Part shown: positions 1 through 64,000 of the stretch, piece after piece | Layout: each line of letters starts with the position of its first letter | Numbering within the stretch: the first letter of the stretch is position 1 | From: Desulfosudaceae bacterium | Lineage (GTDB): Bacteria; Desulfobacterota; Desulfobacteria; Desulfobacterales; Desulfosudaceae | Direction of reading: 5' to 3' | Length of the DNA: 64,000 nt | NCBI GenBank assembly: GCA_963674745.2 | Contig: CAXXDV010000001.1 | Location: 2,240,001-2,304,000 of the forward strand | The notes under the pieces: model-generated | Database searches by the model: none | Seen by the model: only the letters and a program-made list of their open reading frames with translations | What the model was told of the DNA's origin: nothing | Translations under genes and position numbers: made by a program

Positions 1-64
1 TGACATGGGCTGTTTTCTGAAAGTCTGCCAGATGGGTGTCATAGGTTTTTTGAAATTCGGTCAC
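1..64 (-). CDS. 5' end of a gene running off the window (MTEFQKTYDTHLADF...)
   Basis: AGGAGG Shine-Dalgarno then GTG at 64; frame open to the window edge. Confidence 0.5.
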   Translation of the reverse strand, partial: MTEFQKTYDTHLADFQKTAHV

Positions 65-94
65 GCTGGCCTCCTTAGGTTAGCAATTAATGAA

Positions 95-1974
95 TCAAAG
101 TTTAATTTTCTGATTGTTCGTATCAAAAGAGCAGGTCAGGATCAGCATATCGTCATCCCGCCGCGTCTTTGTTTCGTAGGGCAGCGTCTTAAACAGTTTT
201 TTCATGGCGGTGTTGGTCGGCTCGGTGTACGCCACCAGGCCACCGATACCGTTTGCTTTGGCCGCAATGGATAATTTTTTCAGAATGGTAGAGGCGATTT
301 TTTCCCCTGCCACTGCTTGCTGACGGAAAAAGCCACTTCGGCAACATTGCCGACGGATTCCAGCATATAAGCACCGATGCCGACGACCTCGCCGAATCCA
401 AAATCCCCGGTGATGGCCAGAATGGTGAGGTTTTTGATGTAGTCGATTTCCCACATCTCCTCGATATCATTTCTGAAAAAACAGGTTTTGTTCTGGAAAA
501 ACCGGGCCAGAACATCCTTTTTGTCCAGGTTGTAGAAATGTTCCTGAATACGGCGGTCATCAATCGGTTTGGCCGGACGGAATTTGATGGTCCGGTCATC
601 GATGGTTCGTGTCTCTTCCAGGCCGGCCGGGTAAACCCCGCGAAGGGCCTCCCCCAGTTTCTTCCCTGATGTCAACAGCCCCATTTTTTTGGCCTGTTCA
701 AACAGTTCCTCCCGGAAATCGGGATGCGCCAGGGTAATCATGGCCGTAGCCCGTTCCTGCAAGTTTTTCCCGAACAGGTTGACCGCACCGAATTCGCTGA
801 CCACATAAGTAGCGTCGCTCATGGGCACAACCACATTGCCGGTTAATCGTGGCAGGATACGGCTGCTTTTCTTGTCAACGGAAGTGCTGGGAATCAAGAG
901 GATGGATTTCCCGCCGGCCGAGGCGGTTCCGCGAACAAAGTCAAGAACGCTGGAAACACCGGCAAAATAATTATGGGGCAGCGCATCCACGGCCGCCTGA
1001 CCGGTCAGGTCCATTTCCCGGACCATGTTAACGGCCACCATTTTGTTGTGACGGGCGATTACCGCCGGGTCATTGACGTAATCGGCCGGAAAAAATTCAA
1101 TGGACGGGTTGTCATGGATAAATTCGTACAGGTTTTGTGTCCCCACCGCGTTGCTGGCCACAATTTTTCCTTCATTAAGACCTTTATGTCGGTTGGTGAT
1201 GACACCCCGGGAAACCAGGTCCATGATACCGTCGATAACGAACTGGGTATGTACGCCCAGGTCGTTTTTTTCTGAAAGCGCCAGCAAAATGGCCTTGGGT
1301 GTGGCACCCAATCCCAGTTGGAAGGTGGAACCGTCTTCGATCAGGTTGGCGACCAGTTTCGCGATTTTGTGAGCGGATTCGAACTCGGGGATGTCGGCGA
1401 TGGTCAGCAGTGGCTCCTCTTTTTCCACAATAAAATCAACATCATTTACATGGATGAAACTGTGGCCCAAAACCCGCGGCATCTCGGGGTTGACCTGGGC
1501 GATAACAATATCCGCCGAACGGGCGGCTGAAAGCCCCACATCGACTGAGATACCCAGGCTCATCCAGCCGAAGTCGTCCGGCGGGGATGTCTGAATCAGG
1601 GCGGCGTGAAGGGGGAGCTGTTTTTTACTGAACAGGCCGGCAACGGCTGACATATTAATAGGTGTGATAAACGGTTTGTTCGGCTCCAGGTGTCTGACGT
1701 CACCGGCACCCTGATAAACGTTCCGGATGTGAAAATTGTTGAGCCGGTTTTGATTGGCCAGCCGGGTGATGGGGGAGTTCTCCAGTCCCATCAGCCGGAC
1801 AATTTCCAGGTCGGAAAAATGGTCGGCATTTTTTACCAGGGTATTTACCAGGTGTTGCGGTTCACCGCAGGAAGAACCGATAAAAATCCGGCGGCCGGAT
1901 TTGAGCATGGCAATGGCTTCTTCGGCGGTCTTTTTTTTCCGGACGTATTCGTCGGGCCAGTAACTGGTTTGCAT
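95..1974 (-). CDS. Acetyl-CoA hydrolase/transferase fused to C-terminal GNAT acetyltransferase; apparent frameshift near 300
   Basis: GSSCGEPQ, FQLGLGATP, LGVHTQ and GGKSI-like motifs. The GNAT tail (AEVAFSVSKQWQGK) continues in another frame (KIASTILKKL...) across an A6 run. Confidence 0.8.
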
Positions 1975-2180
1975 GCGGCTGGTACTGTATTGTATGATTA
2001 GGTTAATGCGGCAGGTATGCCATTGATCATCCTGCCAGACTTCCGGACAGGTGTTCCGAAATTTTGTTTTATCATAACATGTGAATAGCTCGGGGAACAA
2101 CCTTTTTGTCCGTGATGATTTTAGCTTGACAGACTGTTTTTTTTATCTTAAAAGATAACGTTAACGATAAAAGACTGACA

Positions 2181-2256
2181 GCGGGCATAGCTCAGTTGGT
2201 AGAGTACAAGCTTCCCAAGCTTGGTGTCGCGAGTTCGAGTCTCGTTGCCCGCTCCA
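2181..2256 (+). tRNA. tRNA-Gly(CCC)
   Basis: GCGGGCATAGCTCAGTTGGTAGAG...CTT-CCC-AAG...GTTCGAGTC...GCTCCA cloverleaf with encoded CCA. Confidence 0.97.
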
Positions 2257-2342
2257 GGCATCGTATAACAAGCCTGTTGGCGGCGGCAGAGCAGTTTGAC
2301 TTAGGCGCTGGGTTTGATCGGAGACAGAAAGTTGTATCAGTG

Positions 2343-2369
2343 AAACGGGCAAAAGCCCGTTTTTTTGTT
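2343..2369 (+). terminator. Intrinsic terminator downstream of tRNA-Gly
   Basis: AAACGGGC-AAAA-GCCCGTTT followed by a T run. Confidence 0.7.
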
Positions 2370-2397
2370 TCATAAAAAGCGGCGTGGGGGGCAGTGA

Positions 2398-2937
2398 ATG
2401 GTGCCAACCGAGACACCGGCAGAGAAGAAGTCGCAGGCAGACGGTGGATTCCGGTTGTCAGAAAACAATCAGACGGTAAAAGAAACCATCTGGCGGTTGG
2501 CAGAACCGGTCTGTGAAGCCGAGGGCCTGGAGCTTGTATTTGTCGAGCTCCAGAGAGAAAGAAGCGGCCGTATCCTTCGTCTGTTTATTGACAAGGCAAC
2601 CGGCGTGACTCTGGACGATTGCGCCCGGATCAGCCGACAGGTAGACGCGCTTCTGGACGTTTATTGTGACGCCAGAAACGCCTATACACTGGAAGTCTCT
2701 TCGGCGGGTATCAACCGGCCTTTGGGGCGGCGGCATGATTATGAAAGGTTTAAAGGTAATGTTGTAAAGGTGAAGTTGCGAACGCCGATTGACGGCCGAA
2801 AGAATTTTAAGGGAACGTTGCTCGGCTTAGCCGATGATTTTGTCAGAATAAGAGTTGATAACAGGGAGTTCGCCATTCCATATAAAGGGATAGCGAAAGC
2901 ACAACTTGTTAATGACGATGGAGTCAAGGGATGGTAA
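2398..2937 (+). CDS. rimP: Ribosome maturation factor RimP
   Basis: LRLFIDK, TLDDC, YTLEVSSAGINRPL; directly upstream of nusA. Confidence 0.93.
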   Translation: MVPTETPAEKKSQADGGFRLSENNQTVKETIWRLAEPVCEAEGLELVFVELQRERSGRILRLFIDKATGVTLDDCARISRQVDALLDVYCDARNAYTLEVSSAGINRPLGRRHDYERFKGNVVKVKLRTPIDGRKNFKGTLLGLADDFVRIRVDNREFAIPYKGIAKAQLVNDDGVKGW

Positions 2938-4332
2938 TTCAGGATATTAAACGTGTTGTCGATCAGGTCAGTCGGGACAAAGGGATTGATCGCGACGTAC
3001 TTATCAAGGCGCTGGAAGAAGCATTGAAATCGGCTGCCCGCAAAAAGTTCGGAGCGGTGACCGACATAGAGACAATATATGATGAGAACACGGGTGAAAT
3101 AGAAGTCTTCCAGTTTAAAGAGGTGGTTGAAACGGTGACCGACCCGAGTCTCCAGATCAGCATCGAGGAAGGTCGGCAACTGGACCCGGAATGCGAAATC
3201 GGAGACAGCCTGGGCGTCAAAATGGATACCAGCAGTTTTGGAAGAATCGCCGCTCAATCTGCCAAACAGGTGATTATTCAGAAAATTAATGATGCTGAAA
3301 GAAATGTGGTCTATAAAAATTTTATTGACAAGGAAGGCGATATTATCAACGGCATCGTGCAGCGTATTGATCGGGGTAACGTTATTGTCAATATCGGTGA
3401 AGCCGAAGCCATCCTGCTTTCCAGGGAACAGATTCCCGGAGAGCATTTCCGCAGGGGTGACCGGTTGCGTGCCAATATTATGAAGGTTCATCAGGAGGCA
3501 CCGGGGCCTCAGATCATTTTGTCAAGGGCGCATCCGGATTTTGTGGTCAACCTTTTTAAGACTGAAGTGCCTGAAATCAGTGAAGGTATTATTACCATTA
3601 AAGCGGTCGTCAGAGAAGCCGGTGCCAGGACAAAGATCGCGGTCGTCTCCAATGATGTCGATATTGATCCGGTCGGGGCCTGTGTGGGTGTCAGGGGCAG
3701 TCGTATACAAAATGTCGTAAAAGAGCTGCGCGGGGAAAAAATAGACATTGTCTCCTGGAATATTGACCCGGCAAAATTCGTCTGCAATGCCCTTTCTCCG
3801 GCCCAGATTTCACGTGTGATTATTGATGAAGACAATAAAAGCATGGAGGTTATCGTCTCTGACGATACCCATTCTCAGGCCATTGGCCGACGGGGTCAGA
3901 ACGTCAAGCTGGCCTCAAAGTTGACCGGCTGGCACCTTGATGTGGTCGGTGAGTCTATATATAATAAAACAATGGAAAAAGGTTATGGTTCACTTTTGAA
4001 AATATCCGGAGTGGACGAGCACCTGGCCACGGCGATGTGTGAGATGGGCTTTTTTTTCAGCCGAGGAAGTCTGTAATGCCGATATCGACGACCTGATCGA
4101 AGTTGAAGGTATTGATGAGGAGACCGCGACGGTATTGATAAAAGATGCGGCCCAGGTGATTGAAGAGGCGAGACCCGACGAAGAAGAATCGTCCGAAACC
4201 GGCGGTGATGAGGAGTCGGACACGACGGAAGAAAAATCCGAGGCCGAATCCGGGGATGATGAGGTGTCGGACACGACGGAAGAAAAATCCGAGGCCGAAT
4301 CCGGGGATGACGAGCAGGAAATAAAGGAATAA
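2931..4332 (+). CDS. nusA: Transcription factor NusA; apparent frameshift in a T8 run near 4050
   Basis: FGRIAAQSAKQ, S1/KH motifs, GACVGVRGSRI, GQNVKLA; acidic C-terminal part continues in ORF 4039-4332. Confidence 0.93.
4207..4313 (+). repeat. 51-bp tandem duplication (17-aa acidic repeat) in the nusA tail
   Basis: GTCGGACACGACGGAAGAAAAATCCGAGGCCGAATCCGGGGATGA at 4215 and 4266. Confidence 0.9.
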
Positions 4333-4413
4333 TAACTTGCGGCGTTTTTTGTACAGTGAATGTGTTGCCACCAAGACAGTTGGCCGGTATAGAAAGTAAG
4401 AACAGGAGGCCGA

Positions 4414-7115
4414 ATGGCAAAAACCAGGATATATGAACTTGCCAGAGCTCTTAATATGACGAATCAAGCGCTTTTGGAGAAGCTTGTCGAAATGGGCATT
4501 GAAGTGAAGAGCCATATGAGCTCCTTGGACGAGGACATGGTTGAAAAGGTCAAGCAGGAGCTCTTTGCCGGCGGCGGTGGCCAGACCGCTGTGGTGGAAA
4601 AAAAGCGCGTAGGGTCAAACGTTATTCGAAAGCGGAAACAAAAAGCCGCTCCAAAAATAGAAGTGGTTTCTGAAACGCCGGAAAAGGCTGAAGAACCGGA
4701 AGTGCCGGAGGCCGAAGAAGCGGCCGCGCCTGAGAAAGAAGAAAAAGCGGCCATAGAACCGGAGGCGGTCGTCGAGGAAGAGGCGGCCAAAGCCGAAGAA
4801 ACGGTCGACGAAGTGGTTGAGGAGGAAGTGGAAGCTGACGCTGAAGCGCCGACCAGGGAGGCCGAAACGGTTGAAGAACCGGCGGCTGTCGAGGCTTCCA
4901 AGCCGGCGGCCGAGGAAGAAGCGGAAAAACCGGCGCCTCCACCCAAAAAGAAGACCAAAGCCAAGAAACACCAGGCGGCCAAAATAATTAAGTTTGCGGA
5001 TGAGACCACACAGGCGCTGATAAGAGGCAAAACATCGCCGCCACCCGCCAGGGTAAAGGTGCGGCTGAAGAAAAGCCGGCCGAAGATGCTGCTGCGCCCG
5101 CAGTGCCCGGCATGATCGATAGCGGTGAAGCCGATCGTAAAACCGGCAAAAAGACCAGAAAAAAACACAAGCGGGTAGGGACAGAAGAGACCGAAGAGGT
5201 TCTGGGCAAGAAGAAAGCCGTCTCAAAACGCAAGGAAATTGTTGAAGGCGCGGCCTTATATGATATAAAACCCCGCGGCCGACTGCGCAAAAAAGGCAAA
5301 GGGAAAGTCCGGCCGGCAGGTAGCGCTAAGACGCAGATAACAACGCCCAAAGCCATTAAGCGAAGGTTGAAGATAGATGAATCGATAACGGTTTCAGATC
5401 TGGCCAAACGGATGGGTATTAAAGCCAGCGAGATCATCGGGATACTGATGGGTATGGGCGTAATGGCGACGGTGAATCAATCCATTGATTTTGACACGGC
5501 CGTTCTGGTTGCGGCTGAATTCGAATATGAAGTTGAGAAAGCAACCATAGGTGAGGATGAGATTTTGTTGCAGGCCAATGTAGAAGATGAACCGCATAAG
5601 CTGGTGTCGAGAGCCCCGGTGGTGACCATAATGGGCCATGTCGATCATGGCAAGACGTCTCTGCTGGATGTGATCCGGCAGTCGCGCATAACAGAGAGTG
5701 AAGCCGGGGGGATTACCCAGCATATCGGTGCCTATAAGGTGAAGACGAACAAGGGTGAGGTGGTCTTTCTGGATACACCGGGACATGAGGCATTTACCGC
5801 CATGCGGTCGAGAGGCGCCCAGGCTACTGATATCGTCGTGCTGGTGGTCGCAGCGGACGACGGTGTCATGCCGCAGACCATCGAAGCGATAAACCATTCA
5901 CGGGCGGCGGAAGTGCCGATTGTGGTTGCTGTTAATAAGATTGATAAAGATGGTGCAGACAGCGACAGGGTCAAGCGTGAGCTGGCCGAACAGTCTCTAA
6001 TCCCCGAGGATTGGGGCGGTGATACAATTTTTGTGGAAGTCTCCGCCAAACAGAAAATCGGGATTGACAATCTTCTTGACATGATTTTGCTTCAGTCGGA
6101 AATGCTTGAATTGAAAGCGAATCCGGACAAGCATGCCAGAGGCCTTGTGCTTGAATCGGAGATGGATCCGGGCCAGGGGCCGCTGGCGACCGTCCTGGTA
6201 CGGGAAGGAACCCTTTCTGTGGGGCAGACCATCGTGTGTGGTGTTCATCACGGGAAAATACGCGCCATGGTCGATGATGCCGGCGAACGAATTGATCATG
6301 CCGGGCCTTCAACACCGGTTGAAATTTTCGGTTTAAGCGGCGTGGCTGACGCCGGTGATGAGTTCCTTGTGCTTGAAGATGAAAAGAGCGCCAGGCTTCT
6401 CAGTGAGGAAAGAAGCCGGAAACAGCGCACTAAAGATTTGAGCCGGCAGAACCCGGTCAGTCTGGACAACTTTTTCGAGCAGATGCAGGCTGGTGATATT
6501 AATCATTTGAATCTGATTATCAAAGCAGATGTTAACGGATCGTGTGAGGCTATCGAAGACGCTCTGATGAAAATTCTTACCGACGAGGTGCAGGTCAACG
6601 TGATTCACTCCGCGGTCGGTGCCATTATTGAGTCCGACGTCCTGCTGGCCTCTGCTTCGAACGCGATCATTCTGGGCTTTAATGTCCGCCCGACGGGTAA
6701 AGTGAAGAACGCGGCTGTCGAGGAAAGCGTGGATATTCGTTATTATAACGTGATTTACGATTTAATCGAAGACATTAAAGAGGCTGTCACCGGACTGATG
6801 GCGTCTACCTATGAAGAGCACACGCTGGGTCGGGCTGAGGTCCGGGAGCTGTTTGTGATTCCCAAAAAAGGAACCGTGGCGGGCTCTATCGTTCTTGACG
6901 GAAAGATTGAGAGGGGACGTCAGGCTCGGATTGTCCGGGACGGGGTAGTGATATATGAAGGCACTGTGGGCTCTCTGCGTCATTTCAAAGACGACGTCAA
7001 AGAAGTCAGGAGCGGTCTGGAATGCGGTATTGGTGTTGAACAGTATAATGATATCAAGGTGAAAGATGTCATTGAATGTTATTATAACGAAGAGATCAAA
7101 CCAGTTATCGAATAG
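4414..7115 (+). CDS. infB: Translation initiation factor IF-2; apparent frameshift near 5010
   Basis: N-terminal KTRIYELA in ORF 4414; [13 protein letters not shown] and NKID G-domain motifs in ORF 5103-7115. Confidence 0.95.
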
Positions 7116-7118
7116 GAT

Positions 7119-7406
7119 ATGATAGTCGGAACGGGTGAGATTATTGTTCGAATTGAAGGCTGCCGATCGTTAAAGGAAAAAAGAAAGGTTGTGAAATCCA
7201 TGATTACCAGGCTGGGTAACACCTTTAATATTTCCGTGGCCGAGGTTGGCGCCAATGATGTTCATCAGCGCGCTGAAATTGGATTTGCGTTGATCGGTAA
7301 TGATTGCGGGGTCGTTAATTCGAAGATTGATAAAGTTTTTAATATGGCAGAAAACATGGCGGTAGCGGAAGTTTTGGAAACAAGGATGGAAATTCTGACA
7401 ATATGA
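7119..7406 (+). CDS. DUF503 (YlxP) family protein
   Basis: SLKEKRKVVKS, FNISVAEV; usual position between infB and rbfA. Confidence 0.85.
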   Translation: MIVGTGEIIVRIEGCRSLKEKRKVVKSMITRLGNTFNISVAEVGANDVHQRAEIGFALIGNDCGVVNSKIDKVFNMAENMAVAEVLETRMEILTI

Positions 7407-7768
7407 AAACCTATCCAAGATCGAACCGGATCGGTAAAAAGATTCAGCGGGGGGTTTCCGAATACCTTCAGAATAACCTCCGGGATCCGAGGCTGCAGAT
7501 GGTGACGATTACAGGCGTCGTCATGTCTCCGGATCTAAGCGTGGCCAGAGTTTACTATAGTGTAAACGGGGGGGCAAGAGAACGGAAAGATGCCCGGGCG
7601 GGATTCAAAAGCGCTTCGGGTTTTATCAGACGTTCACTGGCCGCGTCTTTAGAGATGAAATACACACCGACGCTTAAGTTCGCTTATGACGAGTCTCTGG
7701 ACTACGGTACGACTATGGATCGGTTGCTGGAAGAAATAAAAACCGAAAATGTATCAAGAGATAAGTAA
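7403..7768 (+). CDS. rbfA: Ribosome-binding factor A
   Basis: DPRL..VTITGV.MSPDLS.ARVY, YTPTLKF.YDESL. Confidence 0.93.
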   Translation: MKTYPRSNRIGKKIQRGVSEYLQNNLRDPRLQMVTITGVVMSPDLSVARVYYSVNGGARERKDARAGFKSASGFIRRSLAASLEMKYTPTLKFAYDESLDYGTTMDRLLEEIKTENVSRDK

Positions 7769-8726
7769 TCACCTTAAACAAAGTAAACATCTTTTAATCG
7801 CTTCTCATATTCACCCGGATGGTGACGCCATCGGATCGGTATTGGCGCTGGGAAACGCGCTGATATCCCTGGGTAAGCAGGTCACGCTGTATAATGAGCA
7901 TCCGGTTCCGCCGGTTTATCGTTTTTTACCCGGTAGTGAGAAAATGGTTTCCGCGATTGATTCCCTCAGTGCTTATGATACGGCCGTCGTTCTGGATTGC
8001 AGCAAGCTGGAGCGGATCGGTACGCTGTCTGAAAAAATCGGTGATATGCCGGTTATCAATATCGACCACCACCTTTCCAACGACAATTTCGGCATGTTCC
8101 AGATAGTAGAGCATGGGGCCAGCTCCACCGTGGAGATCGTTTACCGGCTGATAAAAAGGATGATGGGCATAAAGATCACGCCGGAAGTCGCCTATCCCAT
8201 TTATACCGGCGTCGTCACGGATACGGCTTCTTTCAGTTTCAGCAATTCAACGCCGAACGCTTTTGCGATATGCGGTGAGATGGTCAGTGTGGGTGTTGAT
8301 CCGGTGGAGGTGGCCAGAAGGATTTATATCACCTATTCAGCGGAACGGATCAAATTCATGCGCATGGTACTGGACACGTTCGCCCTTTCAGAAAATAAAA
8401 AAGTGTCTTTTTTGATGGCCACTCAGGAAATGATCCGAAACAGCGGCATGCATCCGGATAATGTCGGCCGGTTCGTCAATTATGCCAAACATATCGAAGG
8501 CGTCAAGATATCGGCGCTGGCTCTGGAAATGGAGCATCACCTTGTGAACCTGCCCGACAATCATACTGAGTTTCATGTCAGCCTCCGTTCGGACGGCAGC
8601 ATAGATGTTGCGGAGATCGCGATTTCTTTTGGTGGTGGTGGCCATCATCGGGCTGCCGGATTTAATCTTGTGACGACTTATGAAGGCATCCGGGAAACCA
8701 TCCTGGGCCTGGCGGATCTGATTTGA
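7749..8726 (+). CDS. nrnA: DHH-family oligoribonuclease/PAP phosphatase (NrnA-like)
   Basis: HIHPDGDAIGS, IDHH, GGGHHRAAG. Confidence 0.85.
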   Translation: MYQEISNHLKQSKHLLIASHIHPDGDAIGSVLALGNALISLGKQVTLYNEHPVPPVYRFLPGSEKMVSAIDSLSAYDTAVVLDCSKLERIGTLSEKIGDMPVINIDHHLSNDNFGMFQIVEHGASSTVEIVYRLIKRMMGIKITPEVAYPIYTGVVTDTASFSFSNSTPNAFAICGEMVSVGVDPVEVARRIYITYSAERIKFMRMVLDTFALSENKKVSFLMATQEMIRNSGMHPDNVGRFVNYAKHIEGVKISALALEMEHHLVNLPDNHTEFHVSLRSDGSIDVAEIAISFGGGGHHRAAGFNLVTTYEGIRETILGLADLI

Positions 8727-8752
8727 CGGCAAAGGGCCGCGGCAGGAATACC

Positions 8753-9652
8753 ATGGACGGAATTATCGTTGTCGACAAACCGCCGGATATGACGTCCGCG
8801 AAGCTGGTCTCCCGGGTAAAACGGCTTTTAAAAGCGAATAAAGTCGGTCATGCCGGTACACTGGACCCGTTTGCCACGGGCGTGATGATCTGCTTGATAA
8901 ACCGTGGCACCCGTCTGGCGGAATTTTTTCTGCATGGTGAAAAAGCCTACGATGCCACGCTTTGCCTGGGAGTGGAAACGGACACCCAGGACTTTACCGG
9001 GACGGTATTGCAGGCCCGGGACGTCCGTCCGGAGGATTATTCGAAAACCGATATTATATCGGTTTTTCGTGCTTTTGAAGGCGACAGTCAGCAGGTTCCG
9101 CCCTGCTTTTCGGCCCTCAAGCACGAGGGCAAACCTTTGTATCAATATGCCAGGAAGGGAATCCGGGTGGAAAAACCACCCCGGTCGATACATCTTTCCG
9201 CTCTTGAGCCAAAGGAGATTGATCTGCCCTTTGTCCGTTTTTCCGTTCGTTGCTCCGGCGGAACATATATCCGGACATTGTGCCACGATATCGGCCGGCG
9301 ATTGGGCTGCGGCGGCCATCTGACTGCCCTGCGCCGGATTGAAGCCGGAGGCTTTTCGGTGAGTGATGTCATGACCCTGGACGAAGTTGAAAAACAGGTT
9401 GCGAACGGGCAAGCGTCCGATCTGCTGGTCAGCTTGAGCGATGCCCTGTGGCATATGCCCGCCTATGTCGCGGATGACAACCTGGCCGCGTTCGTTGCTC
9501 ACGGCCGGCAATTGACCGACGACGCGTTTCCTGACGGGGTAACCGCTGATCCCCGGGGGGCTTTTAAGCTGGTCGATAAAGAGGGGCGTCTTCTGGCTGT
9601 TATTCGCAGGCAGGAAGGTGCTTTCCGGTATGGCTGCGTATTTTCAGGATAA
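8753..9652 (+). CDS. truB: tRNA pseudouridine(55) synthase
   Basis: VGHAGTLDPFATG, CSGGTYIRTL. Confidence 0.95.
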   Translation: MDGIIVVDKPPDMTSAKLVSRVKRLLKANKVGHAGTLDPFATGVMICLINRGTRLAEFFLHGEKAYDATLCLGVETDTQDFTGTVLQARDVRPEDYSKTDIISVFRAFEGDSQQVPPCFSALKHEGKPLYQYARKGIRVEKPPRSIHLSALEPKEIDLPFVRFSVRCSGGTYIRTLCHDIGRRLGCGGHLTALRRIEAGGFSVSDVMTLDEVEKQVANGQASDLLVSLSDALWHMPAYVADDNLAAFVAHGRQLTDDAFPDGVTADPRGAFKLVDKEGRLLAVIRRQEGAFRYGCVFSG

Positions 9653-9786
9653 CCGGATTTTTTGTTCAGGCTGGACAAGAATGTTCAGTCTTGATGTAAT
9701 TGAAGATTATATATTGACTTTTAAATGAAAAAGATTTGTAATATACTTTTTTTAATGAACTAAATAATATGGAAGGAGTCTGTTGG

Positions 9787-10059
9787 ATGAGCAGTTTTAC
9801 GACGGAACAGAAAAAAGCGTTAATCGAAAAATTCAGAAAGCATGATTCAGATACCGGGTCTCCGGAAGTCCAGGTGGCATTATTAACCCACAGGATTACT
9901 TATTTGACCGAGCATGTAAAGGTACATAAAAAAGATCATCATTCCCGGAGAGGGCTGCTGATGCTGGTCGGTCAGCGCAGGAAACTGTTGAATTATGTAA
10001 AGAATAAAGATGTCAATCGATATCGGACGATTATCAAGGACCTTGGACTGAGAAGGTAG
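9787..10059 (+). CDS. rpsO: 30S ribosomal protein S15
   Basis: [30 protein letters not shown]. Confidence 0.97.
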
Positions 10060-10300
10060 GCAACGGGCGTTTTGGTCCGATTTCTCAGGTTCTACGCCCG
10101 CATCAGGCACAAAATTGAATTACAGTGATATTCAATTAATTCGGTTGGTTGAGCTTCTTTCCGGTTTCCGGTGCGAACAAGACTGCTCGTTACGGGATAA
10201 CAATTCAGGGCATCCCTTTTTTATTGAAGGGTGCCAACACTCATTGCGGCTTACTGCGTTTTGCGTTTGTTGTAAGCCGCTTTTTTTATTAGGAGAATAA

Positions 10301-12481
10301 ATGCAAGAAATCATTCAGGAAACAACTATAAACGATAAGCCGTTTATCATTAAAACCGGCAAAATTGCCAAACAGGCTTCCGGTTCGGCCGTTGTGCAGT
10401 ATGGCGAAACGATTGTACTGGTTACCGTGGTTTCGACTGAAACGCCACGAGAAGATGCCGATTTTTTGCCCCTTTCCGTGGAATATCAGGAGAAGATTTA
10501 CGCCGCCGGAAGAATTCCGGGGAATTATTTCCGGAGGGAAATGGGGCGCCCCAGCGAAAAAGAAACACTGACCTGTCGTTTGATTGATCGTCCCATCAGG
10601 CCGTTATTTCCAAAAGGCTATAATTTTGAGACCCAGGTAATTGCTACTGTTTTGTCCATGGACCGGGAGAACGATCCGGATGTCCTGGCGATCGTGGGCG
10701 CTTCCACGGCCCTGGAACTCTCGGACATCCCTTTTGAAGGCCCGATTGCCGCGGTGCGGGTGGGGCGTCTGGACGGTCAACTGATCGTCAACCCCTCAAA
10801 CATGGATATCGATCAATGTGATTTAAATATTGTCGTGGCCGGGTCAAAAACCGGTGTGGTCATGGTCGAGGGCGGCAGCAAGGAAGTTAGTGAAGCAGAA
10901 ATGATAGAGGCCATTTATTTCGGCCATAACGCCATCAAACCGATGATTGAAATGCAGGAACAGCTAAAAGCGGCCTGCGGGAAGCCCAAACGTTCTTTTG
11001 CTCCGCCGGAAAGTGACCTGGCCCTGGAAACCACCATTATGGAAATGGCTTCCGATGATGTCCGCAGCACCCTGATGAATTTCACGCTGGATAAAATGTC
11101 CAGAAAAGAAGCCTTAAAAAACGTCAGAACCGGGCTGATCGAAAAGCTGGGCGAGGATTACGCGGAACGGGTAAAAGAAATAAAAGCCCTGTTTTCGGAT
11201 CTGGTCAAAAAGATCAGCCGGGATATCGTGCTGTCCGAAAACAAACGTATTGATGGCCGTGCCTTCGATGAAGTGCGAAAAGTCGATTGTGAAGTCGGTG
11301 TTCTGCCCAGGACCCATGGCAGTGCCTTGTTTACCCGGGGTGAGACCCAGGTATTGGGTGTCATGACCCTTGGCTCCGGACAGGATGAACAGCGGGTGGA
11401 AACCCTGGGCGGCGATGAGACCCGGCCGTTCATGCTGCATTATAATTTTCCGCCCTATTCAGTCGGCGAAACCAAAAGGATGCTGGGCCCGAGCCGGAGG
11501 GATATCGGGCATGGCAACCTGGCCCATCGGGCCATCGCCAGCATCCTTCCGGATAAAGCCGATTTTGATTACACCATTCGGCTGGTTTCAGAAGTTATGG
11601 AATCCAACGGCTCCTCTTCCATGGGAACGGTTTGCTCCTGCATTCTGGCTTTGATGGACGGTGGCGTGCCGATCAAAGCCCCGGTCTCCGGGATTGCCAT
11701 GGGCCTGGTCAAAGAGGGGGATAAGGTGGCCGTTTTAACCGATATCCTCGGCGATGAAGATCATTTCGGGGATATGGATTTCAAGGTTACGGGAACGGAA
11801 AAAGGCGTTACCGCCCTTCAGATGGATATCAAAATCAAGGAACTTCCGCGCCAGATCCTGGAAAACGCCCTGGCCCAGGCCAAAGAGGGCCGGATGTTTA
11901 TCCTGGGGAGAATGCTGGAAGCCCTGGACCGGGTCCGGGATGAACTTTCCCCGCATGCGCCCCGGATTCACCTGGTTAATATCCATCCTGACAAGATCAG
12001 GGAGTTGATCGGCCCGGGTGGCCGCATTATCAGGGAACTCCAGATGACGACCAATACACGGATTGAAGTCGATGACACCGGCCTGGTCAAGATCGCGGCC
12101 GCAACCGAAGAGAGCGCTAAAGCGGCCATTGCAGCGGTTGAGGAAATCGGAAAGGTTCCGGAACCGGGTGAAATTTATGAAGGCCAGGTTGTCCGGATTA
12201 CGGATTTCGGGGCTTTTGTGCAATTAAAAGAAGGTACCGACGGTCTGTGTCATATTTCTGAACTGGCGCATCATCATGTCAAGAGTGTCAGTGATGTCGT
12301 CAAGGTCGGTGAGTTGCTGAAGGTCAAAGTTCTCGAAGTCGATCCCTCCGGAAAGATCCGTCTGAGCCATAAAGCCCTGCTGCCGGTGCCTGAAGGAAAA
12401 GAAGGCGACGACCGGAAAAGCAACCATCATAAAAAATCCGGAGATGGGCCGAAACGAAACAATGCTCAGCGGAGAAGATAA
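10301..12481 (+). CDS. pnp: Polyribonucleotide nucleotidyltransferase
   Basis: [28 protein letters not shown] and S1 domains. Confidence 0.97.
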
Positions 12482-12505
12482 CAAAGGGAATTCGATTTTC
12501 AAATA

Positions 12506-12970
12506 ATGACACCAGACACACCGGTCGTAAAATTTGTCAGGCTCAGGCCTGAAGACGACAGCGATATCGCGCTGCCGGAATATATGACACCACACTCCTC
12601 GGGAATGGACCTGCGGGCCGCCGTGAAAACGGATCAGGTTATTCCCAGGGGTGAAGTGGGCCTGATCCCGACGGGATTCGCTGTTGAGCTGCCTGTCGGT
12701 ATTGAAGCACAGATTCGTCCCAGAAGCGGACTGGCCGTCAAGCATGGTATCAGCATCATTAACGCACCCGGCACGATAGATGCTGATTATCGGGGTGAAA
12801 TTCAAGTCGCCTTGATTAATCTTGGAAAAGAACGCTATGTCGTCAAACGGGGGGACAGGATCGCGCAGATGGTTGTTCAACCCGTTTGTCACGCCAGAAT
12901 CAAACTGGTCGAGGAAATCGCTTCTTCTTCTCGCGGAGAAGGCGGTTTCGGCCATACCGGCCTTAAGTAA
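12506..12970 (+). CDS. dut: dUTP diphosphatase
   Basis: RPRSGLA, GTIDADYRGE, RGEGGFGHTG. Confidence 0.96.
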   Translation: MTPDTPVVKFVRLRPEDDSDIALPEYMTPHSSGMDLRAAVKTDQVIPRGEVGLIPTGFAVELPVGIEAQIRPRSGLAVKHGISIINAPGTIDADYRGEIQVALINLGKERYVVKRGDRIAQMVVQPVCHARIKLVEEIASSSRGEGGFGHTGLK

Positions 12971-12999
12971 GGGGTCGACCCTTTTGAACCGGTTAGCTT

Positions 13000-13815
13000 T
13001 TGGGGGGTAAGTTGAAACACGTTGAATCAGGCCCGAAGAAAAACGGCAACCTTTTCGCCTGTGCCCTGGCCAGCGGCAGCAAGGGCAATTGCCTGTATGT
13101 CTCGGACGGAGATACGGCATTACTGATAGATGCCGGTCTTTCCGGTGTTGAGATAGAAAGACGACTGGCTGTTCATGACATTGATCCCCGATCATTGACC
13201 GCGATTCTTATCTCCCATGAGCACAGTGACCATATCCAGGGTGCCGGTGTTTTTGCCAGACGTTATCAGCTGCCGGTTTATATAAGTCGGGAGACCTGGC
13301 GGGCGGCCGGAACCTTTTTGGGCAAAATCGAAACATACCGGTATTTTGAATGCGGCAGCGGATTTGTCATCGGGGAGCTGGATATCCATCCCTTTTCTTT
13401 ATCACATGATGCGGCGGATCCGGCCGGATTTACGTTTACCCGAAGCGGCTTGAAAATCGGGCTGGCAACGGACCTGGGCGTGGCGACGACCATGGTCAAG
13501 GAAAACCTCAAGGGCTGTCAGGTTCTGATCCTGGAGGCGAACCATGATCCGGAGATGTTGATCGAAGGGCGTTACCCCTGGCCTGTCAAGCAGCGCATCA
13601 AGGGCAGGACAGGGCATCTGTCGAATAACGATACCCGGCAACTGCTTGCCGAACTCAAGCACGACGGGCTGGCGCATGTTGTTCTGGCCCATTTAAGTCA
13701 TGAGAACAATACTTGTGAAAAGGCGCTTTCCGTGGCGGGTGAGGCGCTTGGCGTATCTCATACCACTCTTTCCGTCGCCTTGCAGCACCGGTGTGGTGAG
13801 CTGATTCAGATTTGA
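13000..13815 (+). CDS. MBL-fold metallo-hydrolase (YycJ-like)
   Basis: ASGSKGN, SHEHSDH, LEANHD, LAHLS; start codon uncertain. Confidence 0.85.
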   Translation: MGGKLKHVESGPKKNGNLFACALASGSKGNCLYVSDGDTALLIDAGLSGVEIERRLAVHDIDPRSLTAILISHEHSDHIQGAGVFARRYQLPVYISRETWRAAGTFLGKIETYRYFECGSGFVIGELDIHPFSLSHDAADPAGFTFTRSGLKIGLATDLGVATTMVKENLKGCQVLILEANHDPEMLIEGRYPWPVKQRIKGRTGHLSNNDTRQLLAELKHDGLAHVVLAHLSHENNTCEKALSVAGEALGVSHTTLSVALQHRCGELIQI

Positions 13816-13999
13816 GTTCACCAGGGAAGCCCCCCTTTTCATGGTTTTTTTCGATGGTGACCGGCGTTTTGCCGCCAAATCCGGAGATCAATTCGTGAAA
13901 ACCCAGACCAAAGAACACAAAACCTTGCGCTCATTTCCGCTATGGAGTAAAATAATAGAAGTAGGTTTAATTAAATAACCATAATTATGGTGTAAATTA

Positions 14000-15946
14000 A
14001 TGTCGGACACGGATCTGGAGACTCCGGGAAATTCCGTTCCCGCACCCGAGGAAAAAAAAGAACTGACTTTAGAGGAAAAAGTCCTGGATTGTTTTGTGGC
14101 CTTTTATAAAAAACAACTGGGCTTTCGCCGAAGGGTCGGAGCGGAAATTTCTTTTCTGGAAGCCAATCGGTTCAACCCTAAGGTCAAGACGCACAATGTA
14201 AAAGTGAAAGTCGGCATGAATGACTGGCGGGCCAGGCGGGTGACCCTTGGTCCCATTGGCGAGGACTCCGGCTCCAAGAGTAAGTGCTTTCTGGTTATTT
14301 ATGACGATAAGATTGTTGTTAAGGTCCCGCCCATTCCGATTACCGATTTTGACGCCTATATTAAAAGCATGAAAAAGGAACGGCGGATTATTGAAAAAGT
14401 TCAGCCCCGGGAAAGCGTTATCCCCACTCTCGGGGTTATCCTCAACAAGTATCAACCTTATCTGGAAGATATGTCGGCCGCCGGCAAAGAACTCACCGAA
14501 GAAAGTGCCGAAGAATGGTTGAGGGAAAATCCGGATTTCCAGGAATATTTTCAGATCGAGGGCGGGTTTGTGTTTTTTATGGATCTTGCCAGATATGTTT
14601 TTCTGGCCGATGCGATCGCCTTGTTCCACGCCATTGACAGCGGGCTCCAGGACGAACTTTTAAGAGATCCGACGATTATTGACGACTTTGACAAATTCGA
14701 GGGACGATACGGTCTGGAAAATGCCCAGCTGGGAATGGACCTTAAGAGCGTTTATGATGAGTTTGAAGACCACTTGCGAAAGCTGATGGTCAAGGCCGGT
14801 GTGTCCCCTTCTTTATTGCTTTATAAAACCCAGGAATGGTTCTTTCGCCATGTGGCCGAGCTCCAGGTCGAAAAAGATGAAAAAAAGGGTCTGGATGACG
14901 GATTTGTTAATCAGCTCAATAAGCTGCTGAAGAAGATCATGGATGAAAACCGGGACCTGGTCAACGAATACAAACAGATGGTTCAGGATTCGATCCAGAC
15001 CGTCTCTTTTTCTCAGTATAAGATGTACATGGAAGGGTTGATCTCCAATTCGCTGGAACTGCTGGCCTGGTTGGATTATAAAGGTGTGGCCATCCGTGAC
15101 ATAAAGCCGGACAATCTGCTGGTGGCTGGAGATCCGGACAGGTACCCGGCGTTTTTATCCGCTCCGAATACCTATAAGATCGGGTTGATCGACGTGGAAA
15201 CCGCTGTTGATATAAAACCTGAAGACGGCCGGCTGGTTCAACCACAACTGGGCGGGACCCCTTTTTATGCCACACCGTTGAATATGTTCTCCAATAAAAC
15301 ATTGCTATCCGCCCATGGCGATCTGCAAAGAGCGCTCTTCCTTCAGGACTGGTTTTCGACTTTGGCGATGATTTACGGTATTGTTGTCAACGATTACCTG
15401 TTCGGTAAAACGGCAAAGCAGCTGGTGATCCTGACCCGCAAAATTCAAAAGGCGCTCAAAGCCGATCAGCCACCTGAAGCCGTTCTAAATGAGGCCAACA
15501 AGATATTCTGGACGACTGCCGCCGAGGAATTTAATTCAAGTATGAGGGCACACAGAGAACAGTTCCGGACCATCAGAGTTTTTCTGCATGGTAATGTCCG
15601 GACGCTGTTTGAGCGGGAATTCACCAAAGAAATGAAAAATGCGGACAAGGCCATAAAAAAGCTGATCGCGCAGCAGTCATTGTTCAAGAACAAAAAGAAT
15701 CAGATGCAGCTCTATCAGGGGGCACCGGACCGCATCACCGAAGTCATCGATAAAATCAAGAACAAACCGGATATCGATACCCGGTCGTTGGCGCAACTGG
15801 AACGTGTAAGGGAGTTGAAACAACGTCAGCAGTATTACAATGAGGTCGTCGGTCTGGTACAGGACCCCAACAGTGAAATGTCCGCGCTTTACCTGATGGA
15901 TGTGATGTTTACACTGGCGCGTGATTTCATGGATCTTCGCTTCTGA
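14000..15946 (+). CDS. Ser/Thr protein kinase-like protein
   Basis: IVVK, IRDIKPDNLL, LIDVETA and LGGTPFYATP kinase subdomain motifs. Confidence 0.7.
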   Translation: MSDTDLETPGNSVPAPEEKKELTLEEKVLDCFVAFYKKQLGFRRRVGAEISFLEANRFNPKVKTHNVKVKVGMNDWRARRVTLGPIGEDSGSKSKCFLVIYDDKIVVKVPPIPITDFDAYIKSMKKERRIIEKVQPRESVIPTLGVILNKYQPYLEDMSAAGKELTEESAEEWLRENPDFQEYFQIEGGFVFFMDLARYVFLADAIALFHAIDSGLQDELLRDPTIIDDFDKFEGRYGLENAQLGMDLKSVYDEFEDHLRKLMVKAGVSPSLLLYKTQEWFFRHVAELQVEKDEKKGLDDGFVNQLNKLLKKIMDENRDLVNEYKQMVQDSIQTVSFSQYKMYMEGLISNSLELLAWLDYKGVAIRDIKPDNLLVAGDPDRYPAFLSAPNTYKIGLIDVETAVDIKPEDGRLVQPQLGGTPFYATPLNMFSNKTLLSAHGDLQRALFLQDWFSTLAMIYGIVVNDYLFGKTAKQLVILTRKIQKALKADQPPEAVLNEANKIFWTTAAEEFNSSMRAHREQFRTIRVFLHGNVRTLFEREFTKEMKNADKAIKKLIAQQSLFKNKKNQMQLYQGAPDRITEVIDKIKNKPDIDTRSLAQLERVRELKQRQQYYNEVVGLVQDPNSEMSALYLMDVMFTLARDFMDLRF

Positions 15947-16839
15947 TAATACCATTTGCCGTGAAGATTCTGATACCACCAGGCAAAACGGATGGGTGCC
16001 GGCAACTTTGGTATCCAGAATCCGTCCGGAATTGTTTCGGCAGGCTGCCGGCGGCCGGGTGTGATATCAGCCATGATGTGGCCTTCGCCTTCCGACTGCT
16101 TCATTCGTGCCAGTATTTCCCCTCCGGCATCGACGATCTGGGTCTCACCAAGAAAAAATGATTCGTATGGGAACCCCGGAAGCAAGGGGGTGTTTCCGTT
16201 AAAACGACCGGCGTGTGCCGCGTGAACGACCGGGCAGCCCAGCATTCGCGCGAATCTGGCCGGTGTTTTCTCCATAATTGAAAAATTGTTATTTTTTACC
16301 GAATGCGAAAAGCCGGGCAACCTTTTTTTCGGTAAGGACCACCAGCAGGAACCGCCGACAACCAGGTCTACCCGGCCCAGCAGTCGTCGAGCGGTCCGGG
16401 TCCTTACAAATTCCCAGCACAATGCAACGCCGATATCCCCGACCGGTGTGGTTAAGACACCATCATCGGCTCCGCCGCGATAATAGCAGTTTTCCCACAT
16501 GGTGGGCTGGTCTTTGTCATGAAAGAAAAATTGCCGGTCCGGGAAAACCAGAAAAAAGCGGTTGTAGGCATGCTTTCCCACGGATACAATGAATGACCCC
16601 CCGATGATACCGTTGTAACTCGCGGCAAGCTCCATGAACATCCGCATCGCATGGCCATCCGGTTTTTCAGCCACCCTGTCCATCACCGGATGAAAGCCCA
16701 TGGCCGTGGGAAAAAACTCCGGCAGAATGACCATTTGCGCACCGCCGGCGAATGCTTCTGCGGCCAGCCGCCGGGCGGACTGGAGGTTTTTGTTTACGTC
16801 GCCCAGCGTGGCGACCATCTGAACAGCTGCAATTTTCAT
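15889..16839 (-). CDS. Carbon-nitrogen hydrolase (nitrilase superfamily)
   Basis: MKIAAVQ, LPEFF, HDK, ALCWE (E-K-C triad). Confidence 0.88.
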   Translation of the reverse strand: MKIAAVQMVATLGDVNKNLQSARRLAAEAFAGGAQMVILPEFFPTAMGFHPVMDRVAEKPDGHAMRMFMELAASYNGIIGGSFIVSVGKHAYNRFFLVFPDRQFFFHDKDQPTMWENCYYRGGADDGVLTTPVGDIGVALCWEFVRTRTARRLLGRVDLVVGGSCWWSLPKKRLPGFSHSVKNNNFSIMEKTPARFARMLGCPVVHAAHAGRFNGNTPLLPGFPYESFFLGETQIVDAGGEILARMKQSEGEGHIMADITPGRRQPAETIPDGFWIPKLPAPIRFAWWYQNLHGKWYYQKRRSMKSRASVNITSIR

Positions 16840-17175
16840 AAAAAAGTACCTCTCATAAACGGTGTTTAAGATATTCCTTTGGCTCCTTCTAAAAAGCTAT
16901 CGACTTAACTGGCCATTATACCATTTGCTTACTACCACTAATCGGGAGATGAACCAATTTTTTAAAATCCCCAAACGGCTTAAACGGCGCCCATGAGGTG
17001 CGCCGTGGCGGAACCCCCGCCAATGACGCTGCCTGCGTCGGTGATAACATTATCCCGGTGTAATGAAAAGCGTCCGGCCGAAAAACAGATCCGTTCCGTT
17101 CTTGCGATTTTTTTTTTGATCGCTTACACTTTGTCCTGACGAAAGATGAGCCATGATTAATAAGAGATAAATACC

Positions 17176-18204
17176 ATGACTGTCGATTCAAGACAATGGA
17201 GGGCCCGGGCTCTCATTTTTTTGCTTATTAACGCCGCCGTGATTGTTGCCTGCAGCGCTGACCGGCGGATCAGTTTTTCCGGTAAAACCATGGGAACCAC
17301 TTATCACATTACGGTGATTGCACCGTCGATGACCAGTGGTGACCGTCTGCAGAAAAAAGTGGAAGCCCGCCTGGTGGAGATTAATAACAGCATGTCCACC
17401 TATATCGCTGCCAGTGAAATCAGCCGCTTTAATAACTTTAATCATGTCGGGCGACCTTTTGCCGCATCCGATGATTTTACCCGGGTGCTGCAAATCGGGG
17501 AAAGAATTTTCAACCTGACGAAAGGGGCCTGGGATGCAACGGTATGGCCGCTGGTTAAGCTGTGGGGTTTTCATCTCCCGGTGGAACAACGCCGTGTACC
17601 GACCAGAAAACAGATCGACAGCGCACTGGCATGTATCGGTTATGGGAAGATTCAGCTGACCGAGGCGGGTGTAATTAAGAAAGCATCCTGTGTCACCCTG
17701 GATTTGGGCTCCATCGCCAAGGGGTACGGCGTGGATCAGATCGCGGCGTTACTGAAAGAAAACGGCTTAACCGATTTTATCGTTGAAATCGGCGGCGAGA
17801 TAGTCGCCTCCGGGACCAAGGGAAATGGAGACAATTGGAATATCGGCATCAATCTGCCGGAGGACTATGCGCCGGCCAATCAGGTGCGTCGAACACTGAC
17901 GCTTTCCAATCGTGCCGTAGCCACCAGCGGGGATTATCGGAATTTTTTTATGGTTGGTGATAACCGGTACTGCCACGTCCTTGATCCGCGTACCGGTAGC
18001 CCGGTAAAGACCAGTGTGGTCAGCGCCTCGGTTGTTTCCGATTCCTGTGCATTTGCCGATGGTCTGGCAACGGCGCTCATGATCATGGCGCCGGAAGAAA
18101 GCCTGTCGCTTGTCAATTCTCTGGCGCACACGGAGTGTCTGGTTACCGTGCGGGAAGCCGACGGACAACTGAAAGACTACTATTCAAAAAAATTCTATAA
18201 ATAA
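17176..18204 (+). CDS. apbE: FAD:protein FMN transferase (ApbE), lipoprotein
   Basis: TMGTTY, DLGSIAKGYGVD, ATSGDYR, DPRTG, ADGLAT. Confidence 0.93.
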   Translation: MTVDSRQWRARALIFLLINAAVIVACSADRRISFSGKTMGTTYHITVIAPSMTSGDRLQKKVEARLVEINNSMSTYIAASEISRFNNFNHVGRPFAASDDFTRVLQIGERIFNLTKGAWDATVWPLVKLWGFHLPVEQRRVPTRKQIDSALACIGYGKIQLTEAGVIKKASCVTLDLGSIAKGYGVDQIAALLKENGLTDFIVEIGGEIVASGTKGNGDNWNIGINLPEDYAPANQVRRTLTLSNRAVATSGDYRNFFMVGDNRYCHVLDPRTGSPVKTSVVSASVVSDSCAFADGLATALMIMAPEESLSLVNSLAHTECLVTVREADGQLKDYYSKKFYK

Positions 18205-18214
18205 GGAGGATATT

Positions 18215-19036
18215 ATGTCGGCCTACGAATTTTACCTGGTGGAAAAAGAACCGCCCCTGGCATGGGTTTACCTGAACCGCCCGGAGAAAAAAAATGCAAT
18301 GAATCCACCGGCATGGAAAGAGATTATACCGATTTTTGAGGATATTGAGGCCGATGATGATATTCGCGTGGCCATTATCGCCGGCAAAGGGCAGGCTTTT
18401 TCAGCCGGTATTGATCTGGTGGGAATGGGGGGCGAACTGCCGGAAATGACCGATCCGCATCAGAAGGGCGGTATTAAGGAAAAGTTGATTAAAAAGATCA
18501 AACAGCTCCAGGACACCATCAGCTGTATCGAGTGGTGCAGAAAGCCGGTTATCGCAGCCATCCATGGTTATTGTATCGGCGCCGGCCTTGATATGGCGAC
18601 GGCCTGTGATATCCGTCTGTGCAGCGAGGACGCCGTTTTTTCCCTGCGGGAAGCGGCAGTGGCTTTTGTGGCCGATGTCGGTGTGCTGCAACGCATACCC
18701 CATATCGTCGGGCAGGGGATCGCCAGGGAACTGGCCTTCAGCGCGAAAAATATCGATGCCAAAAGGGCCCGGGAAGTTTTGCTGGTGAACGAGGTGTTTC
18801 AAGACAAAGCGGCGTTGTTGGCCGGCGCCCGCCAATGGGCAATAGAAATAGCCGAAAAATCACCCCTGGCGGTTCAGGCCTCCAAGGACGTTTTGAATTA
18901 TGGTATCGGCAAATCGATAAACGACGGGCTTACCTATGTGGCCAGCAAAAGTGCCAACATTCTTCCCTCTGATGATTTTCTTGAGGCTGTAACCGCTTTT
19001 ATTGAAAAACGCAAGCCGGTCTTTCCTGGAAAATAA
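18215..19036 (+). CDS. Enoyl-CoA hydratase/isomerase family protein
   Basis: LNRPEKKNAM, FSAGID, IHGYCIGAGLD. Confidence 0.92.
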   Translation: MSAYEFYLVEKEPPLAWVYLNRPEKKNAMNPPAWKEIIPIFEDIEADDDIRVAIIAGKGQAFSAGIDLVGMGGELPEMTDPHQKGGIKEKLIKKIKQLQDTISCIEWCRKPVIAAIHGYCIGAGLDMATACDIRLCSEDAVFSLREAAVAFVADVGVLQRIPHIVGQGIARELAFSAKNIDAKRAREVLLVNEVFQDKAALLAGARQWAIEIAEKSPLAVQASKDVLNYGIGKSINDGLTYVASKSANILPSDDFLEAVTAFIEKRKPVFPGK

Positions 19037-19042
19037 CCTGTT

Positions 19043-20359
19043 TTGAAAGTACATCTGACCAGCCTGGGTTGCGCCAAGAACCAGGTAGACAGTGAGTTGA
19101 TGCTGGGCATGTTCCTGGAACGGGGACATCTGCCATGTGATACGCCTGACGAGGCTGACGCCATTGTTGTCAATACCTGCGCTTTTATTGAAGCGGCCGT
19201 TGAAGAGGCGATCGATACGATTCTTGAACTGGCGAAATTCAAAAGCGAACAATGCCGCCTGATCGTCTGTGGCTGCCTTCCGGAAAGATATCAGTACGAC
19301 CTGGCAGATTCTTTGCCCGAGGTCGATTTTTTTTTCGGAACCGGCGCCTACCACAAGGTGGTCGATGCGCTGGCGGCGGATACCGGCCGTCTTGTCCGGT
19401 GTTCCCTGCCGCCCCCGGAAAGCGTCAGCCTGGCTCACAAATTCCCCGGCAGAATGTGGCGCCGTGACGGATTTGCGTACCTGAAAATCGCTGAAGGATG
19501 TGACCGGCGATGTACTTATTGTATTATCCCCAAACTACGCGGCCGCCGGAAAAGCCGCCCCCTCGAAGATATTGTTTCTGAAGCGACCGCCCTGGTCGAA
19601 ACGGGTGTTCGGGAACTGGTATTGATCAGCCAGGAAACGTCCGCTTACGGTCGGGATTTGACGCCGATGACGGATTTAACGGAACTTCTGGACGTCCTTT
19701 CGGCGCGATTTCCGGAAACGTGGGTCCGTTTGCTTTATATGCATCCGGAAACCATTACTTCCGGGCTGATCCGTATGATCGCGGACCGGGAAAATATCTG
19801 TTCATATTTTGATATTCCCGTCCAGCATGCGACAGACCGGATATTAAAACGTATGGGCCGGCACCATAAAAGAGCGGATCTTTTCCGGCTTTTTACACAA
19901 ATCAGGAGACATGTGCCGCAGGCCGCTTTGCGGACCACCGTCATGGTCGGATTCCCGGGAGAAACCAAACCGGATATGGATGAGTTAATGAATTTTATTA
20001 AAGAGATAGAGTTTGACCATGTGGGTGTCTTCGTATATTCTGATCATGAAGATCTGGCTTCCCATGGTCTGGCCGGTCATGTCGCTTTGGAAAAGGCGGA
20101 AACGAGGCGTCACCGGTTGATGACCGCACAGGCAGAAATCTCCCGGGCGCGTAACCATCAGCGACTGGGTGAGAACCTTCGCGTTCTGCTGGAAAATCGG
20201 ATCGGGGATCATCTTTTTGATGGCCGGGCTGAATTTCAGGCGCCGGAGGTGGACGGCATTATCCGGGTTGCCGGTGAAGACCCGGTAAATTGCGGTGATT
20301 TTGTCACCGTGCACGTAACGGAAGCGACCGAATACGATCTTTCGGGAAAAATTGTATGA
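19043..20359 (+). CDS. rimO: Ribosomal protein S12 methylthiotransferase
   Basis: SLGCAKN.VDSE, CDRRCTYC radical-SAM motif, APEVDG, TRAM tail. Confidence 0.93.
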   Translation: MKVHLTSLGCAKNQVDSELMLGMFLERGHLPCDTPDEADAIVVNTCAFIEAAVEEAIDTILELAKFKSEQCRLIVCGCLPERYQYDLADSLPEVDFFFGTGAYHKVVDALAADTGRLVRCSLPPPESVSLAHKFPGRMWRRDGFAYLKIAEGCDRRCTYCIIPKLRGRRKSRPLEDIVSEATALVETGVRELVLISQETSAYGRDLTPMTDLTELLDVLSARFPETWVRLLYMHPETITSGLIRMIADRENICSYFDIPVQHATDRILKRMGRHHKRADLFRLFTQIRRHVPQAALRTTVMVGFPGETKPDMDELMNFIKEIEFDHVGVFVYSDHEDLASHGLAGHVALEKAETRRHRLMTAQAEISRARNHQRLGENLRVLLENRIGDHLFDGRAEFQAPEVDGIIRVAGEDPVNCGDFVTVHVTEATEYDLSGKIV

Positions 20360-21339
20360 CTGAGAATCTTAAACAGGCCATTTTAACGGCGGTGGCCGAA
20401 GATATTGATGAAATTGAAAAGGCGCTGGGCGATAACCTGACACCCTACCTGGACAAGGTCCGGGAAATCGCCGGTCATATTCTTTTCAGCGGCGGCAAGC
20501 GGATACGGCCGTTGTTGATGATATTAAGCGCCAGATTATGTGGTTACCAGAAGAATGATGCGGCAACCTTTGCTATTCTTTTCGAATATCTGCACACGGC
20601 GACGCTGCTCCATGATGATCTTGTGGATTATGCCAGTGTCCGGAGAGGTAAGCCTGTGGCCAACACTATCTGGGGGAACGCTTCTGCGGTCCTTACCGGA
20701 GACTTCCTTCTGGCCCGGGCCAGCAGCCTGGCAGTGAAAACAGAAAAAATGGAAATTCTGGAGATTTTGGCGCGGATCACTGAAGACATGTCCCAGGGGG
20801 AGCTTCATCAGTTGGCGAAAAAAGGTGATCCGGAACTGTCCGAAGCAGAATATCTGCAGATCATCAGAAACAAAACGGCTGTTCTGATGCAGGGGGCCTG
20901 TCTGTCCGGGGCTATTCTGGCGGATGCCTCCCCGGCTGAAAAGCAGGCCATGTCTGATTACGGTATTAATCTGGGAATGGCTTTTCAAATGGCGGACGAT
21001 CTTCTGGATTACGTTTCAGACAGTGAACAGCTTGGAAAGGCTGTGGGGGCGGACCTGAGGGAAGGGAAGTTTACCCTGCCGCTGATCGCCAGTCTGGCCA
21101 GGGCCGATGAGCGTGACGCCGGGCAGATAAAAGAAATGATGAATAAAAGGGAGTTCTCAACTGAAGCGTTCCAGGCCTTGAACCGATTACTTGACAAATA
21201 CGGTGGCATTGATTATACGCGGACCTGCGCTGCCGCTTATGTTGCCCGGGCCAAAGCTGCGCTGTCCATGTTCAAGCCCTCAACCGCCGGAGACATACTG
21301 GCGATGCTTGCCGATTACACTTTGGCGAGGAACAGCTAA
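20356..21339 (+). CDS. Polyprenyl diphosphate synthase
   Basis: GGKRIRP, LLHDDLVD, FQMADDLLD. Confidence 0.92.
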   Translation: MTENLKQAILTAVAEDIDEIEKALGDNLTPYLDKVREIAGHILFSGGKRIRPLLMILSARLCGYQKNDAATFAILFEYLHTATLLHDDLVDYASVRRGKPVANTIWGNASAVLTGDFLLARASSLAVKTEKMEILEILARITEDMSQGELHQLAKKGDPELSEAEYLQIIRNKTAVLMQGACLSGAILADASPAEKQAMSDYGINLGMAFQMADDLLDYVSDSEQLGKAVGADLREGKFTLPLIASLARADERDAGQIKEMMNKREFSTEAFQALNRLLDKYGGIDYTRTCAAAYVARAKAALSMFKPSTAGDILAMLADYTLARNS

Positions 21340-21346
21340 CCCGGAG

Positions 21347-22573
21347 ATGAAAATGCGTACTTTAATTTTTGTTCTGACCGGCCTGATGACACTGCTTATC
21401 TTCCCGGTCGCTTACAGTGCCGATTCATCCGATGGTATTCTTTCCATTGAAACCATTGGTACCAGCCGGATAAACGAGGAAGACCCTTCTTCCGCCGAAC
21501 AGGCCGCCATCAGCAATGCGCTGGAACTGGCGCTTGATCGAGGTGTGGCCGCGATCGTACCCCCGGAGATTCTGGCCGGGAATTTTTCGGAGATCGTCAA
21601 TTCTTTTTACGGCCGTACCGAACACTTTATTCTTAACTATAAGAAGTTGGCGGTGACCAAGGTGGATGGCTTCTGCCGGGTTCTGGTCCGGGCATCTATC
21701 CCGGCCGACAATATAAAAGGACGCATCCGGCAGTCCGGTATCATGATCGACAGGTCGGTATCCCCGCGTGTGCTGATTATGATCAGTGAAGAGCGGGATG
21801 GAAAAGTACCTGTCTACTGGTGGCGGAAAGGCGGGTCGAAGCTTATGGTCGTGGCTGAAAAAAGCATGGCCCAGGATTTCGTTAAAAGGGGGCTAACGCC
21901 CTTATCCCACGATCGGGGACAATTGATGATGGACTTGAACGACGACAGCCTCCGTTTAAAGGATAGTGCGGTCTTTGAGATCGGCCGTCAGCTGGGTGCG
22001 GATTTTGTTATTACCGGCCGGTCTTCGGTGGTCATTCCGGATAATTTCAGGCCTGAAAGAGGGGGGGATGTTTTGGGGGTGATTGATGCCCGGCTGCTGG
22101 ATATCAATACCGAGAGCATTATTTCCATCGCCACGATCCATCATAGTGCCAGTCACTCGGAGAATGCTCCCGGCAGACACAACGCTCTTTCCGGGGCCGG
22201 AACGGAGGCGGTACGGCGATTTGCGCCGGCCATTATTACGGCTTTCGAACAACAGAAAAACAGGCCTCATGAATATCAAATCCGTATTGAGGGTGCCGGA
22301 TACCTGGCCTACCTGAACACATTTCGAAATCTTCTGGCGTCCCTTGACGGCGTTGACCAGCTCCAGATTAATGAAATGAAAAGAGACGAGGCTGTTATCA
22401 GCGTGAACTTCAGGGGGAGTACGCGTGAACTGGCCGGTAAACTGGCTTCAGCGGCTTCTGAGGGTTTAACCATAAATGTCCGGCGTGTTTTAGAAGACGG
22501 TATCGTCATCACGCTGGCACCACCGGATATGACGGCTGATTTCAATGAGACGGGAGAAACAACCAGGCCATAA
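21347..22573 (+). CDS. Exported hypothetical protein
   Basis: ATG with signal-peptide-like N-terminus just after the prenyl synthase stop. Confidence 0.65.
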   Translation: MKMRTLIFVLTGLMTLLIFPVAYSADSSDGILSIETIGTSRINEEDPSSAEQAAISNALELALDRGVAAIVPPEILAGNFSEIVNSFYGRTEHFILNYKKLAVTKVDGFCRVLVRASIPADNIKGRIRQSGIMIDRSVSPRVLIMISEERDGKVPVYWWRKGGSKLMVVAEKSMAQDFVKRGLTPLSHDRGQLMMDLNDDSLRLKDSAVFEIGRQLGADFVITGRSSVVIPDNFRPERGGDVLGVIDARLLDINTESIISIATIHHSASHSENAPGRHNALSGAGTEAVRRFAPAIITAFEQQKNRPHEYQIRIEGAGYLAYLNTFRNLLASLDGVDQLQINEMKRDEAVISVNFRGSTRELAGKLASAASEGLTINVRRVLEDGIVITLAPPDMTADFNETGETTRP

Positions 22574-22862
22574 CAGCCGGCTGGGATTTGCCGGGCGGCT
22601 GATCGAAGACCTTTTGCTGCTTTTCCGGTTGCTGATCGATTTTATCCGGGGGAGATATCGTCAGGTGCCGGTGCGGGTCATTGCTGTATTGATTTTTGTT
22701 CTGGTTTATATTTTTTCACCGTTTGATCTTATTCCGGATTACCTGCCGGGTTTCGGGCAGATTGACGACGTCGTTGTGGCTTTGCTTTGTCTTTATTTTT
22801 TAGAAAAGGACCTGCTGATTTATAAACAATGGAAAACAGGCAATAGCGGGGAGCAGGAATGA
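22545..22862 (+). CDS. DUF1232 (YkvA) membrane protein
   Basis: YIFSPFDLIPDYLPGFGQIDD. Confidence 0.88.
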   Translation: MRREKQPGHNSRLGFAGRLIEDLLLLFRLLIDFIRGRYRQVPVRVIAVLIFVLVYIFSPFDLIPDYLPGFGQIDDVVVALLCLYFLEKDLLIYKQWKTGNSGEQE

Positions 22863-23680
22863 CTATTCGCGATGAAATCCTTCGTGCGGCCAGCATACTG
22901 GCGAGAGCGGAAAATGCCGTGGCATCTACCGGTGCCGGCATCTCCGCGGAAAGCGGCATCGCCACTTTCAGGGATCCGGGGGGTGTCTGGGACCGGCTGG
23001 ACCCGATGGAAGTGGGTAACACCGCCGGATTGATAAACGCTCTGGATAAAAACGCTGAGAAATATGTGTCGTTGTTTATCGAATTGCTGGATTCTTTGGA
23101 AAGCGCCGAGCCCAATGCCGGGCATCTGGCACTTGCCGATCTCGAAAACTTGGGGATCATTAAAACCGTCATCACCCAGAATATTGACAACCTTCACCAG
23201 GAAGCCGGTAATAGCCGGGTGATTGAGGTCCACGGCAACGGCTTCAGATTTTCCTGCACCTCTTGTGGCCGTCGGGAAGAAAGGGAAAGAAAAGGGCTGT
23301 TAAATGAAGCCAAAAGCAGAATCAAGGCCATGACGGAATTTTCTTTGACGACTTTTATAACGGTGCTTCCGGAATGTGCTCTTTGCGGGGCCATGATGCG
23401 GCCGGACGTGGTCATGTTCGGTGAATCCGTACAGGGCCTTCCGGCCGCTTTCGAAGCGGTCAGGAACTGTGATGCCATGCTGGCGTTGGGAACTTCCGGC
23501 GTGGTCTACCCGGCGGCCTATTTCCCGTTTGAAGCCAAACATGCCGGTGCCAGTGTGATTGTGGTCAATCCCAGTGAAAATCCGTTTTATGCGGTTTCTG
23601 ATGCCTATATACCGATGAAAGCCGGAGAAGCCCTGCCGCAAATAGTCGAAGCGGTCAGGCAGATCCGTGGCGATGCCTGA
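22859..23680 (+). CDS. cobB: NAD-dependent protein deacylase (Sir2 family)
   Basis: GAGISAESGI.TFR, TQNIDNLH, HGN, two CxxC, RPDVVMFGE. Confidence 0.93.
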   Translation: MTIRDEILRAASILARAENAVASTGAGISAESGIATFRDPGGVWDRLDPMEVGNTAGLINALDKNAEKYVSLFIELLDSLESAEPNAGHLALADLENLGIIKTVITQNIDNLHQEAGNSRVIEVHGNGFRFSCTSCGRREERERKGLLNEAKSRIKAMTEFSLTTFITVLPECALCGAMMRPDVVMFGESVQGLPAAFEAVRNCDAMLALGTSGVVYPAAYFPFEAKHAGASVIVVNPSENPFYAVSDAYIPMKAGEALPQIVEAVRQIRGDA

Positions 23681-23768
23681 AATATCCGGTTTGACAGCGA
23701 TACCGTTGACGGCGCCGATGTTAATCGTCGATGCCTGATGAAATGACACTTCAATGGGGAGGGAAAAC

Positions 23769-25472
23769 ATGGGAAATGAGCGTTTCTGGACCAAAGCCTA
23801 TGATGAGGGAGTGGGAGATCTTTCTCCGGATCAATGGGAAATCAGCTATGTAGATGCCGTTCGGCCGACTTTTTCAAGCCTCGGAGACAAGACCGCCTAC
23901 GCTTTCATGGGGACGCATATCAGCTTTTCCGATCTTGATCGTTATGCCAACCGGTTCGCGCGGATGCTGCTGGACAACGGGTTTCAAAAAGGCGACACGG
24001 TCGGTATTAACCTGCCCAATATCCCTGAATATGCCATTGCCTGGCTGGGCACACTTCGCGCCGGTTGCGTGGTTTCCGGTGTGTCCCCCCTGCTGTCGTC
24101 ACCGGAGATGAAACACCAGCTGGCCGACTCCAAAGCCAGGGGCGTGGTGACCCTGGACGCGATTTTTGCCGCCAGGGTGACGGAAATCGCCGATGAACTG
24201 CCGGATTTGAAACTGATCGTCGTGGCCGGCGTGGGCGGGTTCCTGTCGCCCGTAAAGCGGTTTTTAGGCAAGCGGCTGGGGAAAATTCCGACCGGTAAAA
24301 TAACGCCCCTTGCCGGCAAAACCGTCCTGAAGATCGAACCGGTCATTAAAAGCGCGACTTACAGTGACGCCGATCCCGGTGTAACGGTGACACCCGATGA
24401 CATCGCCTATATCCAGTATACCGGCGGCACCACCGGGCTTCCCAAGGGGGCGCAGTTGAGTCATCGCAACGTGGTGGCCGATCTGCTGATCGTTCAGCAC
24501 TGGCTGCACTGGGAAAAAGGACGGGGGCTGGCCCTGTCGGGATTCCCGTTTTTTCACATCGCCGGTCTGTTTTTCAATAAAAACTGTATTTACCTGGGCT
24601 GGACCCAGGTGCTGATTCCCAATCCGCGGGATACGGACCATATCTGCAAGGAAATAAAAAAATATCAGCCGACGGTACTGGTCAACGTGCCGTCTCTGTT
24701 TCAGATGCTGATCGCCAATCCCGGGTTTAAGACGCTGGACCATTCCGGCCTGGAGGCCTGTATCTCTGCGGCTTCTCCTTTTCCCGAGGAATCCCAGCGG
24801 CAACTGGAGCAGATCGTCGGCAAGGAAAAGCTGCTCGAGGTCTACGGTATGACCGAGACGGCTCCGCTGACCACCATGAATCCCGTTGACGGCCCCAAGA
24901 AACTGGGCCATATCGGCCTGCCCCTGCCCAATACGGACATCTGTTTAAAAAGCACCGAAACCGGCGAACCCGTTCCCATTGGTGAACCAGGTGAGATATG
25001 TGTCAAGGGGCCCCAGGTGATGGTGGGGTATTTCAATAAGCCCGAGGAGACCCAAAAAGTCTTTGATGCCGAAGGTTATCTGCATACCGGTGACGTGGCC
25101 GTTCAGGACGAAGACGGCTACCTGCGGATTGTCGATCGTACCAAGGATATGATCATCGTCAGCGGGTTCAAGGTATTTTCCCGCCGGGTGGAGGACCTCC
25201 TTTCCGAACATCCGGCCATCGAAATGATCGCCACCATCGGCCGTCCCAACCCCGACCGTCCCGGTTCGGAACTGGTCGAGGCCTATGTCAAACCCGTTGA
25301 GGGCCATCCTCTGGCTGCGGACAAGGACGCCCTGGAAAAGGAAATCGTCGCTTTTGCCAAGGAGAAGCTGTCTCCTTATGAAGTGCCCAAGCGGATTCAT
25401 GTCATGGATGAGCTGCCTCTGACGACCGTCGGCAAGGTGGACAAGAAGGTGTTGCGCAAACGCGAGGATTGA
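23769..25472 (+). CDS. Long-chain fatty acid--CoA ligase
   Basis: YTGGTTGLPKG, YGMTET, TGD, DRTKDMI. Confidence 0.92.
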   Translation: MGNERFWTKAYDEGVGDLSPDQWEISYVDAVRPTFSSLGDKTAYAFMGTHISFSDLDRYANRFARMLLDNGFQKGDTVGINLPNIPEYAIAWLGTLRAGCVVSGVSPLLSSPEMKHQLADSKARGVVTLDAIFAARVTEIADELPDLKLIVVAGVGGFLSPVKRFLGKRLGKIPTGKITPLAGKTVLKIEPVIKSATYSDADPGVTVTPDDIAYIQYTGGTTGLPKGAQLSHRNVVADLLIVQHWLHWEKGRGLALSGFPFFHIAGLFFNKNCIYLGWTQVLIPNPRDTDHICKEIKKYQPTVLVNVPSLFQMLIANPGFKTLDHSGLEACISAASPFPEESQRQLEQIVGKEKLLEVYGMTETAPLTTMNPVDGPKKLGHIGLPLPNTDICLKSTETGEPVPIGEPGEICVKGPQVMVGYFNKPEETQKVFDAEGYLHTGDVAVQDEDGYLRIVDRTKDMIIVSGFKVFSRRVEDLLSEHPAIEMIATIGRPNPDRPGSELVEAYVKPVEGHPLAADKDALEKEIVAFAKEKLSPYEVPKRIHVMDELPLTTVGKVDKKVLRKRED

Positions 25473-25667
25473 TTTTCCATGTTTGCCCCTTTAATATGGT
25501 AATAAATGGAAAATCCTGGTTATTTATTATTGAGAAAAGCAAACATGGAAAATATGGCGGAATATTTTCCACGTTTACCCCTTTAATAATAGTAATACAT
25601 GGAAAACTTTCCACATATATACGCCAATAACATGGAAAATTTTTCCACCTATTACACTGTTGGAAGC
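25471..25667. repeat. Cluster of TTTCCA/ATGGAAAA inverted motifs ending at the first cassette crossover; candidate attI-like head of the array
   Basis: 15-bp perfect IR at 25472-25486 / 25539-25553; ATGGAAAA x4 and TTTCCA x4; G|TTGGAAGC at 25659. Confidence 0.5.
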
Positions 25668-25680
25668 ATTGGAAAAAGGT

Positions 25681-26559
25681 ATGATAAATATATTATCGTT
25701 TATATTCTTCATTCTGATCAGTTTTCCAGCGTTCGCAGAAGAGCCTACCGTTTTTCAGATGCCTAAAAATGAAAACATCTATTTCAAGAGTTATTCATAT
25801 ACTTTCTCAGAATACTTTCAGTTCAATGCAAACGGAACATATCGAAAAATAACCCGAGAACATATGTATGTTGATGAAAGCGATCACGGCACATGGAGAC
25901 AGGACAAATCTGGAGAGCTCATTTTAACATCGCAGGAGCATTATCGTAATATTGAATGTGCTTCATTGTGCATTGGCATATGGAATGCTGAGGGAATTAA
26001 GCGACTGCCGTTGGTAAAGGAATATATCAAAAAACTCCTTGATAATTCTAATGTGCAAGCGTTTACAAAAGAGCAAATAGAAGCAAGGAAGCTGTACGGT
26101 AAGAAACATATAAATAAAATGCTCCTTGCTAAATTTAACGAGCAAGAGTTAACAAAGGAACTAATTGATGAAATTGAGAACACAGATTTTGAACATTCAA
26201 ACCCACCACTCATCTATGTTGATTATAGAGTTGAAATAGTACCTCGGAGTGATCTCAATGACCTTATAAAACAGATTGATGAGTTTCTGAATGATTCAGA
26301 AAAAAAAGACTTTCATGCAACACCTATGAACTATAAGGGACAGACATTTCTTCTTTGGAAAAATGCACAAACTTGTTCAAAACAAGATCTGAAAGAAACT
26401 TTAGCGGAGATTGACAAACATAATTCTGAAACTACCCTTACACACATTTATACTAAAATTAAGGGGGACATTTTTCAAAAAGAATCAGAGACGACTCAAG
26501 AATTTATTTTTTATCCAGAGATGAATACTTGTATACCACAACCTGAAAAAAGAGAATAA
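25681..26559 (+). CDS. Cassette 1: exported hypothetical protein
   Basis: Signal peptide (AFA); ends GTTGGAAGC / GCTTCCAAC. Confidence 0.8.
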   Translation: MINILSFIFFILISFPAFAEEPTVFQMPKNENIYFKSYSYTFSEYFQFNANGTYRKITREHMYVDESDHGTWRQDKSGELILTSQEHYRNIECASLCIGIWNAEGIKRLPLVKEYIKKLLDNSNVQAFTKEQIEARKLYGKKHINKMLLAKFNEQELTKELIDEIENTDFEHSNPPLIYVDYRVEIVPRSDLNDLIKQIDEFLNDSEKKDFHATPMNYKGQTFLLWKNAQTCSKQDLKETLAEIDKHNSETTLTHIYTKIKGDIFQKESETTQEFIFYPEMNTCIPQPEKRE

Positions 26560-26565
26560 ATAGGC

Positions 26566-26693
26566 TTCCAACAATTCAGCGCAATAGGATCGCCAGGGCA
26601 CTCGGATTTTGAACAGCCGTGCTGAATTGTATATTAACCGACTTTAAGACAGTCGGAGGAAGCCCTGGCGCCCTTTGGCTGAAGACGTTATAT
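26566..26693 (+). repeat. attC1 (family A)
   Basis: TTCCAAC...GGATCGCCAGGGC...GCCCTGGCGCCC...GTTATAT. Confidence 0.9.
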
Positions 26694-26713
26694 TTTATGA
26701 AGGATATTTCTGA

Positions 26714-27226
26714 ATGGATAAGAAAAAATGTTTGATATGCTGTAGTGAAATAGATGTTCAGGCTAAAAAATGTCCTTTTTGTAAACACTGGCAAAATAAA
26801 ATTAGCCTGGTGATTTGGCATCCATTTTTTACAGTAGCGATATTGCTTGTTCTTTACCTTCTATTCCAACAATTCTTCATTGATACACTTGGCCCTGGTG
26901 AGGATTTTGCTCCGGTAAGAAGTGAGATTGTTTTAAAGGATTGTACTATGGAGTTCGGTGAATCCAAATGCGGGCAAACAGTGGTCATTTTAGGAATGAT
27001 TGAAAATAATAGCGATCTAAATTGGGAAAAACCAAATTTTGAAATAATTTTCTTTGACAAGGATAAAAATATAATTGATACCGAACAGGAGGAAAATTAC
27101 AGTTTTGTCCTACCATCAAAAGAAAAAGTCCCTTTTAAGGTATCGATTAGAAGAGAATTTCCGCAGGAACTTTATGACTCGTTTGAGATACGAATTGTAA
27201 CGGCCAAAGAAGAAGGCCACTATTAA
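26714..27226 (+). CDS. Cassette 2: zinc-ribbon + TM + FxLYD-like protein
   Basis: CxxC..CxxC, one TM segment, GMIENNS..IIFFDKD. Confidence 0.75.
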   Translation: MDKKKCLICCSEIDVQAKKCPFCKHWQNKISLVIWHPFFTVAILLVLYLLFQQFFIDTLGPGEDFAPVRSEIVLKDCTMEFGESKCGQTVVILGMIENNSDLNWEKPNFEIIFFDKDKNIIDTEQEENYSFVLPSKEKVPFKVSIRREFPQELYDSFEIRIVTAKEEGHY

Positions 27227-27227
27227 A

Positions 27228-27352
27228 ATATAACAACACGTTGGTAAGGGACCGCAAGGGGCGTCCGATTTTGGCTCTTGCCACATAATTCAAAAACGAG
27301 TTTTCTGCGGGTGGCTCCTTCCCCTTGCGGCCCCACACCGTGGACGTTATAT
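27228..27352 (+). repeat. attC2 (family B)
   Basis: ATATAAC...CCGCAAGGGG...CCCCTTGCGG...GTTATAT. Confidence 0.9.
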
Positions 27353-27372
27353 GCTTAAAAAGGAATTAGAGA

Positions 27373-27804
27373 ATGAAGTACGTCGCATTTATCTTGATTT
27401 TTTTTTCGGCTTTGGCATTTGCAAATGATAGCAAACACTACGAGCTTGCAAAACAATTTGATGAGTTATCTGGGGCGCAAGACAAAACAAAGCTGGTTGA
27501 TTCCATATTGCCAAACTTGGTAATCAATATGCCAGAACTAAAAGGCAATGAAAATATCATCAGAGAACATTTAATAAGCATACTATCATCACAAGAATAT
27601 CAAGATGGAAAAATAAATGTATATATGAGCATTTATAACGAAAAGCAGCTTGAGTCGCTCATTGAGTTAGTGAAATCACCTGCTTTTAAATTACTGCAAG
27701 ATCACAGATATGAAATGAATATTGGTTTTATTAAAAACATGAATGAAATAATTCAAAGAAGAATGCCAGAGCTTGAAGCAAAGGTAGCTAATCAAAAAGA
27801 ATAA
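27373..27804 (+). CDS. Cassette 3: exported hypothetical protein
   Basis: Signal peptide; AAGGA SD. Confidence 0.8.
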   Translation: MKYVAFILIFFSALAFANDSKHYELAKQFDELSGAQDKTKLVDSILPNLVINMPELKGNENIIREHLISILSSQEYQDGKINVYMSIYNEKQLESLIELVKSPAFKLLQDHRYEMNIGFIKNMNEIIQRRMPELEAKVANQKE

Positions 27805-27807
27805 TTC

Positions 27808-27933
27808 ATATAACAACGCCACTCACCCGGACTCGCAGGGGCGGTCGGCTTTGGGTTTAGGCATAAGTTGGTGTTGAACGCACATTAAAAAAGGTCTGTA
27901 CCCCCTGCTCGCCGGTGGTGGCGGACGTTAGCC
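27808..27933 (+). repeat. attC3 (family C)
   Basis: ATATAAC...GCAGGGG...CCCCTGC...GTTAGCC. Confidence 0.9.
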
Positions 27934-27952
27934 CTACAAGGATTCTACAATT

Positions 27953-28357
27953 TTGAAATACAAATTGTTCATATTTTTCTTCGCGATTATTTCCACCTTG
28001 GGAGTATCCTCCTTTGCCGATGAGACAGGCCAAGTGGAAGTTGCAAGACGAGTCGTAATTAAATTTTTGAGTGCAATTGAAAACAAAAACCTGAATGCGT
28101 ATAAGGACATTATTCATCCCAATTCAGATGCCAGTTTGATGAAAGTGTGGCGTAAATGGGAGAAAATTCACAATCGCCAAAGCTTAGATAAATTATCCGT
28201 TATTTCTGGAGATGACGATATAATGATTTTACGAGCTGATATCATGACTATATCTCAGAAACGTTCTAAATCAGATATAATATTTATTTTGCAAAAGTGG
28301 TCCGGCGAATGGAAAATTTTGGACTTAACAGAAATTGATCAACAATTTTTGGGCTAA
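27953..28357 (+). CDS. Cassette 4: exported hypothetical protein
   Basis: TTG start, signal peptide, stop inside R''. Confidence 0.75.
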   Translation: MKYKLFIFFFAIISTLGVSSFADETGQVEVARRVVIKFLSAIENKNLNAYKDIIHPNSDASLMKVWRKWEKIHNRQSLDKLSVISGDDDIMILRADIMTISQKRSKSDIIFILQKWSGEWKILDLTEIDQQFLG

Positions 28358-28479
28358 CAATCAAGCTCAAGTGGACAGCCAGGGCACTCGGGTTTCGAAA
28401 AGTCGGGGAAATTTGAACAATCAAAATTTTAAACAAAGCTGGTGGAAGCCCTTGCTGCCATTGGCTTGAGACGTTATAA
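28352..28479 (+). repeat. attC4 (family A variant)
   Basis: GGCTAAC...CAGCCAGGGC...GCCCTTGCTG...GTTATAA. Confidence 0.9.
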
Positions 28480-28485
28480 ATCGAT

Positions 28486-29163
28486 ATGAACATTTCCAAA
28501 CCATACATATTGTTTTTAAGCTTTGTTCTTTTGTTTATTGTTGATTCCATTTGTCATGCTAATGAAATTGAAAAAAAGTTCATTGAAGCAGGGCTTATTG
28601 ACATTCATATGATCGATGAATCGATAAAAGTCGATCTCGTGAATTCTGATCCCGACAAAAATTTTTTTCGGGAAAATTTTTATAATGGCCTTAATAAGGC
28701 TTATCTCCGTAGAGAAGTCGCCCAAAAATTATCAACGGCTCAAAAATATCTAAAATCAGAATTCTCCGATTATTCAATTTTGATAATGGATGCGGCTCGT
28801 CCGAGAAGTGTGTCACAACGAATGTATGATAAAATGAAGGGGACCAAATTCGAAAAATTTGTCGCCAATCCTAATAGAGGATCAATGCATAATTATGGTA
28901 TCGCTGTTGATGTAACAATAGTGGACGGAAATGGCAAAGAAATTGATATGGGATTTACGCCTTTTTACAAGAGCAATCTTTCAATCTACTGGGGTTATGC
29001 AAAACTCAAAATGTTTGACCTTAGCGGAGAACAAAGAAAGAACCGGAAACTGCTTTCGACCATAATGAAAAAGGCTGGGTTTTACCCTCTAAGTTATGAA
29101 TGGTGGCATTTTAACGGATTATCGAAGGATCTAGCCCGTAAGAAATACGTAATAATCGAATAA
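28486..29163 (+). CDS. Cassette 5: M15 D-Ala-D-Ala dipeptidase (VanX/DdpX-like) with signal peptide
   Basis: DAARP, SMHNYGIAVDVT (SxHxxGxAxD), EWWHF. Confidence 0.88.
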   Translation: MNISKPYILFLSFVLLFIVDSICHANEIEKKFIEAGLIDIHMIDESIKVDLVNSDPDKNFFRENFYNGLNKAYLRREVAQKLSTAQKYLKSEFSDYSILIMDAARPRSVSQRMYDKMKGTKFEKFVANPNRGSMHNYGIAVDVTIVDGNGKEIDMGFTPFYKSNLSIYWGYAKLKMFDLSGEQRKNRKLLSTIMKKAGFYPLSYEWWHFNGLSKDLARKKYVIIE

Positions 29164-29164
29164 T

Positions 29165-29287
29165 TTATAACAACACCATGCACTTGACTCGCAGGGGCGG
29201 GCTGCTTTTTAAGTATCCTGGTTTGGTGTTAACGTGGCTTTGTAAAAGGCACGTTTCCCTGCTCCCAAGTGACGGTGGACGTTATAT
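29165..29287 (+). repeat. attC5 (family C)
   Basis: TTATAAC...CACTTGACTCGCAGGG...CCTGCTCCCAAGTG...GTTATAT. Confidence 0.9.
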
Positions 29288-29307
29288 TTTATGAAGGATA
29301 TTTCTGA

Positions 29308-29820
29308 ATGGATAAGAAAAAATGTTTGATATGCTGTAGTGAAATAGATGTTCAGGCTAAAAAATGTCCTTTTTGTAAACACTGGCAAAATAAAATTAGC
29401 CTGGTGATTTGGCATCCATTTTTTACAGTAGCGATATTGCTTGTTCTTTACCTTCTATTCCAACAATTCTTCATTGATACACTTGGCCCTGGTGAGGATT
29501 TTGCTCCGGTAAGAAGTGAGATTGTTTTAAAGGATTGTACTATGGAGTTCGGTGAATCCAAATGCGGGCAAACAGTGGTCATTTTAGGAATGATTGAAAA
29601 TAATAGCGATCTAAATTGGGAAAAACCAAATTTTGAAATAATTTTCTTTGACAAGGATAAAAATATAATTGATACCGAACAGGAGGAAAATTACAGTTTT
29701 GTCCTACCATCAAAAGAAAAAGTCCCTTTTAAGGTATCGATTAGAAGAGAATTTCCGCAGGAACTTTATGACTCGTTTGAGATACGAATTGTAACGGCCA
29801 AAGAAGAAGGCCACTATTAA
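29308..29820 (+). CDS. Cassette 6: second copy of cassette 2
   Basis: Protein identical to 26714-27226. Confidence 0.85.
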   Translation: MDKKKCLICCSEIDVQAKKCPFCKHWQNKISLVIWHPFFTVAILLVLYLLFQQFFIDTLGPGEDFAPVRSEIVLKDCTMEFGESKCGQTVVILGMIENNSDLNWEKPNFEIIFFDKDKNIIDTEQEENYSFVLPSKEKVPFKVSIRREFPQELYDSFEIRIVTAKEEGHY

Positions 29821-29821
29821 A

Positions 29822-29946
29822 ATATAACAACACGTTGGTAAGGGACCGCAAGGGGCGTCCGATTTTGGCTCTTGCCACATAATTCAAAAACGAGTTTTCT
29901 GCGGGTGGCTCCCTCCCCTTGCGGCCCCACACCGTGGACGTTGGGC
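29822..29946 (+). repeat. attC6 (family B)
   Basis: Near-identical to attC2; R' GTTGGGC. Confidence 0.9.
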
Positions 29947-29969
29947 GTAAAAAAAACGGGGAGTTCAAA

Positions 29970-30449
29970 ATGAATCAACCGATAAGCGATAAACATTTGA
30001 AAGAAATAAAACGCATACGAATAAGTTTAATAAAAAATGTACTTATTTTTTGTATCTGCGTTGCATCTATTCCATTCTTTTATACCAAGGGCTATTTTAT
30101 AATTGATAAAATGTCTTCTAAAAGTATCGATCAGTATTCAATAGAACTTCAGAACCAATTGACAGAAATCAATGGCATTAATGCGGTTACAAAAAACGAG
30201 AAACGGCTGAAAGAAATTAGCTGGCAGAACACATCTATAATATTCAACGTCGTAAAGAAAATACCCGAGGGTATTAATTCGGTCACTTGTATACTGCTGG
30301 CATTTTCAGCGTTTTTATTTTTTATTAATCTTTATACTCAGTATCGTTGTCTAAAATTAATTAAAAACATTCAAAACGCCCAACCAAGCAGCTCAAAAGG
30401 ATCGCCAGGGCATTCGGGTTTTGAGCAGTCGGGGGTCACTGAACATTAA
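29970..30449 (+). CDS. Cassette 7: two-TM hypothetical protein, reads into its attC
   Basis: GGGAG SD, ATG at 29970; ends GTTGGGCGT / ACGCCCAAC. Confidence 0.75.
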   Translation: MNQPISDKHLKEIKRIRISLIKNVLIFCICVASIPFFYTKGYFIIDKMSSKSIDQYSIELQNQLTEINGINAVTKNEKRLKEISWQNTSIIFNVVKKIPEGINSVTCILLAFSAFLFFINLYTQYRCLKLIKNIQNAQPSSSKGSPGHSGFEQSGVTEH

Positions 30450-30505
30450 CCATATATAAGTCAGTCGGAGGAAGCCCTGGCGCCCTTTGGCTGCCGCCGT
30501 TATGC
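30378..30505 (+). repeat. attC7 (family A)
   Basis: GCCCAAC...GTTATGC. Confidence 0.9.
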
Positions 30506-30519
30506 GTAACGAGTATCAT

Positions 30520-31005
30520 ATGAATGATATAACATCAGATTCAACCCTTTTAACATTATATGGATTTGGAATCATATCGATCACCTTAGATATTTGGTTT
30601 TTTATCCCTTTTTGGGGACAGTGTGCGATAATTTGGCCATTAGCCATATTTGCAATAATTATTTATTATGGACAATTGCGAAAAGAAGAGGTCATCCCTC
30701 CAGCAGATTTGAAATTTTTTCTATTCCCTTTCTTTAACCCAATAGTATTAATTGCTTTATGGCTTGCGCTATTTTTTCCTAGAATGAACGATCCAATTAT
30801 AACCAATTTCGGAAAGCTCCACTTTTTGTTTGTATTTATATTTTTTTCTTTCGGTATAGATACTATGATTTTAAATTCTGATAACTATCAAGGGGTGTCT
30901 GATTTGGGCCGAATGTGTTGGATTTGTTCTTTTACAATTGCTTTATTGTTATCAATTACAATTAGAGTATTTCAATATAAAAGGAATAAACAAAACTGCG
31001 CATAA
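30520..31005 (+). CDS. Cassette 8: polytopic membrane hypothetical protein
   Basis: Several hydrophobic segments; stop in R''. Confidence 0.75.
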   Translation: MNDITSDSTLLTLYGFGIISITLDIWFFIPFWGQCAIIWPLAIFAIIIYYGQLRKEEVIPPADLKFFLFPFFNPIVLIALWLALFFPRMNDPIITNFGKLHFLFVFIFFSFGIDTMILNSDNYQGVSDLGRMCWICSFTIALLLSITIRVFQYKRNKQNCA

Positions 31006-31123
31006 CCAAGAAGCTCAAGTGGACATCCAGGGCATTCGGGTTTTGAAAAATCGGGGGAATTGAACAGCCAAAATTATTAACAAAGCTGGTGGAAGCCCTG
31101 GCTGCCATTGGCTTCAGACGTTA
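31000..31123 (+). repeat. attC8 (family A variant), R' interrupted by the intron
   Basis: GCATAAC...GGCTTCAGACGTTA then intron. Confidence 0.88.
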
Positions 31124-33126
31124 GCGCGCCAAGCGAAGCTTGGTGCGTCTTGCGGGGTGCAAGTCCCCGTCGGGTGAGGCCTAACCAGCCACCCGTATCG
31201 AGTGTTGCGTGATTGGGAAGGATAGGCATACCGTCGAACGACCCACACGAAGCGTACACAGAGAATCGTACAGGCCGTAGGGGAGTCCGTGCTCCCTGAA
31301 GTGCTGGTATCGCTTCGAAAGGAAGCTTGGTTCCGGTCGCCGAGAGTTGTAACGTACTCGAAGGCAACACAAAAGCATCCGTTATGGTGAGGGTGTGGAG
31401 GGCCGGCGGAGTTATCAAGCCGTGGCATGTACGAAGAGACGCACACAAGAACTTGGGAGGCCCATCCGACTCCTGCGCGGCAATATGGTCCGGCTGACAC
31501 TTAGACACGAAAGGGAAACCCGGATACAGATATCAGCCGAGCCTAAGTAGCCGCAGGGCAGGAAGGGGAACCAAAGCGAAAGTGGAGGAACCCTGGTTGG
31601 GTGGGAGTCGTATCGAGCATAGTACTCTGAGCGTGGGAAAGCCACGTACATGGGGAAGGACTTGACGGAAGTACGTAGCCCGCAAAGGAAACACATGCCG
31701 GACACAGCAGGATCGGATAAACGTGTGCAAACCTCACTGCGGGGGATAGCCAAAACGGCTCGGTTCAACACGCAGCATCGCTTTCGGGATCTTTATGGTC
31801 TGCTTAATACGGAACTGCTTCATCTGGCGTGGAAGGGCTTGAATAAAAGTTCGGCCATAGCCGATGACGACATCACCGTCAAGACATACAGTCAGGACCT
31901 GATCGCCAACCTGGAAGGGCTGGCGGAACAGCTCCGGCAGAAGAGATACCGGGCGAGATTGGTCAAAAGACGTTTTATTCCAAAGCGTAACGGTAAGAAA
32001 CGGCCCCTGGGCATCCCCGCCTTGGAGGACAAACTTGTCCAGAAGGCGGTGGCCATGATCCTGACGGAGATATACGAACCGGATTTTCTGGATTGTTCGT
32101 ACGGATACCGACCGGATAAAGGGGCCAAGGACGCGATCGGCGACCTGACGTTTCAGTTTCAGTTCGGCGTATTCGGCTATGTTGTGGAAGCGGATATCAA
32201 AAGTTATTTTGATACCATTAACCATGATAAGCTGATGGCCATACTGGAGAAACGGATCAATGATCGGGCGTTCTTGCGGTTGATCAGAAAATGGCTGAAA
32301 GCGGGCATCCTGCATCCGGACGGACAGGTCGAGCATCCGGTTACCGGGACGCCCCAGGGAGGACTCGTATCTCCCGTCCTGTCGAACATTTATCTGCATG
32401 AGGTGCTGGATAAATGGTTCCAGGAGGTAGTCAAACCGAGGCTGGCAGGCCGTGCCATCATGTGCAGATATGCGGATGACTGGGTATGCGCCTTTCAATA
32501 TCGGGAAGATGCGGACCGGTTCTATGATGTTCTTTCGAAACGCCTCGGCTGCTATGGTCTTGAGGTGGAGCCGAGCAAGACAAAGGTCATCCGGTTCAGC
32601 CGATTCCAACCCGGCCGGGAGCGTGACAGGACGTTCACGTTTCTGGGGTTCGAATTTTACTGGTCAAAAGACCGCAAAGGTGTTGCCCGGGCACAGCGTC
32701 GCACGGCTCCGGCCAAGCAACGTGAAGCCTTGGCGCGTATGAGAGATTGGTTGAAGAAGTCCCGGCATCTGCCGAAAAGACAAATCTTTGATGGGCTGAA
32801 ACGTAAGCTGACCGGCCATTACAATTATTTTTATGTACGGGGGAATGCCCGTGCGGTATGGTCGTTTTACAGAGATGTGATCAGCTCGGCATTTAAATGG
32901 CTGAATCGCAGAAGCCAGCGTAAAAGCTATAATTGGGAACGATTTAAGCAGGTCTTAGAATACGTAAAAATACCGAAACCGAAGCTGACGGAAAAGAAAC
33001 GTTTTCGCACGTGCGCGTTGAGCTAAGCCGACACGGAAGCGAGTATAACCGAGGAACCGGATGCGGGAAAACCGCACGTCCGGGACTGTGTGGGGGGTGC
33101 CGGGTAACCGGCATTCCTACCACGAC
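31124..33126 (+). mobile_element. Group II intron inserted in attC8 R' on the top strand
   Basis: 5' GCGCG; domain V/VI-like CCGGATGCGGGAAAACCGCACGTCCGG...CCTACCACGAC. Removal restores GTTA^TACGC, complementary to the cassette end GCGTATAAC (33589-33597). Confidence 0.93.
31650..33026 (+). CDS. ltrA: Group II intron reverse transcriptase/maturase, no endonuclease domain
   Basis: RPLGIP, SYGYRP, ADIKSYFD, GTPQGG, RYADD, FLGF, domain X; ends without HNH; true start uncertain. Confidence 0.95.
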   Translation: MGKDLTEVRSPQRKHMPDTAGSDKRVQTSLRGIAKTARFNTQHRFRDLYGLLNTELLHLAWKGLNKSSAIADDDITVKTYSQDLIANLEGLAEQLRQKRYRARLVKRRFIPKRNGKKRPLGIPALEDKLVQKAVAMILTEIYEPDFLDCSYGYRPDKGAKDAIGDLTFQFQFGVFGYVVEADIKSYFDTINHDKLMAILEKRINDRAFLRLIRKWLKAGILHPDGQVEHPVTGTPQGGLVSPVLSNIYLHEVLDKWFQEVVKPRLAGRAIMCRYADDWVCAFQYREDADRFYDVLSKRLGCYGLEVEPSKTKVIRFSRFQPGRERDRTFTFLGFEFYWSKDRKGVARAQRRTAPAKQREALARMRDWLKKSRHLPKRQIFDGLKRKLTGHYNYFYVRGNARAVWSFYRDVISSAFKWLNRRSQRKSYNWERFKQVLEYVKIPKPKLTEKKRFRTCALS

Positions 33127-33141
33127 TACGCAAAGGATATT

Positions 33142-33588
33142 ATGGACGAGAAAGAATTTTGGAATATCTTGGGAATGCTCAACTGGGATAAAACGGGTGA
33201 TGATGAAGCAGTCGTTGAGCCAGTTGTAAGCTATCTATCCAACCAATCGGACGAAGATATATTCCAATTTGAAGAGTTGCTCGCTCAAAAGCTATATGCG
33301 CTTGATACAAAAGCACATGCTAAAGAAATTGGTGAGGACGCATACATAAATGATGATCAATATTTTTCAGTTGATTGTTTTTTATATGCACGGTGTGTAG
33401 TCGTCGCAAACGGTAAGGAATTGTTCGAAGATGCTCTAAACAATCCATCAGAATTTCCTAAAGATATGGAGTTCGAAGCTATATTGTACGTTGCTCAAGA
33501 TGCTTATGAACGAAAAAATGGGAAAAAATGGAATTATGTATCCCCCACCAGTTATGAAACATTTAAAAATGTTGGTGGTTGGGAATAA
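33142..33588 (+). CDS. Cassette 9: DUF4240-like protein
   Basis: MDEKEFWNIL, FSVDCFLYARC..VANGK, FEAILYVA. Confidence 0.75.
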   Translation: MDEKEFWNILGMLNWDKTGDDEAVVEPVVSYLSNQSDEDIFQFEELLAQKLYALDTKAHAKEIGEDAYINDDQYFSVDCFLYARCVVVANGKELFEDALNNPSEFPKDMEFEAILYVAQDAYERKNGKKWNYVSPTSYETFKNVGGWE

Positions 33589-33590
33589 GC

Positions 33591-33714
33591 GTATAACAAC
33601 GCCACTCACACTGACTCGCAGGGGCGGGCTGTTTTTGTATTTGCGTAGTTTGGTGTTAAACTCACTTTAGCGAAGTCCGCAACCCCTGCTCGCCGGTGGT
33701 GGCGGACGTTATGC
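33591..33714 (+). repeat. attC9 (family C)
   Basis: GTATAAC...GTTATGC. Confidence 0.9.
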
Positions 33715-33724
33715 GTCATAAGAA

Positions 33725-34315
33725 ATGATCATAATCAATAAAACCACTTTAAGTTTAATTCTCTGCCTGCTCTTATTATTGATTGGCTTTGGTTGCCTAC
33801 CCAAAGCATCGTATCATATGGAAGGTTATGAAGTTAAACCTGACAGATCAGAACATGGAACAGTTGAATTATATTGCAGAATTGTCTGTACACATTCCGG
33901 ATCATCAAGTTTAGTTGCAGGACACAGTGTATATGGAGCGCCTTATAAGTTAGAAGTTGAAGCGAGGACTTACGATAATAGATGGGAAGATTTGACAATC
34001 CGAAAAATTAATATTGCGCTTAAAGACAAAACTATCAAAATATTGGAGGGGTCTTTGAGCGACCAAGTTTTCCAATTTAATCGAAGCCCTTCAAGGCATG
34101 ATCCGCACGAAAATGAACACAAAGAAATTGTATATGAAACGGAAGCCCAATTTCCAATTGAGTTGACGTGGAATAAAGATAAAACTGCAGAAATCACGGT
34201 TCTGTTTAGCCTGACCAGTAAAGGTGAAACATTAAATGGCGTTCATCACTGCAAAGTAGATGCATATGAAATAAATCGTGAATCATCAATGTGGGATGCT
34301 ATGATGGGAATATAA
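33725..34315 (+). CDS. Cassette 10: putative lipoprotein
   Basis: Hydrophobic leader ending GFGC. Confidence 0.75.
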   Translation: MIIINKTTLSLILCLLLLLIGFGCLPKASYHMEGYEVKPDRSEHGTVELYCRIVCTHSGSSSLVAGHSVYGAPYKLEVEARTYDNRWEDLTIRKINIALKDKTIKILEGSLSDQVFQFNRSPSRHDPHENEHKEIVYETEAQFPIELTWNKDKTAEITVLFSLTSKGETLNGVHHCKVDAYEINRESSMWDAMMGI

Positions 34316-34329
34316 CCCAATAGTAAAAC

Positions 34330-34455
34330 GCATAACAAGCCAGCCCAGCAGGATCGCCAGGGCAGGCTTTGTTGGGTAACCGGGGGAAGTGAAAATCTTT
34401 AAACTATAAGTCAGTCGGTGGAAGCCCTGGCGCCCTCTGGCTGAAGACGTTATAA
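34330..34455 (+). repeat. attC10 (family A)
   Basis: GCATAAC...GTTATAA. Confidence 0.9.
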
Positions 34456-34460
34456 ACATT

Positions 34461-34961
34461 ATGCAAAATGTCTTTGTAATAACTGTAGTTGCTTTTTTTC
34501 TCGATGTAATTCTTTCTGCCACTTGGAATTCAACATATTTCCTGTTTGGAGTGCTTGCTTATAAAAAATCATATCGTATTAAAGGCAAGACCCTTGATGA
34601 TCTACCTAACAATATAAGAAAGGATGGTGATCATATCACTTGGGCAAGGTATAAGATTAAGCAAGTAGATAACAGGACATTTCTTTTAAGAAAAAATTTA
34701 TGGTATTTCGGTTTCAGCTTTTCAATGCCAATCATTCGATGGAGAATCAAAGTTCATGACAATGGACAATATTTTAGCTTAACGGCTTTGTATCAATTCT
34801 ACCCAATAGTCCTTCTCTTAGGAATAGGAACAATGTCAGTTCCAGCATTTATCACCATTGTATCCATATTTGTGGCCTTCTTCATATTGAGAACCAAGCT
34901 TGGAGTTGAACCTTTTCATAATGCAGAAGTTGAAAAAATTTGTGGTTTTATAAGAAATTAA
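34461..34961 (+). CDS. Cassette 11: membrane hypothetical protein
   Basis: N- and C-terminal TM segments. Confidence 0.75.
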   Translation: MQNVFVITVVAFFLDVILSATWNSTYFLFGVLAYKKSYRIKGKTLDDLPNNIRKDGDHITWARYKIKQVDNRTFLLRKNLWYFGFSFSMPIIRWRIKVHDNGQYFSLTALYQFYPIVLLLGIGTMSVPAFITIVSIFVAFFILRTKLGVEPFHNAEVEKICGFIRN

Positions 34962-34969
34962 AAAATAGT

Positions 34970-35091
34970 TTATAACAATTCAGCCCAGTAGGATCGCCAG
35001 GGCAGGCTTTGTTGGGCAACTGAGGGAAGTGAGCAGTAATCATCTATAATTAAGTCGGTGGGAACCCTGGCTCCCTCTGGCTGAAGACGTT
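34970..35091 (+). repeat. attC11 (family A), R' interrupted by a MITE
   Basis: TTATAAC...GGCTGAAGACGTT then MITE. Confidence 0.88.
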
Positions 35092-35307
35092 GAGGCTGTA
35101 GAAAAAGTAAAATTTGAGTAAAACATAGGGTTTTGCCGCCAATTTTTGAAAACCTGAAAGTTATATAAGATTTTGTATGATCTCTGTGAAGCCATCTAAA
35201 ATAGATGGTTTGCAAGGATTTTATGTTTTAGTATAAAATATATTCTACGAAGGTGTTTTTCTGAAAAAAGATAAAATTTATCGAAAATAGACTTTTCCTA
35301 CAGACTC
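35092..35307. mobile_element. 216-bp MITE with 17-bp TIRs and GTT target duplication
   Basis: GAGGCTGTAGAAAAAGT / ACTTTTCCTACAGACTC (15/17 match); GTT at 35089-91 and 35308-10. Confidence 0.85.
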
Positions 35308-35344
35308 GTTATGTGCCGGATTAAAATGTGTTGAGACCTTCTAA

Positions 35345-35524
35345 ATGATATTTCGTGTATTAAAATACATTGCTTCTGAAATGCTTGAGTGGATTATATG
35401 CATAGCTCTTATTGTCACTCTAATGCTAGCTTTCCGTTATTCATATTTTTGGATTTTATTTTCTGTTTTGCTGGTAGGAGTTGTATATTACATTTTGCGA
35501 AAAAAACCCGACGTCAAAATATAG
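35345..35524 (+). CDS. Cassette 12: 59-aa two-TM small protein (below the ORF-track cutoff)
   Basis: MIFRVLKYIASEMLEWIICIAL...RKKPDVKI; cassette ends GTTATGTGC / GCACATAAC. Confidence 0.55.
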   Translation: MIFRVLKYIASEMLEWIICIALIVTLMLAFRYSYFWILFSVLLVGVVYYILRKKPDVKI

Positions 35525-35602
35525 ATATAGGGAATAAAAATAATCAGAACATAAGAAAGTTTGAAAAATAAAAAATTATAATTTACCAAAATAAAAACAA
35601 GC

Positions 35603-35726
35603 ACATAACAACACCATGCACTTGACTCGCAGGGGCGGGCTGTTTTTCAAACGTCGCGGTTCGGTGTTAACGTGGCTTTGCAATAGTCACTTTTCCCCTG
35701 CTCCCAAGTGACGGTGGACGTTATCT
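35603..35726 (+). repeat. attC12 (family C)
   Basis: ACATAAC...GTTATCT. Confidence 0.9.
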
Positions 35727-35744
35727 TTTAGAAGCATCGAAAAT

Positions 35745-36389
35745 ATGAAGATAAAATTTGTCGGTATAGTTTTAATTGTAATTGGGTTCACAATCCCATT
35801 TGTCTTAAAGGAAATTGTACCGACCTTCATGTATGCCGCGATATTATCGCAAATTTGTTTTTGGTTCGGCCTCTATACAATCCTTACCCCTATTCATCCT
35901 AATAGCATTTACACACCATATCTTCGGTGGGCGCGATATGGTGTTTTATTGAATTTTGGGCTGAGTTTTTTTGCAATAGCATTTGGTTATATGTTTTTAT
36001 ACTTTGGTCTTGATAAAATATTTGGTGTCTTTTTAATACGTTTGCTCTTTTTCTTAACAAACCCCATTCAATCCACTTTTGATTTTTTCGCTCCCAATCC
36101 TATGGTGCTACAGCCTGACGAATCTTTCATTGGAACAATAAGCTTTATTAGGGCGTTGCTAATTGAGTTCTTCAATATATTATTCTTTTGTTGCGTGGGT
36201 GTTTTAGCCAAAATAATTAAAGAAAAGATAACAAGGCCGCGCAATGGATCGCCAGGGCACCCGGCTTTTGAACATTCGGGGGTAAACGAATATAAACCAT
36301 CTTTAAGGCAAGTCAGTGGAAGCCCTGGCTCCCATTGGCGGCCGCCGTTCGGCAAGCCTATAAATATTGTACAAGTGTCAAAGGTATAA
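35745..36389 (+). CDS. Cassette 13: polytopic membrane protein, reads through the whole of attC13
   Basis: No stop before R'' AGATAAC. Confidence 0.75.
   Translation: MKIKFVGIVLIVIGFTIPFVLKEIVPTFMYAAILSQICFWFGLYTILTPIHPNSIYTPYLRWARYGVLLNFGLSFFAIAFGYMFLYFGLDKIFGVFLIRLLFFLTNPIQSTFDFFAPNPMVLQPDESFIGTISFIRALLIEFFNILFFCCVGVLAKIIKEKITRPRNGSPGHPAFEHSGVNEYKPSLRQVSGSPGSHWRPPFGKPINIVQVSKV
36226..36353 (+). repeat. attC13 (family A)
   Basis: AGATAAC...GTTCGGC. Confidence 0.9.
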
Positions 36390-36413
36390 TTAATTTTAAT
36401 CAATAATTCCACT

Positions 36414-37007
36414 ATGAAAGTGAAACGATATTGTATAGTATTATTTAGATTTGCACTCCTTAATTTATTTGGATTAGTCTTAATCTTTTATGTGCCACTT
36501 GAGCTTTGGTACTTATCGTGGCCAAAAGTAAAAGCGGAGATTATTAAATCTGTGCATGAGTATGATTGCTACCCGCCGAACTCACCTAAATGTACTCCAA
36601 AAGCAACAATAGTATACAAATATGATATTATTGGGAAAAGTTACACATGTAATAATTATTCTCTCCATGGAGTATATAAGCCTTCGTCAATAATCCATTC
36701 GTTCAAAACACAACAGATTCTAGTAGAGCGATTATTAAATAATTACCCGGTCAATAGCAGCATTACAGTCTATTACAACAAAAACAAACCCCATCAGGCC
36801 GCAATCAACCCAAATATGTCAATGGGTGAGTGGCTGTATATTATAGTATGGACATTTATTGGTGGAATAGTTGTTCGCTCATGGACTATGAAAAATAAAG
36901 AACATCTTTCTCTGACTTATGATTTTAAACTGTTTATTACCTGTGTTATTTTACTTTTATTAGGTTCGATTATCGGAAATGCAATCATTGTGCTCCTAAC
37001 GAAATAA
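36414..37007 (+). CDS. Cassette 14: DUF3592-like membrane protein
   Basis: WPKVKAEI..YKY..GKSY..ITVYYN..P. Confidence 0.7.
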   Translation: MKVKRYCIVLFRFALLNLFGLVLIFYVPLELWYLSWPKVKAEIIKSVHEYDCYPPNSPKCTPKATIVYKYDIIGKSYTCNNYSLHGVYKPSSIIHSFKTQQILVERLLNNYPVNSSITVYYNKNKPHQAAINPNMSMGEWLYIIVWTFIGGIVVRSWTMKNKEHLSLTYDFKLFITCVILLLLGSIIGNAIIVLLTK

Positions 37008-37013
37008 AAAGAT

Positions 37014-37137
37014 GCCGAACCACACGTTGGTAACGACCGCAAGGGGCGGTCGATTTTGGCACTTACCAAATAATTTAAAAAACGTGTCTTCGGCGGCGGA
37101 CCGTTCCCCTTGCGGCCCCACACCGTGGACGTTCGGC
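37014..37137 (+). repeat. attC14 (family B)
   Basis: GCCGAAC...CCGCAAGGGG...CCCCTTGCGG...GTTCGGC. Confidence 0.9.
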
Positions 37138-37148
37138 CGACACATAAT

Positions 37149-37532
37149 ATGCAACCATTTACATCACAAGGTAGAAAATTACGATTGGCGCTAATGCCAA
37201 TTTCATATTTTATTGCCTTCGCGACAATATATATTATGTTGATCTGCCTTGCTAAAATTGAAAACTCAAGTATCAAAGGTCTTCTTCAAACAGATAATTT
37301 ATGGCCGCTCGCGATTATCCTCCCGTGTTTTATCTTTGGGAAAATTCTGGGGCTTATGGCTATAAATGGCATTGCATATTTAATTCCCCATTTGCGTAAT
37401 GTTTTTGAGAATGAAGTAGCTGAAACAGGTCGTAATAATTTTTTCCAGGCAATGAAGGGACTTAGTATCGCTCTTGCCATATCGTTAATCATTACTGTGT
37501 TAGGAGCTATTTTATTCCTCCAATATAAATAA
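37149..37532 (+). CDS. Cassette 15: membrane hypothetical protein
   Basis: About three TM segments. Confidence 0.75.
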   Translation: MQPFTSQGRKLRLALMPISYFIAFATIYIMLICLAKIENSSIKGLLQTDNLWPLAIILPCFIFGKILGLMAINGIAYLIPHLRNVFENEVAETGRNNFFQAMKGLSIALAISLIITVLGAILFLQYK

Positions 37533-37537
37533 TTATG

Positions 37538-37666
37538 GCCGAACAAGGCAGCTCAAGAGGATCGCCAGGGCATTCGGCTTTTGAACATTCGGGGGGAAAT
37601 AAACATTAACCGTCTTTAAGGCAAGTCTGTGGGAGCCCTGGCGCCCTTTGGCTGCCGCCGTTATGT
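37538..37666 (+). repeat. attC15 (family A)
   Basis: GCCGAAC...GTTATGT. Confidence 0.9.
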
Positions 37667-37676
37667 TTCAAAAGGC

Positions 37677-38189
37677 ATGAGAAAAAATAATTTCCAGGCT
37701 CTATTATTCTTTGTTGGCATGATTTTCATGTTTTTGCTTTGTTCATGCCAGTTTTCTGAAAACAGGCATCTCAAACGAGAGGTAAAAAGAAATGAATTGA
37801 TTGGTACATGGATAGCAACGCCATTTGCGATAAAATGTTTACAATGGTCAGGTTTTAAGAATCACCTTGCTACAAACGATCATCAGTTGGTTTTAAATGA
37901 GAATGGATCATGCAGATACAAATCATTTCAAAATTTTTTTATTATCTCAGGTTCAACTCCCAAATATCTTGATGTCGATGATTGTAAGTGGGAACTTATC
38001 AGCAAAACCGAACACCAACAACAGTATATAACTATCACCCTATCATCGTCACCTGAGGGAAGCGGAGGCCCTTATTTTTATTTCGACGAAAAAGACAAAA
38101 AATTGATCCTGTGGCAATATTGTAGTGATCCAGATCAGTGGAAATATATGGAATTTTTTAAGGTAGATTCAAAAAACAAAAAAACATAA
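37677..38189 (+). CDS. Cassette 16: putative lipoprotein
   Basis: Leader ending LCSC. Confidence 0.75.
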   Translation: MRKNNFQALLFFVGMIFMFLLCSCQFSENRHLKREVKRNELIGTWIATPFAIKCLQWSGFKNHLATNDHQLVLNENGSCRYKSFQNFFIISGSTPKYLDVDDCKWELISKTEHQQQYITITLSSSPEGSGGPYFYFDEKDKKLILWQYCSDPDQWKYMEFFKVDSKNKKT

Positions 38190-38311
38190 CCATGCCGCCC
38201 AAAGGATCGCCAGGGCAGTCGGATTTTGAACAGTCGGGGGGAGACGAACATTAACCATCTTTAAGGCAAGTCAGTGGAAGCCCTGGCTCCCATTGGCGGC
38301 CGCCGTTAAGT
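38184..38311 (+). repeat. attC16 (family A)
   Basis: ACATAAC...GTTAAGT. Confidence 0.9.
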
Positions 38312-38324
38312 GCATATAAAACAT

Positions 38325-38936
38325 ATGTCAAAATGGTATATTTTGCCCGGAATGGGCGCAACTTCAGCGATGTATGATTCGCTTAAGCCCGAAATTGATT
38401 TTGAGGTCAACTTTTTAGATTGGCCTGAATATAAGGGTGAAACAACCTACATGGAGGTTGCAGCACGGATTATAACTGAAAACGATATATCAGACGGAGA
38501 TATTGTTGGAGGATCATCCCTGGGGGGAATGGTCGCTCTCGAAATTGCACAGATATTGCGGCCAAGAACAACTGTGCTTCTTGGGAGTGCTATAAATAAG
38601 CGAGAAGTTCAGAGTGTCCTTTCTATCTTGTCCCCTTTGGCAGCTGTAACCCCAATATCATTGATTCAATTTTTGGTGGGGAAACACAAAAGTTTAATAG
38701 CGAAAATGTTTTCCAATTGCGATTCTGGATTTATTCGGGCCATGTGCTTGCATTTACGTTCATGGCCAGGCTATTCCGGCCCGAATGAGAACATAATTCG
38801 GCTTCATGGCCGGAAAGACCATGTAATTCCGTGTCCAGCAACTGGCGCAGAGATTATTGATGGTGCTGGCCATTTATTGGCAATGACACATCCTAAAGAA
38901 ACTGGGCAGTTTTTAAAAAATGTACACAGCACTTAA
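38325..38936 (+). CDS. Cassette 17: alpha/beta hydrolase
   Basis: LPGMG, GSSLGG, HGRKD, AGH. Confidence 0.85.
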   Translation: MSKWYILPGMGATSAMYDSLKPEIDFEVNFLDWPEYKGETTYMEVAARIITENDISDGDIVGGSSLGGMVALEIAQILRPRTTVLLGSAINKREVQSVLSILSPLAAVTPISLIQFLVGKHKSLIAKMFSNCDSGFIRAMCLHLRSWPGYSGPNENIIRLHGRKDHVIPCPATGAEIIDGAGHLLAMTHPKETGQFLKNVHST

Positions 38937-39059
38937 CCATTCAGCGCAATAGGATCGCCAGGGCACCCGGGTTTTGAACAGCCATGCTGAGTTGAAATTT
39001 TAACCATCTTTAAGTCAGTCGGAGGAAGCCCTGGCGCCCTTTGGCTGAAGACGTTCGGC
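38931..39059 (+). repeat. attC17 (family A)
   Basis: ACTTAAC-CATTCAGCGC...GTTCGGC. Confidence 0.9.
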
Positions 39060-39079
39060 TTCTGATTGGAAATATCAAA

Positions 39080-39562
39080 ATGAAAAAGATATTTTTTTTA
39101 ATCATTCTCATTTTAGTGCTTAGTGATGCAAATGCGACTGAGATCGTTGACGTAAATACAAGTATCCTTGGAAAGGACGTAAACACCCCTCTTGAATTAT
39201 TCTCGGTGGGAGAAAATAATAAAAGTACCCTTCTTTATCCCACCAACATTCAATTAGATATTGAGAACAATTTATGCAAAGCTGTATCCATGCTTTTCCC
39301 AGACAATAAAATCAAACTTGATGAAATGAGAAAGATCATAAATACAAAGTATCCCGATACCGAATATATTGTAGGAGATAAATTTTGGGCTTGGCGGGTT
39401 GAAAATGGACATTTTACAATAACAATGTTCCCCCAAGAAGATTGTATCGAGGATTATAATTACATTAGAGTTGTTTACTTGATGTGGGTTAATGAAGATA
39501 TTGATGTTATAGTAGAAAGAGGCGAAAAAATTCTAAATTATCTACAGAAAAATATAGAGTAA
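39080..39562 (+). CDS. Cassette 18: exported hypothetical protein
   Basis: MKKIFFLII...ANA signal peptide. Confidence 0.78.
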   Translation: MKKIFFLIILILVLSDANATEIVDVNTSILGKDVNTPLELFSVGENNKSTLLYPTNIQLDIENNLCKAVSMLFPDNKIKLDEMRKIINTKYPDTEYIVGDKFWAWRVENGHFTITMFPQEDCIEDYNYIRVVYLMWVNEDIDVIVERGEKILNYLQKNIE

Positions 39563-39690
39563 GCCGAACCAAGCAGCGCAAGAGGATCGCCAGGGCATTC
39601 GGCTTTTGAACACTCAGGGGAAACTGAACATAAACCATCTATAAGACAGTCAGAGGATGCCCTGGCGCCCTTTGGCTGCAGACGTTCTGT
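39563..39690 (+). repeat. attC18 (family A)
   Basis: GCCGAAC...GTTCTGT. Confidence 0.9.
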
Positions 39691-39718
39691 GCAAAAAAAT
39701 TATCGGGGATAATTAACT

Positions 39719-40312
39719 GTGAATGAGAGTATTTGTTGGTATGAGATAAAACGAAAGACTATATTCTCGTATTTAATCCCGATACTTTTGACTGTATTCT
39801 GGCTAGGTTTTATAACGTTACTAAGCCAGTGCTCGGAAAAAGAAAAAAAATATGACAAGGAATTATGGCAACCCTGGCTTGAGATTAAGAATGAAAAAAT
39901 ACAATTTATCGAATTACACCCTATTCTCACAACTGGATACTACACCATCTCAAATGTGGCTAGGATTGAAGATAAACAATTGATTTCAAAAATTAAAGAG
40001 AATTTAAACAGAAGACTTATGACAAATGAAGATAAGATCGGTTACCATTGGTTCTCAAGTAAACGTCTTCGAATAACAGCTTATACAGAAAAGAAAGAAT
40101 TTTCATTTATCTTATTTTTTCATGGGGAATTTCCAAGTGTTCAATATCAAATGTTGGTGCCCACAAACGAAAAGCATAGCGCATTCAGGCCGCAGCAGTG
40201 CCCCGGTTTCTACGCTAGCGGTGAAGGATGGAGAAGTGCTAAATTGTATAATGTAATAAATGAATTTATCAGTCACTCAAAAAAGGTTCATTGGAACAAA
40301 TATGCTATTTAA
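39719..40312 (+). CDS. Cassette 19: membrane-anchored hypothetical protein
   Basis: GTG start, N-terminal TM. Confidence 0.7.
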   Translation: MNESICWYEIKRKTIFSYLIPILLTVFWLGFITLLSQCSEKEKKYDKELWQPWLEIKNEKIQFIELHPILTTGYYTISNVARIEDKQLISKIKENLNRRLMTNEDKIGYHWFSSKRLRITAYTEKKEFSFILFFHGEFPSVQYQMLVPTNEKHSAFRPQQCPGFYASGEGWRSAKLYNVINEFISHSKKVHWNKYAI

Positions 40313-40373
40313 CTTAAACAATGTTCAATGAAACGCAAATAGATAGTGAAAATAATTCATTGAAGATAAAAGC

Positions 40374-40502
40374 ACAGAACAAGGCATCGCAAGAGGATCG
40401 CCAGGGCATTCGGGTTTTTGAACGGCTTGGGGAAATTGAACATTAACTTTCTTTAAGACAGTCAGAGGAAGCCTTGGCGCCCTTTGGCTGCCGCCGTTAT
40501 GT
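40374..40502 (+). repeat. attC19 (family A)
   Basis: ACAGAAC...GTTATGT. Confidence 0.9.
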
Positions 40503-40508
40503 CGAAAT

Positions 40509-41093
40509 ATGAAAAAGCTCATATCAATATTTCCAGCCATTTTAATATTAATTATTATTGGAATGTCGGCTTACAATGTCAAAACAGACCCAGATTATAA
40601 AACCTACGATGTTTTGAATGAAGCGATTGAAAAAGGTGACATTTCGACTGTAAAAACGATTATTGGCAAAGACAAAAAATTTCTTTCGTTTAGTAGGCCG
40701 GCACTTAACGAAGCTGTTTTTAATTGCCAACTTGAGATAGCTAAATACTTGATAAAAGCGGGCGCAAAGGTAAATCATAAATATGGGCGTCATAATTCGA
40801 CTGCTCTTCATGTAGCAGCATATAATTGTGATAATGCCGAAATCATAAATTTATTGATCAGGAACGGTGCTATAGTTGATATAAAAAATGATCTATTTGA
40901 AACACCGCTTATGCTCGCATCCGAAAATGGAAACATCAAAGCGATGAAGGTGCTTATAGATAATGGTGCAAATGTTAATGCAAGGAGTAGAGCATACGGA
41001 ATCCCTGTAGATTATGCGAAAAGGAATAGCTCCTTAAACGCAATTGATTTTTTGAAACAAAAAGGGGCAAAAACAATCAATAAAAATTTTTAA
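40509..41093 (+). CDS. Cassette 20: exported ankyrin-repeat protein
   Basis: TALHVAA, TPLMLA, GANVN. Confidence 0.88.
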   Translation: MKKLISIFPAILILIIIGMSAYNVKTDPDYKTYDVLNEAIEKGDISTVKTIIGKDKKFLSFSRPALNEAVFNCQLEIAKYLIKAGAKVNHKYGRHNSTALHVAAYNCDNAEIINLLIRNGAIVDIKNDLFETPLMLASENGNIKAMKVLIDNGANVNARSRAYGIPVDYAKRNSSLNAIDFLKQKGAKTINKNF

Positions 41094-41094
41094 G

Positions 41095-41155
41095 ACATAA
41101 CGAACAAGGATAGATCGTGCGAGGTAACGAGCCACGATCTTATCCGGGGTTGAAC
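41095..41155 (-). repeat. attC20: short attC oriented opposite to the array, belonging to the recombinase/IS91 unit
   Basis: Minus strand GTTCAAC-CCCGG-ATAAGATC...GATCTAT-CCTTGTTC-GTT. The unpaired base is in the arm next to GTTCAAC; the L'-R' spacer is long (8 nt). Confidence 0.7.
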
Positions 41156-41349
41156 AAGCCCGCTGAACTTTCACTATAAGAAAATATTTAATTTGGGATA
41201 GAGGGCAAAAGGCGTGAACCTGGAAAGTGCTTTTTTTGCAGGACGCAGGGATCCCTTAACCTGAAGGCAGGTTTTAAAAAGACAATTTTGTTCATGGGTG
41301 TGATTGCCTCCTGTTTTTTGTTGTGCCGGGTCATAACCGGGTCAGCGTT

Positions 41350-42405
41350 TTATCCCGGCTTCCAGGCCGCGTAACGGAACCCTTTGATGACCATCGGGAT
41401 GTGGCAACGGGGGCACTTTACAGCAGGTCTCGGGCGTTGGGTTTTTATTCCAAGCCGGACATGCAGGATCAATTGCACCAGTTGCAGCGTCTTTTTGGCG
41501 TTGCCATGAAGAAACCCGTAATCGCGCACCCTGCGGAAGCCCTTGGGCAGGACATGCTGCAGAATGAGCTGGAGAAAATCTTCTCCGTCAAGCGTACGAT
41601 AACGGGTATGGCCGGTGCCGCTTTCAGTGTACCTGAAGGTGACCCGGCCATTTTCATTGGCCACAATATTCTTTTCACTGATTACACCCCGGTATAAGTA
41701 CCGGGACAGGTACTTTATGACCGGGAGCCCGTTACCGACCTTTTCACAATCCACGACCCATTTTGCAGGTGTATTTTTAGGCACATAAAGGCCGGCTTTT
41801 CTTAAAGCGGCCAGAAAACGGGCACGAAAGACCGTGGCCAGGTTAAACTCATTAAACAGATATTTTCCTTTTTTCTTTTTCCATTGTCGCCGGCGCTTAT
41901 CAATCCCGCCGCCGGGCACCACCACATGGATATGAGGATGATAATCCAGACTTCGGGTGTTCGTATGCAGAACCATGGTCAAACCGATTTCTGCGCCCAT
42001 TTGCTTCGGGTTTAAGCCAAAATCCTTGAGTGTTTCGGACACGCAGGAAAAGAAGATTGAATATACATCCCGCTGATTGTTCCAGGCCAGCGGACGGAGT
42101 TCAAACGGCAGCGTAAACGTCGCCATAAAGTAAAGCACCGGAAGCAGTTTGTCTTGCTGCCGGTCGATCCACTGAGTGGCCTCATGGTTCTGGCATTTGG
42201 GGCAGCTCCGATGTCCGCAGGACATCGGGTGCCATTTCCCATGATGGCAGGCAGGACACTGAACGTAAAATTCTCCGGAAGCAGGTGTGCGACATCTGCG
42301 TATGGCACGCAAGGATTTAAGATGCCCCGGCAAGGCTTTTTGGCCGTGCTTTTCCATAAACCTGTCAGCGTACTGATCAATAATTGATGCCAGTTCCATA
42401 ATCAT
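41350..42405 (-). CDS. IS91-family rolling-circle (HUH/Y2) transposase
   Basis: Cxx[10 protein letters not shown] zinc motif, [26 protein letters not shown]. Confidence 0.92.
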
Positions 42406-43306
42406 ACCTTTCTAAAATCAACATGGATTGTATTTATCAGCTCATTTAAGACAGTCAGGCTGTCCTGCTCCGTTATATCGCTCAGATGCGTATAACGTGC
42501 TGTTGTGGAGGGACTGGCATGGCCAAGCAGGGCCTGGATGTGACGGAGGCTTAAGCCGCGTTCAAGCAGGTGGGTGGCAAAACTGTGACGCAGGGAGTGA
42601 ATGGATACTTTTTTTTAATGCCGCATTCGGCGACGACCACTTTCATGGCTCTCTGACAGCCGCCTTTATCCATAAAGTTGGTGGCCGCCCGGATGGTCTC
42701 TAAAGACCCCTTGCAATTGGGAAATAACAAATTAGGATGACGATGCTTACGCCAAAGCTCCCGCAGGCCCGTCAAAGTCAGGTCCGGCAATGGCAGCATT
42801 CGGTCCTTATGACCTTTACCCCGGCGGATATGGACCTTTTTGCGCTCAGCATCAATGTCCCCGATCTGAAGGGACAACGTCTCTTCCAGACGCAATCCCA
42901 TGGAATAGGTTGTCAGCAGAAATACCCGGTAACGCAATTTCTTGGTTTTGCCGATGATCCGTTCAACCTCGGAAACGGTAAGAATGTCCGGTATGGTTTT
43001 GACTTTCGGCGGTTTGACGATCTTGATCCATTCCCAGTCCTTTCCGAGCACATACCGCCAGAAGAACTGCAAGCCGTTACGGTCAACCCTGACCGTGCTC
43101 CAGGAATGGCTATCCACCAGCTGAGAGAAATAACCTTCCAATTGTTCCGGACGCAAATGGTCGGGACAACAATCAAAATGGTTACGAATGCGGCGGACTG
43201 AACGGGCATAGAGATCAATGGTCCTCGGACTCATACCCTGAAGCTTGAGCAACTCCAGGTGCCTCTCATAAAGCCGGTTGAAACGTTTTACTTCCGAATC
43301 GTTCAT
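42402..43306 (-). CDS. Tyrosine recombinase with SAM-like N-terminus; full length requires a -1 frameshift at 42608-42614
   Basis: YSMGLR and GKGHKDR in frame 0; [21 protein letters not shown] in the -1 frame; stop overlaps the transposase start (ATGA). Confidence 0.88.
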
Positions 43307-43393
43307 GGTATACTCCTTTCATTGGGGGTGCCCGTAATTGAGCACGTATTGGAGTATACCTTGTTTTTTATTAATCCGCCGCGTAGCGGCTTC

Positions 43394-43521
43394 GTTCAAC
43401 CATTCAGCGCAAGAGGATCGCCAGGGCACTCGGGCTTTGAACAGCCGTACTGAATTGAACATTAACCGACTTTAAGTCAGTCAGAGAAGGCCCTGGCGCC
43501 CTTTGGCTGAAGACGTTATGA
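43394..43521 (+). repeat. attC21 (family A; probably the original attC of cassette 20)
   Basis: GTTCAAC-CATTCAGCGCAAGAGG...GTTATGA. Confidence 0.9.
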
Positions 43522-43534
43522 AATATAGCCTGAT

Positions 43535-44707
43535 ATGAAAGCCATCAAACCATTATCAATCATGCTTTTTTGTCTTATTGTTGTTTCCTGCGCCCCCAAT
43601 TCTTCTAATATAAGGGCAACAGATAATCAGATGGGCATGGATAACCATTCTGTTAATTATAGTTCGGGTGATATGTTAAAAATTGAAAATTGTACCAAAG
43701 AAGTCAATACAGAATATGACCTAATAGAGCAGGCGTTTGATTGTTATGAAGAGTTCGATCAAAAGACAATCAATGACATTACTTCCAACTACTCCATCTC
43801 TATTTTTATCAATACGTTACAAGACGATAATTACGAGTATCGTGCAGGAGCTGCAAGGATTCTTGGATTATTGAAATATTCAAAATCAGTTCCAGATTTA
43901 TTATACATGGCAATAAACGACCCAAATCCATATTGTAAGGTAAGCGCAACTTTAGCCCTCTATCAAATTGATGAGGAGCCGGCAAAAAACGATGCTTTTT
44001 CTAATCTGATAAAGGACTTTACAAATCCAGAAACAGAATCGGTTTACAGAGGCATCATCGCAGCCCTCATGGGGGATATAGGTGATCAAAATGCAACCCC
44101 TTATTTACTCACAGCTTTAAAAGATCCCAAAACAGATCCATTTGTACTCGATTTTGTAATCTTCGCTTTGGGAAAAATTAAAGGTGAAAATATACCTGCT
44201 GCACTTAATGAATTCATTTTAAGGCATGATATTGAACCATATATTCGAAAAGATGCCATAATGGCGTTAGGCTCAATTGGTGATGATGATTCAATCTCGT
44301 TCTTATCTGATATCTTGAATTCAAAAGATTACAATTATTCTATTAGGGCAGATGCGGCTTCAGCATTAGGTTACGAATCAAACCATAGCCAAAAGGCCAT
44401 TTCAGCCTTAATTAATGCCACAAAGGATGAAAATAAAGGTGTCCGTTTTTTTGCTGTTTGTGCCTTGGGAAAAATACCTGATGAGCGTGCAACGAAGGGT
44501 TTAATTAATGCTCTGAACGATGATTGTGACCGTGTTCGAGTTACGGCAGTCAATTTTTTAGGATTAACCGGTGATGAATCATCTATACCAGCGTTAACAA
44601 GGTTATCAAAAGATGATGCGATAATTTATGGTCAGCCAATTAAAGAACACGTTCAAAAAGCGATTGAGCAAATTAAGGAAAAAGCTATAAAGGATAAATC
44701 AAAATAA
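43535..44707 (+). CDS. Cassette 22: HEAT/PBS-lyase repeat lipoprotein
   Basis: VVSC lipobox; repeated R..AA.ALG.I. Confidence 0.85.
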   Translation: MKAIKPLSIMLFCLIVVSCAPNSSNIRATDNQMGMDNHSVNYSSGDMLKIENCTKEVNTEYDLIEQAFDCYEEFDQKTINDITSNYSISIFINTLQDDNYEYRAGAARILGLLKYSKSVPDLLYMAINDPNPYCKVSATLALYQIDEEPAKNDAFSNLIKDFTNPETESVYRGIIAALMGDIGDQNATPYLLTALKDPKTDPFVLDFVIFALGKIKGENIPAALNEFILRHDIEPYIRKDAIMALGSIGDDDSISFLSDILNSKDYNYSIRADAASALGYESNHSQKAISALINATKDENKGVRFFAVCALGKIPDERATKGLINALNDDCDRVRVTAVNFLGLTGDESSIPALTRLSKDDAIIYGQPIKEHVQKAIEQIKEKAIKDKSK

Positions 44708-44716
44708 CAGAAAATT

Positions 44717-44839
44717 TCATAACCACACCATGCACTTGACTCGCAGGGGCGTTCTGCTTTTTCAGTATCGCAGTTCGGTGTTAACGTGGCTTCGTAAACG
44801 TCACAGTTCCCTGCTCCCAAGTGACGGTGGACGTTGTGC
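44717..44839 (+). repeat. attC22 (family C)
   Basis: TCATAAC...GTTGTGC. Confidence 0.9.
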
Positions 44840-44859
44840 ATCTATAACATTATATAAAT

Positions 44860-46131
44860 ATGGAACCTATATTTCACAGTATAATCTTATGGGTTAAGAT
44901 TTTAAGTATACCAATAGCTTCTATTGTTTATAGATATGTTAAAAAAAAGCCATTCTTTTACAAAGAAAACCCAGATGCAAATTATCAGGAAAAATGGCGT
45001 TCTGGGCATGCATGCAATATTTTTCAAATGTTTGGTGGCGCACGAAATTGTCTTTGGTTTTCGATCCTAAAAGATGAAATAATTATCTGTCCGCATTTTC
45101 CTTTCAACTTATTATTTTTGCCTGAAATATGGGGATGTGAGCATCACATTAAAGGGAAAGAAATTATATCGATTGATGAGAACCCGAGATTAGGTGGAAT
45201 AGTAATCTGCTTTAAAAAAGGGATTGGAGTCAAAAAATTTAGAATTTATCCCAAGCACAAAGAAATTTTTGTGGGTTTCGCTAAAGGGATATTAGCTAAT
45301 CACAAAAAATCGATATCCTCCTCGCTTGTCTTGGACGAAGAAAAGCATCTCTGCCAACCGCCACACACTAAAAAGCGCTATGTACCGAAAAGTATATACC
45401 AATTAATGTTTATAATATTTTTTTTCGGAGTTATTGGTCCAATTTGGTGGTTTGTTATTCCAAATCTTTACAAAAAAGATGGCCTTTACACTGATTTAGA
45501 GCAAAGGAATGTTAAGGCGGTTGAAAAAAGAATTGATAGTCAAGAGGAAGTGATTAATCGAAGATTTTATGGATTAAATGCCACACCATTACATATTGCC
45601 GCTGGTTTGGGTGATATTGAAATGATGGATATGTTATTGCGAAAAGGTGCTAACATTGAAGTGAAGGGTTATAGGAACCTATGTGAACCGATCCATTTAG
45701 CGGCAGGCAAGGGACACATAAAAGCTGTTGAATTTTTATTAAAAAATGGCGCACATATTGATGCCAAAGATAGGGATAACGAAACCCCATTACATGATGC
45801 CGCTTATAATAATCAAGCCGAAATGATAGGTTATCTTGTTAAACATGGAGCAAACATTAATGCAAAAAGCAACTGTTATCATCTTACGCCACTTGAAGAA
45901 GCTGTTAAATTTGAACGGGCTATAGCAGTGCGTGCTTTGCTCGAAAATGGTGCCAAAGCTGATCTTGATGCTTTAATATTAAGAGTTCAAAGAGACATGG
46001 AAGGTGCGCCTTTAGCGGATGAAACACGAAAAAAAGAATGGACAGATGTATTAGAAATATTAAGGGAATTCAAGTCAAGGAATGCACAACCAGTAAATTC
46101 AGCCGACGCAAAAAACCGCGCGGCTGATTAG
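44860..46131 (+). CDS. Cassette 23: membrane protein with C-terminal ankyrin repeats
   Basis: TPLHIAA, PIHLAA, TPLHDAA; reads into its attC. Confidence 0.85.
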   Translation: MEPIFHSIILWVKILSIPIASIVYRYVKKKPFFYKENPDANYQEKWRSGHACNIFQMFGGARNCLWFSILKDEIIICPHFPFNLLFLPEIWGCEHHIKGKEIISIDENPRLGGIVICFKKGIGVKKFRIYPKHKEIFVGFAKGILANHKKSISSSLVLDEEKHLCQPPHTKKRYVPKSIYQLMFIIFFFGVIGPIWWFVIPNLYKKDGLYTDLEQRNVKAVEKRIDSQEEVINRRFYGLNATPLHIAAGLGDIEMMDMLLRKGANIEVKGYRNLCEPIHLAAGKGHIKAVEFLLKNGAHIDAKDRDNETPLHDAAYNNQAEMIGYLVKHGANINAKSNCYHLTPLEEAVKFERAIAVRALLENGAKADLDALILRVQRDMEGAPLADETRKKEWTDVLEILREFKSRNAQPVNSADAKNRAAD

Positions 46132-46142
46132 CGGCGTTAGGC
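46084..46142 (+). repeat. attC23 (classical 59-bp type)
   Basis: GCACAAC-CAGTA-AATTCAGC...GCTGATT-AGCGGC-GTTAGGC. Confidence 0.93.
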
Positions 46143-46152
46143 GCATGAATAT

Positions 46153-46593
46153 TTGATTCGAAGCTACATATTAAATGGCCTTATCGCATCAGTGGGTGCC
46201 GCATTTATAACGGCTGCTGCCAATATGCTCAATACTATTTGGCATGCTTATCCACCCGACAGATCTGGAATGTTCATCGGATTTGCAGTTTTCTTTGGTG
46301 TTGGTCTATGGTGCCTTTATGGTTCGATAAGCAATATTCGAACACGAATCCGGAACCGCAACACCTCAGAGACTTCCCCAAAAATGTTGTGGCCAGAGCG
46401 CATAGCAGCTATTCTTTGCGGTAGCACAATTCTTGGGGTTGTTCTTTTGTATATAAACTTCCTTCTTGAGCCTTTCGGCACACAAAGAGGCTCCTTAGTT
46501 TTTCATTATATCGCTCTGGGGCTATTATTTAGCGGTATCGTTGGTTCTATCGTATTGCCGATTATTAAAGCTTTAAGACGATCGAGTGCATGA
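46153..46593 (+). CDS. Cassette 24: four-TM hypothetical protein
   Basis: TTG start; hydrophobic segments. Confidence 0.7.
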   Translation: MIRSYILNGLIASVGAAFITAAANMLNTIWHAYPPDRSGMFIGFAVFFGVGLWCLYGSISNIRTRIRNRNTSETSPKMLWPERIAAILCGSTILGVVLLYINFLLEPFGTQRGSLVFHYIALGLLFSGIVGSIVLPIIKALRRSSA

Positions 46594-46603
46594 TGACGAC
46601 GGC

Positions 46604-46732
46604 GCCTAACAAGGCATCGCAAGAGGATCGCCAGGGCATTCGGCTTTTGAACATTCGGCGGAAACTGAACATTAACCGTCTTTAAGACAAGTCATTGGAA
46701 GCCCTGGCGCCCTTTGGCTGCCGCCGTTAGGC
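46604..46732 (+). repeat. attC24 (family A)
   Basis: GCCTAAC...GTTAGGC. Confidence 0.9.
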
Positions 46733-46743
46733 AAAAATATATT

Positions 46744-47286
46744 ATGAAGAGGACTAAGCTATTACTTGATGTTCCGTATTCCATAGATAAAACCATTAAA
46801 GTCCTTGAAGACAATATTGATCGCCCCAAAATGCTTACTTTAATTTCAAAGAAAAATCATAAATGCCCATTCATTGGAAAAATTAAAGGGAACAGATTCA
46901 TTTTTCGTGAACAAAGCATATGGGGATACTCTGGCCTATATGACAGGAATAATTTGCATCCATACTTTGAAGGACATATTGTACCAACCGGGGAATTCTG
47001 CCAAATTTCCGGTAAATTTACCAATGGCCCGGTAGCTGGTTGTTTGATGCCAGTACTCTTAACCTGGTTCGCTTTCCTATGTGGAATATCTTCTATTGCA
47101 ATTGTTCATAACTGGTTTACTGGCGCTGACGGACCAGCTCCAGTCATTTTGATTTTCACACTTCCTGTATTTTTGTTATCAATTTATGGTTTATTTTTTT
47201 CAAATCCTTCACGAAAGCGAGACGTAGAAAAATATATAGAAACCTTTGAAAAATTATTGAATGCAAAAATAAATGAGACTGCCTAA
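46744..47286 (+). CDS. Cassette 25: membrane hypothetical protein
   Basis: Two C-terminal TM segments; stop in R''. Confidence 0.75.
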   Translation: MKRTKLLLDVPYSIDKTIKVLEDNIDRPKMLTLISKKNHKCPFIGKIKGNRFIFREQSIWGYSGLYDRNNLHPYFEGHIVPTGEFCQISGKFTNGPVAGCLMPVLLTWFAFLCGISSIAIVHNWFTGADGPAPVILIFTLPVFLLSIYGLFFSNPSRKRDVEKYIETFEKLLNAKINETA

Positions 47287-47541
47287 CACATATGAGCCGC
47301 CCGGAGTCAATGGGGAATAAAAATTTTTTAGGGACTGAGTTTTTACTCCCCCTTTCCGCAGTTAAAACAGAACGGACTCACTGTCTTTAATTCAAAGCGC
47401 GTAGTAAAATAGCTGCTACAAAGGCCGCGCAAAGGATCGCCAGGGCATTCGGCTTTTGAACATTCGGGGGAAATTGAATATTAAACATCTTTAAGGCAAG
47501 TCGGTGGAAGCCCTGGCTCCCATTGGCGGCCGCCGTTCGGT
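47281..47541 (+). repeat. attC25 (family A) split by a 133-bp insertion
   Basis: GCCTAAC[insert]AAGGCCGCGC...GTTCGGT; compare intact attC13. Confidence 0.85.
47288..47420. mobile_element. 133-bp non-coding insertion immediately after R''
   Basis: Absent from sibling attC13; no TIR or clear TSD. Confidence 0.65.
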
Positions 47542-47550
47542 GACAAAATT

Positions 47551-48390
47551 ATGCTTAACACCCGCACATGGCATTGGCTTTGCGTTAGCGCTTTCATCAT
47601 GTTTCCGGGCGTGGTCATGATTTGGTTACTGCCAGAAAGTTCACTCCTCAGTTGGTTGGCACCGGCGATGATTTTGTGGGGCATTGTTGTTGGCATTTTG
47701 GGGGCGATTCAGGGAATCCTGCTCGCGTTTGGGCGTTTGAAAATGGGTTGTCCACGATGTGATTCGAAGAGCAACGTGATCGGAGGGAATCGAGATGGGA
47801 TGTATTTGAGCTGCCCTGAGTGCGGTGATCTCCGAATCAAGCTTGGAAGCATCTTTGGCTTGGAAGTGATTCGTTCCGGTAGTGAAGAGGATGACCTTTC
47901 CGATTATAAGGAAGAATCTGCATCGCTACTTCTCACACCCAAGAGACACCCTTTATTGTTCATAGTCCTTTATCTCCCAGTGGTAGCATCGATTATTGTT
48001 GCTACGATCATACACGAGTTCACGGTTTTCTATCTCCTGATTCCTGGCGTGTGGTGTTATGGAGTTGGATGCTTCATCATCGAAGGCATTTACAAAGGTA
48101 GTATGAGCGACAACCACGGAACAGCCTTACGATCGAAGTCGCCCGTTCGATTTTGGGGCAAGATTGGAATTTGGTTTCTCTTTTATGTTTTCGCCACGGC
48201 TTTTCCCATTGGATTCGCCATGCAAGAGCACAGCAAGGCCGACACCGAACAATTCTGTTCAAGTAACAGCCAGGGCCGAGCCGCTTTGGCAGATGGTTGT
48301 AAAATTGAAGGTGTGTCCTTTTTATTGAAGTCAGAGAAAGCCTGTCTGTCCCTGACTGAAGACGTTATGCATAAAAATGAAGTGATATGA
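47551..48390 (+). CDS. Cassette 26: membrane protein with zinc ribbon, reads through attC26
   Basis: CPRC..CPEC, several TM segments; stop overlaps the next ATG. Confidence 0.78.
   Translation: MLNTRTWHWLCVSAFIMFPGVVMIWLLPESSLLSWLAPAMILWGIVVGILGAIQGILLAFGRLKMGCPRCDSKSNVIGGNRDGMYLSCPECGDLRIKLGSIFGLEVIRSGSEEDDLSDYKEESASLLLTPKRHPLLFIVLYLPVVASIIVATIIHEFTVFYLLIPGVWCYGVGCFIIEGIYKGSMSDNHGTALRSKSPVRFWGKIGIWFLFYVFATAFPIGFAMQEHSKADTEQFCSSNSQGRAALADGCKIEGVSFLLKSEKACLSLTEDVMHKNEVI
48244..48370 (+). repeat. attC26 (divergent, family-A-like)
   Basis: ACCGAAC...GTTATGC. Confidence 0.8.
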
Positions 48391-49061
48391 ATTTATCCTT
48401 AAAGCAAAAATTTCTTCTGATTGGACTAATAATATTATTCTTTCGAGTCTTCTCAGCCCTTTTAACATTCGGACACGTCCAGCTATTCGGGACTCCATTT
48501 CAAATTGATTTTCTTTTCAATGTATATTCACCTCTTGTCGCATGTGCGCTATCTGTTATTATCTCCATACAAATATTTAATAAATTTTCTGATATAAATA
48601 AACTTTTTGTCATAATGGTTTTGGTTGTCGCATTTTTACCGATGTCTTTTAATTATGAGATCGCCTTTGATGAAGGCACTGACGCTATTCCTGTCGATGA
48701 ATTAGGTGCTGTTAAGCCCGCGTCATTCGGTTTTCATTTGATCGACGATGAACAATCGATACAATCGACCATTTTGACTAACAAGCATGTTGATCGGGCG
48801 GAAGCTGTTTCTGATAAAACTTTCGGGGTTAAAATCTTTTTTACACCTCAAGGAGAAGCGGAATTCCCAAAGTCTATCCGAATCAATGTTGGGGAAAAGC
48901 TTGGTTTTTCTATTAATGGCGAATTGCTCACCAGCACCATAGAAATGGTAGAAAGGGATGATGCTGATAATATAGAAGAAGCCCCGTATATTGTATTGCC
49001 GTTATGCGTTGATATTTTTGGGGCAAACAGAATTGCTGCGGAAATTATGAAGAACAAATAA
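48387..49061 (+). CDS. Cassette 27: membrane protein with possible SecDF P1-head-like domain
   Basis: Three TM segments then VKIFFTPQGEAEF..NVGEKLGFSINGELL. Confidence 0.65.
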   Translation: MNLSLKQKFLLIGLIILFFRVFSALLTFGHVQLFGTPFQIDFLFNVYSPLVACALSVIISIQIFNKFSDINKLFVIMVLVVAFLPMSFNYEIAFDEGTDAIPVDELGAVKPASFGFHLIDDEQSIQSTILTNKHVDRAEAVSDKTFGVKIFFTPQGEAEFPKSIRINVGEKLGFSINGELLTSTIEMVERDDADNIEEAPYIVLPLCVDIFGANRIAAEIMKNK

Positions 49062-49069
49062 TTAATAAT

Positions 49070-49182
49070 GCATAAGAAGCTCAAGTGGACAGCCAGGGCA
49101 CTCGGGTTTTGAAAAATCGAGGGGTTTGAACAACCCAAATCATTAACTAAGTCAGTGGAAGCTCTGGCTGCCGCCGTTCTGT
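49070..49182 (+). repeat. attC27, degenerate (R'' AAC lost, right arm shortened)
   Basis: GCATAAGAAGCTC versus GCATAACCAAGAAGCTC in attC8. Confidence 0.75.
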
Positions 49183-49206
49183 TTCAATACCCCCACCAAA
49201 AATATG

Positions 49207-49235
49207 TTGACAAAAGGCAGACAATAGCATATATT
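49207..49235 (+). promoter_or_regulatory. Sigma70 promoter of the TA cassette
   Basis: TTGACA-17 bp-TATATT; ATG lies 6 nt downstream. Confidence 0.8.
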
Positions 49236-49241
49236 CATGCC

Positions 49242-49511
49242 ATGAAATATTTGAACTGGAACTCTGATAAAAACGAAATTTTAAAAAAAGAACGTGGGAT
49301 TTCCTTTGAAGAAATAGCCTATTTGATTGAGTCTGGACAGATAATCGGAATAGAGGAAAATCCGGGGTACCCTGGTCAAAAAATGTATGTTTTGGAAATT
49401 GACAATTATGCCATCATGGTTCCTTACGTGGAAGACGACGCGGAAATTTTTTTGAAAACGGCTTTTCCAAGCCGTAAATACACAAAAAAATACGGTTTGA
49501 AGGGGGAATAA
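49242..49511 (+). CDS. Cassette 28: BrnT-like toxin
   Basis: WNSDKNE.LKKERGISFEE, VPYVE, FLKTAFPSRK. Confidence 0.82.
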   Translation: MKYLNWNSDKNEILKKERGISFEEIAYLIESGQIIGIEENPGYPGQKMYVLEIDNYAIMVPYVEDDAEIFLKTAFPSRKYTKKYGLKGE

Positions 49512-49807
49512 TGAATAGAATCAAAAAAAAGTCTTTTAAACCAATCGATCAGGAAGAGAAAGACCTGATGGAATCAATTGAACGTGACGAGTGGCGACCT
49601 GTTAAAAACTTTGATCGAGAAAGAAAGAAAGCTATAGAGGCTGCTCGAAACACTCTGAAAAAAGACAAACGAATAAATCTTCGTCTTTCTCAAAAAGATT
49701 ACCATCAAATACAAATAAGAGCACTTGAAGAAGGTATACCCTATCAAACGCTGATTTCAAGTATTGTGCATAAATTCCTGAACGGTTCTTTAACACCTAA
49801 ATCATGA
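49511..49807 (+). CDS. Cassette 28: RHH (CopG/BrnA-like) antitoxin
   Basis: RINLRLS, GIPYQTLI; TAATG overlap with the toxin gene. Confidence 0.82.
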   Translation: MNRIKKKSFKPIDQEEKDLMESIERDEWRPVKNFDRERKKAIEAARNTLKKDKRINLRLSQKDYHQIQIRALEEGIPYQTLISSIVHKFLNGSLTPKS

Positions 49808-49813
49808 AAGAAA

Positions 49814-49903
49814 ACAGAACCAAGCGGTGTCGCTGATGTCCACGGCTTGCATTCTTCGCTACGCTCAGGCAAGCCGCGCCACAGCTAACCGCAGACGTTA
49901 GGC
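49814..49903 (+). repeat. attC28, last attC of the array
   Basis: ACAGAAC...CGGCTTGC...GCAAGCCG...GTTAGGC. Confidence 0.85.
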
Positions 49904-50116
49904 TTTCCTTTGGCCTTTGCCGCTGAGGGTTTACACACATCAATTGCCATTTCTCCAGACCTGCCCAAGCGTTTGGGTTCTCAGGCGCTTAATAGGTTCT
50001 TTTATTCAAGGACCGTCGTTGTTGATAAAAAAAAGCTATTGATCTGGAAAAGTTTATTTACGGCGGGTTTACAAAGGAGAAAAGAGGATTGGGCTAAAAT
50101 TTTTTAGTATGCGCGT

Positions 50117-50152
50117 AAAAAAAGGGGGTTGTGATTTTCACAACCCCCTTTT
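50117..50152. terminator. Bidirectional intrinsic terminator after tRNA-Val
   Basis: AAAAGGGGGTTGTGA-TTT-TCACAACCCCCTTTT. Confidence 0.85.
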
Positions 50153-50160
50153 GGTGTTAG

Positions 50161-50235
50161 TGGTGGGCGATACTGGGTTTGAACCAGTGACTTCTACCGT
50201 GTGAAGGTAGCACTCTCCCGCTGAGTTAATCGCCC
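50161..50235 (-). tRNA. tRNA-Val(CAC)
   Basis: GGGCGATTAACTCAGCGGGAGAGTG-CTACC-TTCACAC-GGTAG...GGTTCAAACCC...CCCACCA. Confidence 0.96.
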
Positions 50236-50357
50236 TTTATGTATAACGTGGCAACGTTTTAAAATATGAATAGCAAATCGTTTTTTGCCGGTCAACAACC
50301 ATTTTGTGCCTGGCCAAAATTTTCGGGTGCGAACAAAAAGCCTTTTTTAATTTCGCC

Positions 50358-51341
50358 TTAATGTTCTTCAGGTTCTTCTTCGGCAGCTTCATCTGCCGCG
50401 TCATCACTTTCCGGTTGATCCTCATCCTGATCCGGATCAACAGCATCATCGTCTTGCGGCAAATCCATCTCCTGATCCTCGACGGCCGGCTCATCGGCGG
50501 ATTCCGTCGTCTCTGTTGCGGATGGGGCTAAATCAGATTCGTCGGTTTGAGCATCGGCCTCTGGGCCCGGCGCCTCAAAACCCGTTTCATCATCTTTCGG
50601 AATCTCCACGCCCAGCTGACGGGCAAATGTGCCATCCGCTGCTTCCGTGATGTCCTGACGTTCTCCCTGCTCAGATGAAACCGCCGTTTCCGGTTCCGGG
50701 CCGTTTCCATCCGGTTGGTCGGCTGCAGTCGTGTCATCATCCGGTTGAGCATCGCCCGACTGATCCGGCTGATCTTCATGGCCGGCAGCCACCTCTTCGG
50801 CTATACCGACCTGGCCGAATTCCTGAATTTCTTTTAAGGTCGGCATGTCACTTAAGCTTTTCAGGTTGAAGATTTCGAGAAACTTACGGGTGGTGGCGTA
50901 AATCAACGGCCGGCCGGGGATTTCTTTTTTGCCCAGAATACGAATCAGTTTTCGTTCCAGAAGGTTACGGATAATCGCGCCGGAATCAACCCCCCTGATG
51001 CGTTCCACATCCGCCCGGATGATCGGCTGGTGGTAGGCGATAATGGCCAGGGTCTCCAGGGCGGCTTTGCTGAGCCGGACAGGAGCGGGCTTGAGCATTT
51101 TTTTGATCCACTCCTTGTAGTCGGGCCGTGTTCTGAACTGAAAGCCACCGGCAACTTCGTTGAGCAGGAAGCCGCCCTGGCGGGCTTCGTGTTCCGTGAT
51201 CAGTTCATTGAGGGCCTCCCGGATTTCTTTTGCTTCGGCATCGGGAATGATCTGTTTGAACGTCCGTATATCAATGGGACTGTCGGCCACAAACAGCAGG
51301 CTTTCTAAAATGTTTTTCAAATCGTTGTGCATTGGCTTCAC
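50358..51341 (-). CDS. scpB: SMC-Scp complex subunit ScpB with long acidic tail
   Basis: LESLLF, LSKAALETLAIIAYHQP, RGVDS, GRPLIYATT. Confidence 0.93.
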   Translation of the reverse strand: MKPMHNDLKNILESLLFVADSPIDIRTFKQIIPDAEAKEIREALNELITEHEARQGGFLLNEVAGGFQFRTRPDYKEWIKKMLKPAPVRLSKAALETLAIIAYHQPIIRADVERIRGVDSGAIIRNLLERKLIRILGKKEIPGRPLIYATTRKFLEIFNLKSLSDMPTLKEIQEFGQVGIAEEVAAGHEDQPDQSGDAQPDDDTTAADQPDGNGPEPETAVSSEQGERQDITEAADGTFARQLGVEIPKDDETGFEAPGPEADAQTDESDLAPSATETTESADEPAVEDQEMDLPQDDDAVDPDQDEDQPESDDAADEAAEEEPEEH

Positions 51342-51348
51342 ATTTTTT

Positions 51349-51480
51349 ATGGCTTCGTAAAAAGCTCAGTATCTGTGTTGCGCTGCATCCTTCGGAATTT
51401 CACGTACTTCTATGTACGCGCCTCCTCAGGATTTGCGCGCCCCAATCTTAAGCTGGGGCTTGGACTTTTTACTTTGCCAT
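51349..51480. mobile_element. 132-bp MITE-like element between scpA and scpB
   Basis: TIRs ATGGCTTCGTAAAAAG / CTTTTTACTTTGCCAT (13/16 match); internal hairpins. Confidence 0.7.
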
Positions 51481-51495
51481 CCCAATTTTGACTTT

Positions 51496-52260
51496 TTAAA
51501 GGTAGAACAACCGAATAACCCCGCTCTCCACATGCTGCCGGATCGCAACCAGTTGCAGTTTGACCATTTCCAGCAGGGCCAGGAAAATGGCGATCACCTC
51601 GCTTTTTTGTTTAACATTTTCAAGGAGTTCAGAAAAAGTCAGGGATTTTTTCTGCTCCAGCTTTTCCACGATTTCAGTTATTTTGTCTTTTATCGATATT
51701 TCGTCTCTGGCCAGTATCATTTTTGAAGATGCGGGAAGCTTGTCAAGTACTTTCTGAAAGGCGTCAATCAGTTCGAACAAACCGACCTCTATCATGTCGG
51801 CGTCCGCATCCTGTCGGAAAGCTTTTTTATCGATGGTTCGGATAAAGGTGTCTTCGTTGAGTATGGCCCTGTTGCCGAGGTCTTCCGCGGCGGATTTGAT
51901 TTGCATGTACTCTTCCAGCCTTTTGGTGATTTCAGCGCGCGGATCTTCTTCGTCCTCCCCTTCGGCTGTGTGGGACGGCAGAAGGGTACGGGATTTGATA
52001 TTGGTCAGGATGGACGCCATGTATAGGAAATCGCCGGCCAGGTTGATGTTCAGCATTTTCATCCATTCGATATATTCCAGAAACTGCCCGGTGATTCTGG
52101 CTATGGGGATGTCATAAATGCTGACTTCATTTTTTTTGATCAGGTATACCAGAAGGTCCATGGGGCCTTCAAAAATTTCGGTTATGACCTTGTATGGTTC
52201 GCTGATTTCCCGTGTTTCTTCGGTTTTGTCCGTGTCTGCCATGGCACCGGTAATATTCAA
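51496..52260 (-). CDS. scpA: Segregation/condensation protein A
   Basis: FEGPMDLL, IKSRTLLP, FLALLEM; start uncertain. Confidence 0.93.
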   Translation of the reverse strand: MNITGAMADTDKTEETREISEPYKVITEIFEGPMDLLVYLIKKNEVSIYDIPIARITGQFLEYIEWMKMLNINLAGDFLYMASILTNIKSRTLLPSHTAEGEDEEDPRAEITKRLEEYMQIKSAAEDLGNRAILNEDTFIRTIDKKAFRQDADADMIEVGLFELIDAFQKVLDKLPASSKMILARDEISIKDKITEIVEKLEQKKSLTFSELLENVKQKSEVIAIFLALLEMVKLQLVAIRQHVESGVIRLFYL

Positions 52261-52280
52261 TAAGGTTGTTTGCTGCCGGA

Positions 52281-53267
52281 TTAAATCCCGATTGCCGATC
52301 GCACCTGGTCCATTGTCTGTTGCGCCACCCGGCGTGCCCGGGCGGTGCCGTCATTCATGATATCATCAACCAGTTGCGGCCGATCAACAAAATAAGCGCG
52401 TTTTTCCTGAATGGGCGCCAGACCCGTTATCAGGCTTTCGGCCAGTTTTTTCTTGCATTCAATGCATCCGATGCCGGCTTTGCGGCAATCCGCATTAATG
52501 GCGGCAACCGTAGCGTCATCCGTATAAAGCTTATGGAAAGAATATACGTTGCACACCTCCGGATCGCCGGGATCTGTTTTTCGGGCCCGCTGGGGATCGG
52601 TAATCATTTTTTTGGTGGTTCCCAGAATGGCCTCCGGGGTGTCAGCCAGATAAATGGCATTTTCATAGCTTTTGCTCATTTTCCGCCGATCCGTTCCAAG
52701 AATTCTTGGTGTTTCCGTCAGCTTGGCCTGAGGTTCCGGAAATACCGGGCCATAAAAATGATTAAAACGACGGGCAATTTCCCGGGTGATCTCGACATGG
52801 GGCACCTGGTCTTCTCCCACAGGCACGAGGTCGGCTTTATACATAATGATATCAGCAGCCTGGAGAACAGGGTAGCCGAGAAACCCGAAAGTGGAAATAT
52901 CTTTTCCGGTTAACTGTGCCATCTGATCCTTGTAGGTCGGATTCCGTTCCAGCCAACCCAATGGCGTCAGCATGGACAGGAACAGAAAAAGCTCGGCATG
53001 TTCTTTGACCTGTGACTGGACGAACAGGGTGGCTTTTTCAGGTGACAGCCCCACGCTCAGCCAGTCAACGGCCATCATCCGGGAAAATTCGGATAGTTTT
53101 CCTGTGGTTTCATAATCGGTGGTCAGGGCATGCCAGTCGGCAATAAAGAAAAAACAGTCAAATTCATCCTGAAGACGGACCCAGTTCGCCAACGCCCCGT
53201 GAAGATTACCCAGATGCAGCGGCCCGGTGGGACGCATGCCGCTTAAGATTCTTTTTTTTGTTGCCAT
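52281..53267 (-). CDS. trpS: Tryptophan--tRNA ligase
   Basis: SGMRPTG.LHLGN, YPVLQAADI, KMSKS. Confidence 0.96.
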   Translation of the reverse strand: MATKKRILSGMRPTGPLHLGNLHGALANWVRLQDEFDCFFFIADWHALTTDYETTGKLSEFSRMMAVDWLSVGLSPEKATLFVQSQVKEHAELFLFLSMLTPLGWLERNPTYKDQMAQLTGKDISTFGFLGYPVLQAADIIMYKADLVPVGEDQVPHVEITREIARRFNHFYGPVFPEPQAKLTETPRILGTDRRKMSKSYENAIYLADTPEAILGTTKKMITDPQRARKTDPGDPEVCNVYSFHKLYTDDATVAAINADCRKAGIGCIECKKKLAESLITGLAPIQEKRAYFVDRPQLVDDIMNDGTARARRVAQQTMDQVRSAIGI

Positions 53268-53323
53268 TAAACACTCCCGACAAAACAATCGTTCAATTCT
53301 GTTATTCAAAAATGAGGGATTCG

Positions 53324-53400
53324 GCCCGGATATGTCATGAATTTTTTCGACATAAAATGATGCTCAATACCGTATCGAAAAATTCATAAGATATCCGGGC
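53324..53400. repeat. 77-bp palindromic intergenic element
   Basis: GCCCGGATAT..ATGAATTTTT..CGA / TCGAAAAATTCAT..ATATCCGGGC. Confidence 0.7.
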
Positions 53401-54101
53401 TAACCGCCCGTGATAAATGCCAGCCCCGTGCTGCCAAGCGCAATATAAACCAGCGGTGTAATGAGATACCAGATAAAGGTAAACAGCCAGTCCGCCTTGA
53501 TCATCAGCAATAAAAGCACCAGTATTATACCGAAGCGATCCAAGGATGCAAATCGTTTTCGCATATGTGGCGGCAGGAAGACAAGCAGTATTTTGCTGCC
53601 GTCCAGGGGCGGAATCGGTATGAGGTTAAAAATGGCCAGCAGGCCGTTGATGATCACGGAGTAAGCACATATCAGCAGCAGATCCGTCATCAGAAACATG
53701 GCTGTCGGCCCCATCGGCATCAACGCCTGGGCCGCGAAAAGCGTCATCCTGAAAAAGATACCGGAAATTATCAGCAACGCCAGGTTGGCCATTATACCGG
53801 CTGTAGAGACCCAGAGCGTGCCTTTTTTCCAGTCCTTCAGGCGGGCAAAATTGACCGGCACCGGCCGGGCATAACCGAAAACAAAGGGCGCACCGAAGAC
53901 GCCCAGCATCAAGGGCAGGAGAAACGACCCGACCGGGTCAAGGTGTCGAATGGGATTGATTGTCACTCTGCCGGCACGTGCCGCGGTGTCGTCCCCCATT
54001 TTCAGCGCCGCAAAACCATGGGCGGCCTCATGGGCGCTGACGGCGAAAAGGAGGGGGACCACCATAACGACGATCCGGTTGATGTCAATTTCCTGAAACA
54101 T
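53400..54101 (-). CDS. Site-2 protease (M50) family protein
   Basis: HEAAH, FNLIPIPPLDG. Confidence 0.92.
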   Translation of the reverse strand: MFQEIDINRIVVMVVPLLFAVSAHEAAHGFAALKMGDDTAARAGRVTINPIRHLDPVGSFLLPLMLGVFGAPFVFGYARPVPVNFARLKDWKKGTLWVSTAGIMANLALLIISGIFFRMTLFAAQALMPMGPTAMFLMTDLLLICAYSVIINGLLAIFNLIPIPPLDGSKILLVFLPPHMRKRFASLDRFGIILVLLLLMIKADWLFTFIWYLITPLVYIALGSTGLAFITGG

Positions 54102-56787
54102 ATTGTTTGGCAATCTCCAACTCATCCAGGCGGGTCTTGACCTGCCCGTCCAGCTTGGCATTCAGGACCGTCCGGAGGATGTCACTGTAAATCGGACCGG
54201 ACGGAATACCGAGCTTTTCCAGGTCATTTCCTTTAATCAGCAGGTGCACGTTTTTCAGCTTAAGAATATAGTGAGAAATCTGTTTTTTCACATCATCTTT
54301 GCCGGCAATGGCCATGATATAAAGGATGAGTTCTGTTTTAAAAGGTTTCAAGTATTCGTAAAGCAAACTGTTTTTGACCGGTGAATCCCTTTTTATCAGC
54401 GACAGGGCATTAACCGCCTCAAACCGTTCGTAGGCAAAAATAGATTGATAACGGTTATTTATCTCAAAGTTGTGGCAAATTTCCAGTGTTGTTTCCCGGT
54501 CACAACGGTTGATCAGCACCAGAAAATATACGGCCCATTTCATGTATGTCTTTTCCAGAAACAGCAGGTCGTACCAGGACACCACATCCCTGACCGATTC
54601 AAGTGCTTTTAGTGTCGTTTTGTTGATTTTGATAGCCGGATGAATAGCGGGCAGCAGCTTGTATTCCGCCAGCCGTTTAATCGCCGGTACGGGGTTGTCC
54701 TCCTCTAATATCTGGCTTATCTCTCCGAACACCCGGCGCCCGCTTAATCTTTTGAAGAAGTTCATTTTTACCGCATTGTCAATCAGGCTGGAGGTCATTT
54801 TGCCGATGGTGAATCCAAACCGTTGTTCAAACCGGATGGCGCGGAAAATACGGGTCGGGTCTTCGACAAAGCTCAAGTTGTGAAGTACGCGAATGGTTTT
54901 TTCCTTGATGTCCCGCTGGGCTGAGAAAAAGTCAATCAGCATGCCGAATTTATCCGGATTCAGAGAGACGGCCAGCGTATTGATGGTGAAATCCCGCCGG
55001 GCCAGATCGAGCTTGATAGAACTCATTTCAACCGTCGGCAGTGCCGCCGGAAACTGATAGTATTCCAGTCGGGCAGATGCCACGTCAATTTTAAACCCAT
55101 CAGCAAAAGTAAGCACAGCGGTACCGAATTTACTGTGATAGTGGACCCGCGCATTCATGGTTTTGGCCAGTTTTTGAGCAAACGCGATACCGTCTCCTTC
55201 GATGACCAGGTCAACGTCTTCTGTCAGACGGTAGAGGAATAAATCCCGGACAAATCCACCTACGACATAGGCACTGAAGCCGATATCAGAGGCGGTTTCT
55301 CCGGCTGCCTTGAGAATACTCAATATACTATTCGGCAGTCGTTCAATCATAAAACGATTGATATTTTTTGTGTTGGGACGTACGGAACCATCCAGATAGG
55401 CCGGTTGCTGCTCTTTTTCTCTTTTGCTTTTCGACACCAGAAGGTTCAGCAGGTCGGTCCGGGTTATAACCCCCAGAAGCTCATTATCTTTGACGATCGG
55501 CAGGATGCGCTGATGCCCCTCAATGATCCTTTCCTGGATTTTAGGCAGCCCATCTTCGGGGTCAGACAATGAAAAATCGGTTGTCATGTAGTCGCTTACG
55601 GCTGCCTCGCCCAGGTCGTGATAGAGGGCTTTTTCGATGACCTGCCGGGTAATAAAACCCAGCAGGGCGCCGCCCTGATTTTCCTTTTCGGTGATCAAAA
55701 GGGCATTAATGTTATAACGGGTCAACAGTTCACCGGCCTGTCGGCAGGAGATCTCGGGTGTCGTTGAAATTACCGGAAACGACATTACATCTCTGGCCCG
55801 GATTTTGGATTGGATCTGTCGGGTCAGCTGTTTTAACAGGTGCTGTTCAGCCTGTGGCAATGTCATATTTTTGATGCTGGCGGAAGCGGCATAGGCGTGC
55901 CCGCCGCCCCCGAAAGGGATCAGTGCATGACTGGTATCAACCTCGGGGATTCTGGATCTGCCGACGACATATATCTTATTACCCATCTGGGCCAGCGCGA
56001 AAATAACGTCCAGGCTTTTCATTCGCTGCATCTTATGAACCAGAAAAGCGAAATCAGGCACATAATCATCCAGGGAGATAGAGACAATGACGACTGAAGT
56101 GCCGTTTATGTCGTGAATGCGGGAGTTTTTGATCATGTTATTTAGAATATCCACCTGTTCCGGTGTCATTTCCCTGGAAATAATATTGGCAATGGTATTC
56201 AGGCTGGCCCCCCGGGACACCAAAAAAGCCGCAGCTTCGAAGTCCCTGGGCGTGGTGGAGGAAAAGGTAAAGGAGCCGGTGTCCTCATAAATCCCCAGCC
56301 CCATGACGGTCGCTTCATCCGGTGAGATCGGTATTTTTTCTTTTTTAATCCGTTCGATCAGGATGGATACCGCGGCGCCTACCTCTTCATTTACCTGCAT
56401 GTCTGCCGTAATATCGTTTTCCGACACAGGATGATGATCATAAATATGGATCTCAAGCGACTGGTCATCAAGCAGTTCGGCCAGTTGTCCGATACGGTTT
56501 TTCTGTTTGGTGTCAACAATGACCAGCCGTTCAATTTCAGAAAAATCGATGTCCCGGATGTTTTTCATGTTAAACAGATAGGCCATGGAACTGATAAAGA
56601 AATCGCGAAGATTCTTTTCGTTGGAACCCGGCAGAACCACAATTGATTCCGGATACAACTTCTGGGCCGCCAGCACGGACGCGATGGCGTCAAAATCCGA
56701 GTTGACGTGAGTGGTAATCACCGTGTTTTTTTTCTTCGATGACTGCTTTTCAGGTGTGTTCAGCATTCTATTATTGACATTATTCAT
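54085..56787 (-). CDS. tRNA nucleotidyltransferase / poly(A) polymerase family protein with DHH and CBS domains
   Basis: DFDA, YDHH, GGGH, CBS pair, VGGFVRD, DVD, RRDFTIN, EDPTRI; start uncertain. Confidence 0.88.
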   Translation of the reverse strand: MNNVNNRMLNTPEKQSSKKKNTVITTHVNSDFDAIASVLAAQKLYPESIVVLPGSNEKNLRDFFISSMAYLFNMKNIRDIDFSEIERLVIVDTKQKNRIGQLAELLDDQSLEIHIYDHHPVSENDITADMQVNEEVGAAVSILIERIKKEKIPISPDEATVMGLGIYEDTGSFTFSSTTPRDFEAAAFLVSRGASLNTIANIISREMTPEQVDILNNMIKNSRIHDINGTSVVIVSISLDDYVPDFAFLVHKMQRMKSLDVIFALAQMGNKIYVVGRSRIPEVDTSHALIPFGGGGHAYAASASIKNMTLPQAEQHLLKQLTRQIQSKIRARDVMSFPVISTTPEISCRQAGELLTRYNINALLITEKENQGGALLGFITRQVIEKALYHDLGEAAVSDYMTTDFSLSDPEDGLPKIQERIIEGHQRILPIVKDNELLGVITRTDLLNLLVSKSKREKEQQPAYLDGSVRPNTKNINRFMIERLPNSILSILKAAGETASDIGFSAYVVGGFVRDLFLYRLTEDVDLVIEGDGIAFAQKLAKTMNARVHYHSKFGTAVLTFADGFKIDVASARLEYYQFPAALPTVEMSSIKLDLARRDFTINTLAVSLNPDKFGMLIDFFSAQRDIKEKTIRVLHNLSFVEDPTRIFRAIRFEQRFGFTIGKMTSSLIDNAVKMNFFKRLSGRRVFGEISQILEEDNPVPAIKRLAEYKLLPAIHPAIKINKTTLKALESVRDVVSWYDLLFLEKTYMKWAVYFLVLINRCDRETTLEICHNFEINNRYQSIFAYERFEAVNALSLIKRDSPVKNSLLYEYLKPFKTELILYIMAIAGKDDVKKQISHYILKLKNVHLLIKGNDLEKLGIPSGPIYSDILRTVLNAKLDGQVKTRLDELEIAKQYVSGN

Positions 56788-57028
56788 TGCGATGTAAAAG
56801 GTAAATGCTTTAACATATGATACACGGTGACATTTAGCAAGCACATGGGGTGATGATGGAATAAAAAAATAAACTTATCACTATCATTAATAGCGGCGTT
56901 CTGGTATATAATTACTTGAAAATTATTATTCAATTGCCTATACTGACGAAAATAAGTTCATATACCGGGAAAGCTTCAAATATGCTGACGCTGTAGACGA
57001 ATCTTATCGAATACAAAAGGGGGATATT

Positions 57029-58237
57029 ATGCCGGTCTACATCTGGGAAGGCAAACGCCGGGATCAGAAACAAAAGGGGGAGATGGATGTCGCTGATGAA
57101 GCAGCGGTACGTGCCCAACTGCAGCGAATGGGCATTGCTCCGACAAAGATAAAGAAAAAACCCAAAGACCTTTTTGAAAATGTTGCCTTTCTTCAGCCAC
57201 CGGTAAAACAGGAAAATATTATTCTTTTCTGCCGGCAGTTTTCCACCATGATCGATGCCGGTTTGCCCATCGTTCAATGCCTTGAAATTCTTCAGGTACA
57301 GGAAGAGAATGCGACCTTTAAGAAAGTTTTAAAAAGCATAAAAACAGATGTCGAAGGCGGTCTGACCCTGGCCGACGCATTGAAAAAACATAAACATTTT
57401 GACTCGCTCTTCGTCAACATGATCGCCGCCGGTGAGGCCGGTGGTATCCTCGACAAGATTCTGCAGCGGTTGTCATCTTACCTGGAAAAAAATGCCAAGC
57501 TTCAAAGACAGATCAAGGGCGCCATGATGTATCCGGTTATTACGATTGTCATCGCCGTTGTTGTTGTTATTGTCATCCTGGTGTTCGTTATTCCGGTTTT
57601 TGAGGCGATGTTCGCCGATTTCGGTAAAGAGTTGCCTGTTCCCACCCAGATTGTTGTCGGCGCCAGCCGAATCGTAAAAAGCAAAATACTTTACATTATT
57701 GGCGCTATGTTTTTGTTGGGCGTTGCCTACCGGCAGTTTTACAAAACCGAAAAAGGCAATCTGATTATGGACGGTATATTCCTTAAGCTTCCGGTTATCG
57801 GCGTCGTCATCCGTAAATCCGCCGTGGCCCGTTTTACCCAGACCATGGGCACCATGCTCTCCAGTGGTGTCTCAATTCTGGACGCACTGGATATCGTCGC
57901 TAAAACCGCCGGTAATAAAGTGATTGAAAATGCCGTTTATTTCACACGGGCCGGAATTGCTGAAGGGCGAACGGTGGCAGATCCGTTGGCTGAAACCGGC
58001 GTCTTTCCATCCATGGTCTGTTCGATGATCGCGGTCGGCGAGTCGACCGGTGCCCTTGACGCCATGATGGAAAAAATTGCTGCTTTTTATGAAGAGGAAG
58101 TTGATGCCGCCGTTGAAGCCATGACCTCTGCTATCGAGCCGTTGATGATGGTCTTTCTGGGGGGGTTGATCGGCGGTCTGGTCGTTGCCATGTATCTGCC
58201 CGTATTTAAAATGGCGGGCGCGATCTCTGGCGGATAA
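57029..58237 (+). CDS. pilC: Type IV pilus platform protein PilC (GspF family)
   Basis: RQFSTMIDAGLP, AGEAGG.LD, VGESTG.LD.M, AMYLPVF. Confidence 0.92.
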   Translation: MPVYIWEGKRRDQKQKGEMDVADEAAVRAQLQRMGIAPTKIKKKPKDLFENVAFLQPPVKQENIILFCRQFSTMIDAGLPIVQCLEILQVQEENATFKKVLKSIKTDVEGGLTLADALKKHKHFDSLFVNMIAAGEAGGILDKILQRLSSYLEKNAKLQRQIKGAMMYPVITIVIAVVVVIVILVFVIPVFEAMFADFGKELPVPTQIVVGASRIVKSKILYIIGAMFLLGVAYRQFYKTEKGNLIMDGIFLKLPVIGVVIRKSAVARFTQTMGTMLSSGVSILDALDIVAKTAGNKVIENAVYFTRAGIAEGRTVADPLAETGVFPSMVCSMIAVGESTGALDAMMEKIAAFYEEEVDAAVEAMTSAIEPLMMVFLGGLIGGLVVAMYLPVFKMAGAISGG

Positions 58238-58276
58238 TCTTTCGTTGTGAGATAACCGCCGCGGATCGCAAGGGTA

Positions 58277-59596
58277 ATGATGACGACTGACGCGCGATTT
58301 ACAGACGAATTCAAGCACAGGCTCAAATGGCTGATTGTTTTTCGTGCGCTCTTCGCCATTATCCTGCTCGGCTCAACGATTTTTTTCGCTAAGATCAGAA
58401 ATCTGTACTATGACGCCGACGCCCTTATACTGCTCTATATCATTTCCATCTCGACGCTGGTGCTGTCAGCTGTTTATGCCGGTGCTCTGCCGTATGTAAA
58501 GCGGAAACGCCTTTTTTCCTACCTGCAAATCTGCGTTGATACGATTACGGTTACTCTGATTGTATATATTACCGGATGTTTTTACAGCGCTTTTAATTTT
58601 CTTTATCTGATTGTTATTATCAGTGCCTGTTTTTTTCTGTTCCGAAGAGGCGGCATGCTTATCGCGGGGCTTTGCAGTATCCAATACGGTACCTTGATTG
58701 TTCTTGAATATCATGGGCTGATCACTTCCGACCTTGATTTTATTGTTACCGATACGTCATACAGCGGTTCTTATGTGTTGTTTAAAACAACCATTATGAT
58801 GATGGCCTGCTTTGCCGTTGCCTTCCTTACCAGCCTTCTGGTGGAAGAAGAAAGAAAGGCCCGTGGTGAACTGCTGGTCATGCGGAAATACGTCAAACGG
58901 GTGGAAAGAATGGCGGCGGTGGGTGAAATGGCCGCCGGACTGGCCCATGAGATCAGAAATCCGCTGGCCGCCCTTACCGGTGCCATAGAGATGCTGGAAC
59001 CCGAAGTCGATACCGACGACAATCAGGACAACACCAGGTTAAGGAAAATTATTCAGCGTGAGACCAAAAGACTGAACTCGCTGGTGAATAATTTTTTACT
59101 GTTTGCCAAACCCCACAAGGGTAATATAAAAAAAATACCGCTGGATAAGATTCTGGAAGAAACACTGAATCTTTTTGAAGCCGGTTTGAAAAATAAAAAT
59201 AATATTCAATGTGTGACGAATATTGTCGAAGACCTCTGGGTCGACATGGATCCGGAATACCTGCGGCAGATCCTCTGGAACCTGTTGTTGAACGCTGCCG
59301 ATGCGATCAACGAAACAACCGATCAATCCGGCACCATCTCAGTCAATTTGTATCCGGTCAAAAGCAGGATGGTCAGGCTTGAAATTATCGATAACGGTTG
59401 CGGTATGCCCGCGGATCTGGTTGATGTTATATTTGATCCTTTTTTTACGACCAAATCAAAAGGTACTGGTCTGGGGCTTTCAGTTGTCCACAGGCTGGTT
59501 GAATCTTATGGGGGGCGAATTGACTTTGAAAGCGAACCGGGTAAAGGCACCAAGTTTGTGTTGGAATTAAGCCGATCCGGGACAGGGGACCGGTAA
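58277..59596 (+). CDS. PilS-like membrane sensor histidine kinase
   Basis: TM region, AHEIRNPL, NLLLNA, DNGCG, FFTTK..GTGLGL. Confidence 0.85.
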   Translation: MMTTDARFTDEFKHRLKWLIVFRALFAIILLGSTIFFAKIRNLYYDADALILLYIISISTLVLSAVYAGALPYVKRKRLFSYLQICVDTITVTLIVYITGCFYSAFNFLYLIVIISACFFLFRRGGMLIAGLCSIQYGTLIVLEYHGLITSDLDFIVTDTSYSGSYVLFKTTIMMMACFAVAFLTSLLVEEERKARGELLVMRKYVKRVERMAAVGEMAAGLAHEIRNPLAALTGAIEMLEPEVDTDDNQDNTRLRKIIQRETKRLNSLVNNFLLFAKPHKGNIKKIPLDKILEETLNLFEAGLKNKNNIQCVTNIVEDLWVDMDPEYLRQILWNLLLNAADAINETTDQSGTISVNLYPVKSRMVRLEIIDNGCGMPADLVDVIFDPFFTTKSKGTGLGLSVVHRLVESYGGRIDFESEPGKGTKFVLELSRSGTGDR

Positions 59597-59819
59597 ATAT
59601 TGTAATTTTGCCATGTCTCTGTTGCCTGCCGGCAGATCCAGATTCTCGCGTTAGATCCCCATTGCCAGAAATACAGGCCTATATTCAAAGCCCCGGCATC
59701 CTTTTTCCCGGTTTTTTTATTTTAACTTAACCTTGACTATTTTATTAATGTTTTGTTATTTTAAATAGTTTAAATAAAATTTGAGAATTAATTATTAATA
59801 CGGATGGATAAATATCGAA

Positions 59820-61304
59820 ATGGAAAAACCCGAGACAATACTGGAGCTGAGAAAACAGAAAATTCAGACATTGCGAGAGATCGGAATCAACCCTTTTCCG
59901 GCTTCTTTTTCCGTGTCTCATACGGTAGCGGAAGTGGCGGCGCTGATCGAAGAAGGCCGGGCGCCGGCCCCGGATGATGATCAGGAACTGACCTTGGCCG
60001 GTCGTATTATTGCGGTAAATAATTTTGGTAAATCCGCATTTATCCGGTTCCGTGACCGAACCGGAACCATGCAGGCTTATCTTCAGCGAAATGTGGTCGG
60101 AGAAGAAGCCTACGGGCTGTTTAAACAAACGGATATCGGAGATTTTATCGGTGTGACCGGCGGTTTTTTTCAGACCAGAACCGGTGAATGGACCATGCAG
60201 GTCAAAAAGTTCAGGTTGCTGTGCAAAGCGACCCGGCCGCTGCCGGAAAAGTTCCACGGGCTCAAAGATCCGGAAAAGCGATATCGAAAGCGGTATCTGG
60301 ATCTGATGATGAACCAGACCACGCGTGAGCTTTTTATTCTACGGAGCCGGATAATCCAGGCTATCCGGGAGTTTTTCCTCCGGCATGAGTTTATGGAAGT
60401 AGAAACCCCCATGATGCAGCCGATTCCCGGTGGGGCGGAGGCCAGACCCTTTGTAACCCATCATAACGCCCTGGACATGGAACTTTTTTTAAGAATCGCA
60501 CCGGAGCTTTATTTGAAACGCCTGGTCATCGGGGGGTTTGAACGGGTGTTTGAAATCAACCGTAATTTTCGGAATGAAGGGGTTTCATCCCGTCATAATC
60601 CTGAATTCACCATGTTGGAATTTTATCAGGCATATGCGGATTATGAGGTTCTCATGGGGATGACCGAGGAACTGTTCAGTCATGTTTTGATGGCGGCAAA
60701 AGGATCGTTGAGTGTTGAATACCAGGGCCATACGATTGACTTTTCCCCGCCGTGGAAGCGCTTGACATTGGCCGAAGCCATGCGCGATATAGGGGGGTTG
60801 GCCTTGGACCAGCAAAGCAACAAAGACGGCCTGCTGGCATTTGCCGAAACGCACAATGTTCAGTTGACCAAGACCGAAAAATCCGGGAAAATTCTGACCA
60901 AACTGTTTGATGCCCTGGTGGAACCGAAACTGATTCAGCCGACATTTATTACCGAATATCCGGTGGAGGTATCTCCCCTTTCAAAAACCAATGAAAAAAA
61001 TCCGGGTGTTGTCGACCGGTTTGAGCTGTTTATTGCGGGCAATGAAATCGCCAACGGTTTTTCAGAGCTCAATGACCCCGAGGACCAGCACGATCGCTTC
61101 ATGTCCCAGGTCATGGCCAGGCAGGCAGGAGACGAGGAAGCTCACTATATGGATGACGATTATGTTGAAGCCCTCCAATACGGTATGCCGCCCACAGCCG
61201 GTGAAGGAATCGGTATCGACCGGCTGGTCATGCTGTTGACGGACGCGCCCTCCATTCGGGAGGTTATTTTGTTTCCCCACATGAAAAGAATTCCCGGGGA
61301 ATAA
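59820..61304 (+). CDS. lysS: Lysine--tRNA ligase (class II)
   Basis: LRIAPELYLK, FRNEG, HNPEFT, GIGIDR. Confidence 0.97.
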   Translation: MEKPETILELRKQKIQTLREIGINPFPASFSVSHTVAEVAALIEEGRAPAPDDDQELTLAGRIIAVNNFGKSAFIRFRDRTGTMQAYLQRNVVGEEAYGLFKQTDIGDFIGVTGGFFQTRTGEWTMQVKKFRLLCKATRPLPEKFHGLKDPEKRYRKRYLDLMMNQTTRELFILRSRIIQAIREFFLRHEFMEVETPMMQPIPGGAEARPFVTHHNALDMELFLRIAPELYLKRLVIGGFERVFEINRNFRNEGVSSRHNPEFTMLEFYQAYADYEVLMGMTEELFSHVLMAAKGSLSVEYQGHTIDFSPPWKRLTLAEAMRDIGGLALDQQSNKDGLLAFAETHNVQLTKTEKSGKILTKLFDALVEPKLIQPTFITEYPVEVSPLSKTNEKNPGVVDRFELFIAGNEIANGFSELNDPEDQHDRFMSQVMARQAGDEEAHYMDDDYVEALQYGMPPTAGEGIGIDRLVMLLTDAPSIREVILFPHMKRIPGE

Positions 61305-61353
61305 TTATTTGTAACTTTTTTTGCTGATATCGAGACGATTACGGTAAAACAAT

Positions 61354-62598
61354 ATGAACTACGAATTTTTGATCAGCAGGCGCCATTTAATGGCCCCCCG
61401 GGGTAACGCGTTTGTTTCGTTCATCACCCTGCTGTCGGTTGCCGGTGTGGTCATCGGTGTCATGGCTTTAATTATTGTAATTGCCGTCATGTCAGGATTC
61501 GAAAATGATATTAAACAAAGAATCCTTGGCGTGGAATCCCATATCGTTCTGTTTCATCATGGCGGACAGATTACCGGCTATGATAAGATTGTCGGGCAGG
61601 TTGAACAGATGAAGCCGGTGGTCTCGGCTTTGCCTTTTGTGATGACTCAGGTCATGCTCCGGTCGGCATCCGGCGTGACGGGCGGGATTTTAAGAGGTGT
61701 CGATCCGGAACGGGCGGCCGCATCCATACGGATTTTTGAACCGTTTGAGTCCTTAAACGAAAGGTTGACCTGCCGGGAACAGAGCACGGATAATGTCGGC
61801 CAGCCGCCGGGAATTATCCTGGGAAAAGAGCTGGCCGGACGTCTAAGGGTGGGGGAAGGCGACATCGTCTATCTGGTCCTGTCCATGGGGGCATTATCAC
61901 CGGTAGGCCATATGCCGGCAGTCAAACGATTTGAAGTGACCGGTATATTCGAAGCCGGTATGCATGATTTTGACAGCGCGTTTGCTTTTGTCCATCTGGC
62001 AGAAGCCCAGCGGATACTGCACATGGAGGATGCTGTCAGCGGCATTGACATTCGTGTTAAGGATATTTACAAGGCGCGGGTGATCGCTGAGAATATTGTA
62101 GCTAGCCTGGGCGGTTATCCTTTCTATGCCAGAGACTGGATGACCATGAACCAGAATCTGTTCGCCGCATTGAAGCTGGAAAAGGTCGTCATGTTCATTA
62201 TTCTGACCCTGATCGTCCTGGTGGCGGCATTTAATATCGCCAGTTCCCTGGTCATGATCGTCATGAACAAACGAAAAGAGATCGGCATATTGAAGGCAAT
62301 GGGCGCCACCGGCAAAAGTATCCGGCGAATCTTTGTCATGCAGGGGATGCTGATCGGCGGTGTAGGCACCGCGCTGGGGGGGGGGCTGGGGGTAATTGCC
62401 TGTCTTTTACTCAAGCGGTATCAGTTTATTGAGTTGTCCAGTGACGTTTATTATATTACCAAGTTGCCGGTACAGCTTGAATGGCTTGACGTTACCGCAA
62501 TTGCCGGTGCCGCTCTGCTCATATGCTACCTGTCGACATTATACCCTGCAGCCCAGGCGTCCAGGGTTAATCCGGTGGAGGCGATCCGTTATGGCTAA
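61354..62598 (+). CDS. lolC: Lipoprotein-releasing ABC transporter permease (LolC/E)
   Basis: GVMALIIVIAVMSGF, VAAFNI, EIGILKAMGA, YPA..A. Confidence 0.88.
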   Translation: MNYEFLISRRHLMAPRGNAFVSFITLLSVAGVVIGVMALIIVIAVMSGFENDIKQRILGVESHIVLFHHGGQITGYDKIVGQVEQMKPVVSALPFVMTQVMLRSASGVTGGILRGVDPERAAASIRIFEPFESLNERLTCREQSTDNVGQPPGIILGKELAGRLRVGEGDIVYLVLSMGALSPVGHMPAVKRFEVTGIFEAGMHDFDSAFAFVHLAEAQRILHMEDAVSGIDIRVKDIYKARVIAENIVASLGGYPFYARDWMTMNQNLFAALKLEKVVMFIILTLIVLVAAFNIASSLVMIVMNKRKEIGILKAMGATGKSIRRIFVMQGMLIGGVGTALGGGLGVIACLLLKRYQFIELSSDVYYITKLPVQLEWLDVTAIAGAALLICYLSTLYPAAQASRVNPVEAIRYG

Positions 62599-63334
62599 TA
62601 CAGTTAACGATGGCAAACACCAGAAAAGGGTCGGCGCCGGGCCGTTAATCAGTGGGAGTAATCTTTCCAAAGGCTTTAAAAATGACGGATTGCGGATCGA
62701 GGTGATCAGGGACACCAGTTTTGAAATTTTCGGCGGTGAGTCGATTGCCGTCGTCGGCGCATCGGGAATCGGCAAATCGACCTTTTTACAGGTTATAGGT
62801 GCCCTTGATCCACCGGAAAGTGGCACCCTGCTGCTGGAAGACCGAGATGTCTATGCCCTCGGTGAAACGGAGCTGGCCGGCTTAAGAAACCAGACGATCG
62901 GTTTTGTCTTTCAATTTCACCATCTGCTGCCGGAATTCAGCGCCCTTGAGAATGTCATGATGCCGGGACTCATAAAGCGTGACGACAGTCGATCGGTACG
63001 GCAGAATGCCGAAGAGATGCTTGTCCGGGTGGGGCTTAAAGACAGGCTGCATCACCGGCCGGCTGAGCTTTCAGGCGGAGAACAGCAACGGGTGGCCATT
63101 GCCCGGGCTCTGGTTTTAAACCCGCTGTTGTTGCTCGCTGATGAACCTACGGGTAATCTTGACAAAAAGACCAGCGGTCATATCCATGAACTGCTGCTGG
63201 AATTGAATCACGAGTTGTCAATGACGTTGATCGTTGCCACGCACAGTCCTCATCTGGCAAGACTGATGTCACGCAACCTGACTATAATCGACAACAATAT
63301 CGTTGAAATACGGGATATATCGGAAGCGGGATAA
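62591..63334 (+). CDS. lolD: Lipoprotein-releasing ABC transporter ATPase
   Basis: [36 protein letters not shown]. Confidence 0.92.
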
Positions 63335-63337
63335 ATA

Positions 63338-64000
63338 ATGTTGCTGAATAAAAAGGCGGCAGGATGGGCGTTTTGCTTTAGGCCTGCCAAAATTGTTTTT
63401 TTCTTGATGATTTCGGGCTTAACCCTGGTGTTAACATCATTAACGGTTCCGGTTCTGGCACAAAACGGGACGGAGCAGGAAATCGTGTCAGACGTTCAAA
63501 TACAGGGCAATGTCCGCATTGAATCGGAAGCAATTAAAAAAGTGGTCCAAACCGGCACCGGGGATATTTTTAATAAGCGTCAGCTCTCGGATGATATCAA
63601 GTCGATTTATCGGATGGGCTATTTTGAAGACATTCATGTTGCGATGCAAGACGCCGATGGTGGAAAAATCGTTGTTTTTCATGTCAAGGAAAGGCCGACG
63701 GTCAGAAAGATTCTGTTTAAAAACAATCTTCTGTTTGATACCGACGAACTGATGAAGGAGATTTCCATCACCCGCGGTTCAATTGTCAATGTTGCTGATA
63801 TCCAACGTAATATCAGGCAGCTCAAAGAATTATACAAAAATAAAAATTATTATAATGTTCAAATCACTTACGCCCTTCTTCCGGAAGATAATAATCAGGC
63901 GGACATCGAATTTCATATCGAAGAGGGCGATAAATTCCGGATTCAGAAAATTGATTTTGAAGGAAATCAGGTATACACCGATAAAGAACTGAAAAAAATT
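63338..64000 (+). CDS. bamA: Outer-membrane assembly factor BamA, N-terminal part (truncated by the window edge)
   Basis: Signal peptide then POTRA-like VQIQGNVRIE, MGYFEDI, VKERP; follows lolD. Confidence 0.85.
   Translation, partial: MLLNKKAAGWAFCFRPAKIVFFLMISGLTLVLTSLTVPVLAQNGTEQEIVSDVQIQGNVRIESEAIKKVVQTGTGDIFNKRQLSDDIKSIYRMGYFEDIHVAMQDADGGKIVVFHVKERPTVRKILFKNNLLFDTDELMKEISITRGSIVNVADIQRNIRQLKELYKNKNYYNVQITYALLPEDNNQADIEFHIEEGDKFRIQKIDFEGNQVYTDKELKKI

Follow-up and report, generated by a model that had tools for sequence, protein, structure and literature searches.

The R' core of an attC recombination site in a Desulfosudaceae genome is broken at GTTA^TAC by a 2003-nt group II intron (31124-33126, + strand; coordinates refer to the window, that is, the whole stretch of 64,000 nucleotides analysed). 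Together with its relatives, this intron most probably represents an endonuclease-less element, active or very recently active, with an RNA of the IIE/IIF type (IIB-like) and a class-E-like reverse transcriptase (RT), belonging to a large, widespread environmental clade that homes into the top strand of attC sites. Judged from exon covariation and from the insertion sites of its relatives, the lineage is a second, independent attC-targeting lineage, entering the strand opposite to that used by the IIC-attC introns.

Boundaries, RNA structure and reverse transcriptase

The features of the intron and of its host site are listed in Table 1. The hallmarks of group II introns were found, namely a GUGYG-like start, a domain V, a domain VI with a bulged A and an RT/maturase ORF. 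The 5' start reads GCGCG in the window intron and GUGCG in the relatives L004 and L014, and the 3' terminus of the window intron reads ...GAC. Both ends, 31124 and 33126, were fixed by a second copy in the genome, whose match covers exactly bases 1-2003 and whose 3' exon differs, as well as by the relatives, which start with G[C/U]GCGCC and end with CCUACC-N5, and by empty attC sites of the same family, which read ...GACGTTA^T/A/G.... An alternative 5' end at GTGCG (31143-31147) was rejected, as the second copy and all relatives begin 19 nt upstream. The second copy is 100% identical over its whole length and sits in a different attC of a different array; it shares its 5' exon with the window copy and differs in 3' exon and cassette. 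By its ends and its identical copy, the window intron is complete and evidently recently mobile. Contigs of four sequencing runs contained no joint from 31123 to 33127 and no spliced form; they showed only loose ends, at 31123 and at about 33121-33129, which are expected from empty attC sites and other intron copies.

Table 1 Features of the intron, its exons and the interrupted attC site (window coordinates).
Feature	Position	Strand	Description
5' part of split attC	31000..31123	+	R'' GCATAAC 31000-31006 shares bases with the TAA stop of the cassette ORF upstream; GTTA of R' at the 3' end
Probable IBS2 GGCTTC	31110..31115	+	Positions -14 to -9; overlaps GCTTCAG 31111-31117 of the earlier note
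IBS1 ACGTTA	31118..31123	+	Last six 5'-exon bases; GTTA is part of the R' core GTTRRRY; pairs with EBS1
Group II intron	31124..33126	+	2003 nt; 5' GCGCG; 3' end ...CCUACCACGAC
5'-proximal hairpin CCAAGC-GAA-GCUUGG	31129..31143	+	Directly after GCGCG; compensatory change in L011 (CCGA/UCGG)
Domain I core	31160..31421	+	Rfam RF02005 (group-II-D1D4-6), 111.2 bits (gathering score 49), E 1.2e-30
alpha loop CUAACCA	31181..31187	+	Covaries with alpha' loop
Small hairpin GGGAG-UCCGUG-CUCCC	31281..31296	+	Id2 position; in the consensus fold of 20 relatives
CUGAAGU, 'EBS2' of the earlier note	31296..31302	+	Directly 3' of the Id2-position hairpin; invariant motif
Probable EBS2 GAAGCU	31323..31328	+	Variable internal loop 5' of the inner Id helix
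EBS1 hairpin	31344..31359	+	Stem GAGU/ACUC, loop UGUAACGU; EBS1 UAACGU 31350-31355
alpha'	31382..31391	+	Terminal loop of the second Id3 hairpin; covaries with alpha loop 31181-31187
Reverse transcriptase/maturase	31650..33026	+	458 aa; TIGR04416 342 bits (cut-off 300); RVT_1; intact in both copies
Domain V	33054..33086	+	33 nt; 4-bp upper helix, 5-nt terminal loop GAAAA, triad position AAC
Domain VI	33091..33126	+	Bulged A 33119, seven bases before the 3' end; from sequence and RF00029 alignment
3' exon	33127..33141	+	TAC completes R' (GTTA^TAC); then AAAGGA, ribosome-binding site of the next cassette
Downstream cassette ORF	33142..33588	+	In-frame ATG inside the listed ORF 33061-33588

Covariation supports the main elements of the domain I fold. 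The pairing between the alpha and alpha' loops reads AACC/GGU in the window copy, L003 and L010 and AGCC/GGC in the others, and one pair of the hairpin at the Id2 position has both sides changed in 9 of the aligned sequences. The 5' arm of the hairpin that follows GCGCG could have an alternative partner, CUUGG, at 31452-31456. Towards the 3' end, the 5-nt loop of domain V recurs in 74 of 80 clade rows, and the CCUACC of domain VI is conserved in 80 rows. The Rfam model RF00029 aligns over its full length to domains V and VI with 33.9 bits, below its gathering score of 40, and the AAC triad is accompanied by two non-canonical pairs, with A.A and A.G oppositions; on these two grounds a purist could call the ribozyme doubtful. 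For EBS3, a column that looked promising in 11 sequences (10 of 11 paired, most of them by wobble) was no longer conspicuous among 47.

The domain V of class C RNAs is shortened, whereas that of the window intron has 33 nt. Class C RNAs also have a shortened EBS1 and lack EBS2 (PMC3753933); the window intron has a 6-bp EBS1 and a probable EBS2. The placement of alpha' in the terminal Id3 loop and a domain V loop of 5 nt in place of a tetraloop are described as hallmarks of IIE and IIF introns (PMC3753933), and both are present here. IIE and IIF introns are further characterised by an extra bulge loop in DId3 and by an EBS2-IBS2 pair that covaries in DId. No D/En domain was detected in the 458-aa RT. 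Compared by eye with the printed sequences of H.ha.F1 and H.ha.F2 (PMC7923331), the RT resembles these fragments, which their authors assign to class E. The RTs of IIC, IIA and IIB types in the PDB score alike, between 1e-42 and 1e-33 (5hhj 3.9e-42, 7uim 4.1e-41, LtrA 8.3e-40), 5hhj and 7uim being IIC RTs. A tblastn search of plasmid sequences returned nothing above 41% identity.

Pairing of the intron with its 5' exon

EBS1 had been placed by the earlier note at TAACGT (31350-31355), in the loop of a GAGT/ACTC stem, and both the fold of domain I and covariation with the exon agree with this position. The Rfam structure contains this hairpin, as does the consensus fold, where each pair of the stem has changed on both sides 6-10 times. 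In 42 of 51 relatives, EBS1 pairs with the intron's own exon at -6..-1 (the last 5-6 bases, at least 5 bp), the window copy forming 6 bp, and none of 5000 exon permutations reached the observed mean. Both partners are altered in retargeted relatives, which read CCUAAC/GTTAGG, AGGAGG/CCTCCT, GUGAUG/CATCAC and UGAAAA/TTTTCA. By these comparative data, EBS1 at 31350-31355 is confirmed beyond chance.

The same note proposed a 13-nt target, GCTTCAG-ACGTTA, read by EBS1 together with an EBS2 at CUGAAGU (31296-31302). The seven-base complementarity (one G-U) does exist, and both genomic copies lie in attC sites of the GCTTCAG type, which account for only 10 of the 83 ACGTTA sites (hypergeometric p 0.013) or, when T is required at +1, for 7 of 52 (p 0.016). 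However, of about 50 relatives nearly all keep YUGAAG, even where the exon is unrelated or the intron has been retargeted outside attC, and the 31296-31302 region shows no preference for its own exon over others (the observed mean was reached in 4831 of 5000 permutations). CUGAAGU also begins on the closing base of a covarying stem. Chance alone gives 34% of random 7-mers a full pairing at some point of the 430-nt domain I, and GCTTCAG finds one in 38% of shuffled domain I sequences. Moreover, eight perfect 13-nt sites are empty, and an EBS2 at 31323-31328 that pairs with the overlapping GGCUUC would account for the occupancy bias just as well. These comparisons indicate that CTGAAGT is not an exon-binding site, being invariant whatever the exon, and make the 13-nt model very improbable. 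The idea that CUGAAG, with the preceding GUAGG, resembles a tetraloop receptor contacting the domain V loop is unsupported, the motif being unchanged between members with GAAAA and UAGUU loops.

A likelier EBS2 than CTGAAGT is GAAGCU (31323-31328), which can form 6 bp, one of them G-U, with GGCUUC at 31110-31115. Its column ranks first among all alignment positions for pairing with exon bases -20..-6 (24 of 51 relatives), and longer pairings occur at this column in L124 (9 bp), L119 (8 bp) and L129 (7 bp). The preference of the loop 31317-31331 for its own exon was reached in 54 of 5000 permutations and in 0 of 200 shuffles (rank p 0.034), with no enrichment of high scores, and covariation of the 31323-31328 segment with exon bases -17..-6 is modest at clade level. 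An initial scan for EBS2 in 10 sequences gave no consistent column; the signal emerged only with 51. We accept and doubt in about equal measure that GAAGCU acts as EBS2 and adds a site-specific pairing with -14..-9.

The interrupted attC site and the targets of relatives

The split site (GCATAAC ... GTTA^TAC, 123 nt) shows the properties that define an attC: its R'' (RYYYAAC) and R' (GTTRRRY) form a palindrome, it follows a cassette ORF, it is repeated through the array, and the genome encodes integrases. R'' pairs with R', and the arms form an imperfect hairpin. A profile of this attC family yields 161 hits in the genome, with 17 in the window, where 28 had been counted previously; the interrupted site is the fourth of the 17. 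Three TIGR02249 integrases score above the cut-off in the genome, each adjoining an array (three arrays), and the window array, which has no adjacent integrase, is a CALIN. The exons are as originally read, with GCTTCAG-ACGTTA (31111-31123) upstream, TACGC (33127-33131) downstream and the intron co-oriented with the cassettes. The 13-nt match was said to occur at one site only; that is true within the window, but the genome holds 10 such sites (2 occupied, 8 empty). The cassette ORFs on either side (30487-31005 and 33142-33588, both +) are co-oriented with the intron, and the start codon of the downstream cassette lies 15 nt past the intron end. According to GC skew, both copies are on the G-rich strand.

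Phylogenetic analysis of the RT, in a tree without labelled class references, recovered a 91-row clade (support 99) set apart from 33 more distant RTs. A relative from Pseudoalteromonas (L012, 53%) falls inside this clade, and the window RT belongs to a 12-row subclade in which 10 of 10 known exons are GTTR. When the insertion sites of homologues were mapped, the same spot recurred, with 37 of 52 5' exons ending in GTTR. Conservation of the 5' exon covers C-G-T-T-A, each position being kept in 39-44 of the 52 relatives, with none at -6..-12. Among 81 3' exons, +1 is a purine in 55, +2 a purine in 60 and +3 a pyrimidine in 53, a bias that fits GTTRRRY beyond the intron's own need.

Hairpins resembling attC were sought upstream of these junctions with three strict structural detectors, which found them at 9/33, 11/36 and 12/35 GTTR junctions, against 24/1500 and 19/1500 random GTTR sites or a preset 2%, an enrichment of 15-20 times. 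The two detectors that scored non-GTT junctions found such hairpins at 0/16 and 0/13. Each detector recognises at most about one-third of the GTTR junctions, one of them missing the window's own site, and the attC identity of the remaining GTTR junctions comes from the R' consensus and from inspection by eye. A self-similarity search for attC within the loci of relatives found almost nothing. The open frames that flank the relatives are mostly co-oriented with the intron, by 17 to 2 downstream (n=23) and 15 to 4 upstream (n=23). Two earlier proposals are thereby borne out: a sense, top-strand insertion at GTTA^RRY, on the same strand as the cassette ORFs and with co-oriented relatives, and an independent route to attC guided by base pairing, for which the evidence is EBS1 covariation together with relatives at the same GTTR position.

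Targeting mechanism, alternatives and precedents

We propose that the intron is targeted by a 5-6-bp EBS1-IBS1 helix, UAACG(U) with (A)CGUUA, the latter containing the near-universal GTT of the R' core, with entry at GTTA^RRY. A weaker EBS2-IBS2 helix, GAAGCU with GGCUUC, probably adds site specificity. Because the RT has no endonuclease domain, insertion would take place into transiently single-stranded DNA at the replication fork; the strand targeted was the G-rich one in both copies, presumably the lagging-strand template, although this argument draws on two copies. Owing to the sense orientation, cassette transcripts would carry the intron in a form that may be spliced in vivo, which would restore the cassette leader, and since the G^TT crossover falls 5' of it, the intron is formally part of the downstream cassette.

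It might be argued that the intron reads only the short word CGTTA(+R/T) and senses no structure, the link to attC arising through survivorship at harmless sites. Clade-wide conservation is indeed limited to 5-6 exon bases, some relatives sit at CGTTA without a detectable hairpin, and one copy, L088:656, lies at a non-matching site. Yet both of the two genomic copies are in attC sites, even though only 52 of the 500 ACGTTA^T words in the genome are attC cores (p about 0.011). The bases at +2 and +3 follow the RRY of attC, while the intron needs +1 at most; attC-like hairpins are enriched over random GTTR sites; and sense insertions within genes could splice out, so that not all of them would be purged. 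Taken together, this makes an explanation by the short word alone unlikely. The non-canonical triad, its A.A and A.G oppositions and the RF00029 score might instead point to a dead relic, in which AAC disables the ribozyme and the copy persists as passenger DNA. Against this stand the identity of the two copies over 2003 nt in different cassettes and arrays, the intact 458-aa ORF and the presence of AAC in 30 of 80 clade members, at many different insertion sites. In the AGC members the triad G faces A, so the AAC form is a swap of that purine pair and not a random hit, and we regard a relic as highly improbable. We give almost no credence to a class C (IIC) intron in an odd orientation, as in Enterobacter cloacae, that senses the hairpin and a short IBS1. 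Such an origin would agree with the RT in which no D/En domain was detected, an insertion point at the 3' foot of a DNA hairpin, the lack of a strongly conserved IBS2 and the best PDB matches, which are to IIC RTs by a small margin. That similarity is, however, not above the one to IIA, the domain V and alpha' features are idiosyncrasies of IIE and IIF, and the RT can be aligned by eye over the whole of the printed H.ha.F1/F2, which belong to class E in their authors' tree (PMC7923331).

The preferred reading, an endonuclease-less IIE/IIF-type intron that homes into the attC top strand, can be set against known systems. Insertion into attC has been presented as a speciality of class C, with ordinary homing in other lineages (PMC4424553), and IIC-attC introns enter the bottom strand, antisense to the cassettes (PMC3001079). 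Like the window intron, the IIC-attC introns S.ma.I2 and Kl.pn.I3 (PMC3001079, PMC4424553) are endonuclease-less and attC-specialised; their insertion point is the GTT core, 3' at the foot of the hairpin that the entered strand forms, and they recur at the same base. They differ in strand and orientation, since the window intron enters the top strand in sense, and in RNA type, which is IIE/IIF-like here, with a full 6-nt EBS1 and a probable EBS2. The window intron is also spliceable in principle and would need no outward promoter for expression of the downstream cassette. These features uphold the claim that it is not a IIC-attC intron.

The wider claim, that it is unlike known IIC-attC introns, calls for moderation: sense-orientation precedents exist in the report of Sonbol and Siam 2021 (PMC7923331), itself only a partial precedent. 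That study describes class E fragments and a CL1 intron in cassette orientation beside attC sites. The fragments, H.ha.F1 and H.ha.F2 from a CALIN of Halorhodospira halochloris, follow attC-like hairpins in an array that has no integrase beside it, as the window intron does, and their RTs likewise lack a D/En domain (PMC7923331). By eye they share VVKPR, RYADD-VCAFQ, FLGFE, GHYNYF and KWLNRR with the window RT. They are 5'-truncated and frameshifted, and their insertion point and EBS sites are unreadable in the published sequences (PMC7923331), whereas the window intron is complete and present in two copies, and its precise target, the pairing by EBS1 and the extent of the clade can be seen. 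The CL1 intron UHB.I2 (IIB1) is also inserted in sense next to an attC top strand and lacks a D/En domain; it differs in RT class and in its position immediately after attC, not within R', and the flanking exons of its relatives are poorly conserved according to the authors (PMC7923331). An 'unusual' IIC intron of an Enterobacter cloacae integron, cited in the same paper (its reference 31), shares the top-strand sense insertion in attC but is described as a class C member and an isolated oddity.

The RNA finds its counterparts in Cl.be.I2, Pe.th.I2 and Ge.ur.I1 (Nagy et al. 2013, PMC3753933), which are likewise small and IIB-like, with alpha' placed in a terminal loop of Id3 and five nucleotides in the loop of domain V; in these introns EBS1 is essential and EBS2 dispensable for self-splicing. 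Unlike the window intron, they are described as homing in the ordinary way with clear EBS2-IBS2 pairs, with no link to attC in the available text, and the AAC triad of the window intron's subclade sets it apart from them.

The chances seem evenly balanced that this class-E-derived clade is a dedicated commensal of cassette arrays that arose by convergence with the IIC-attC introns and mirrors them. EBS1 would be tuned to the CGUUA of R', near-universal in attC, which would make any cassette junction a potential homing site; the intron would enter the top strand, remain spliceable and travel with the downstream cassette, and re-entry at the same site could give tandem copies. The subclade of the window copy would do so with a non-canonical AAC catalytic triad.

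That two unrelated lineages act on the same few bases from opposite strands suggests that introns have come to use the attC core as a landing site more than once. The pair offers a natural contrast for what group II introns sense in a folded recombination site, be it sequence, hairpin or replication strand. With a sense insertion, splicing could repair cassette transcripts and the intron could move as cassette cargo, and sense-inserted attC introns are relevant to the idea that introns take part in cassette formation. A compact, endonuclease-less intron with a programmable guide of 5-6 nt may also be of some interest as a targeting tool. Insertion alters the R' box to GTTA^GCG..., and excision of the cassette may be affected.

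An intron inserted into the R' box of an attC site

The intron interrupts an integron attC site after the GTTA of its R' box and is one of the attC-targeting group II introns. Its insertion point, GTTA^TAC, is secure because a second copy, empty sites and the ends of relatives all place it there. A search of its own genome recovered a second copy, 100% identical across exactly bases 1-2003, with the same 5' exon (...GGCTTCAGACGTTA) and a different 3' exon (TCGAG...) and cassette. In neighbouring empty sites of the same attC family, the base after ...GACGTTA is T, A or G. Relatives begin with G(C/U)GCGCC, with the canonical GUGCG in two of them (loci L004 and L014), and end in CCUACC plus five bases.

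Coordinates of the intron, its guide loops and its integron setting
Feature	Position	Strand	Evidence or remark
Group II intron, 2003 nt	31124-33126	+	Rfam matches, RT ORF, second copy, relatives' ends
Domain I, RF02005 match	31160-31421	+	Rfam, 111 bits vs gathering score 49
Domain V-VI, RF00029 end-to-end alignment	33052-33126	+	33.9 bits, below threshold 40
RT/maturase ORF, 458 aa	31650-33026	+	TIGR04416, 342 bits vs cut-off 300; RVT_1
EBS1 loop UGUAACGU	31348-31355	+	Terminal loop of first Id3 hairpin, stem GAGU/ACUC (Rfam structure)
Candidate EBS2 GAAGCU	31323-31328	+	Pairs GGCUUC 31110-31115 (-14..-9)
Upstream cassette ORF	ends 31005	+	Stop codon overlaps R'' GCATAAC
R'' GCATAAC	31000-31006	+	Start of interrupted attC
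Interrupted attC, 5' part	up to GTTA at 31123	+	Sequence
TAC, ribosome-binding site, next cassette ORF	ATG at 33142	+	Sequence; downstream of intron
Second intron copy	C3:2339031-2341033	minus	Different contig; inside an attC site
Integron integrases	C3:2348261, C1:2117407, C3:27977		Above family cut-off, each at an array

GTGCG at 31143 was rejected as the intron start, as it belongs to a 5' hairpin. This hairpin, CCAAGC-GAA-GCUUGG (31129-31143), directly follows the 5' GCGCG, and its 5' arm could alternatively pair with the CUUGG (31452-31456) where domain I ends. The relative L011 shows covariation in all three strands, and in L009 perfect pairing is local only; the two pairings may represent alternative conformations of the RNA.

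A profile built from the interrupted attC detects 161 sites genome-wide, grouped in about eight arrays. Of these sites, all of one family, 17 lie in the window, and the 28 counted in the earlier note were not reproduced. Three integron integrases in the genome score above the TIGR02249 cut-off, each adjoining an array, and one of these arrays carries the second intron copy. The window's own array begins after an acyl-CoA synthetase gene and is a CALIN, since no integrase lies beside it. The split R' sequence now reads GTTAGCG. As the earlier note held, the geometry would make the intron part of the downstream cassette, since its insertion point falls on the 3' side of the G^TT crossover.

Several features of the arrays were also observed. 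The cassettes have about 36% G+C against about 50% for the genome, and a very large attC array at C1:1.48-1.53 Mb lies close to the GC-skew minimum. A G+C-rich island of the window (41-43 kb) holds a tyrosine-recombinase-like ORF (42465-43252, minus strand; 255 aa, matching the integron integrase model over its N-terminal half at 85 bits), after which comes a 70-aa C-terminal fragment with a stop. In the genome this arrangement recurs at four places (C1:1739981, C1:2102784, C1:2282749 and C3:2332314), within or adjoining attC arrays. Two cassettes (26714-27226 and 29308-29820) encode the same 170-aa protein (MDKKKCLICC...), a cassette duplication inside the array.

Exon-binding loops

The EBS1 proposed in the earlier note, UAACGU complementary to exon ACGTTA, proved right. 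In the consensus fold of 20 relatives, each pair of its stem shows 6-10 both-side changes. Of 51 relatives, 42 can pair this loop with exon positions -6..-1, and none of 5000 exon permutations reached the observed pairing mean. In retargeted relatives the loop changes together with the exon (loop/exon TAATGT/ACATTA, TAACGC/GCGTTG, AATGGC/GCCATT, CCTAAC/GTTAGG, AGGAGG/CCTCCT, GTGATG/CATCAC and TGAAAA/TTTTCA).

The EBS2 named there, CUGAAGU at 31296-31302, was rejected as an exon-binding site. Its first base is the last base of a covarying hairpin, GGGAG-UCCGUG-CUCCC (31281-31296), and it is kept as YUGAAG in nearly all relatives, including those homing to unrelated sequences. The region pairs no better with its own exon than with other exons (means 2.9 and 3.3; 4831 of 5000 permutations as high), and in 34% of trials a random 7-mer pairs fully at some point of domain I (430 nt). 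CUGAAGU is instead a conserved structural motif. A scan of 51 sequences for pairing with exon -20..-6 instead placed its top position at 31317-31331 (24/51), in the variable internal loop that precedes the inner Id helix, where GAAGCU forms the candidate listed in the table. Matches in the same register occur in L124 (9 bp, a non-attC site), L119 (8 bp), L129 (7 bp), L106 and L011 (6 bp each). The statistics are modest: pairing with the own exon averages 3.91 (against 3.36), which 54 of 5000 permutations and none of 200 shuffled exon sets attain, a rank test gives p 0.034, and scores of at least 6 are not enriched. A control loop gave no own-exon signal in the same permutation test. Judged on these pairings, the GAAGCU loop stands about an even chance of being the real EBS2. 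It would also account for the single observation in this genome that spoke for the earlier note's EBS2: both copies lie in GCTTCAG-type attC sites, which make up 10 of the 83 attC sites with ACGTTA (p 0.013), or 7 of 52 with T at +1 (p 0.016). The complete 13-nt word also stands at eight empty sites.

The target across relatives

Relatives were sought in species-representative genomes and metagenome contigs, which yielded about 90 RTs of 43-93% identity. Profiles of both intron ends mapped 53 junctions on the 5' side and 79 on the 3' side; the 5' exon set (n=52) includes the window and excludes two junctions whose "5' exon" was the end of another intron copy. GTTR ends 37 of these 52 exons (CGTTA 29, CGTTG 4, TGTTA 2, AGTTA 1, GGTTA 1). 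Positions -5 to -1 read C-G-T-T-A, each base present in 39-44 of 52, and from -6 to -12 the commonest base at any position reaches at most 24 of 52. In the set of 81 3' exons, purines occupy +1 in 55 and +2 in 60, pyrimidines occupy +3 in 53, and the commonest start is GGC. The clade's target thus reads as GTTA^RRY, the attC R' box, and its +2/+3 signal is more than the pairings of the intron itself would require.

Three hairpin detectors, strict by design, called 9/33, 11/36 and 12/35 GTTR junctions attC-like; the first two called 24/1500 and 19/1500 random GTTR sites of the window's genome, and the third was set beforehand to a 2% threshold. Junctions not ending in GTT gave 0/16 and 0/13 with the two detectors that scored them. 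The true attC fraction of GTTR junctions is higher than these counts, because the detectors overlook sites that are attC by eye, the window's own site being overlooked by one. The clade, like the window copy, is inserted in sense orientation, since flanking open frames at GTTR junctions run with the intron (downstream 17 vs 2, upstream 15 vs 4; n=23 each).

A FastTree phylogeny of 124 RTs, with local support values only, no labelled references and several long branches, sets a clade of 91 rows (support 99) apart from 33 more distant RTs. GTTR exons occur throughout this clade (35 of 50 rows with a known exon), retargeted members are scattered, and the window intron falls in a 12-row subclade whose known exons are GTTR in 10/10. 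Two insertions are shifted inside the R' box, L122:943 at GTTAGG^ with EBS1 CCUAAC and L158:1090 at AACGTT^ with EBS1 AACGUU; their guides slid along the same attC core and did not abandon it. On a 2606-nt contig binned as Bacillota (L003), an intron 93% nucleotide-identical to the window's follows ...GGCGGCGTTA with an unrelated flank, suggesting that the intron has recently spread horizontally or that the contig is misbinned.

Intron class and proposed route of insertion

According to PMC3001079, IIC-attC introns enter the attC bottom strand and run against the cassettes; the window intron lies in the top strand, in sense. Part of EBS1 and the whole of EBS2 are absent from IIC introns, and IIE and IIF introns are IIB-like, with alpha' at the tip of an Id3 stem-loop and a 5-nt domain V loop, as set out in PMC3753933. 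Here, EBS1 is full length, the second Id3 hairpin carries alpha' in its terminal loop, alpha' and the alpha loop covary, and domain V is 33 nt in 80/80 rows, with a 5-nt loop fold in 74/80. The RT matches solved IIC, IIA and IIB RTs about equally, which fits a separate class. The only relevant precedent in full-text searches of freely available papers is a Halorhodospira CALIN with two 5'-truncated intron fragments, placed in class E by Sonbol and Siam (PMC7923331). Like the window intron, these fragments follow attC-like hairpins in cassette orientation, and their printed RT sequences align with the window RT, by eye only. On the alpha' position, the domain V loop, the full EBS1 and the RT likeness, the intron is assigned to the IIE/IIF-like group, probably to class E, and not to class C. 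What the earlier note had observed was largely right, and its non-IIC, top-strand, base-pairing-guided route stands in outline, apart from the EBS2. The same freely available literature contained no description of a complete clade member, its insertion point, the EBS1-R' pairing or the clade's breadth, and a full-text search for Ps.tu.I1 gave no match.

The intron carries a short EBS1 guide complementary to the conserved attC core and lies in sense orientation; the clade strikes the same base repeatedly in many hosts, and there are two fresh copies in the window's genome. Because a domain search detected no D/En domain in the 458-aa RT, the RNP would depend on DNA that is single-stranded and on a primer from replication. 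En-minus introns take the primer from the leading or the lagging strand at the fork (PMC4424553). GC skew is +0.05 to +0.06 at the window, with the intron on the plus strand, and -0.04 to -0.07 at the second copy, on the minus strand, placing both on the G-rich strand, in two observations only. As skew is usually interpreted, the G-rich strand serves as the lagging-strand template, on which both copies, two only, would then lie. Of 500 ACGTTA^T words in the genome only 52 belong to attC cores, but the two copies both sit in attC, a hint that recognition extends past the word itself, for example to the hairpin, to single-strandedness or to EBS2.

Insertion leaves the 5' exon unaltered, with the intron's G as its next base, so the site would be open to a second strike. 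Tandem copies, in which a 3' end directly abuts the next 5' end, occur at L106:2911-2912 and L108:2670-2671, and at L004:3454-3463 the 3' exon opens with the first nine intron bases, a 9-nt 5' remnant (GCGCGCCAA); these fit re-insertion at an occupied site.

In domain V (33054-33086) the triad position reads AAC instead of AGC. Among 80 clade members AGC occurs in 46 and AAC in 30, with 4 unparsed; AGC members have G opposite A, not the usual U, and AAC members A opposite G, so that the purine-purine pair is swapped, not lost. The two identical copies in the genome argue that the AAC form is functional.

Follow-up and report, generated by a model that had tools for sequence, protein, structure and literature searches.

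Four unrelated kinds of mobile DNA at the attC core boxes of one cassette array in a Desulfosudaceae genome

The window, that is, the whole 64,000-nt stretch of DNA analysed here (contig CAXXDV010000001.1 of assembly GCA_963674745.2), contains a CALIN-type cassette array on the + strand (26563–49903), in which R''/R' pairs define 27 attC sites and 26 cassettes. Its neighbours are a gene for an AMP-binding enzyme (23754–25472) and a tRNA gene on the minus strand (50164–50235). We recognized attC sites by an inverse core, RYYYAAC (R''), and a core, GTTRRRY (R'), with R'' complementary to the first bases of its own cassette. The 27 R' sites (..CGTT..) are spread over 26687–49897, and in 21 of the 26 cassettes R'' complements the first nine bases of the cassette at 8–9 positions and lies 48–118 nt ahead of the next R'. 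The five cassettes that do not match comprise four with occupied sites and one whose attC has AAC mutated to AAG (~49069), so that the empty sites can be rebuilt; once the inserts are computationally removed, R'' and R' pair at all four occupied sites, as expected of members of such an array. A search of the whole genome with TIGR02249 found no integrase gene within the window, the nearest lying ~122 kb off; three full-length, intact intI genes score above the cut-off of this model, all outside the window.

All four inserts sit at attC core boxes, no cassette ORF is broken, and the GTT or AAC triplet is retained at 4/4 occupied sites. This agrees with a sequence-only reading of the same DNA, which had given each insert the position that we find, to within a few bases. 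The core boxes amount to 378 nt (27 × 2 × 7 nt); they take up 2.0% of the native array or, when its non-coding DNA alone is counted, 11.8%. Assuming that insertion is restricted to non-coding DNA, the probability of finding 4/4 inserts in core boxes is ~2e-4.

With GCATAAC as its R'' and the first four bases of R', GTTA, ahead of the insert, the eighth attC (31000–31123, + strand) forms the 5' exon of a group II intron of 2003 nt (31124–33126, + strand). The intron is inserted within R' of the top strand, at GTTA^TACGC, and is oriented in the same sense as the cassettes; the sequence-only reading had the box right, but the insertion lies four bases into R' and not at the G^TT crossover point. 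With the intron removed, the rebuilt R' GTTATACGC pairs with R'' GCGTATAAC (33589–33597) at 9/9 positions. Its ends were set by an identical second copy (C3:2339030-2341057), likewise at GTTA^T, and by a D5–D6 match ending at 33126 (RF00029, 33052–33126, 33.9 bits, E 2.4e-4, under the gathering score of 40). The ribozyme matches RF02005 at 31160–31421 with 111.2 bits (gathering score 49), and the first bases are GCGCG where GUGYG is usual. At the locus of the second copy, the rebuilt R' matches the R'' of the next cassette at 8/8 positions (9/9 for the copy in the window), and the two copies have an identical 45 nt of left attC flank.

The intron encodes an RT/maturase of 458 aa (31650–33026, + strand), which scores 342 bits against the group II intron model TIGR04416 (cut-off 300) and has RVT_1 as its sole Pfam match (E 1.4e-33), with no endonuclease domain reported. 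Its best solved relatives (5hhj, 7uim) are group IIC RTs, and its scores against these structures are close to those against IIA and IIB RTs. In the covariance alignment, a candidate EBS1, UAACG, falls in a hairpin loop of domain I (GAGAGU..ACUC; 31350–31354, + strand) and could pair with CGUUA, the R' core at the end of the 5' exon. We propose that the intron retrohomes into the top strand, with its RNA loop UAACG base-pairing with the R' core CGTTA, probably beside the attC hairpin; entry into that strand would account for the sense orientation and leave the intron able to splice out of the array transcript. It resembles the group IIC-attC introns (S.ma.I2 and relatives) in having an RT/maturase without a detected endonuclease domain and in lying in an attC core, beside the attC hairpin, in cassette arrays. 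The available text of PMC3001079 describes those introns as inserted in the bottom strand, near the attC 5' end and antisense to the cassettes, whereas the intron in the window is in the top strand, in R' and sense. Sense-oriented introns at attC have precedents in two sources: PMC7923331 reports a IIB intron located downstream of an attC, along with one IIC intron, of an unusual kind, from Enterobacter cloacae, and PMC9229058 reports an intron at attC in Shewanella algae.

The 11th attC (34970–35091, + strand) ends in a GTT (35089–35091) that is followed by a MITE of 216 nt (35092–35307, + strand). This element is without coding capacity and has 17-nt terminal inverted repeats, GAGGCTGTAGAAAAAGT and GAGTCTGTAGGAAAAGT, which are alike at 15/17 bases. 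It sits in R', with GTT on either side (35089–91 and 35308–10), and its removal restores GTTATGTGC, which pairs with R'' GCACATAAC at 9/9 positions. The genome holds 10 near-identical copies at 7 sites, in one orientation throughout, including four in tandem with GTT as the sole spacer. The left flank is attC..CGTT at 6/7 sites (CGAT at one) and the right flank is GTTA at 7/7; the upstream attC sites are of two sequence types, and the seven downstream cassette starts are all distinct.

No transposase with the terminal repeats of the MITE was found in the whole genome, whose three resident IS1182-family copies have different terminal repeats and lie outside the arrays. Identical repeats bound a 1.8-kb metagenome element (L101, repeats 20–36 and 1807–1823), and its 516-aa ORF scores 275.9 bits against the IS1182 model NF033551, narrowly above the cut-off of 270. 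Judged by these shared repeats, the MITE is non-autonomous and derives from an IS1182-family (DDE) element, which gives a family to the 'TIR transposition' entry in the earlier list of chemistries. Such a shortened element would cut at the R' GTT and thereby duplicate it. While the element with the repeats of the MITE has the DDE transposase of the family, passing the NCBIfam model, its lineage differs in its place at the attC R' GTT, with GTT duplicated, and in its miniature derivative. Among public sequences, the IS1182-type repeat has 84 distinct outer flanks, 60 of which end in GTT (32) or AAC (28). Of the GTT flanks, 8/27 surpass 95% of control GTT sites in folding, and a 9/9 cassette complement is present for 6/22 of the AAC flanks, against 0.86% of controls.

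The attC of the ankyrin-repeat cassette (ORF 40509–41093) is split by an IS91-family unit of ~2.3 kb (41102–43400, minus strand). The unit adjoins the AAC of R'' (ACATAAC, 41095–41101, + strand) and severs it from the attC remainder, AAC-CATTCAGCGCAAGAGGATCGCC ... GACGTTATG (43398–43521, + strand), with an R''–R' gap of 2416 nt against the usual ~117. Its junctions read GACATAAC, then GAACAAGG...CTTCGTTC, then AAC-CATTCAGC; the unit itself spans 41102–43397, with the second AAC at 43398–43400. The oriIS-side end (41102) carries a 12-bp subterminal hairpin and the terIS-side end (43397) a hairpin GCCGC-TAC-GCGGC. Encoded within is an HUH/Y2 transposase of 351 aa (41350–42405, minus strand; HPHIH and YLSRY motifs), which matches Y2_Tnp (E 4.6e-48), Zn_Tnp_IS91 (E 8.3e-28) and the IS91-family model NF033538 (388 bits, cut-off 125). 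Beside it, an IntI/Xer-like tyrosine recombinase occupies two frames (42405–43306, minus strand; N part 43306–42551, catalytic C part 42614–42405), with a stop codon that overlaps the start codon of tnpA. At a slippery run A AAA AAG (A8G; 42608–42616, minus strand), a -1 shift joins the two frames. The best non-self matches of the recombinase in the genome are the three IntI proteins (N part 28–34%, catalytic part 64% over 45 aa). Its best NCBIfam match is the integron integrase, at 89 bits without reaching the cut-off of 265, and in a profile comparison the attC-specific insertion of the IntI model (positions ~180–249) found no match in it.

All four genome copies of the unit read ..YTAAC, GAACAAGG...CTTCGTTC, AAC.., across three attC sequence types, and differ on both sides. 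The AAC..AAC flanks fit an element ending ..GTTCAAC placed after YAAC or a 3-bp duplication. We propose that the unit inserts 3' of the R'' AAC by the single-strand, rolling-circle route of its family; AAC would then stand on both sides without true duplication, because the unit carries its own terminal ..GTTCAAC. This proposal fits the family rule as given in the available text of PMC13181058, by which the target is not duplicated and the tetranucleotide targeted next to oriIS has a similar counterpart at the terIS cleavage site. In every unit, the IntI-like recombinase would be made only after the -1 frameshift, translationally coupled to the transposase, and it most likely helps to find or process the attC box. 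With the IS91 family (IS91, IS801, IS1294; ISShvi3) the unit shares the HUH/Y2 transposase, the subterminal hairpins and, on the route proposed here, the absence of a true target duplication, with a short target word beside oriIS that would be repeated at terIS. The orf121 of IS91 is likewise an upstream ORF whose stop codon overlaps the tnpA start (PMC13181058, same portion of text). The unit differs in its target, YAAC inside the RYYYAAC of R'' and not GTTC or CTTG, and in its upstream gene, which is a tyrosine recombinase needing a -1 frameshift and not orf121. For one Shewanella integron, the available part of PMC9229058 records ISShvi3 as 'adjacent to an attC site'.

The fourth insert, a non-coding piece of 132 nt bounded AC..AC (47288–47419, + strand), adjoins the R'' box GCCTAAC (47281–47287, + strand) of the cassette with ORF 46714–47286, whose stop codon TAA lies within the box. 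The remainder of this attC, AAAGGCCGCGCAAAGGATCGCC ... GCCGTTCGG, follows at 47420–47541 (+ strand), with an R''–R' gap of 250 nt. The sequence-only reading had seen the insert beside R'', but gave it 133 nt and assigned it to the 25th attC, which is the 24th by our recount. The piece has no ORF, and hence no DEDD transposase of its own; it copies one end, the one distal to the transposase gene, of full-length IS110-family elements (1.46–1.6 kb; C3:1845487-1847084 and C3:2335065-2336662), which carry this end at 95.6–99.2% identity and encode an IS110 RNA-guided transposase (NF033542, 206 bits). As its sequence indicates, the insert comes from an IS110-family (DEDD) element, so that an RNA-guided family takes the place of the 'unknown' chemistry listed before; it may be a solo end or a miniature copy of an element that targets R'' antisense. 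All four copies, two full and two solo, lie directly after ..TAAC of R'', and two of the four have their whole right flank in common for >1.5 kb. In the full-length copies the transposase gene runs opposite to the cassettes. Placement on the R'' side, antisense, and the DEDD transposase of the full-length copies recall the IS1111-attC group (ISPa21, ISPst6), and the full-length element has a long non-coding region downstream of the transposase gene, which we take to be the IS1111-type layout. In contrast to that group, the piece in the window is only 132 nt and non-coding, and the nearest plasmid-borne proteins, 54–62% identical, are annotated only as IS110 family. For IS1111-attC elements, the available text of PMC3001079 gives a DEDD transposase and antisense insertion near the attC 5' end (R'').

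BLAST with the four inserts as queries returned 20 copies from the entire 5.55 Mb of the genome (2 of the intron, 10 of the MITE, 4 of the IS91 unit and 4 of the 132-nt element), all in attC arrays. Of 251 attC sites located with nhmmer, 245 lie within 10 arrays, and the arrays make up 180,923 nt, or 3.26% of the genome. All copies of a given family agree in box, base and orientation, and the cassettes next to them differ. The sequence-only reading had regarded attC sites as a harbour shared by these parasites and had named random insertion of the same families elsewhere in the genome as the outcome that would speak against it; the 20/20 copies at the same box, base and orientation within attC arrays bear out the harbour. 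Because the copies elsewhere in the genome occupy the same boxes, chance placement is far less likely still than the four sites in the window imply, and the elements thus appear to aim at attC sites. Not every copy is independent, however, given the shared flanks (45 nt in the intron pair; the right flank in two 132-nt copies). The harbour may also be 'safe' in the sense of being harmless to the host, and its occupants might alter how often cassettes are excised, as the sequence-only reading suggested.

We compared the IS91 unit with public relatives, using the best 80 of 101 encoding stretches. Within this set, the hosts are mostly Desulfobacterota, with others among Gammaproteobacteria, Omnitrophota, Spirochaetes and Victivallales. 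GTT stands right after the right end in 57/59 of these loci and right before the left end in 34/35, with the right-flank consensus GTT-A-(T/G)-G-(C/T). Also among the best 80 of 101, the recombinase is retained in 65/65 loci with both parts visible, and the same -1 arrangement recurs, at a run of A8 or A9, in 51/64 relatives. A 9-nt complement of the flank at cassette distance (320–1220 nt) is present in 8/43 public loci, against 1.65% of shuffled controls, and a complement of at least 8/9 in 22/43, against 15.9%. By hairpin energy, 5/18 loci rank with the top 5% of pooled control sites and 7/18 with the top 8%; a sequence-similar repeat lies nearby in only 3/21. Just upstream of the loci, which is the wrong place for it, the flank complement was found in 0/18. 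The attC context is clear at only some public IS91 loci, so the unit may recognize no more than a GTTRRRY-like word, which attC sites offer in number. The public IS91 and IS1182-type loci together span several phyla, and their flanks are unrelated.

Our main reading, to which we give a probability of roughly 0.85, is that four separate mobile lineages each evolved insertion at one defined base of an attC core box, reflecting target choice and not the loss of harmful insertions. In one array, four unrelated kinds of selfish DNA would thus converge on the same few attC bases. Published work (available text of PMC3001079) already describes attC targeting by group IIC-attC introns and by IS1111-attC elements, so it is not the concept that is new, only its breadth. 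In the literature we found no report of attC-homing IS91-plus-recombinase or IS1182 lineages: in the texts consulted, IS1182 and attC are both mentioned without being linked, and we found no statement that the IS91-plus-recombinase subgroup targets attC.

It is conceivable, though rather unlikely, that the tyrosine recombinase of the IS91 unit, and not its HUH transposase, integrates a circle at the attC GTT in the manner of IntI, with an enzyme that the MITE might share. Crossover between two GTT sites would be expected to leave the GTT..GTT flanks of both elements, the joined MITE ends ..ACTC-GTT-GAGG.. resemble the ..GTTC-GTT-GAAC.. of the unit, and MITEs occur in a single orientation and in GTT-spaced tandem; kinship with the three IntI proteins and retention in 65/65 public loci with a conserved -1 frameshift site (from the best 80 of 101) also speak for such a role. 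Yet the transposase is intact (HUH, Y-x3-Y) and far over the IS91 cut-off, the unit ends bear IS91-family subterminal hairpins, and the family rule would account for AAC..AAC without duplication (PMC13181058, in its available text). In addition, the IntI insertion for attC (~180–249) is unmatched, and the MITE repeats belong to a DDE family in which a 3-bp duplication is ordinary.

Improbable to a greater degree is a single attC entry by each element, followed by its spread with attC or cassette through the integron integrase or homologous recombination. The three intact intI genes and 251 similar attC sites would provide for this, and the identical 45-nt left flank of the intron copies, the two 132-nt copies alike for >1.5 kb rightward and the four GTT-separated tandem MITEs would fit it. 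However, an insert to the right of G^TT should be carried along by the cassette downstream of it, whereas no two of the seven MITE sites share a downstream cassette start and the attC sites upstream of them are of two sequence types; both flanks vary among the four IS91 units, and the public loci, from several phyla, have unrelated flanks. Random insertion, with only ORF-sparing inserts surviving and piling up in short non-coding, mostly attC, stretches, is scarcely credible: since 15,492 of the 18,697 native array bases are within ORFs, most hits would break a gene and survivors would fall in or near attC, but such selection cannot yield an identical base, box and orientation (7/7 MITE, 4/4 IS91, 4/4 132-nt and 2/2 intron sites), it is contradicted by 0/20 copies in the other 96.7% of the genome and by the same junctions in unrelated public genomes, and the differing flanks rule out the artefact of a single duplicated segment.

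Targeting of attC by these four lineages is a trait of the lineage and not of the whole family, since other lineages of these families lie outside the arrays: one other IS91-family gene of the genome stands 602 kb away from the nearest attC, without a recombinase alongside, and the IS110 family has four copies outside arrays.

Four mobile elements sit at attC core boxes in this array, as the sequence-only reading had described. Two of them lie in R' (a group II intron and a 216-nt MITE) and two directly after the AAC of R'' (an IS91 unit and a 132-nt piece of IS110 type). The reading was equally right that no cassette ORF is broken, the stop codons of two upstream genes lying just before or inside R''. 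The array (26563–49903, forward strand) comprises 27 attC sites and 26 short cassettes between a gene for a host AMP-binding enzyme on one side and a tRNA gene on the other, and inside it G+C content falls from ~0.51 to 0.36–0.47. Since no integron integrase gene lies within the 64-kb window and three full genes lie elsewhere in the genome, we regard it as an array without an integrase of its own. For 21 of the 26 cassettes, R'' is complementary at 8–9 of 9 positions to the nine bases that open the cassette and lies 48–118 nt ahead of the next R', a rule from which the exact sequence of every empty site can be recovered. Five sites depart from it: the four that are occupied and one attC in which AAC has become AAG (R'' GCATAAG, 49065–49075), the sole unoccupied site to do so. 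The core boxes amount to 378 nt: 2.0% of the native array, or 11.8% if only its non-coding DNA is counted.

The IS91 unit (41102–43400, reverse strand) directly follows the AAC of R'', and AAC appears again on its far side. Its transposase is of the HUH/Y2 type (NF033538, 388 bits; motifs HPHIH and YLSRY), and all four units of the genome read YTAAC, then GAACAAGG...CTTCGTTC, then AAC, in three attC sequence types. By the rule for the IS91 family, insertion causes no duplication, and the tetranucleotide targeted, which adjoins oriIS, resembles the word cleaved at terIS (PMC13181058). Applied to the cassette top strand, this rule would make the unit GAACAAGG...CTTCGTTCAAC, inserted after YAAC. 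Both cleavages would then follow AAC, so that the apparent duplication needs no staggered cut; alternatively, AAC..AAC could be a 3-bp duplication. By inspection, 2.3 kb now separate R'' from the rest of its attC, and the split site should be disabled; MITE and intron leave a GTT-bearing R' in place.

We compared these junctions with relatives of the transposase from public genomes, using the best 80 of 101 encoding stretches. Among these 80, the unit is followed by GTT at its right end (57 of 59 loci) and preceded by GTT at its left (34 of 35), and the right flank reads GTT-A-(T/G)-G-(C/T), the core-site consensus. Of 43 loci, 8 have a full nine-base complement of the flank at cassette distance (1.65% in controls), and 22 have one of at least 8/9 (15.9% in controls). 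Constrained folding against control GTT sites ranked only 5 of 18 loci within the top 5% of pooled controls and 7 within the top 8%; it replaced plain MFE folds of the rebuilt sites, which were noisy and paired AAC with GTT in 7 of 18 only. No R'' complement was found just upstream of the unit in 18 loci of this set, a position that is uninformative because R'' pairs with the distant start of its own cassette, and sequence-similar attC repeats lay beside 3 of 21, attC there being too dissimilar for BLAST. All attC calls outside this genome come from home-made tests, not from a curated attC model; an alignment of the window's attC sites consists mostly of the three attC sequence types of this genome and would carry over poorly to others as a covariance model. 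Part of the family may sit at look-alike words outside integrons.

Upstream of its transposase gene, the IS91 unit encodes a tyrosine recombinase in two frames: the N-terminal part stops in frame, and the catalytic part, in the -1 frame, picks up at an A AAA AAG run (42608–42616, reverse strand). Of the best 80 of 101 public loci, 65 contain the two parts and the rest are cut by contig ends; the parts are in order in 64, and 51 of these 64 have the same -1 arrangement at an A8/A9 run, at 50–78% protein identity. Such retention among relatives speaks for a kept recoding signal, probably programmed frameshifting or slippage during transcription, and against decay. The stop codon of the recombinase overlaps the start codon of tnpA, an arrangement shared with orf121 of IS91. 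Its nearest non-self relatives within this genome are the three integron integrases, and it has no match to the model segment holding the extra domain of IntI. That the recombinase itself performs the integration of the unit appears unlikely; most likely, it helps to target or process the attC box.

The 132-nt insert (47288–47419) is non-coding, directly follows GCCTAAC and pushes R'' to 250 nt from R'; all four of its copies directly follow ..TAAC. Two of the four continue into a 1.46-kb stretch whose 374-aa product is an RNA-guided transposase of the IS110 family (NF033542, 206 bits), and the full element lies whole at the same R'' position, with its transposase gene antisense to the cassettes. 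A long non-coding part follows 3' of this gene, which we take to be the IS1111-type layout. The short piece is bounded by AC..AC, presumably fitting a two-base core common to element and target, as we would expect from family traits. Since its first bases, ACATATGAG, recur within the long element (ACACATATTGAG), two origins are conceivable: the piece may be a miniature element with a full one inserted alongside, or a tip that remained on its own from a full element. In position and orientation it agrees with the published IS1111-attC group (PMC3001079).

The group II intron (31124–33126, forward strand) matches RF02005 over its domain I–IV region at 111 bits, and its D5–D6 match, at 33.9 bits below the Rfam gathering score, ends exactly at 33126. 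It splits R' as GTTA^TACGC, and the rebuilt box agrees with the next R'' (GCGTATAAC) at 9/9; the second copy likewise lies at GTTA^T (8/8 with the next R'', TCGATAAC), and the first exon base 3' of the intron is T in both. A domain I hairpin loop, UAACG (31350–31354), is the exact complement of the exon end CGUUA, and as candidate EBS1 it would pair with IBS1, here the R' core. The word CGTTAT is offered by 95 of the 251 attC sites of the genome, two of which this intron occupies. It encodes a 458-aa RT/maturase, with 626 nt outside the ORF, and no endonuclease domain was detected in this protein. Small size, absence of that domain and an adjacent hairpin are what we take to be class IIC traits; the best solved relatives of the RT are presumably IIC enzymes too, by a small margin only, and the plasmid relatives (best ~41% identity) carry no class label. 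Known IIC-attC introns are antisense, on the bottom strand and near R'' (PMC3001079), whereas the window intron is in sense orientation and at R', an orientation reported only rarely (PMC7923331; PMC9229058). A sense intron could splice out of the array transcript; an antisense one could not.

The intron opens with GCGCG, compared with the usual GUGYG, and its first 25 bases (31124–31148) fold into an 11-bp hairpin free of mismatches, GCGCGCCAAGC-GAA-GCTTGGTGCGT. Another sense-orientation group II intron (C3, a sequence of this genome, ~1849480–1851730) starts directly after attC ..GACGTTAT; its RT gene is broken into two ORFs, and its D5–D6 match scores 66 bits. A third family, with matches to RF02001 and RF01998, adjoins the R'' side of attC in antisense orientation to the cassettes. 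Of its seven copies, one has a truncated RT (C3:1855099–1857099), and the six shorter ones (C3:1848295–1848978, 1852262–1852971 and 1853759–1854486; C1, another sequence of this genome, 1482579–1483289, 1484818–1485528 and 2101316–2102026) are ORF-less, at ~710 nt each. All five RVT_1 matches in the 5.5-Mb genome fall inside attC arrays, and the same whole-genome search found no reverse transcriptase gene outside them.

The AT-rich MITE (35092–35307) has terminal repeats of 17 nt and is flanked by GTT at both ends. Without it and one GTT, the site reads GTTATGTGC, which agrees with R'' GCACATAAC at 9/9. Its ten copies occupy seven sites in a single orientation, with a left flank of attC..CGTT in six (CGAT in one) and a right flank of GTTA in all seven; these sites represent two upstream attC sequence types and seven downstream cassette starts, all different. 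Within one R' (C1:1492042–1492930), four MITEs stand head to tail, neighbours exactly GTT apart, and each newcomer apparently went into the GTT that its predecessor had left. No element with the MITE's terminal repeats was found in this genome, whose resident IS1182-family copies have other ends, and 200 other genomes of the same order yielded no partner, only five partial matches of ≤57 nt. These repeats bound a 1.8-kb metagenome element, whose 516-aa ORF clears the IS1182 model by a small margin (275.9 bits; cut-off 270).

A repeat scan of metagenome contigs matched at least 123 stretches, of which 79 loci were examined. Among the matches listed, 84 outer flanks are distinct, 32 ending in GTT and 28 in AAC, the latter being the GTT junction viewed from the opposite side. 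Many GTT flanks among the matches listed are plain 50–130-nt attC hairpins, and these flanks fold better than 95% of control GTT sites in 8 of 27 cases and better than 80% in 16 of 27. Cassette structure demands a distant complement of the R'' bases; among the matches listed, 6 of 22 AAC flanks have a perfect nine-base complement 363–752 nt away, compared with 0.86% of shuffled controls. On the strength of the full element, the flank words, the folds and the cassette complements, we assign the MITE to a widespread DDE lineage that would insert at the GTT of R' and duplicate it. The alternative that the MITE is itself a tiny cassette, attC included, is rejected: either strand folds to the terminal-repeat stem only, with GTT outside the stem and without the R''/L''/L'/R' layout. 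For a MITE-borne promoter we claim no signal (three consensus matches in 34900–35500, 2.1 expected). For a relative of the IS1182 transposase in Pseudoalteromonas (46% identity), one end is flanked by ..CTAAC; the other was not found.

The sequence-only reading had interpreted attC as a shared insertion site of different chemistries and had set against this the possibility that the same families insert at random elsewhere in the genome. A profile search with the window's attC sites located 251 sites, 245 of them in ten arrays covering 180,923 nt (3.26% of the genome). Whole-genome searches with the four inserts returned two copies of the intron, ten of the MITE and four each of the IS91 unit and the 132-nt element, and all 20 lie inside attC arrays, so that this interpretation, sequence-based as it is, survives. 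Outside the arrays we found other lineages, namely one IS91-family gene without recombinase, 602 kb from any attC, four IS110-family copies and three IS1182-family copies; targeting is thus a property of particular lineages within these broad families. The view that the inserts are merely survivors of selection against ORF disruption is rejected, because such selection cannot yield identical junctions. By a rough tally (2 + 1 + 7 intron, 7 MITE, 4 IS91 and ~4 IS110-type, of 251), ~10% of attC sites in the genome are occupied. Contigs of four sequencing runs on 30900–47700 contain many joints between similar attC sites (15 listed and 103 more), with no empty-site or circle junction among the 15 listed; being contigs, they are uninformative on movement.

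All of this is read from sequence, so that movement of the elements, splicing, frameshifting and any effect on cassette excision are putative, and we give a chance of roughly one in three to the following reading as a whole: attC would be a common landing pad hit independently by at least four enzyme classes (ribozyme/RT, DDE, HUH and DEDD), with an IS91-type transposon whose IntI-like recombinase, made at low dose via a conserved -1 frameshift, finds or opens R'', and an IS1182-type lineage with MITEs that homes to the GTT of R'. If this is true, the IS91 unit is a two-enzyme transposon borrowing the integron's own site recognition.

Integrons are a main bacterial route of gene collection and reshuffling, resistance genes included, and attC is the handle by which cassettes are moved. 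Two kinds of attC-homing parasites were known before, and this array holds at least four at once. The main advance is therefore one of breadth (four enzyme classes, two unreported attC-homing lineages) and not a new principle: homing to attC is established for IIC-attC introns and IS1111-attC elements, whose common antisense, near-5'-end habit has already been remarked upon (PMC3001079). Three things would be new, as far as the sequences indicate: a sense intron that sits at R' and has a matching candidate EBS1; a lineage of IS1182 type, MITE included, at the GTT of R'; and, at R'', a lineage that combines IS91 with a recombinase made by programmed frameshifting. New as well is the presence of three such lineages and an IS110-type element in one array. 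Judged by titles and abstract openings, the open literature yielded no prior report of an attC-homing MITE; the papers examined that name both IS1182 and attC do not link the two, and the open literature yielded no report of an IS91 element with a tyrosine recombinase homing to attC. Subscription journals and ISfinder/TnPedia lay outside this scope and may hold one. The nearest hint concerns ISShvi3, said to lie "adjacent to an attC site" in an integron of Shewanella; the paper itself reports no IS interrupting attC (PMC9229058). Two of the lineages extend far beyond this genome. If their targeting is confirmed, they would add two systems of site-specific insertion, one of which offers a ready test case for an HUH transposase working with a tyrosine recombinase, and would account for broken or over-long attC sites that integron-finding software misses or splits. 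Confirmation would also raise the questions of whether occupied sites lock neighbouring cassettes together and whether promoters and splice sites are carried into silent parts of long arrays.

Several further features of the array deserve mention. Ahead of the first cassette boundary (G/TT at 25659), the stretch 25480–25660 holds at least three copies of the palindrome TGGAAAA..TTTTCCA; no integrase gene adjoins these copies, which could be the remnant of an attI-like region or a cluster of binding sites. Cassettes 26663–26962 and 29257–29556 are 97% identical over 300 nt and have identical attC sites (27250–27296 and 29844–29890), a pair that we ascribe to cassette duplication within the array. 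Ankyrin- or HEAT-repeat proteins are encoded by three cassettes (40509–41093, 43535–44707 and 44860–46131), two of them unusually long at 390 and 423 aa. With ten arrays, ~250 sites, three intact integron integrases and a largest array of 51 kb and 89 sites, the integron load of this genome is unusually large.

Follow-up and report, generated by a model that had tools for sequence, protein, structure and literature searches.

A candidate IS91-family insertion sequence with a tyrosine recombinase gene at the R'' box of integron attC sites

Related elements and the position of the new element among them

Several IS91-family members in ISfinder (ISShvi3, ISSod25, ISAzo26 and others) carry an upstream integrase gene, and pairs of a recombinase and a transposase gene are annotated on plasmids. 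Searches of open PMC papers and bioRxiv gave no description of the target rule, the end structure, a junction hairpin or the frameshift of the integrase-bearing IS91 elements; they gave a passing remark on targeting, for ISShvi3. IS91 itself inserts as a single-stranded circle of its bottom strand. In the published account, TnpA alone inserts this circle, the upstream overlapping reading frame only modulates the process, and the stop of that frame, orf121, overlaps the tnpA start (PMC13181058). The same source gives the tetranucleotide specificities as GTTC for IS1294 and GTCC for IS1294b, and describes a terIS in which the tetranucleotide is combined with a subterminal palindrome (PMC13181058).

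The element described here is regarded, with a probability of roughly 0.9, as an IS91-family insertion sequence of 2.3 kb that is autonomous and specific for the R'' box of attC sites. Judged by its genes, it belongs to the IS91 subgroup with an Xer/IntI-like tyrosine recombinase gene in front of tnpA. With IS1294, IS1294b, IS801 and IS91 it shares the transposase family, the lack of a target duplication and an ATTTCC-TATA oriIS-like motif. Its left end, GTT-GAAC-GAA-GCCGC-TAC-GCGGC on the minus strand, has the terIS layout of the IS1294 left end, |GAAC-CACG-GCAGCC..GGCTGC, and its accessory reading frame meets the transposase gene in the manner of orf121. Unlike the family members compared, the element has a tyrosine recombinase as the accessory gene product and a strict orientation relative to attC. 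The gene pair is that of the ISShvi3, ISSod25 and ISAzo26 type.

The right end is also different. IS1294 terminates in AATTTCCTATACGT|, whereas the oriIS-like motif of the element, AAATATTTTCTTATAG (41174..41192, minus strand), is internal, about 70-90 nt inside the end, and is followed by a hairpin module of about 60 nt that has no counterpart in IS1294. Behind oriIS, three IS1294 copies have GAAC, GAAC and CAAG on the top strand; the target of the element is GTT(R)(K)G(Y) and lies within the R'' box of an attC. A terminal oriIS abutting GAAC or CAAG (GTTC or CTTG on the bottom strand), as expected of the IS91 family, is not what is found; 49 of 51 loci have GTT[A/G/C] as the flank.

Insertion at a fixed attC position is also a property of the IS1111-attC group of the IS110 family and of group IIC-attC introns, the latter being inserted opposite to the cassettes (PMC9229058). 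Those elements employ a DEDD transposase and a ribozyme with a reverse transcriptase, respectively, whereas the present element combines an HUH transposase with a tyrosine recombinase and has an attC-like site of its own. Integron cassettes resemble it in their G|TT...G|TT boundaries, pairing GTTRRRY/RYYYAAC 7-mers, a bulge on the arm opposite the cut and a site length of about 61 nt, and a recombinase of the Xer/IntI branch is common to both. Unlike cassettes, the element carries its own enzymes, is inserted inverted at R'' and has no clear L boxes.

The mobile unit, its transposase and the interrupted recombinase gene

The DNA analysed (the window) is a stretch of 64,000 nucleotides from a Desulfosudaceae bacterium, and all positions refer to it. 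The mobile unit occupies 41102..43400 on the minus strand (2299 bp). Comparison of its four copies in the genome shows 97-98% identity, different contexts and exactly the same ends, and sequence conservation stops at the same boundaries across 80 related loci, which were fetched for the comparison of ends and flanks from 281 confirmed relatives. Relatives with the same ends and flanks are spread over many phyla. On the plus strand, the left junction reads ..GACATAAC|GAACAAGGATAG.. and the right junction ..GCCGCGTAGCGGCTTCGTTCAAC|CATTCAGCGCAAGAGG... As AAC is present at both junctions (41099-41101 and 43398-43400), the boundary may slide by up to 3 nt. The initial annotation had placed the unit at 41101-43399; this is the same 2299-bp unit with an AA|C cut, set one base earlier than the limits used here. 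The right-end AAC is part of a conserved 7-mer of the element, and the model of the empty site is an uninterrupted attC with no duplicated host bases, so that no target duplication is present.

The proposal that the unit is mobile is borne out by the four near-identical copies, which have the same junctions in attC sites of three families. A search of the genome for solo hairpins or mini-elements gave none; besides the four full copies, it returned one 16-nt left-end match at C3:1001330. Public Logan contigs break at the ends of the element, and one of their joints, which "goes back", is explained by a neighbouring upstream attC that resembles the downstream one; neither a circle junction nor an empty site appears in these contigs.

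The gene at 41350..42405 (minus strand) encodes a predicted IS91-family Y2 HUH transposase of 351 aa with the motifs HPHIH and YLSRY. It is intact in all four copies. The protein matches the Pfam families Y2_Tnp (4.6e-48) and Zn_Tnp_IS91 (8.3e-28) and the NCBIfam model NF033538 (388 bits against a cut-off of 125), and it has the N-terminal zinc-binding domain by which, together with the Y2 HUH domain, the family is recognized.

The recombinase gene is split between two frames. The 0-frame ORF (42551..43306, minus strand; 251 aa) comprises a SAM-like N-domain, Arg I and the Lys, and is without HxxR, the His and the Tyr. Box II and the Tyr part are found in the -1 frame behind ATT AAA AAA AAG, which corresponds to a T8 run at 42609-42616 on the plus strand. 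This run of eight A and the following G (42608..42616, minus strand) include the slippery heptamer A_AAA_AAG at 42608-42614, where a -1 shift is needed. The C-terminal part in the -1 frame (42402..42608, minus strand) has 68 codons and ends with a TGA stop, which overlaps the ATG of the transposase gene. The two genes had been annotated as translationally coupled. The ATGA overlap at 42402-42405 exists in the -1 frame, while the 251-aa ORF stops before it; coupling therefore holds only for the frameshifted product.

The shift site is A_AAA_AAG in all four copies of the genome, and among the relatives it is either A_AAA_AAG or A_AAA_AAA. In a set of 84 copies, 62 need a -1 shift, 2 need a +1 shift and none is in frame; the search pattern left 17 without an assignment, and 3 run off the contig end. 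The -1 frame is open for 68-70 codons in 69 of 78 copies, all 69 of which have HxxRH. Over the same 17 codons the mean pairwise identity is 0.87 in the -1 frame versus 0.47 in the 0 frame. These features point to a recombinase whose full-length form depends on a -1 shift at the conserved A_AAA_AAR sequence. One distant relative has a single uninterrupted recombinase ORF of 297 aa. Gene callers name the 251-aa product a complete "XerD/integrase".

Programmed -1 frameshifting at A_AAA_AAG occurs in dnaX and in the IS3 and IS1 families. The element has the same heptamer and, as in those cases, a short 0-frame product and a longer shifted one; unlike those cases, its shift splits a tyrosine recombinase before the catalytic HxxR..Y part. 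Transcriptional slippage on the A8-A9 run is a possible alternative to a ribosomal shift. A frameshift-stimulatory structure was not identified.

An interrupted recombinase ORF is also what would be expected of a decayed element whose recombinase is a pseudogene with a 1-nt frameshift. The plus strand, moreover, looks like two cassettes, with a short hairpin after the ankyrin gene and a long attC after the recombinase and transposase genes, as if the unit were an ordinary forward cassette with antisense genes. Both explanations are extremely improbable. Decay is contradicted by the need for a shift in 64 of 64 readable copies, by the 0-frame product, which has 251 aa in almost every one of the 120 best homologues, by the open and conserved -1 frame and by the intact transposase; a systematic assembly error in the A run, repeated across many independent assemblies, is unlikely. 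As for the forward cassette, the stretch of identity shared by the four copies takes in the short hairpin and ends ahead of the long host attC, whose family differs between sites (three families in all), and this reading has been ruled out.

The predicted recombinase matches Phage_int_SAM_4 and Phage_integrase in Pfam. Its best NCBIfam match is the integron integrase model TIGR02249, at 89 bits against a cut-off of 265. The 21-aa IntI-specific segment (ALxxKYPxAxxxxxWQxVFP), which is present in two IntI proteins of this genome, is absent. From its sequence, the recombinase is not an IntI. In IntI this segment reads the extrahelical bases of the folded attC, and because it is missing here, IntI-like handling of single strands by the recombinase is not assured.

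The attC target and the attC-like ends of the element

The unit separates the R'' box of a host attC, ACATAAC (41095..41101, plus strand), from the remainder of the same site (43401..43521, plus strand; L''...L', with R' GTTATGA at 43515-43521). The R'' box lies at the end of an ankyrin-repeat cassette (ORF 40509-41093), and the remainder of the attC is followed by the ORF of a HEAT-repeat cassette (43535-44707). As predicted in the initial annotation, taking the unit out of the sequence restores an attC of family A, with 111 of 128 columns identical to the attC at 26566-26693 and 110 of 128 to that at 38932-39059. The host attC had been proposed to stay usable; upon insertion, the pairing between its R'' and R' boxes falls from 6/7 to 3/7 positions.

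All four copies in the genome have the form xTAAC|...GTTCAAC| and a single orientation, although they occupy attC sites of three families. The insertion directly behind the AAC of the R'' box, antisense to the array, had been proposed for this locus; it was found in 4/4 copies and in relatives too. As the element is inserted on the cassette-sense strand, directly 3' of this AAC, its genes always point against the cassettes. The top strand of the array is the plus strand of the window, and the three arrays beside true intI genes have attC sites of the same sense, divergent from intI. Replication asymmetry was considered as the sole cause of the orientation rule and rejected. According to GC skew, the host top strand is on the lagging-strand template for the copy in the window, for c3 (weakly) and for c4, and not for c2.

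The initial annotation had suggested that the flanks of homologous gene pairs be aligned. The alignment gave shared ends, a left flank that is often attC-like and a mostly antisense orientation. In the right flank, the first three positions are G (51/51), T (49/51) and T (51/51), followed by A28/G12/C10, G25/T23, G37 and C23/T17, a GTTRRRY-like pattern that can be written GTT(A/G/C)(G/T)G(C/T). In the left flank, position -2 is T in 67/72 and position -1 is T in 52/72. Within 1.5 kb of the element (n=81), antisense ORFs dominate in 63 cases and sense ORFs in 7, with 11 ambiguous.

Hairpins in the left flanks were assessed by a local inverted-repeat test and a duplex-energy test, with right flanks as control, in place of earlier tests that required exact AAC-GTT closure and were too strict or noisy (minimum free energy, 22/46; constrained energy, 33/72, with no shuffle as low; anchored arm alignment, 20/71 at p<=0.01). 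An inverted repeat adjacent to the junction was found at p<=0.01 in 26 of 69 left flanks and in 0 of 41 right-flank controls, and the duplex-energy test at p<=0.05 was passed by 35 of 66 loci and 2 of 37 controls. Only about half of the left flanks pass these tests. Inspection of 27 "negatives" of the earlier tests turned up several attC-like hairpins that are real but have a degenerate R' box, and also several flanks without any; in at least one relative (L016), the insertion lies about 60 nt away from an attC, not inside it. In 22 loci the inverted repeats carry their extra bases on the arm next to the junction; 2 loci have them on the opposite arm and 2 on both arms equally. The arm next to the junction is therefore the R''/L'' arm. 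The host strand that needs to be cut bears the extra bases on the cut arm, the opposite of what is seen in the site of the element itself and in the canonical attC bottom strand.

The left end of the element begins with the 7-mer GTTGAAC (43394..43400, minus strand), which is found in nearly all loci and holds a terIS-type tetranucleotide, GAAC (GGAC in relatives). It is followed by a subterminal GC-rich palindrome, and the GCCGC-GTA-GCGGC hairpin at 43378-43390 is exactly as first annotated. GCCGC-loop-GCGGC is kept in related loci, where the left end has the form GTTGRAC-GAA-palindrome; GTTGRAC-GAAGCCGC..GCGGC is conserved, and the conservation stops there.

The right end in the relatives consists of a 7-mer, a bulged hairpin and CCTTRTTC. 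In the window, the 7-mer GTTCAAC (41149..41155, minus strand) is complementary to the left terminal 7-mer and may be regarded as the R''-like box of the site of the element itself. The imperfect inverted ends noted previously are present, as GTTGAAC-AAGCCCGCT at 41149-41164 on the plus strand and, when the minus strand is followed from 43400, as GTTGAAC-GAAGCCGCT; so is the CTATAAGAAAA motif at 41174-41184. In 42 of 53 loci the oriIS-like motif is present at a distance of 50-160 nt from the right end. The left and internal 7-mers covary: 34 copies have GTTGAAC/GTTCAAC and 16 have GTTGGAC/GTCCAAC against 5 discordant ones, which makes 50/55 copies concordant.

The terminal hairpin module (41102..41148, minus strand) reads, on the plus strand, as a GAACAA spacer, an arm GGATAGATCGTG (41108-41119), a loop, an arm CACGATCT[T]ATCC (41133-41145) and GGG; the arms and the one extra T, at 41140/41141, agree with the earlier description. 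The hairpin is paired on the plus (bottom) strand in 527 of 528 cells (99.8%), with compensatory double changes at 3 of the 12 pairs. At one pair, seven sequences have G.T on the bottom strand where the top strand would have C/A. A distant relative with 44% identity keeps the hairpin with a different stem sequence.

The initial annotation had described the element as built like an integron cassette. In support of this, the internal GTTCAAC pairs with G|TTGAAC at the junction as R'' and R' boxes do, the hairpin is bulged, and the element is cut in the box that corresponds to the one cleaved in an attC bottom strand. The canonical arm carries the one bulged T, and nothing like an L box was seen in the hairpin. 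Since no L boxes are recognisable, the cassette build is a resemblance and not membership.

With such ends, the unit might be mobilised as a gene cassette by a host IntI, the hairpin serving as its attC and its own enzymes being unneeded for integration. Three intI genes of this genome score above the curated cut-off, and two copies of the element are in the arrays adjoining them; the ends obey G|TT...G|TT, and the hairpin has the length, the GTTRRRY-type boxes and the single bulged T on the canonical arm that such a site would have. A canonical IntI would, however, use both attC bottom strands and deliver the unit to R', or mostly to attI, in the cassette sense. The observed position is R'', antisense, in 4/4 copies, with the bulge sides (22 vs 2) and the flanking ORFs (63 vs 7) in agreement, and the array in the window and the c3 site have no adjacent intI. 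Furthermore, the sequence of the hairpin is conserved across phyla with very different attC sites and IntI proteins, which points to a cognate protein encoded by the element. Mobilisation by IntI is thus very unlikely.

Possible routes of integration and their meaning

The following process would be compatible with these observations. The HUH transposase would copy out the bottom strand as a single-stranded circle, by analogy with IS91. At the circle junction, GTYCAAC|GAACAAGG, the covarying 7-mers would pair around the hairpin and give a fold that resembles an attC and carries the cut site at the 5' foot. At the AAC/GTT triplet, the recombinase of the element would then carry out an exchange between the bottom strand and the corresponding point in a host attC, with either the folded top strand or a double-stranded R'' core as the host substrate. 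The frameshift would keep the recombinase scarce, and replication would fix the insertion. That the element's own recombinase, acting on a circle made by the transposase, performs the integration step is held tentatively, at odds slightly short of even; it is nevertheless favoured over the transposase alone as the integrating enzyme.

The junction sequence fits an AA|C cut by a tyrosine recombinase and an AAC| cut by the transposase equally well. It is conceivable, although on balance unlikely, that the HUH transposase does everything: it would cut 3' of the bottom-strand xAAC at both ends, form the circle and insert it on the 3' side of the AAC that a folded attC exposes at its foot. The hairpin would then be the oriIS palindrome, the covarying 7-mers a DNA guide like that of IS608, and the recombinase an accessory protein comparable to Orf121 of IS91. 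This would agree with the lack of a target duplication, with the ter tetranucleotide adjoining a subterminal palindrome as in IS1294, and with the absence of the IntI-specific segment from the recombinase. On the bottom strand, 40 of 51 targets have T or C as their fourth base, which would pair with the G of a GTTG guide. Furthermore, the left-end tetranucleotides GAAC and GGAC are counterparts of the GTTC and GTCC specificities of IS1294 and IS1294b, and insertion by IS91 TnpA alone, with an upstream ORF that only modulates, is a precedent (PMC13181058).

Several features are difficult to reconcile with the transposase acting alone. The target is GTTN, whereas GAAC or CAAG stands behind oriIS in 3/3 IS1294 copies; a ter cut in the IS1294 layout would be GTTC|AAC, three bases inside the observed junction; and the tetranucleotide flanking the opposite end would then have the form RYYY, which no IS91-family target has. 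The oriIS-like motif lies inside the element rather than at its end; from this position, a canonical ori nick would not carry the hairpin along, and yet the element always moves with it. Lastly, a recombinase that appears catalytically complete and controlled by recoding, and that is kept in 69/78 copies, is hard to explain as an accessory.

Integration by the recombinase could be part of a more specific hybrid process, which is proposed with considerable doubt. In it, an HUH-made circle with a 7-mer mimic of attC would recombine with the top strand of the host attC through a non-IntI recombinase that is rationed by the -1 frameshift, the same shift also gating the transposase. Such a process would constitute a second, IntI-independent enzyme system for single-stranded attC recombination. 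If it operates, the covariation of GAAC/GGAC with GTTC/GTCC suggests that the tetranucleotide specificity of the IS91 family may be set by DNA-DNA pairing.

New here are the conserved -1 shift, the covariation of the 7-mers, the terIS-like left end that does not follow the IS91 target rule and the recombinase that lacks the IntI-specific domain. With the conserved recoding site, a tyrosine recombinase under predicted frameshift control joins the examples of recoding already on record; readers are liable to take such a frameshift for decay, and the 251-aa product is mislabelled as complete.

In many bacteria, exchangeable genes are kept mainly in integron arrays, and an element homing to attC can break up, silence, relocate or reorder the cassettes. 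Each insertion turns one attC into two hybrid sites and adds two outward-facing genes that run against the array. Through its exact attC rule, this widespread IS91-type element joins rolling-circle transposition and integron recombination, which have so far been studied apart, and it offers a direct way to ask what role the tyrosine recombinase has in the integrase-bearing subgroup of the IS91 family.

The unit and its place in the attC array

The 2299-bp unit (41102-43400) lies between an ankyrin-repeat cassette (ORF at 40509-41093) and a HEAT-repeat cassette (ORF at 43535-44707). It carries, on the minus strand, the genes of an IS91-family transposase (TnpA, 41350-42405) and a tyrosine recombinase (42551-43306), and its junctions are ..GACATAAC|GAACAAGG.. 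and ..GGCTTCGTTCAAC|CATTCAGCG... As AAC is present at both 41099-41101 and 43398-43400, the boundary slides by three bases, and the interval 41101-43399 of the initial annotation is the identical 2299-bp unit. The features which that annotation had listed were all found in place: the junctions, the imperfect inverted ends, the palindrome at 43378-43390, the CTATAAGAAAA motif at 41174-41184 and a short hairpin with one extra T (arms 41108-41119 and 41133-41145). Deletion of the unit regenerates a family-A attC, as had been proposed, with 111 of 128 columns identical to the site at 26566-26693 and 110 of 128 to that at 38932-39059.

The genome contains four copies of the element with 97-98% identity. 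Their identity begins at xTAAC|GAAC and stops at GTTCAAC|. The left flanks are differing cassettes, the right flanks are attCs from three families, and the relative orientation is constant. An ordinary forward cassette with antisense genes, the reading that the initial annotation had set against its own, would hold the long attC without the short hairpin; the four-copy identity shows the reverse, and the copy boundaries thus exclude it.

The array of attC sites extends from about 26.5 to 49.2 kb. Read on the + strand, its sites have R'' (..AAC) first and ..GCCGCC|GTTAT last. No integrase gene adjoins the array, and 26500-49200 is therefore a CALIN; it is flanked by housekeeping genes, an AMP-ligase-like gene (23754-25472) at one border and scpB/scpA/trpS-like genes (50358-53309) at the other. 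Its sites are a mixture of at least four attC families, and a 300-nt direct repeat (26663-26962 and 29257-29556, 97% identity), starting inside attC ends, is a duplicated cassette start. Three true integron integrase genes, each above the TIGR02249 cut-off, are present in the genome, with their arrays elsewhere than the window. The attC matches beside them diverge from intI and have the same sense as the + strand sites of the window, so that the + strand is the cassette top strand. The cumulative GC skew of whole contigs C1 and C3 of this genome locates the replication origin at about C1:1.5 Mb and the terminus at about C3:1.35 Mb, and attC bottom strands are on the lagging-strand template in two of its six arrays. 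Replication asymmetry was rejected as the sole explanation of the orientation of the element, because one of the four copies breaks the pattern.

Ends, targets and orientation of the relatives

A pattern search of one-genome-per-species contigs confirmed 281 relatives, mostly from Desulfobacterota but also from Gammaproteobacteria, Chloroflexota, Omnitrophota, Lentisphaerota and Bacteroidota; 80 loci were fetched. The left end is kept as GTTG[A/G]AC-GAAGCCGC-loop-GCGGC. Conservation ceases exactly there, and several contigs start at its terminal base. The right end consists of ..GATATTTCCTTATA.., a variable stretch, CCGGGCTTGT[T/C]CAAC, the hairpin GGATAAGATYGTGG..CACRATCTATCC and CCTT[A/G]TTC. 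The flank that follows (G 51/51, T 49/51, T 51/51, A28/G12/C10/T1, G25/T23, G37, C23/T17) reads as a GTTRRRY core on the strand of the element.

In the flank of the left end, 67 of 72 loci have T at -2 and 52 of 72 have it at -1, and a pattern resembling an L box lies farther out. An inverted repeat with its near arm at the junction (p<=0.01) was found in 26 of 69 loci versus 0 of 41 right-flank controls, and a duplex-energy test (p<=0.05) was positive in 35 of 66 versus 2 of 37; both tests are conservative, missing short attCs and degenerate R' boxes.

In an attC, it is the R''/L'' arm that bears the extra bases. Such bases mark the arm next to the junction in 22 of the 26 significant repeats and the opposite arm in 2; the remaining 2 have equal numbers on both. 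ORFs antisense to the element dominate the 1.5-kb flanks in 63 cases and sense ORFs in 7, with 11 ambiguous (n=81). A predominance of non-attC targets, or an absence of preferred orientation, among homologues, which the initial annotation had named as the contrary outcome, is not the picture given by the relatives.

Some insertions are truly outside attCs. In one relative (L016:3250-3410) the element lies inside the next cassette, about 60 nt past a textbook attC (..GCGGTT|GTTGGGC), at ..GTATA|GTTCGTA, an apparent secondary-site insertion. In another (L089:3300-3420), a right-end hairpin of a different kind, additional to the element's own, directly adjoins the left end (..CCTTGTTC|GTTGGAC..). 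The pair represents either two units in tandem, head to tail, or what is left of a further member of the family, and it shows that insertion takes place behind element-type hairpins besides host attCs. An 18-nt direct duplication (GAGTAGAGGCGCTTGTT) directly before the left junction at L032:3350-3400 might be the footprint of an earlier event. The left flank at L077:1-60 is a run of tandem GGGTT(T/C)GTT repeats with no attC.

The recombinase and its recoding site

An integrase gene upstream of the transposase gene is a known feature of some IS91-family members (ISfinder), and annotated recombinase-IS91 gene pairs are present on plasmids. In open PMC papers and bioRxiv, a passing remark on ISShvi3 was found, but no account of the target rule, of the junction site or of the frameshift.

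The 251-aa recombinase ORF stops upstream of box II and has no IntI-specific segment. All four copies in the genome have the slip site ATT AAA AAA AAG. The -1 frame runs on for 68 codons, including GHAS...ARYTHL, and its stop codon forms the overlap ATGA with the transposase start codon. Among the best 120 homologues (64-98% identity), nearly all are called with a length of 251 aa. The 0-frame tail terminates nine of the ten homologues read; in the tenth, P0099, the frame is rejoined further on and HxxR is lost. At the DNA level, a -1 shift is needed in 62 of 84 copies, a +1 shift in 2, and none is in frame; 17 are unresolved by pattern, though with 0-frame tails of the same appearance, and 3 run off the contig end. 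An open -1 frame of 68-70 codons is present in 69 of 78 copies, and all 69 have HxxRH in it. When the two frames are compared across one set of 17 codons, the mean pairwise identity is 0.87 for the -1 frame versus 0.47 for the 0 frame. A Photobacterium plasmid relative (44% transposase identity) has an uninterrupted 297-aa recombinase and no A-run.

The family-wide frame data and the Photobacterium protein suggest that the functional recombinase is the full-length protein and that the recoding site was gained in the clade of the window element. A decayed element with a recombinase pseudogene is contradicted by the evidence. Recoding could proceed via programmed -1 ribosomal frameshifting or via transcriptional slippage. 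As the transposase start overlaps the stop of the shifted frame only, translation of the transposase may also depend on the shift.

A proposed circle junction and strand exchange

The left 7-mer is complementary to the internal one, and the two covary: 34 copies have GTTGAAC/GTTCAAC, 16 have GTTGGAC/GTCCAAC and 5 are discordant. Their pairing at a circle junction would form a 7-bp box that encloses the hairpin. Hairpin pairing on the bottom (+) strand holds in 527 of 528 cells, with both-side changes in 3 of 12 pairs. One pair is G.T on the bottom strand in seven sequences, which may share ancestry; on the top strand it would be a C/A mismatch, and the reverse kind is absent. This hints at folding of the bottom strand. 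The Photobacterium relative has the same hairpin architecture with a different stem sequence; its locus (L100:1100-3600) shows the same end architecture, with an IS4-family element just downstream.

The bottom strand of the element site has its cut at the 5' box (GTTCAA|C or GTTCAAC|) and a bulged T on the 3' arm, the same polarity as in an attC bottom strand. At the host site, the same-sense strand, which is the host top strand, must be cut at R'', and it is the cut arm that bears the extra bases. The element and host sites therefore do not mirror each other, and the canonical IntI reaction (bottom strands, R') cannot yield the product. Integration by the host IntI is very improbable given this insertion site and orientation.

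IS1294, a 1688-bp unit defined from three copies on enterobacterial plasmids, reads |GAAC-CACG-palindrome ... AATTTCCTATACGT| on its top strand. Its right end is followed by GAAC, GAAC and CAAG in the three copies, so that the published GTTC/CTTG notation refers to the bottom strand. PMC13181058 describes terIS as a single subterminal palindrome beside the cleavage tetranucleotide, gives GTTC and GTCC as the targets of IS1294 and IS1294b, and states that TnpA by itself inserts IS91, solely from the single-stranded circle of the bottom strand, the upstream overlapping Orf121 being a modulator. The left end of the element, GTT-GAAC-GAA-palindrome (with GGAC as the variant), has the layout of the IS1294 terIS, including both known tetranucleotides. 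In contrast, its oriIS-like motif is 70-90 nt inside the right end (42/53 loci), with no conserved GAAC/CAAG behind it in the loci compared; the outer flank is GTTN rather than GAAC/CAAG, and IS1294 has no counterpart of the terminal hairpin module. In the IS1294 copies (L097-L099:655-843), a short annotated ORF of 62 aa terminates 10 nt upstream of tnpA, a position analogous to those of orf121 of IS91 and the recombinase gene of the element.

With the target rule, orientation rule, end structure, covariation and recoding site established, a pathway can be proposed. The transposase would make a bottom-strand circle, the circle junction would fold, and the AAC/GTT triplet would be where strands are exchanged with R'' of a host attC. 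In the main alternative, TnpA would cut at xAAC| and perform all the steps, the 7-mers being a DNA guide. The recombinase without an IntI-specific segment and the IS91 precedent support this alternative, which we consider possible although less likely. We tentatively favor, with a probability of roughly 0.45, the element's own recombinase for the final strand exchange, because the enzymes closest to it use this class of target as substrate, the unit boundaries are cassette-like and not IS91-like, a canonical nick at ori would not take the hairpin along, and the recombinase has been kept catalytically complete.
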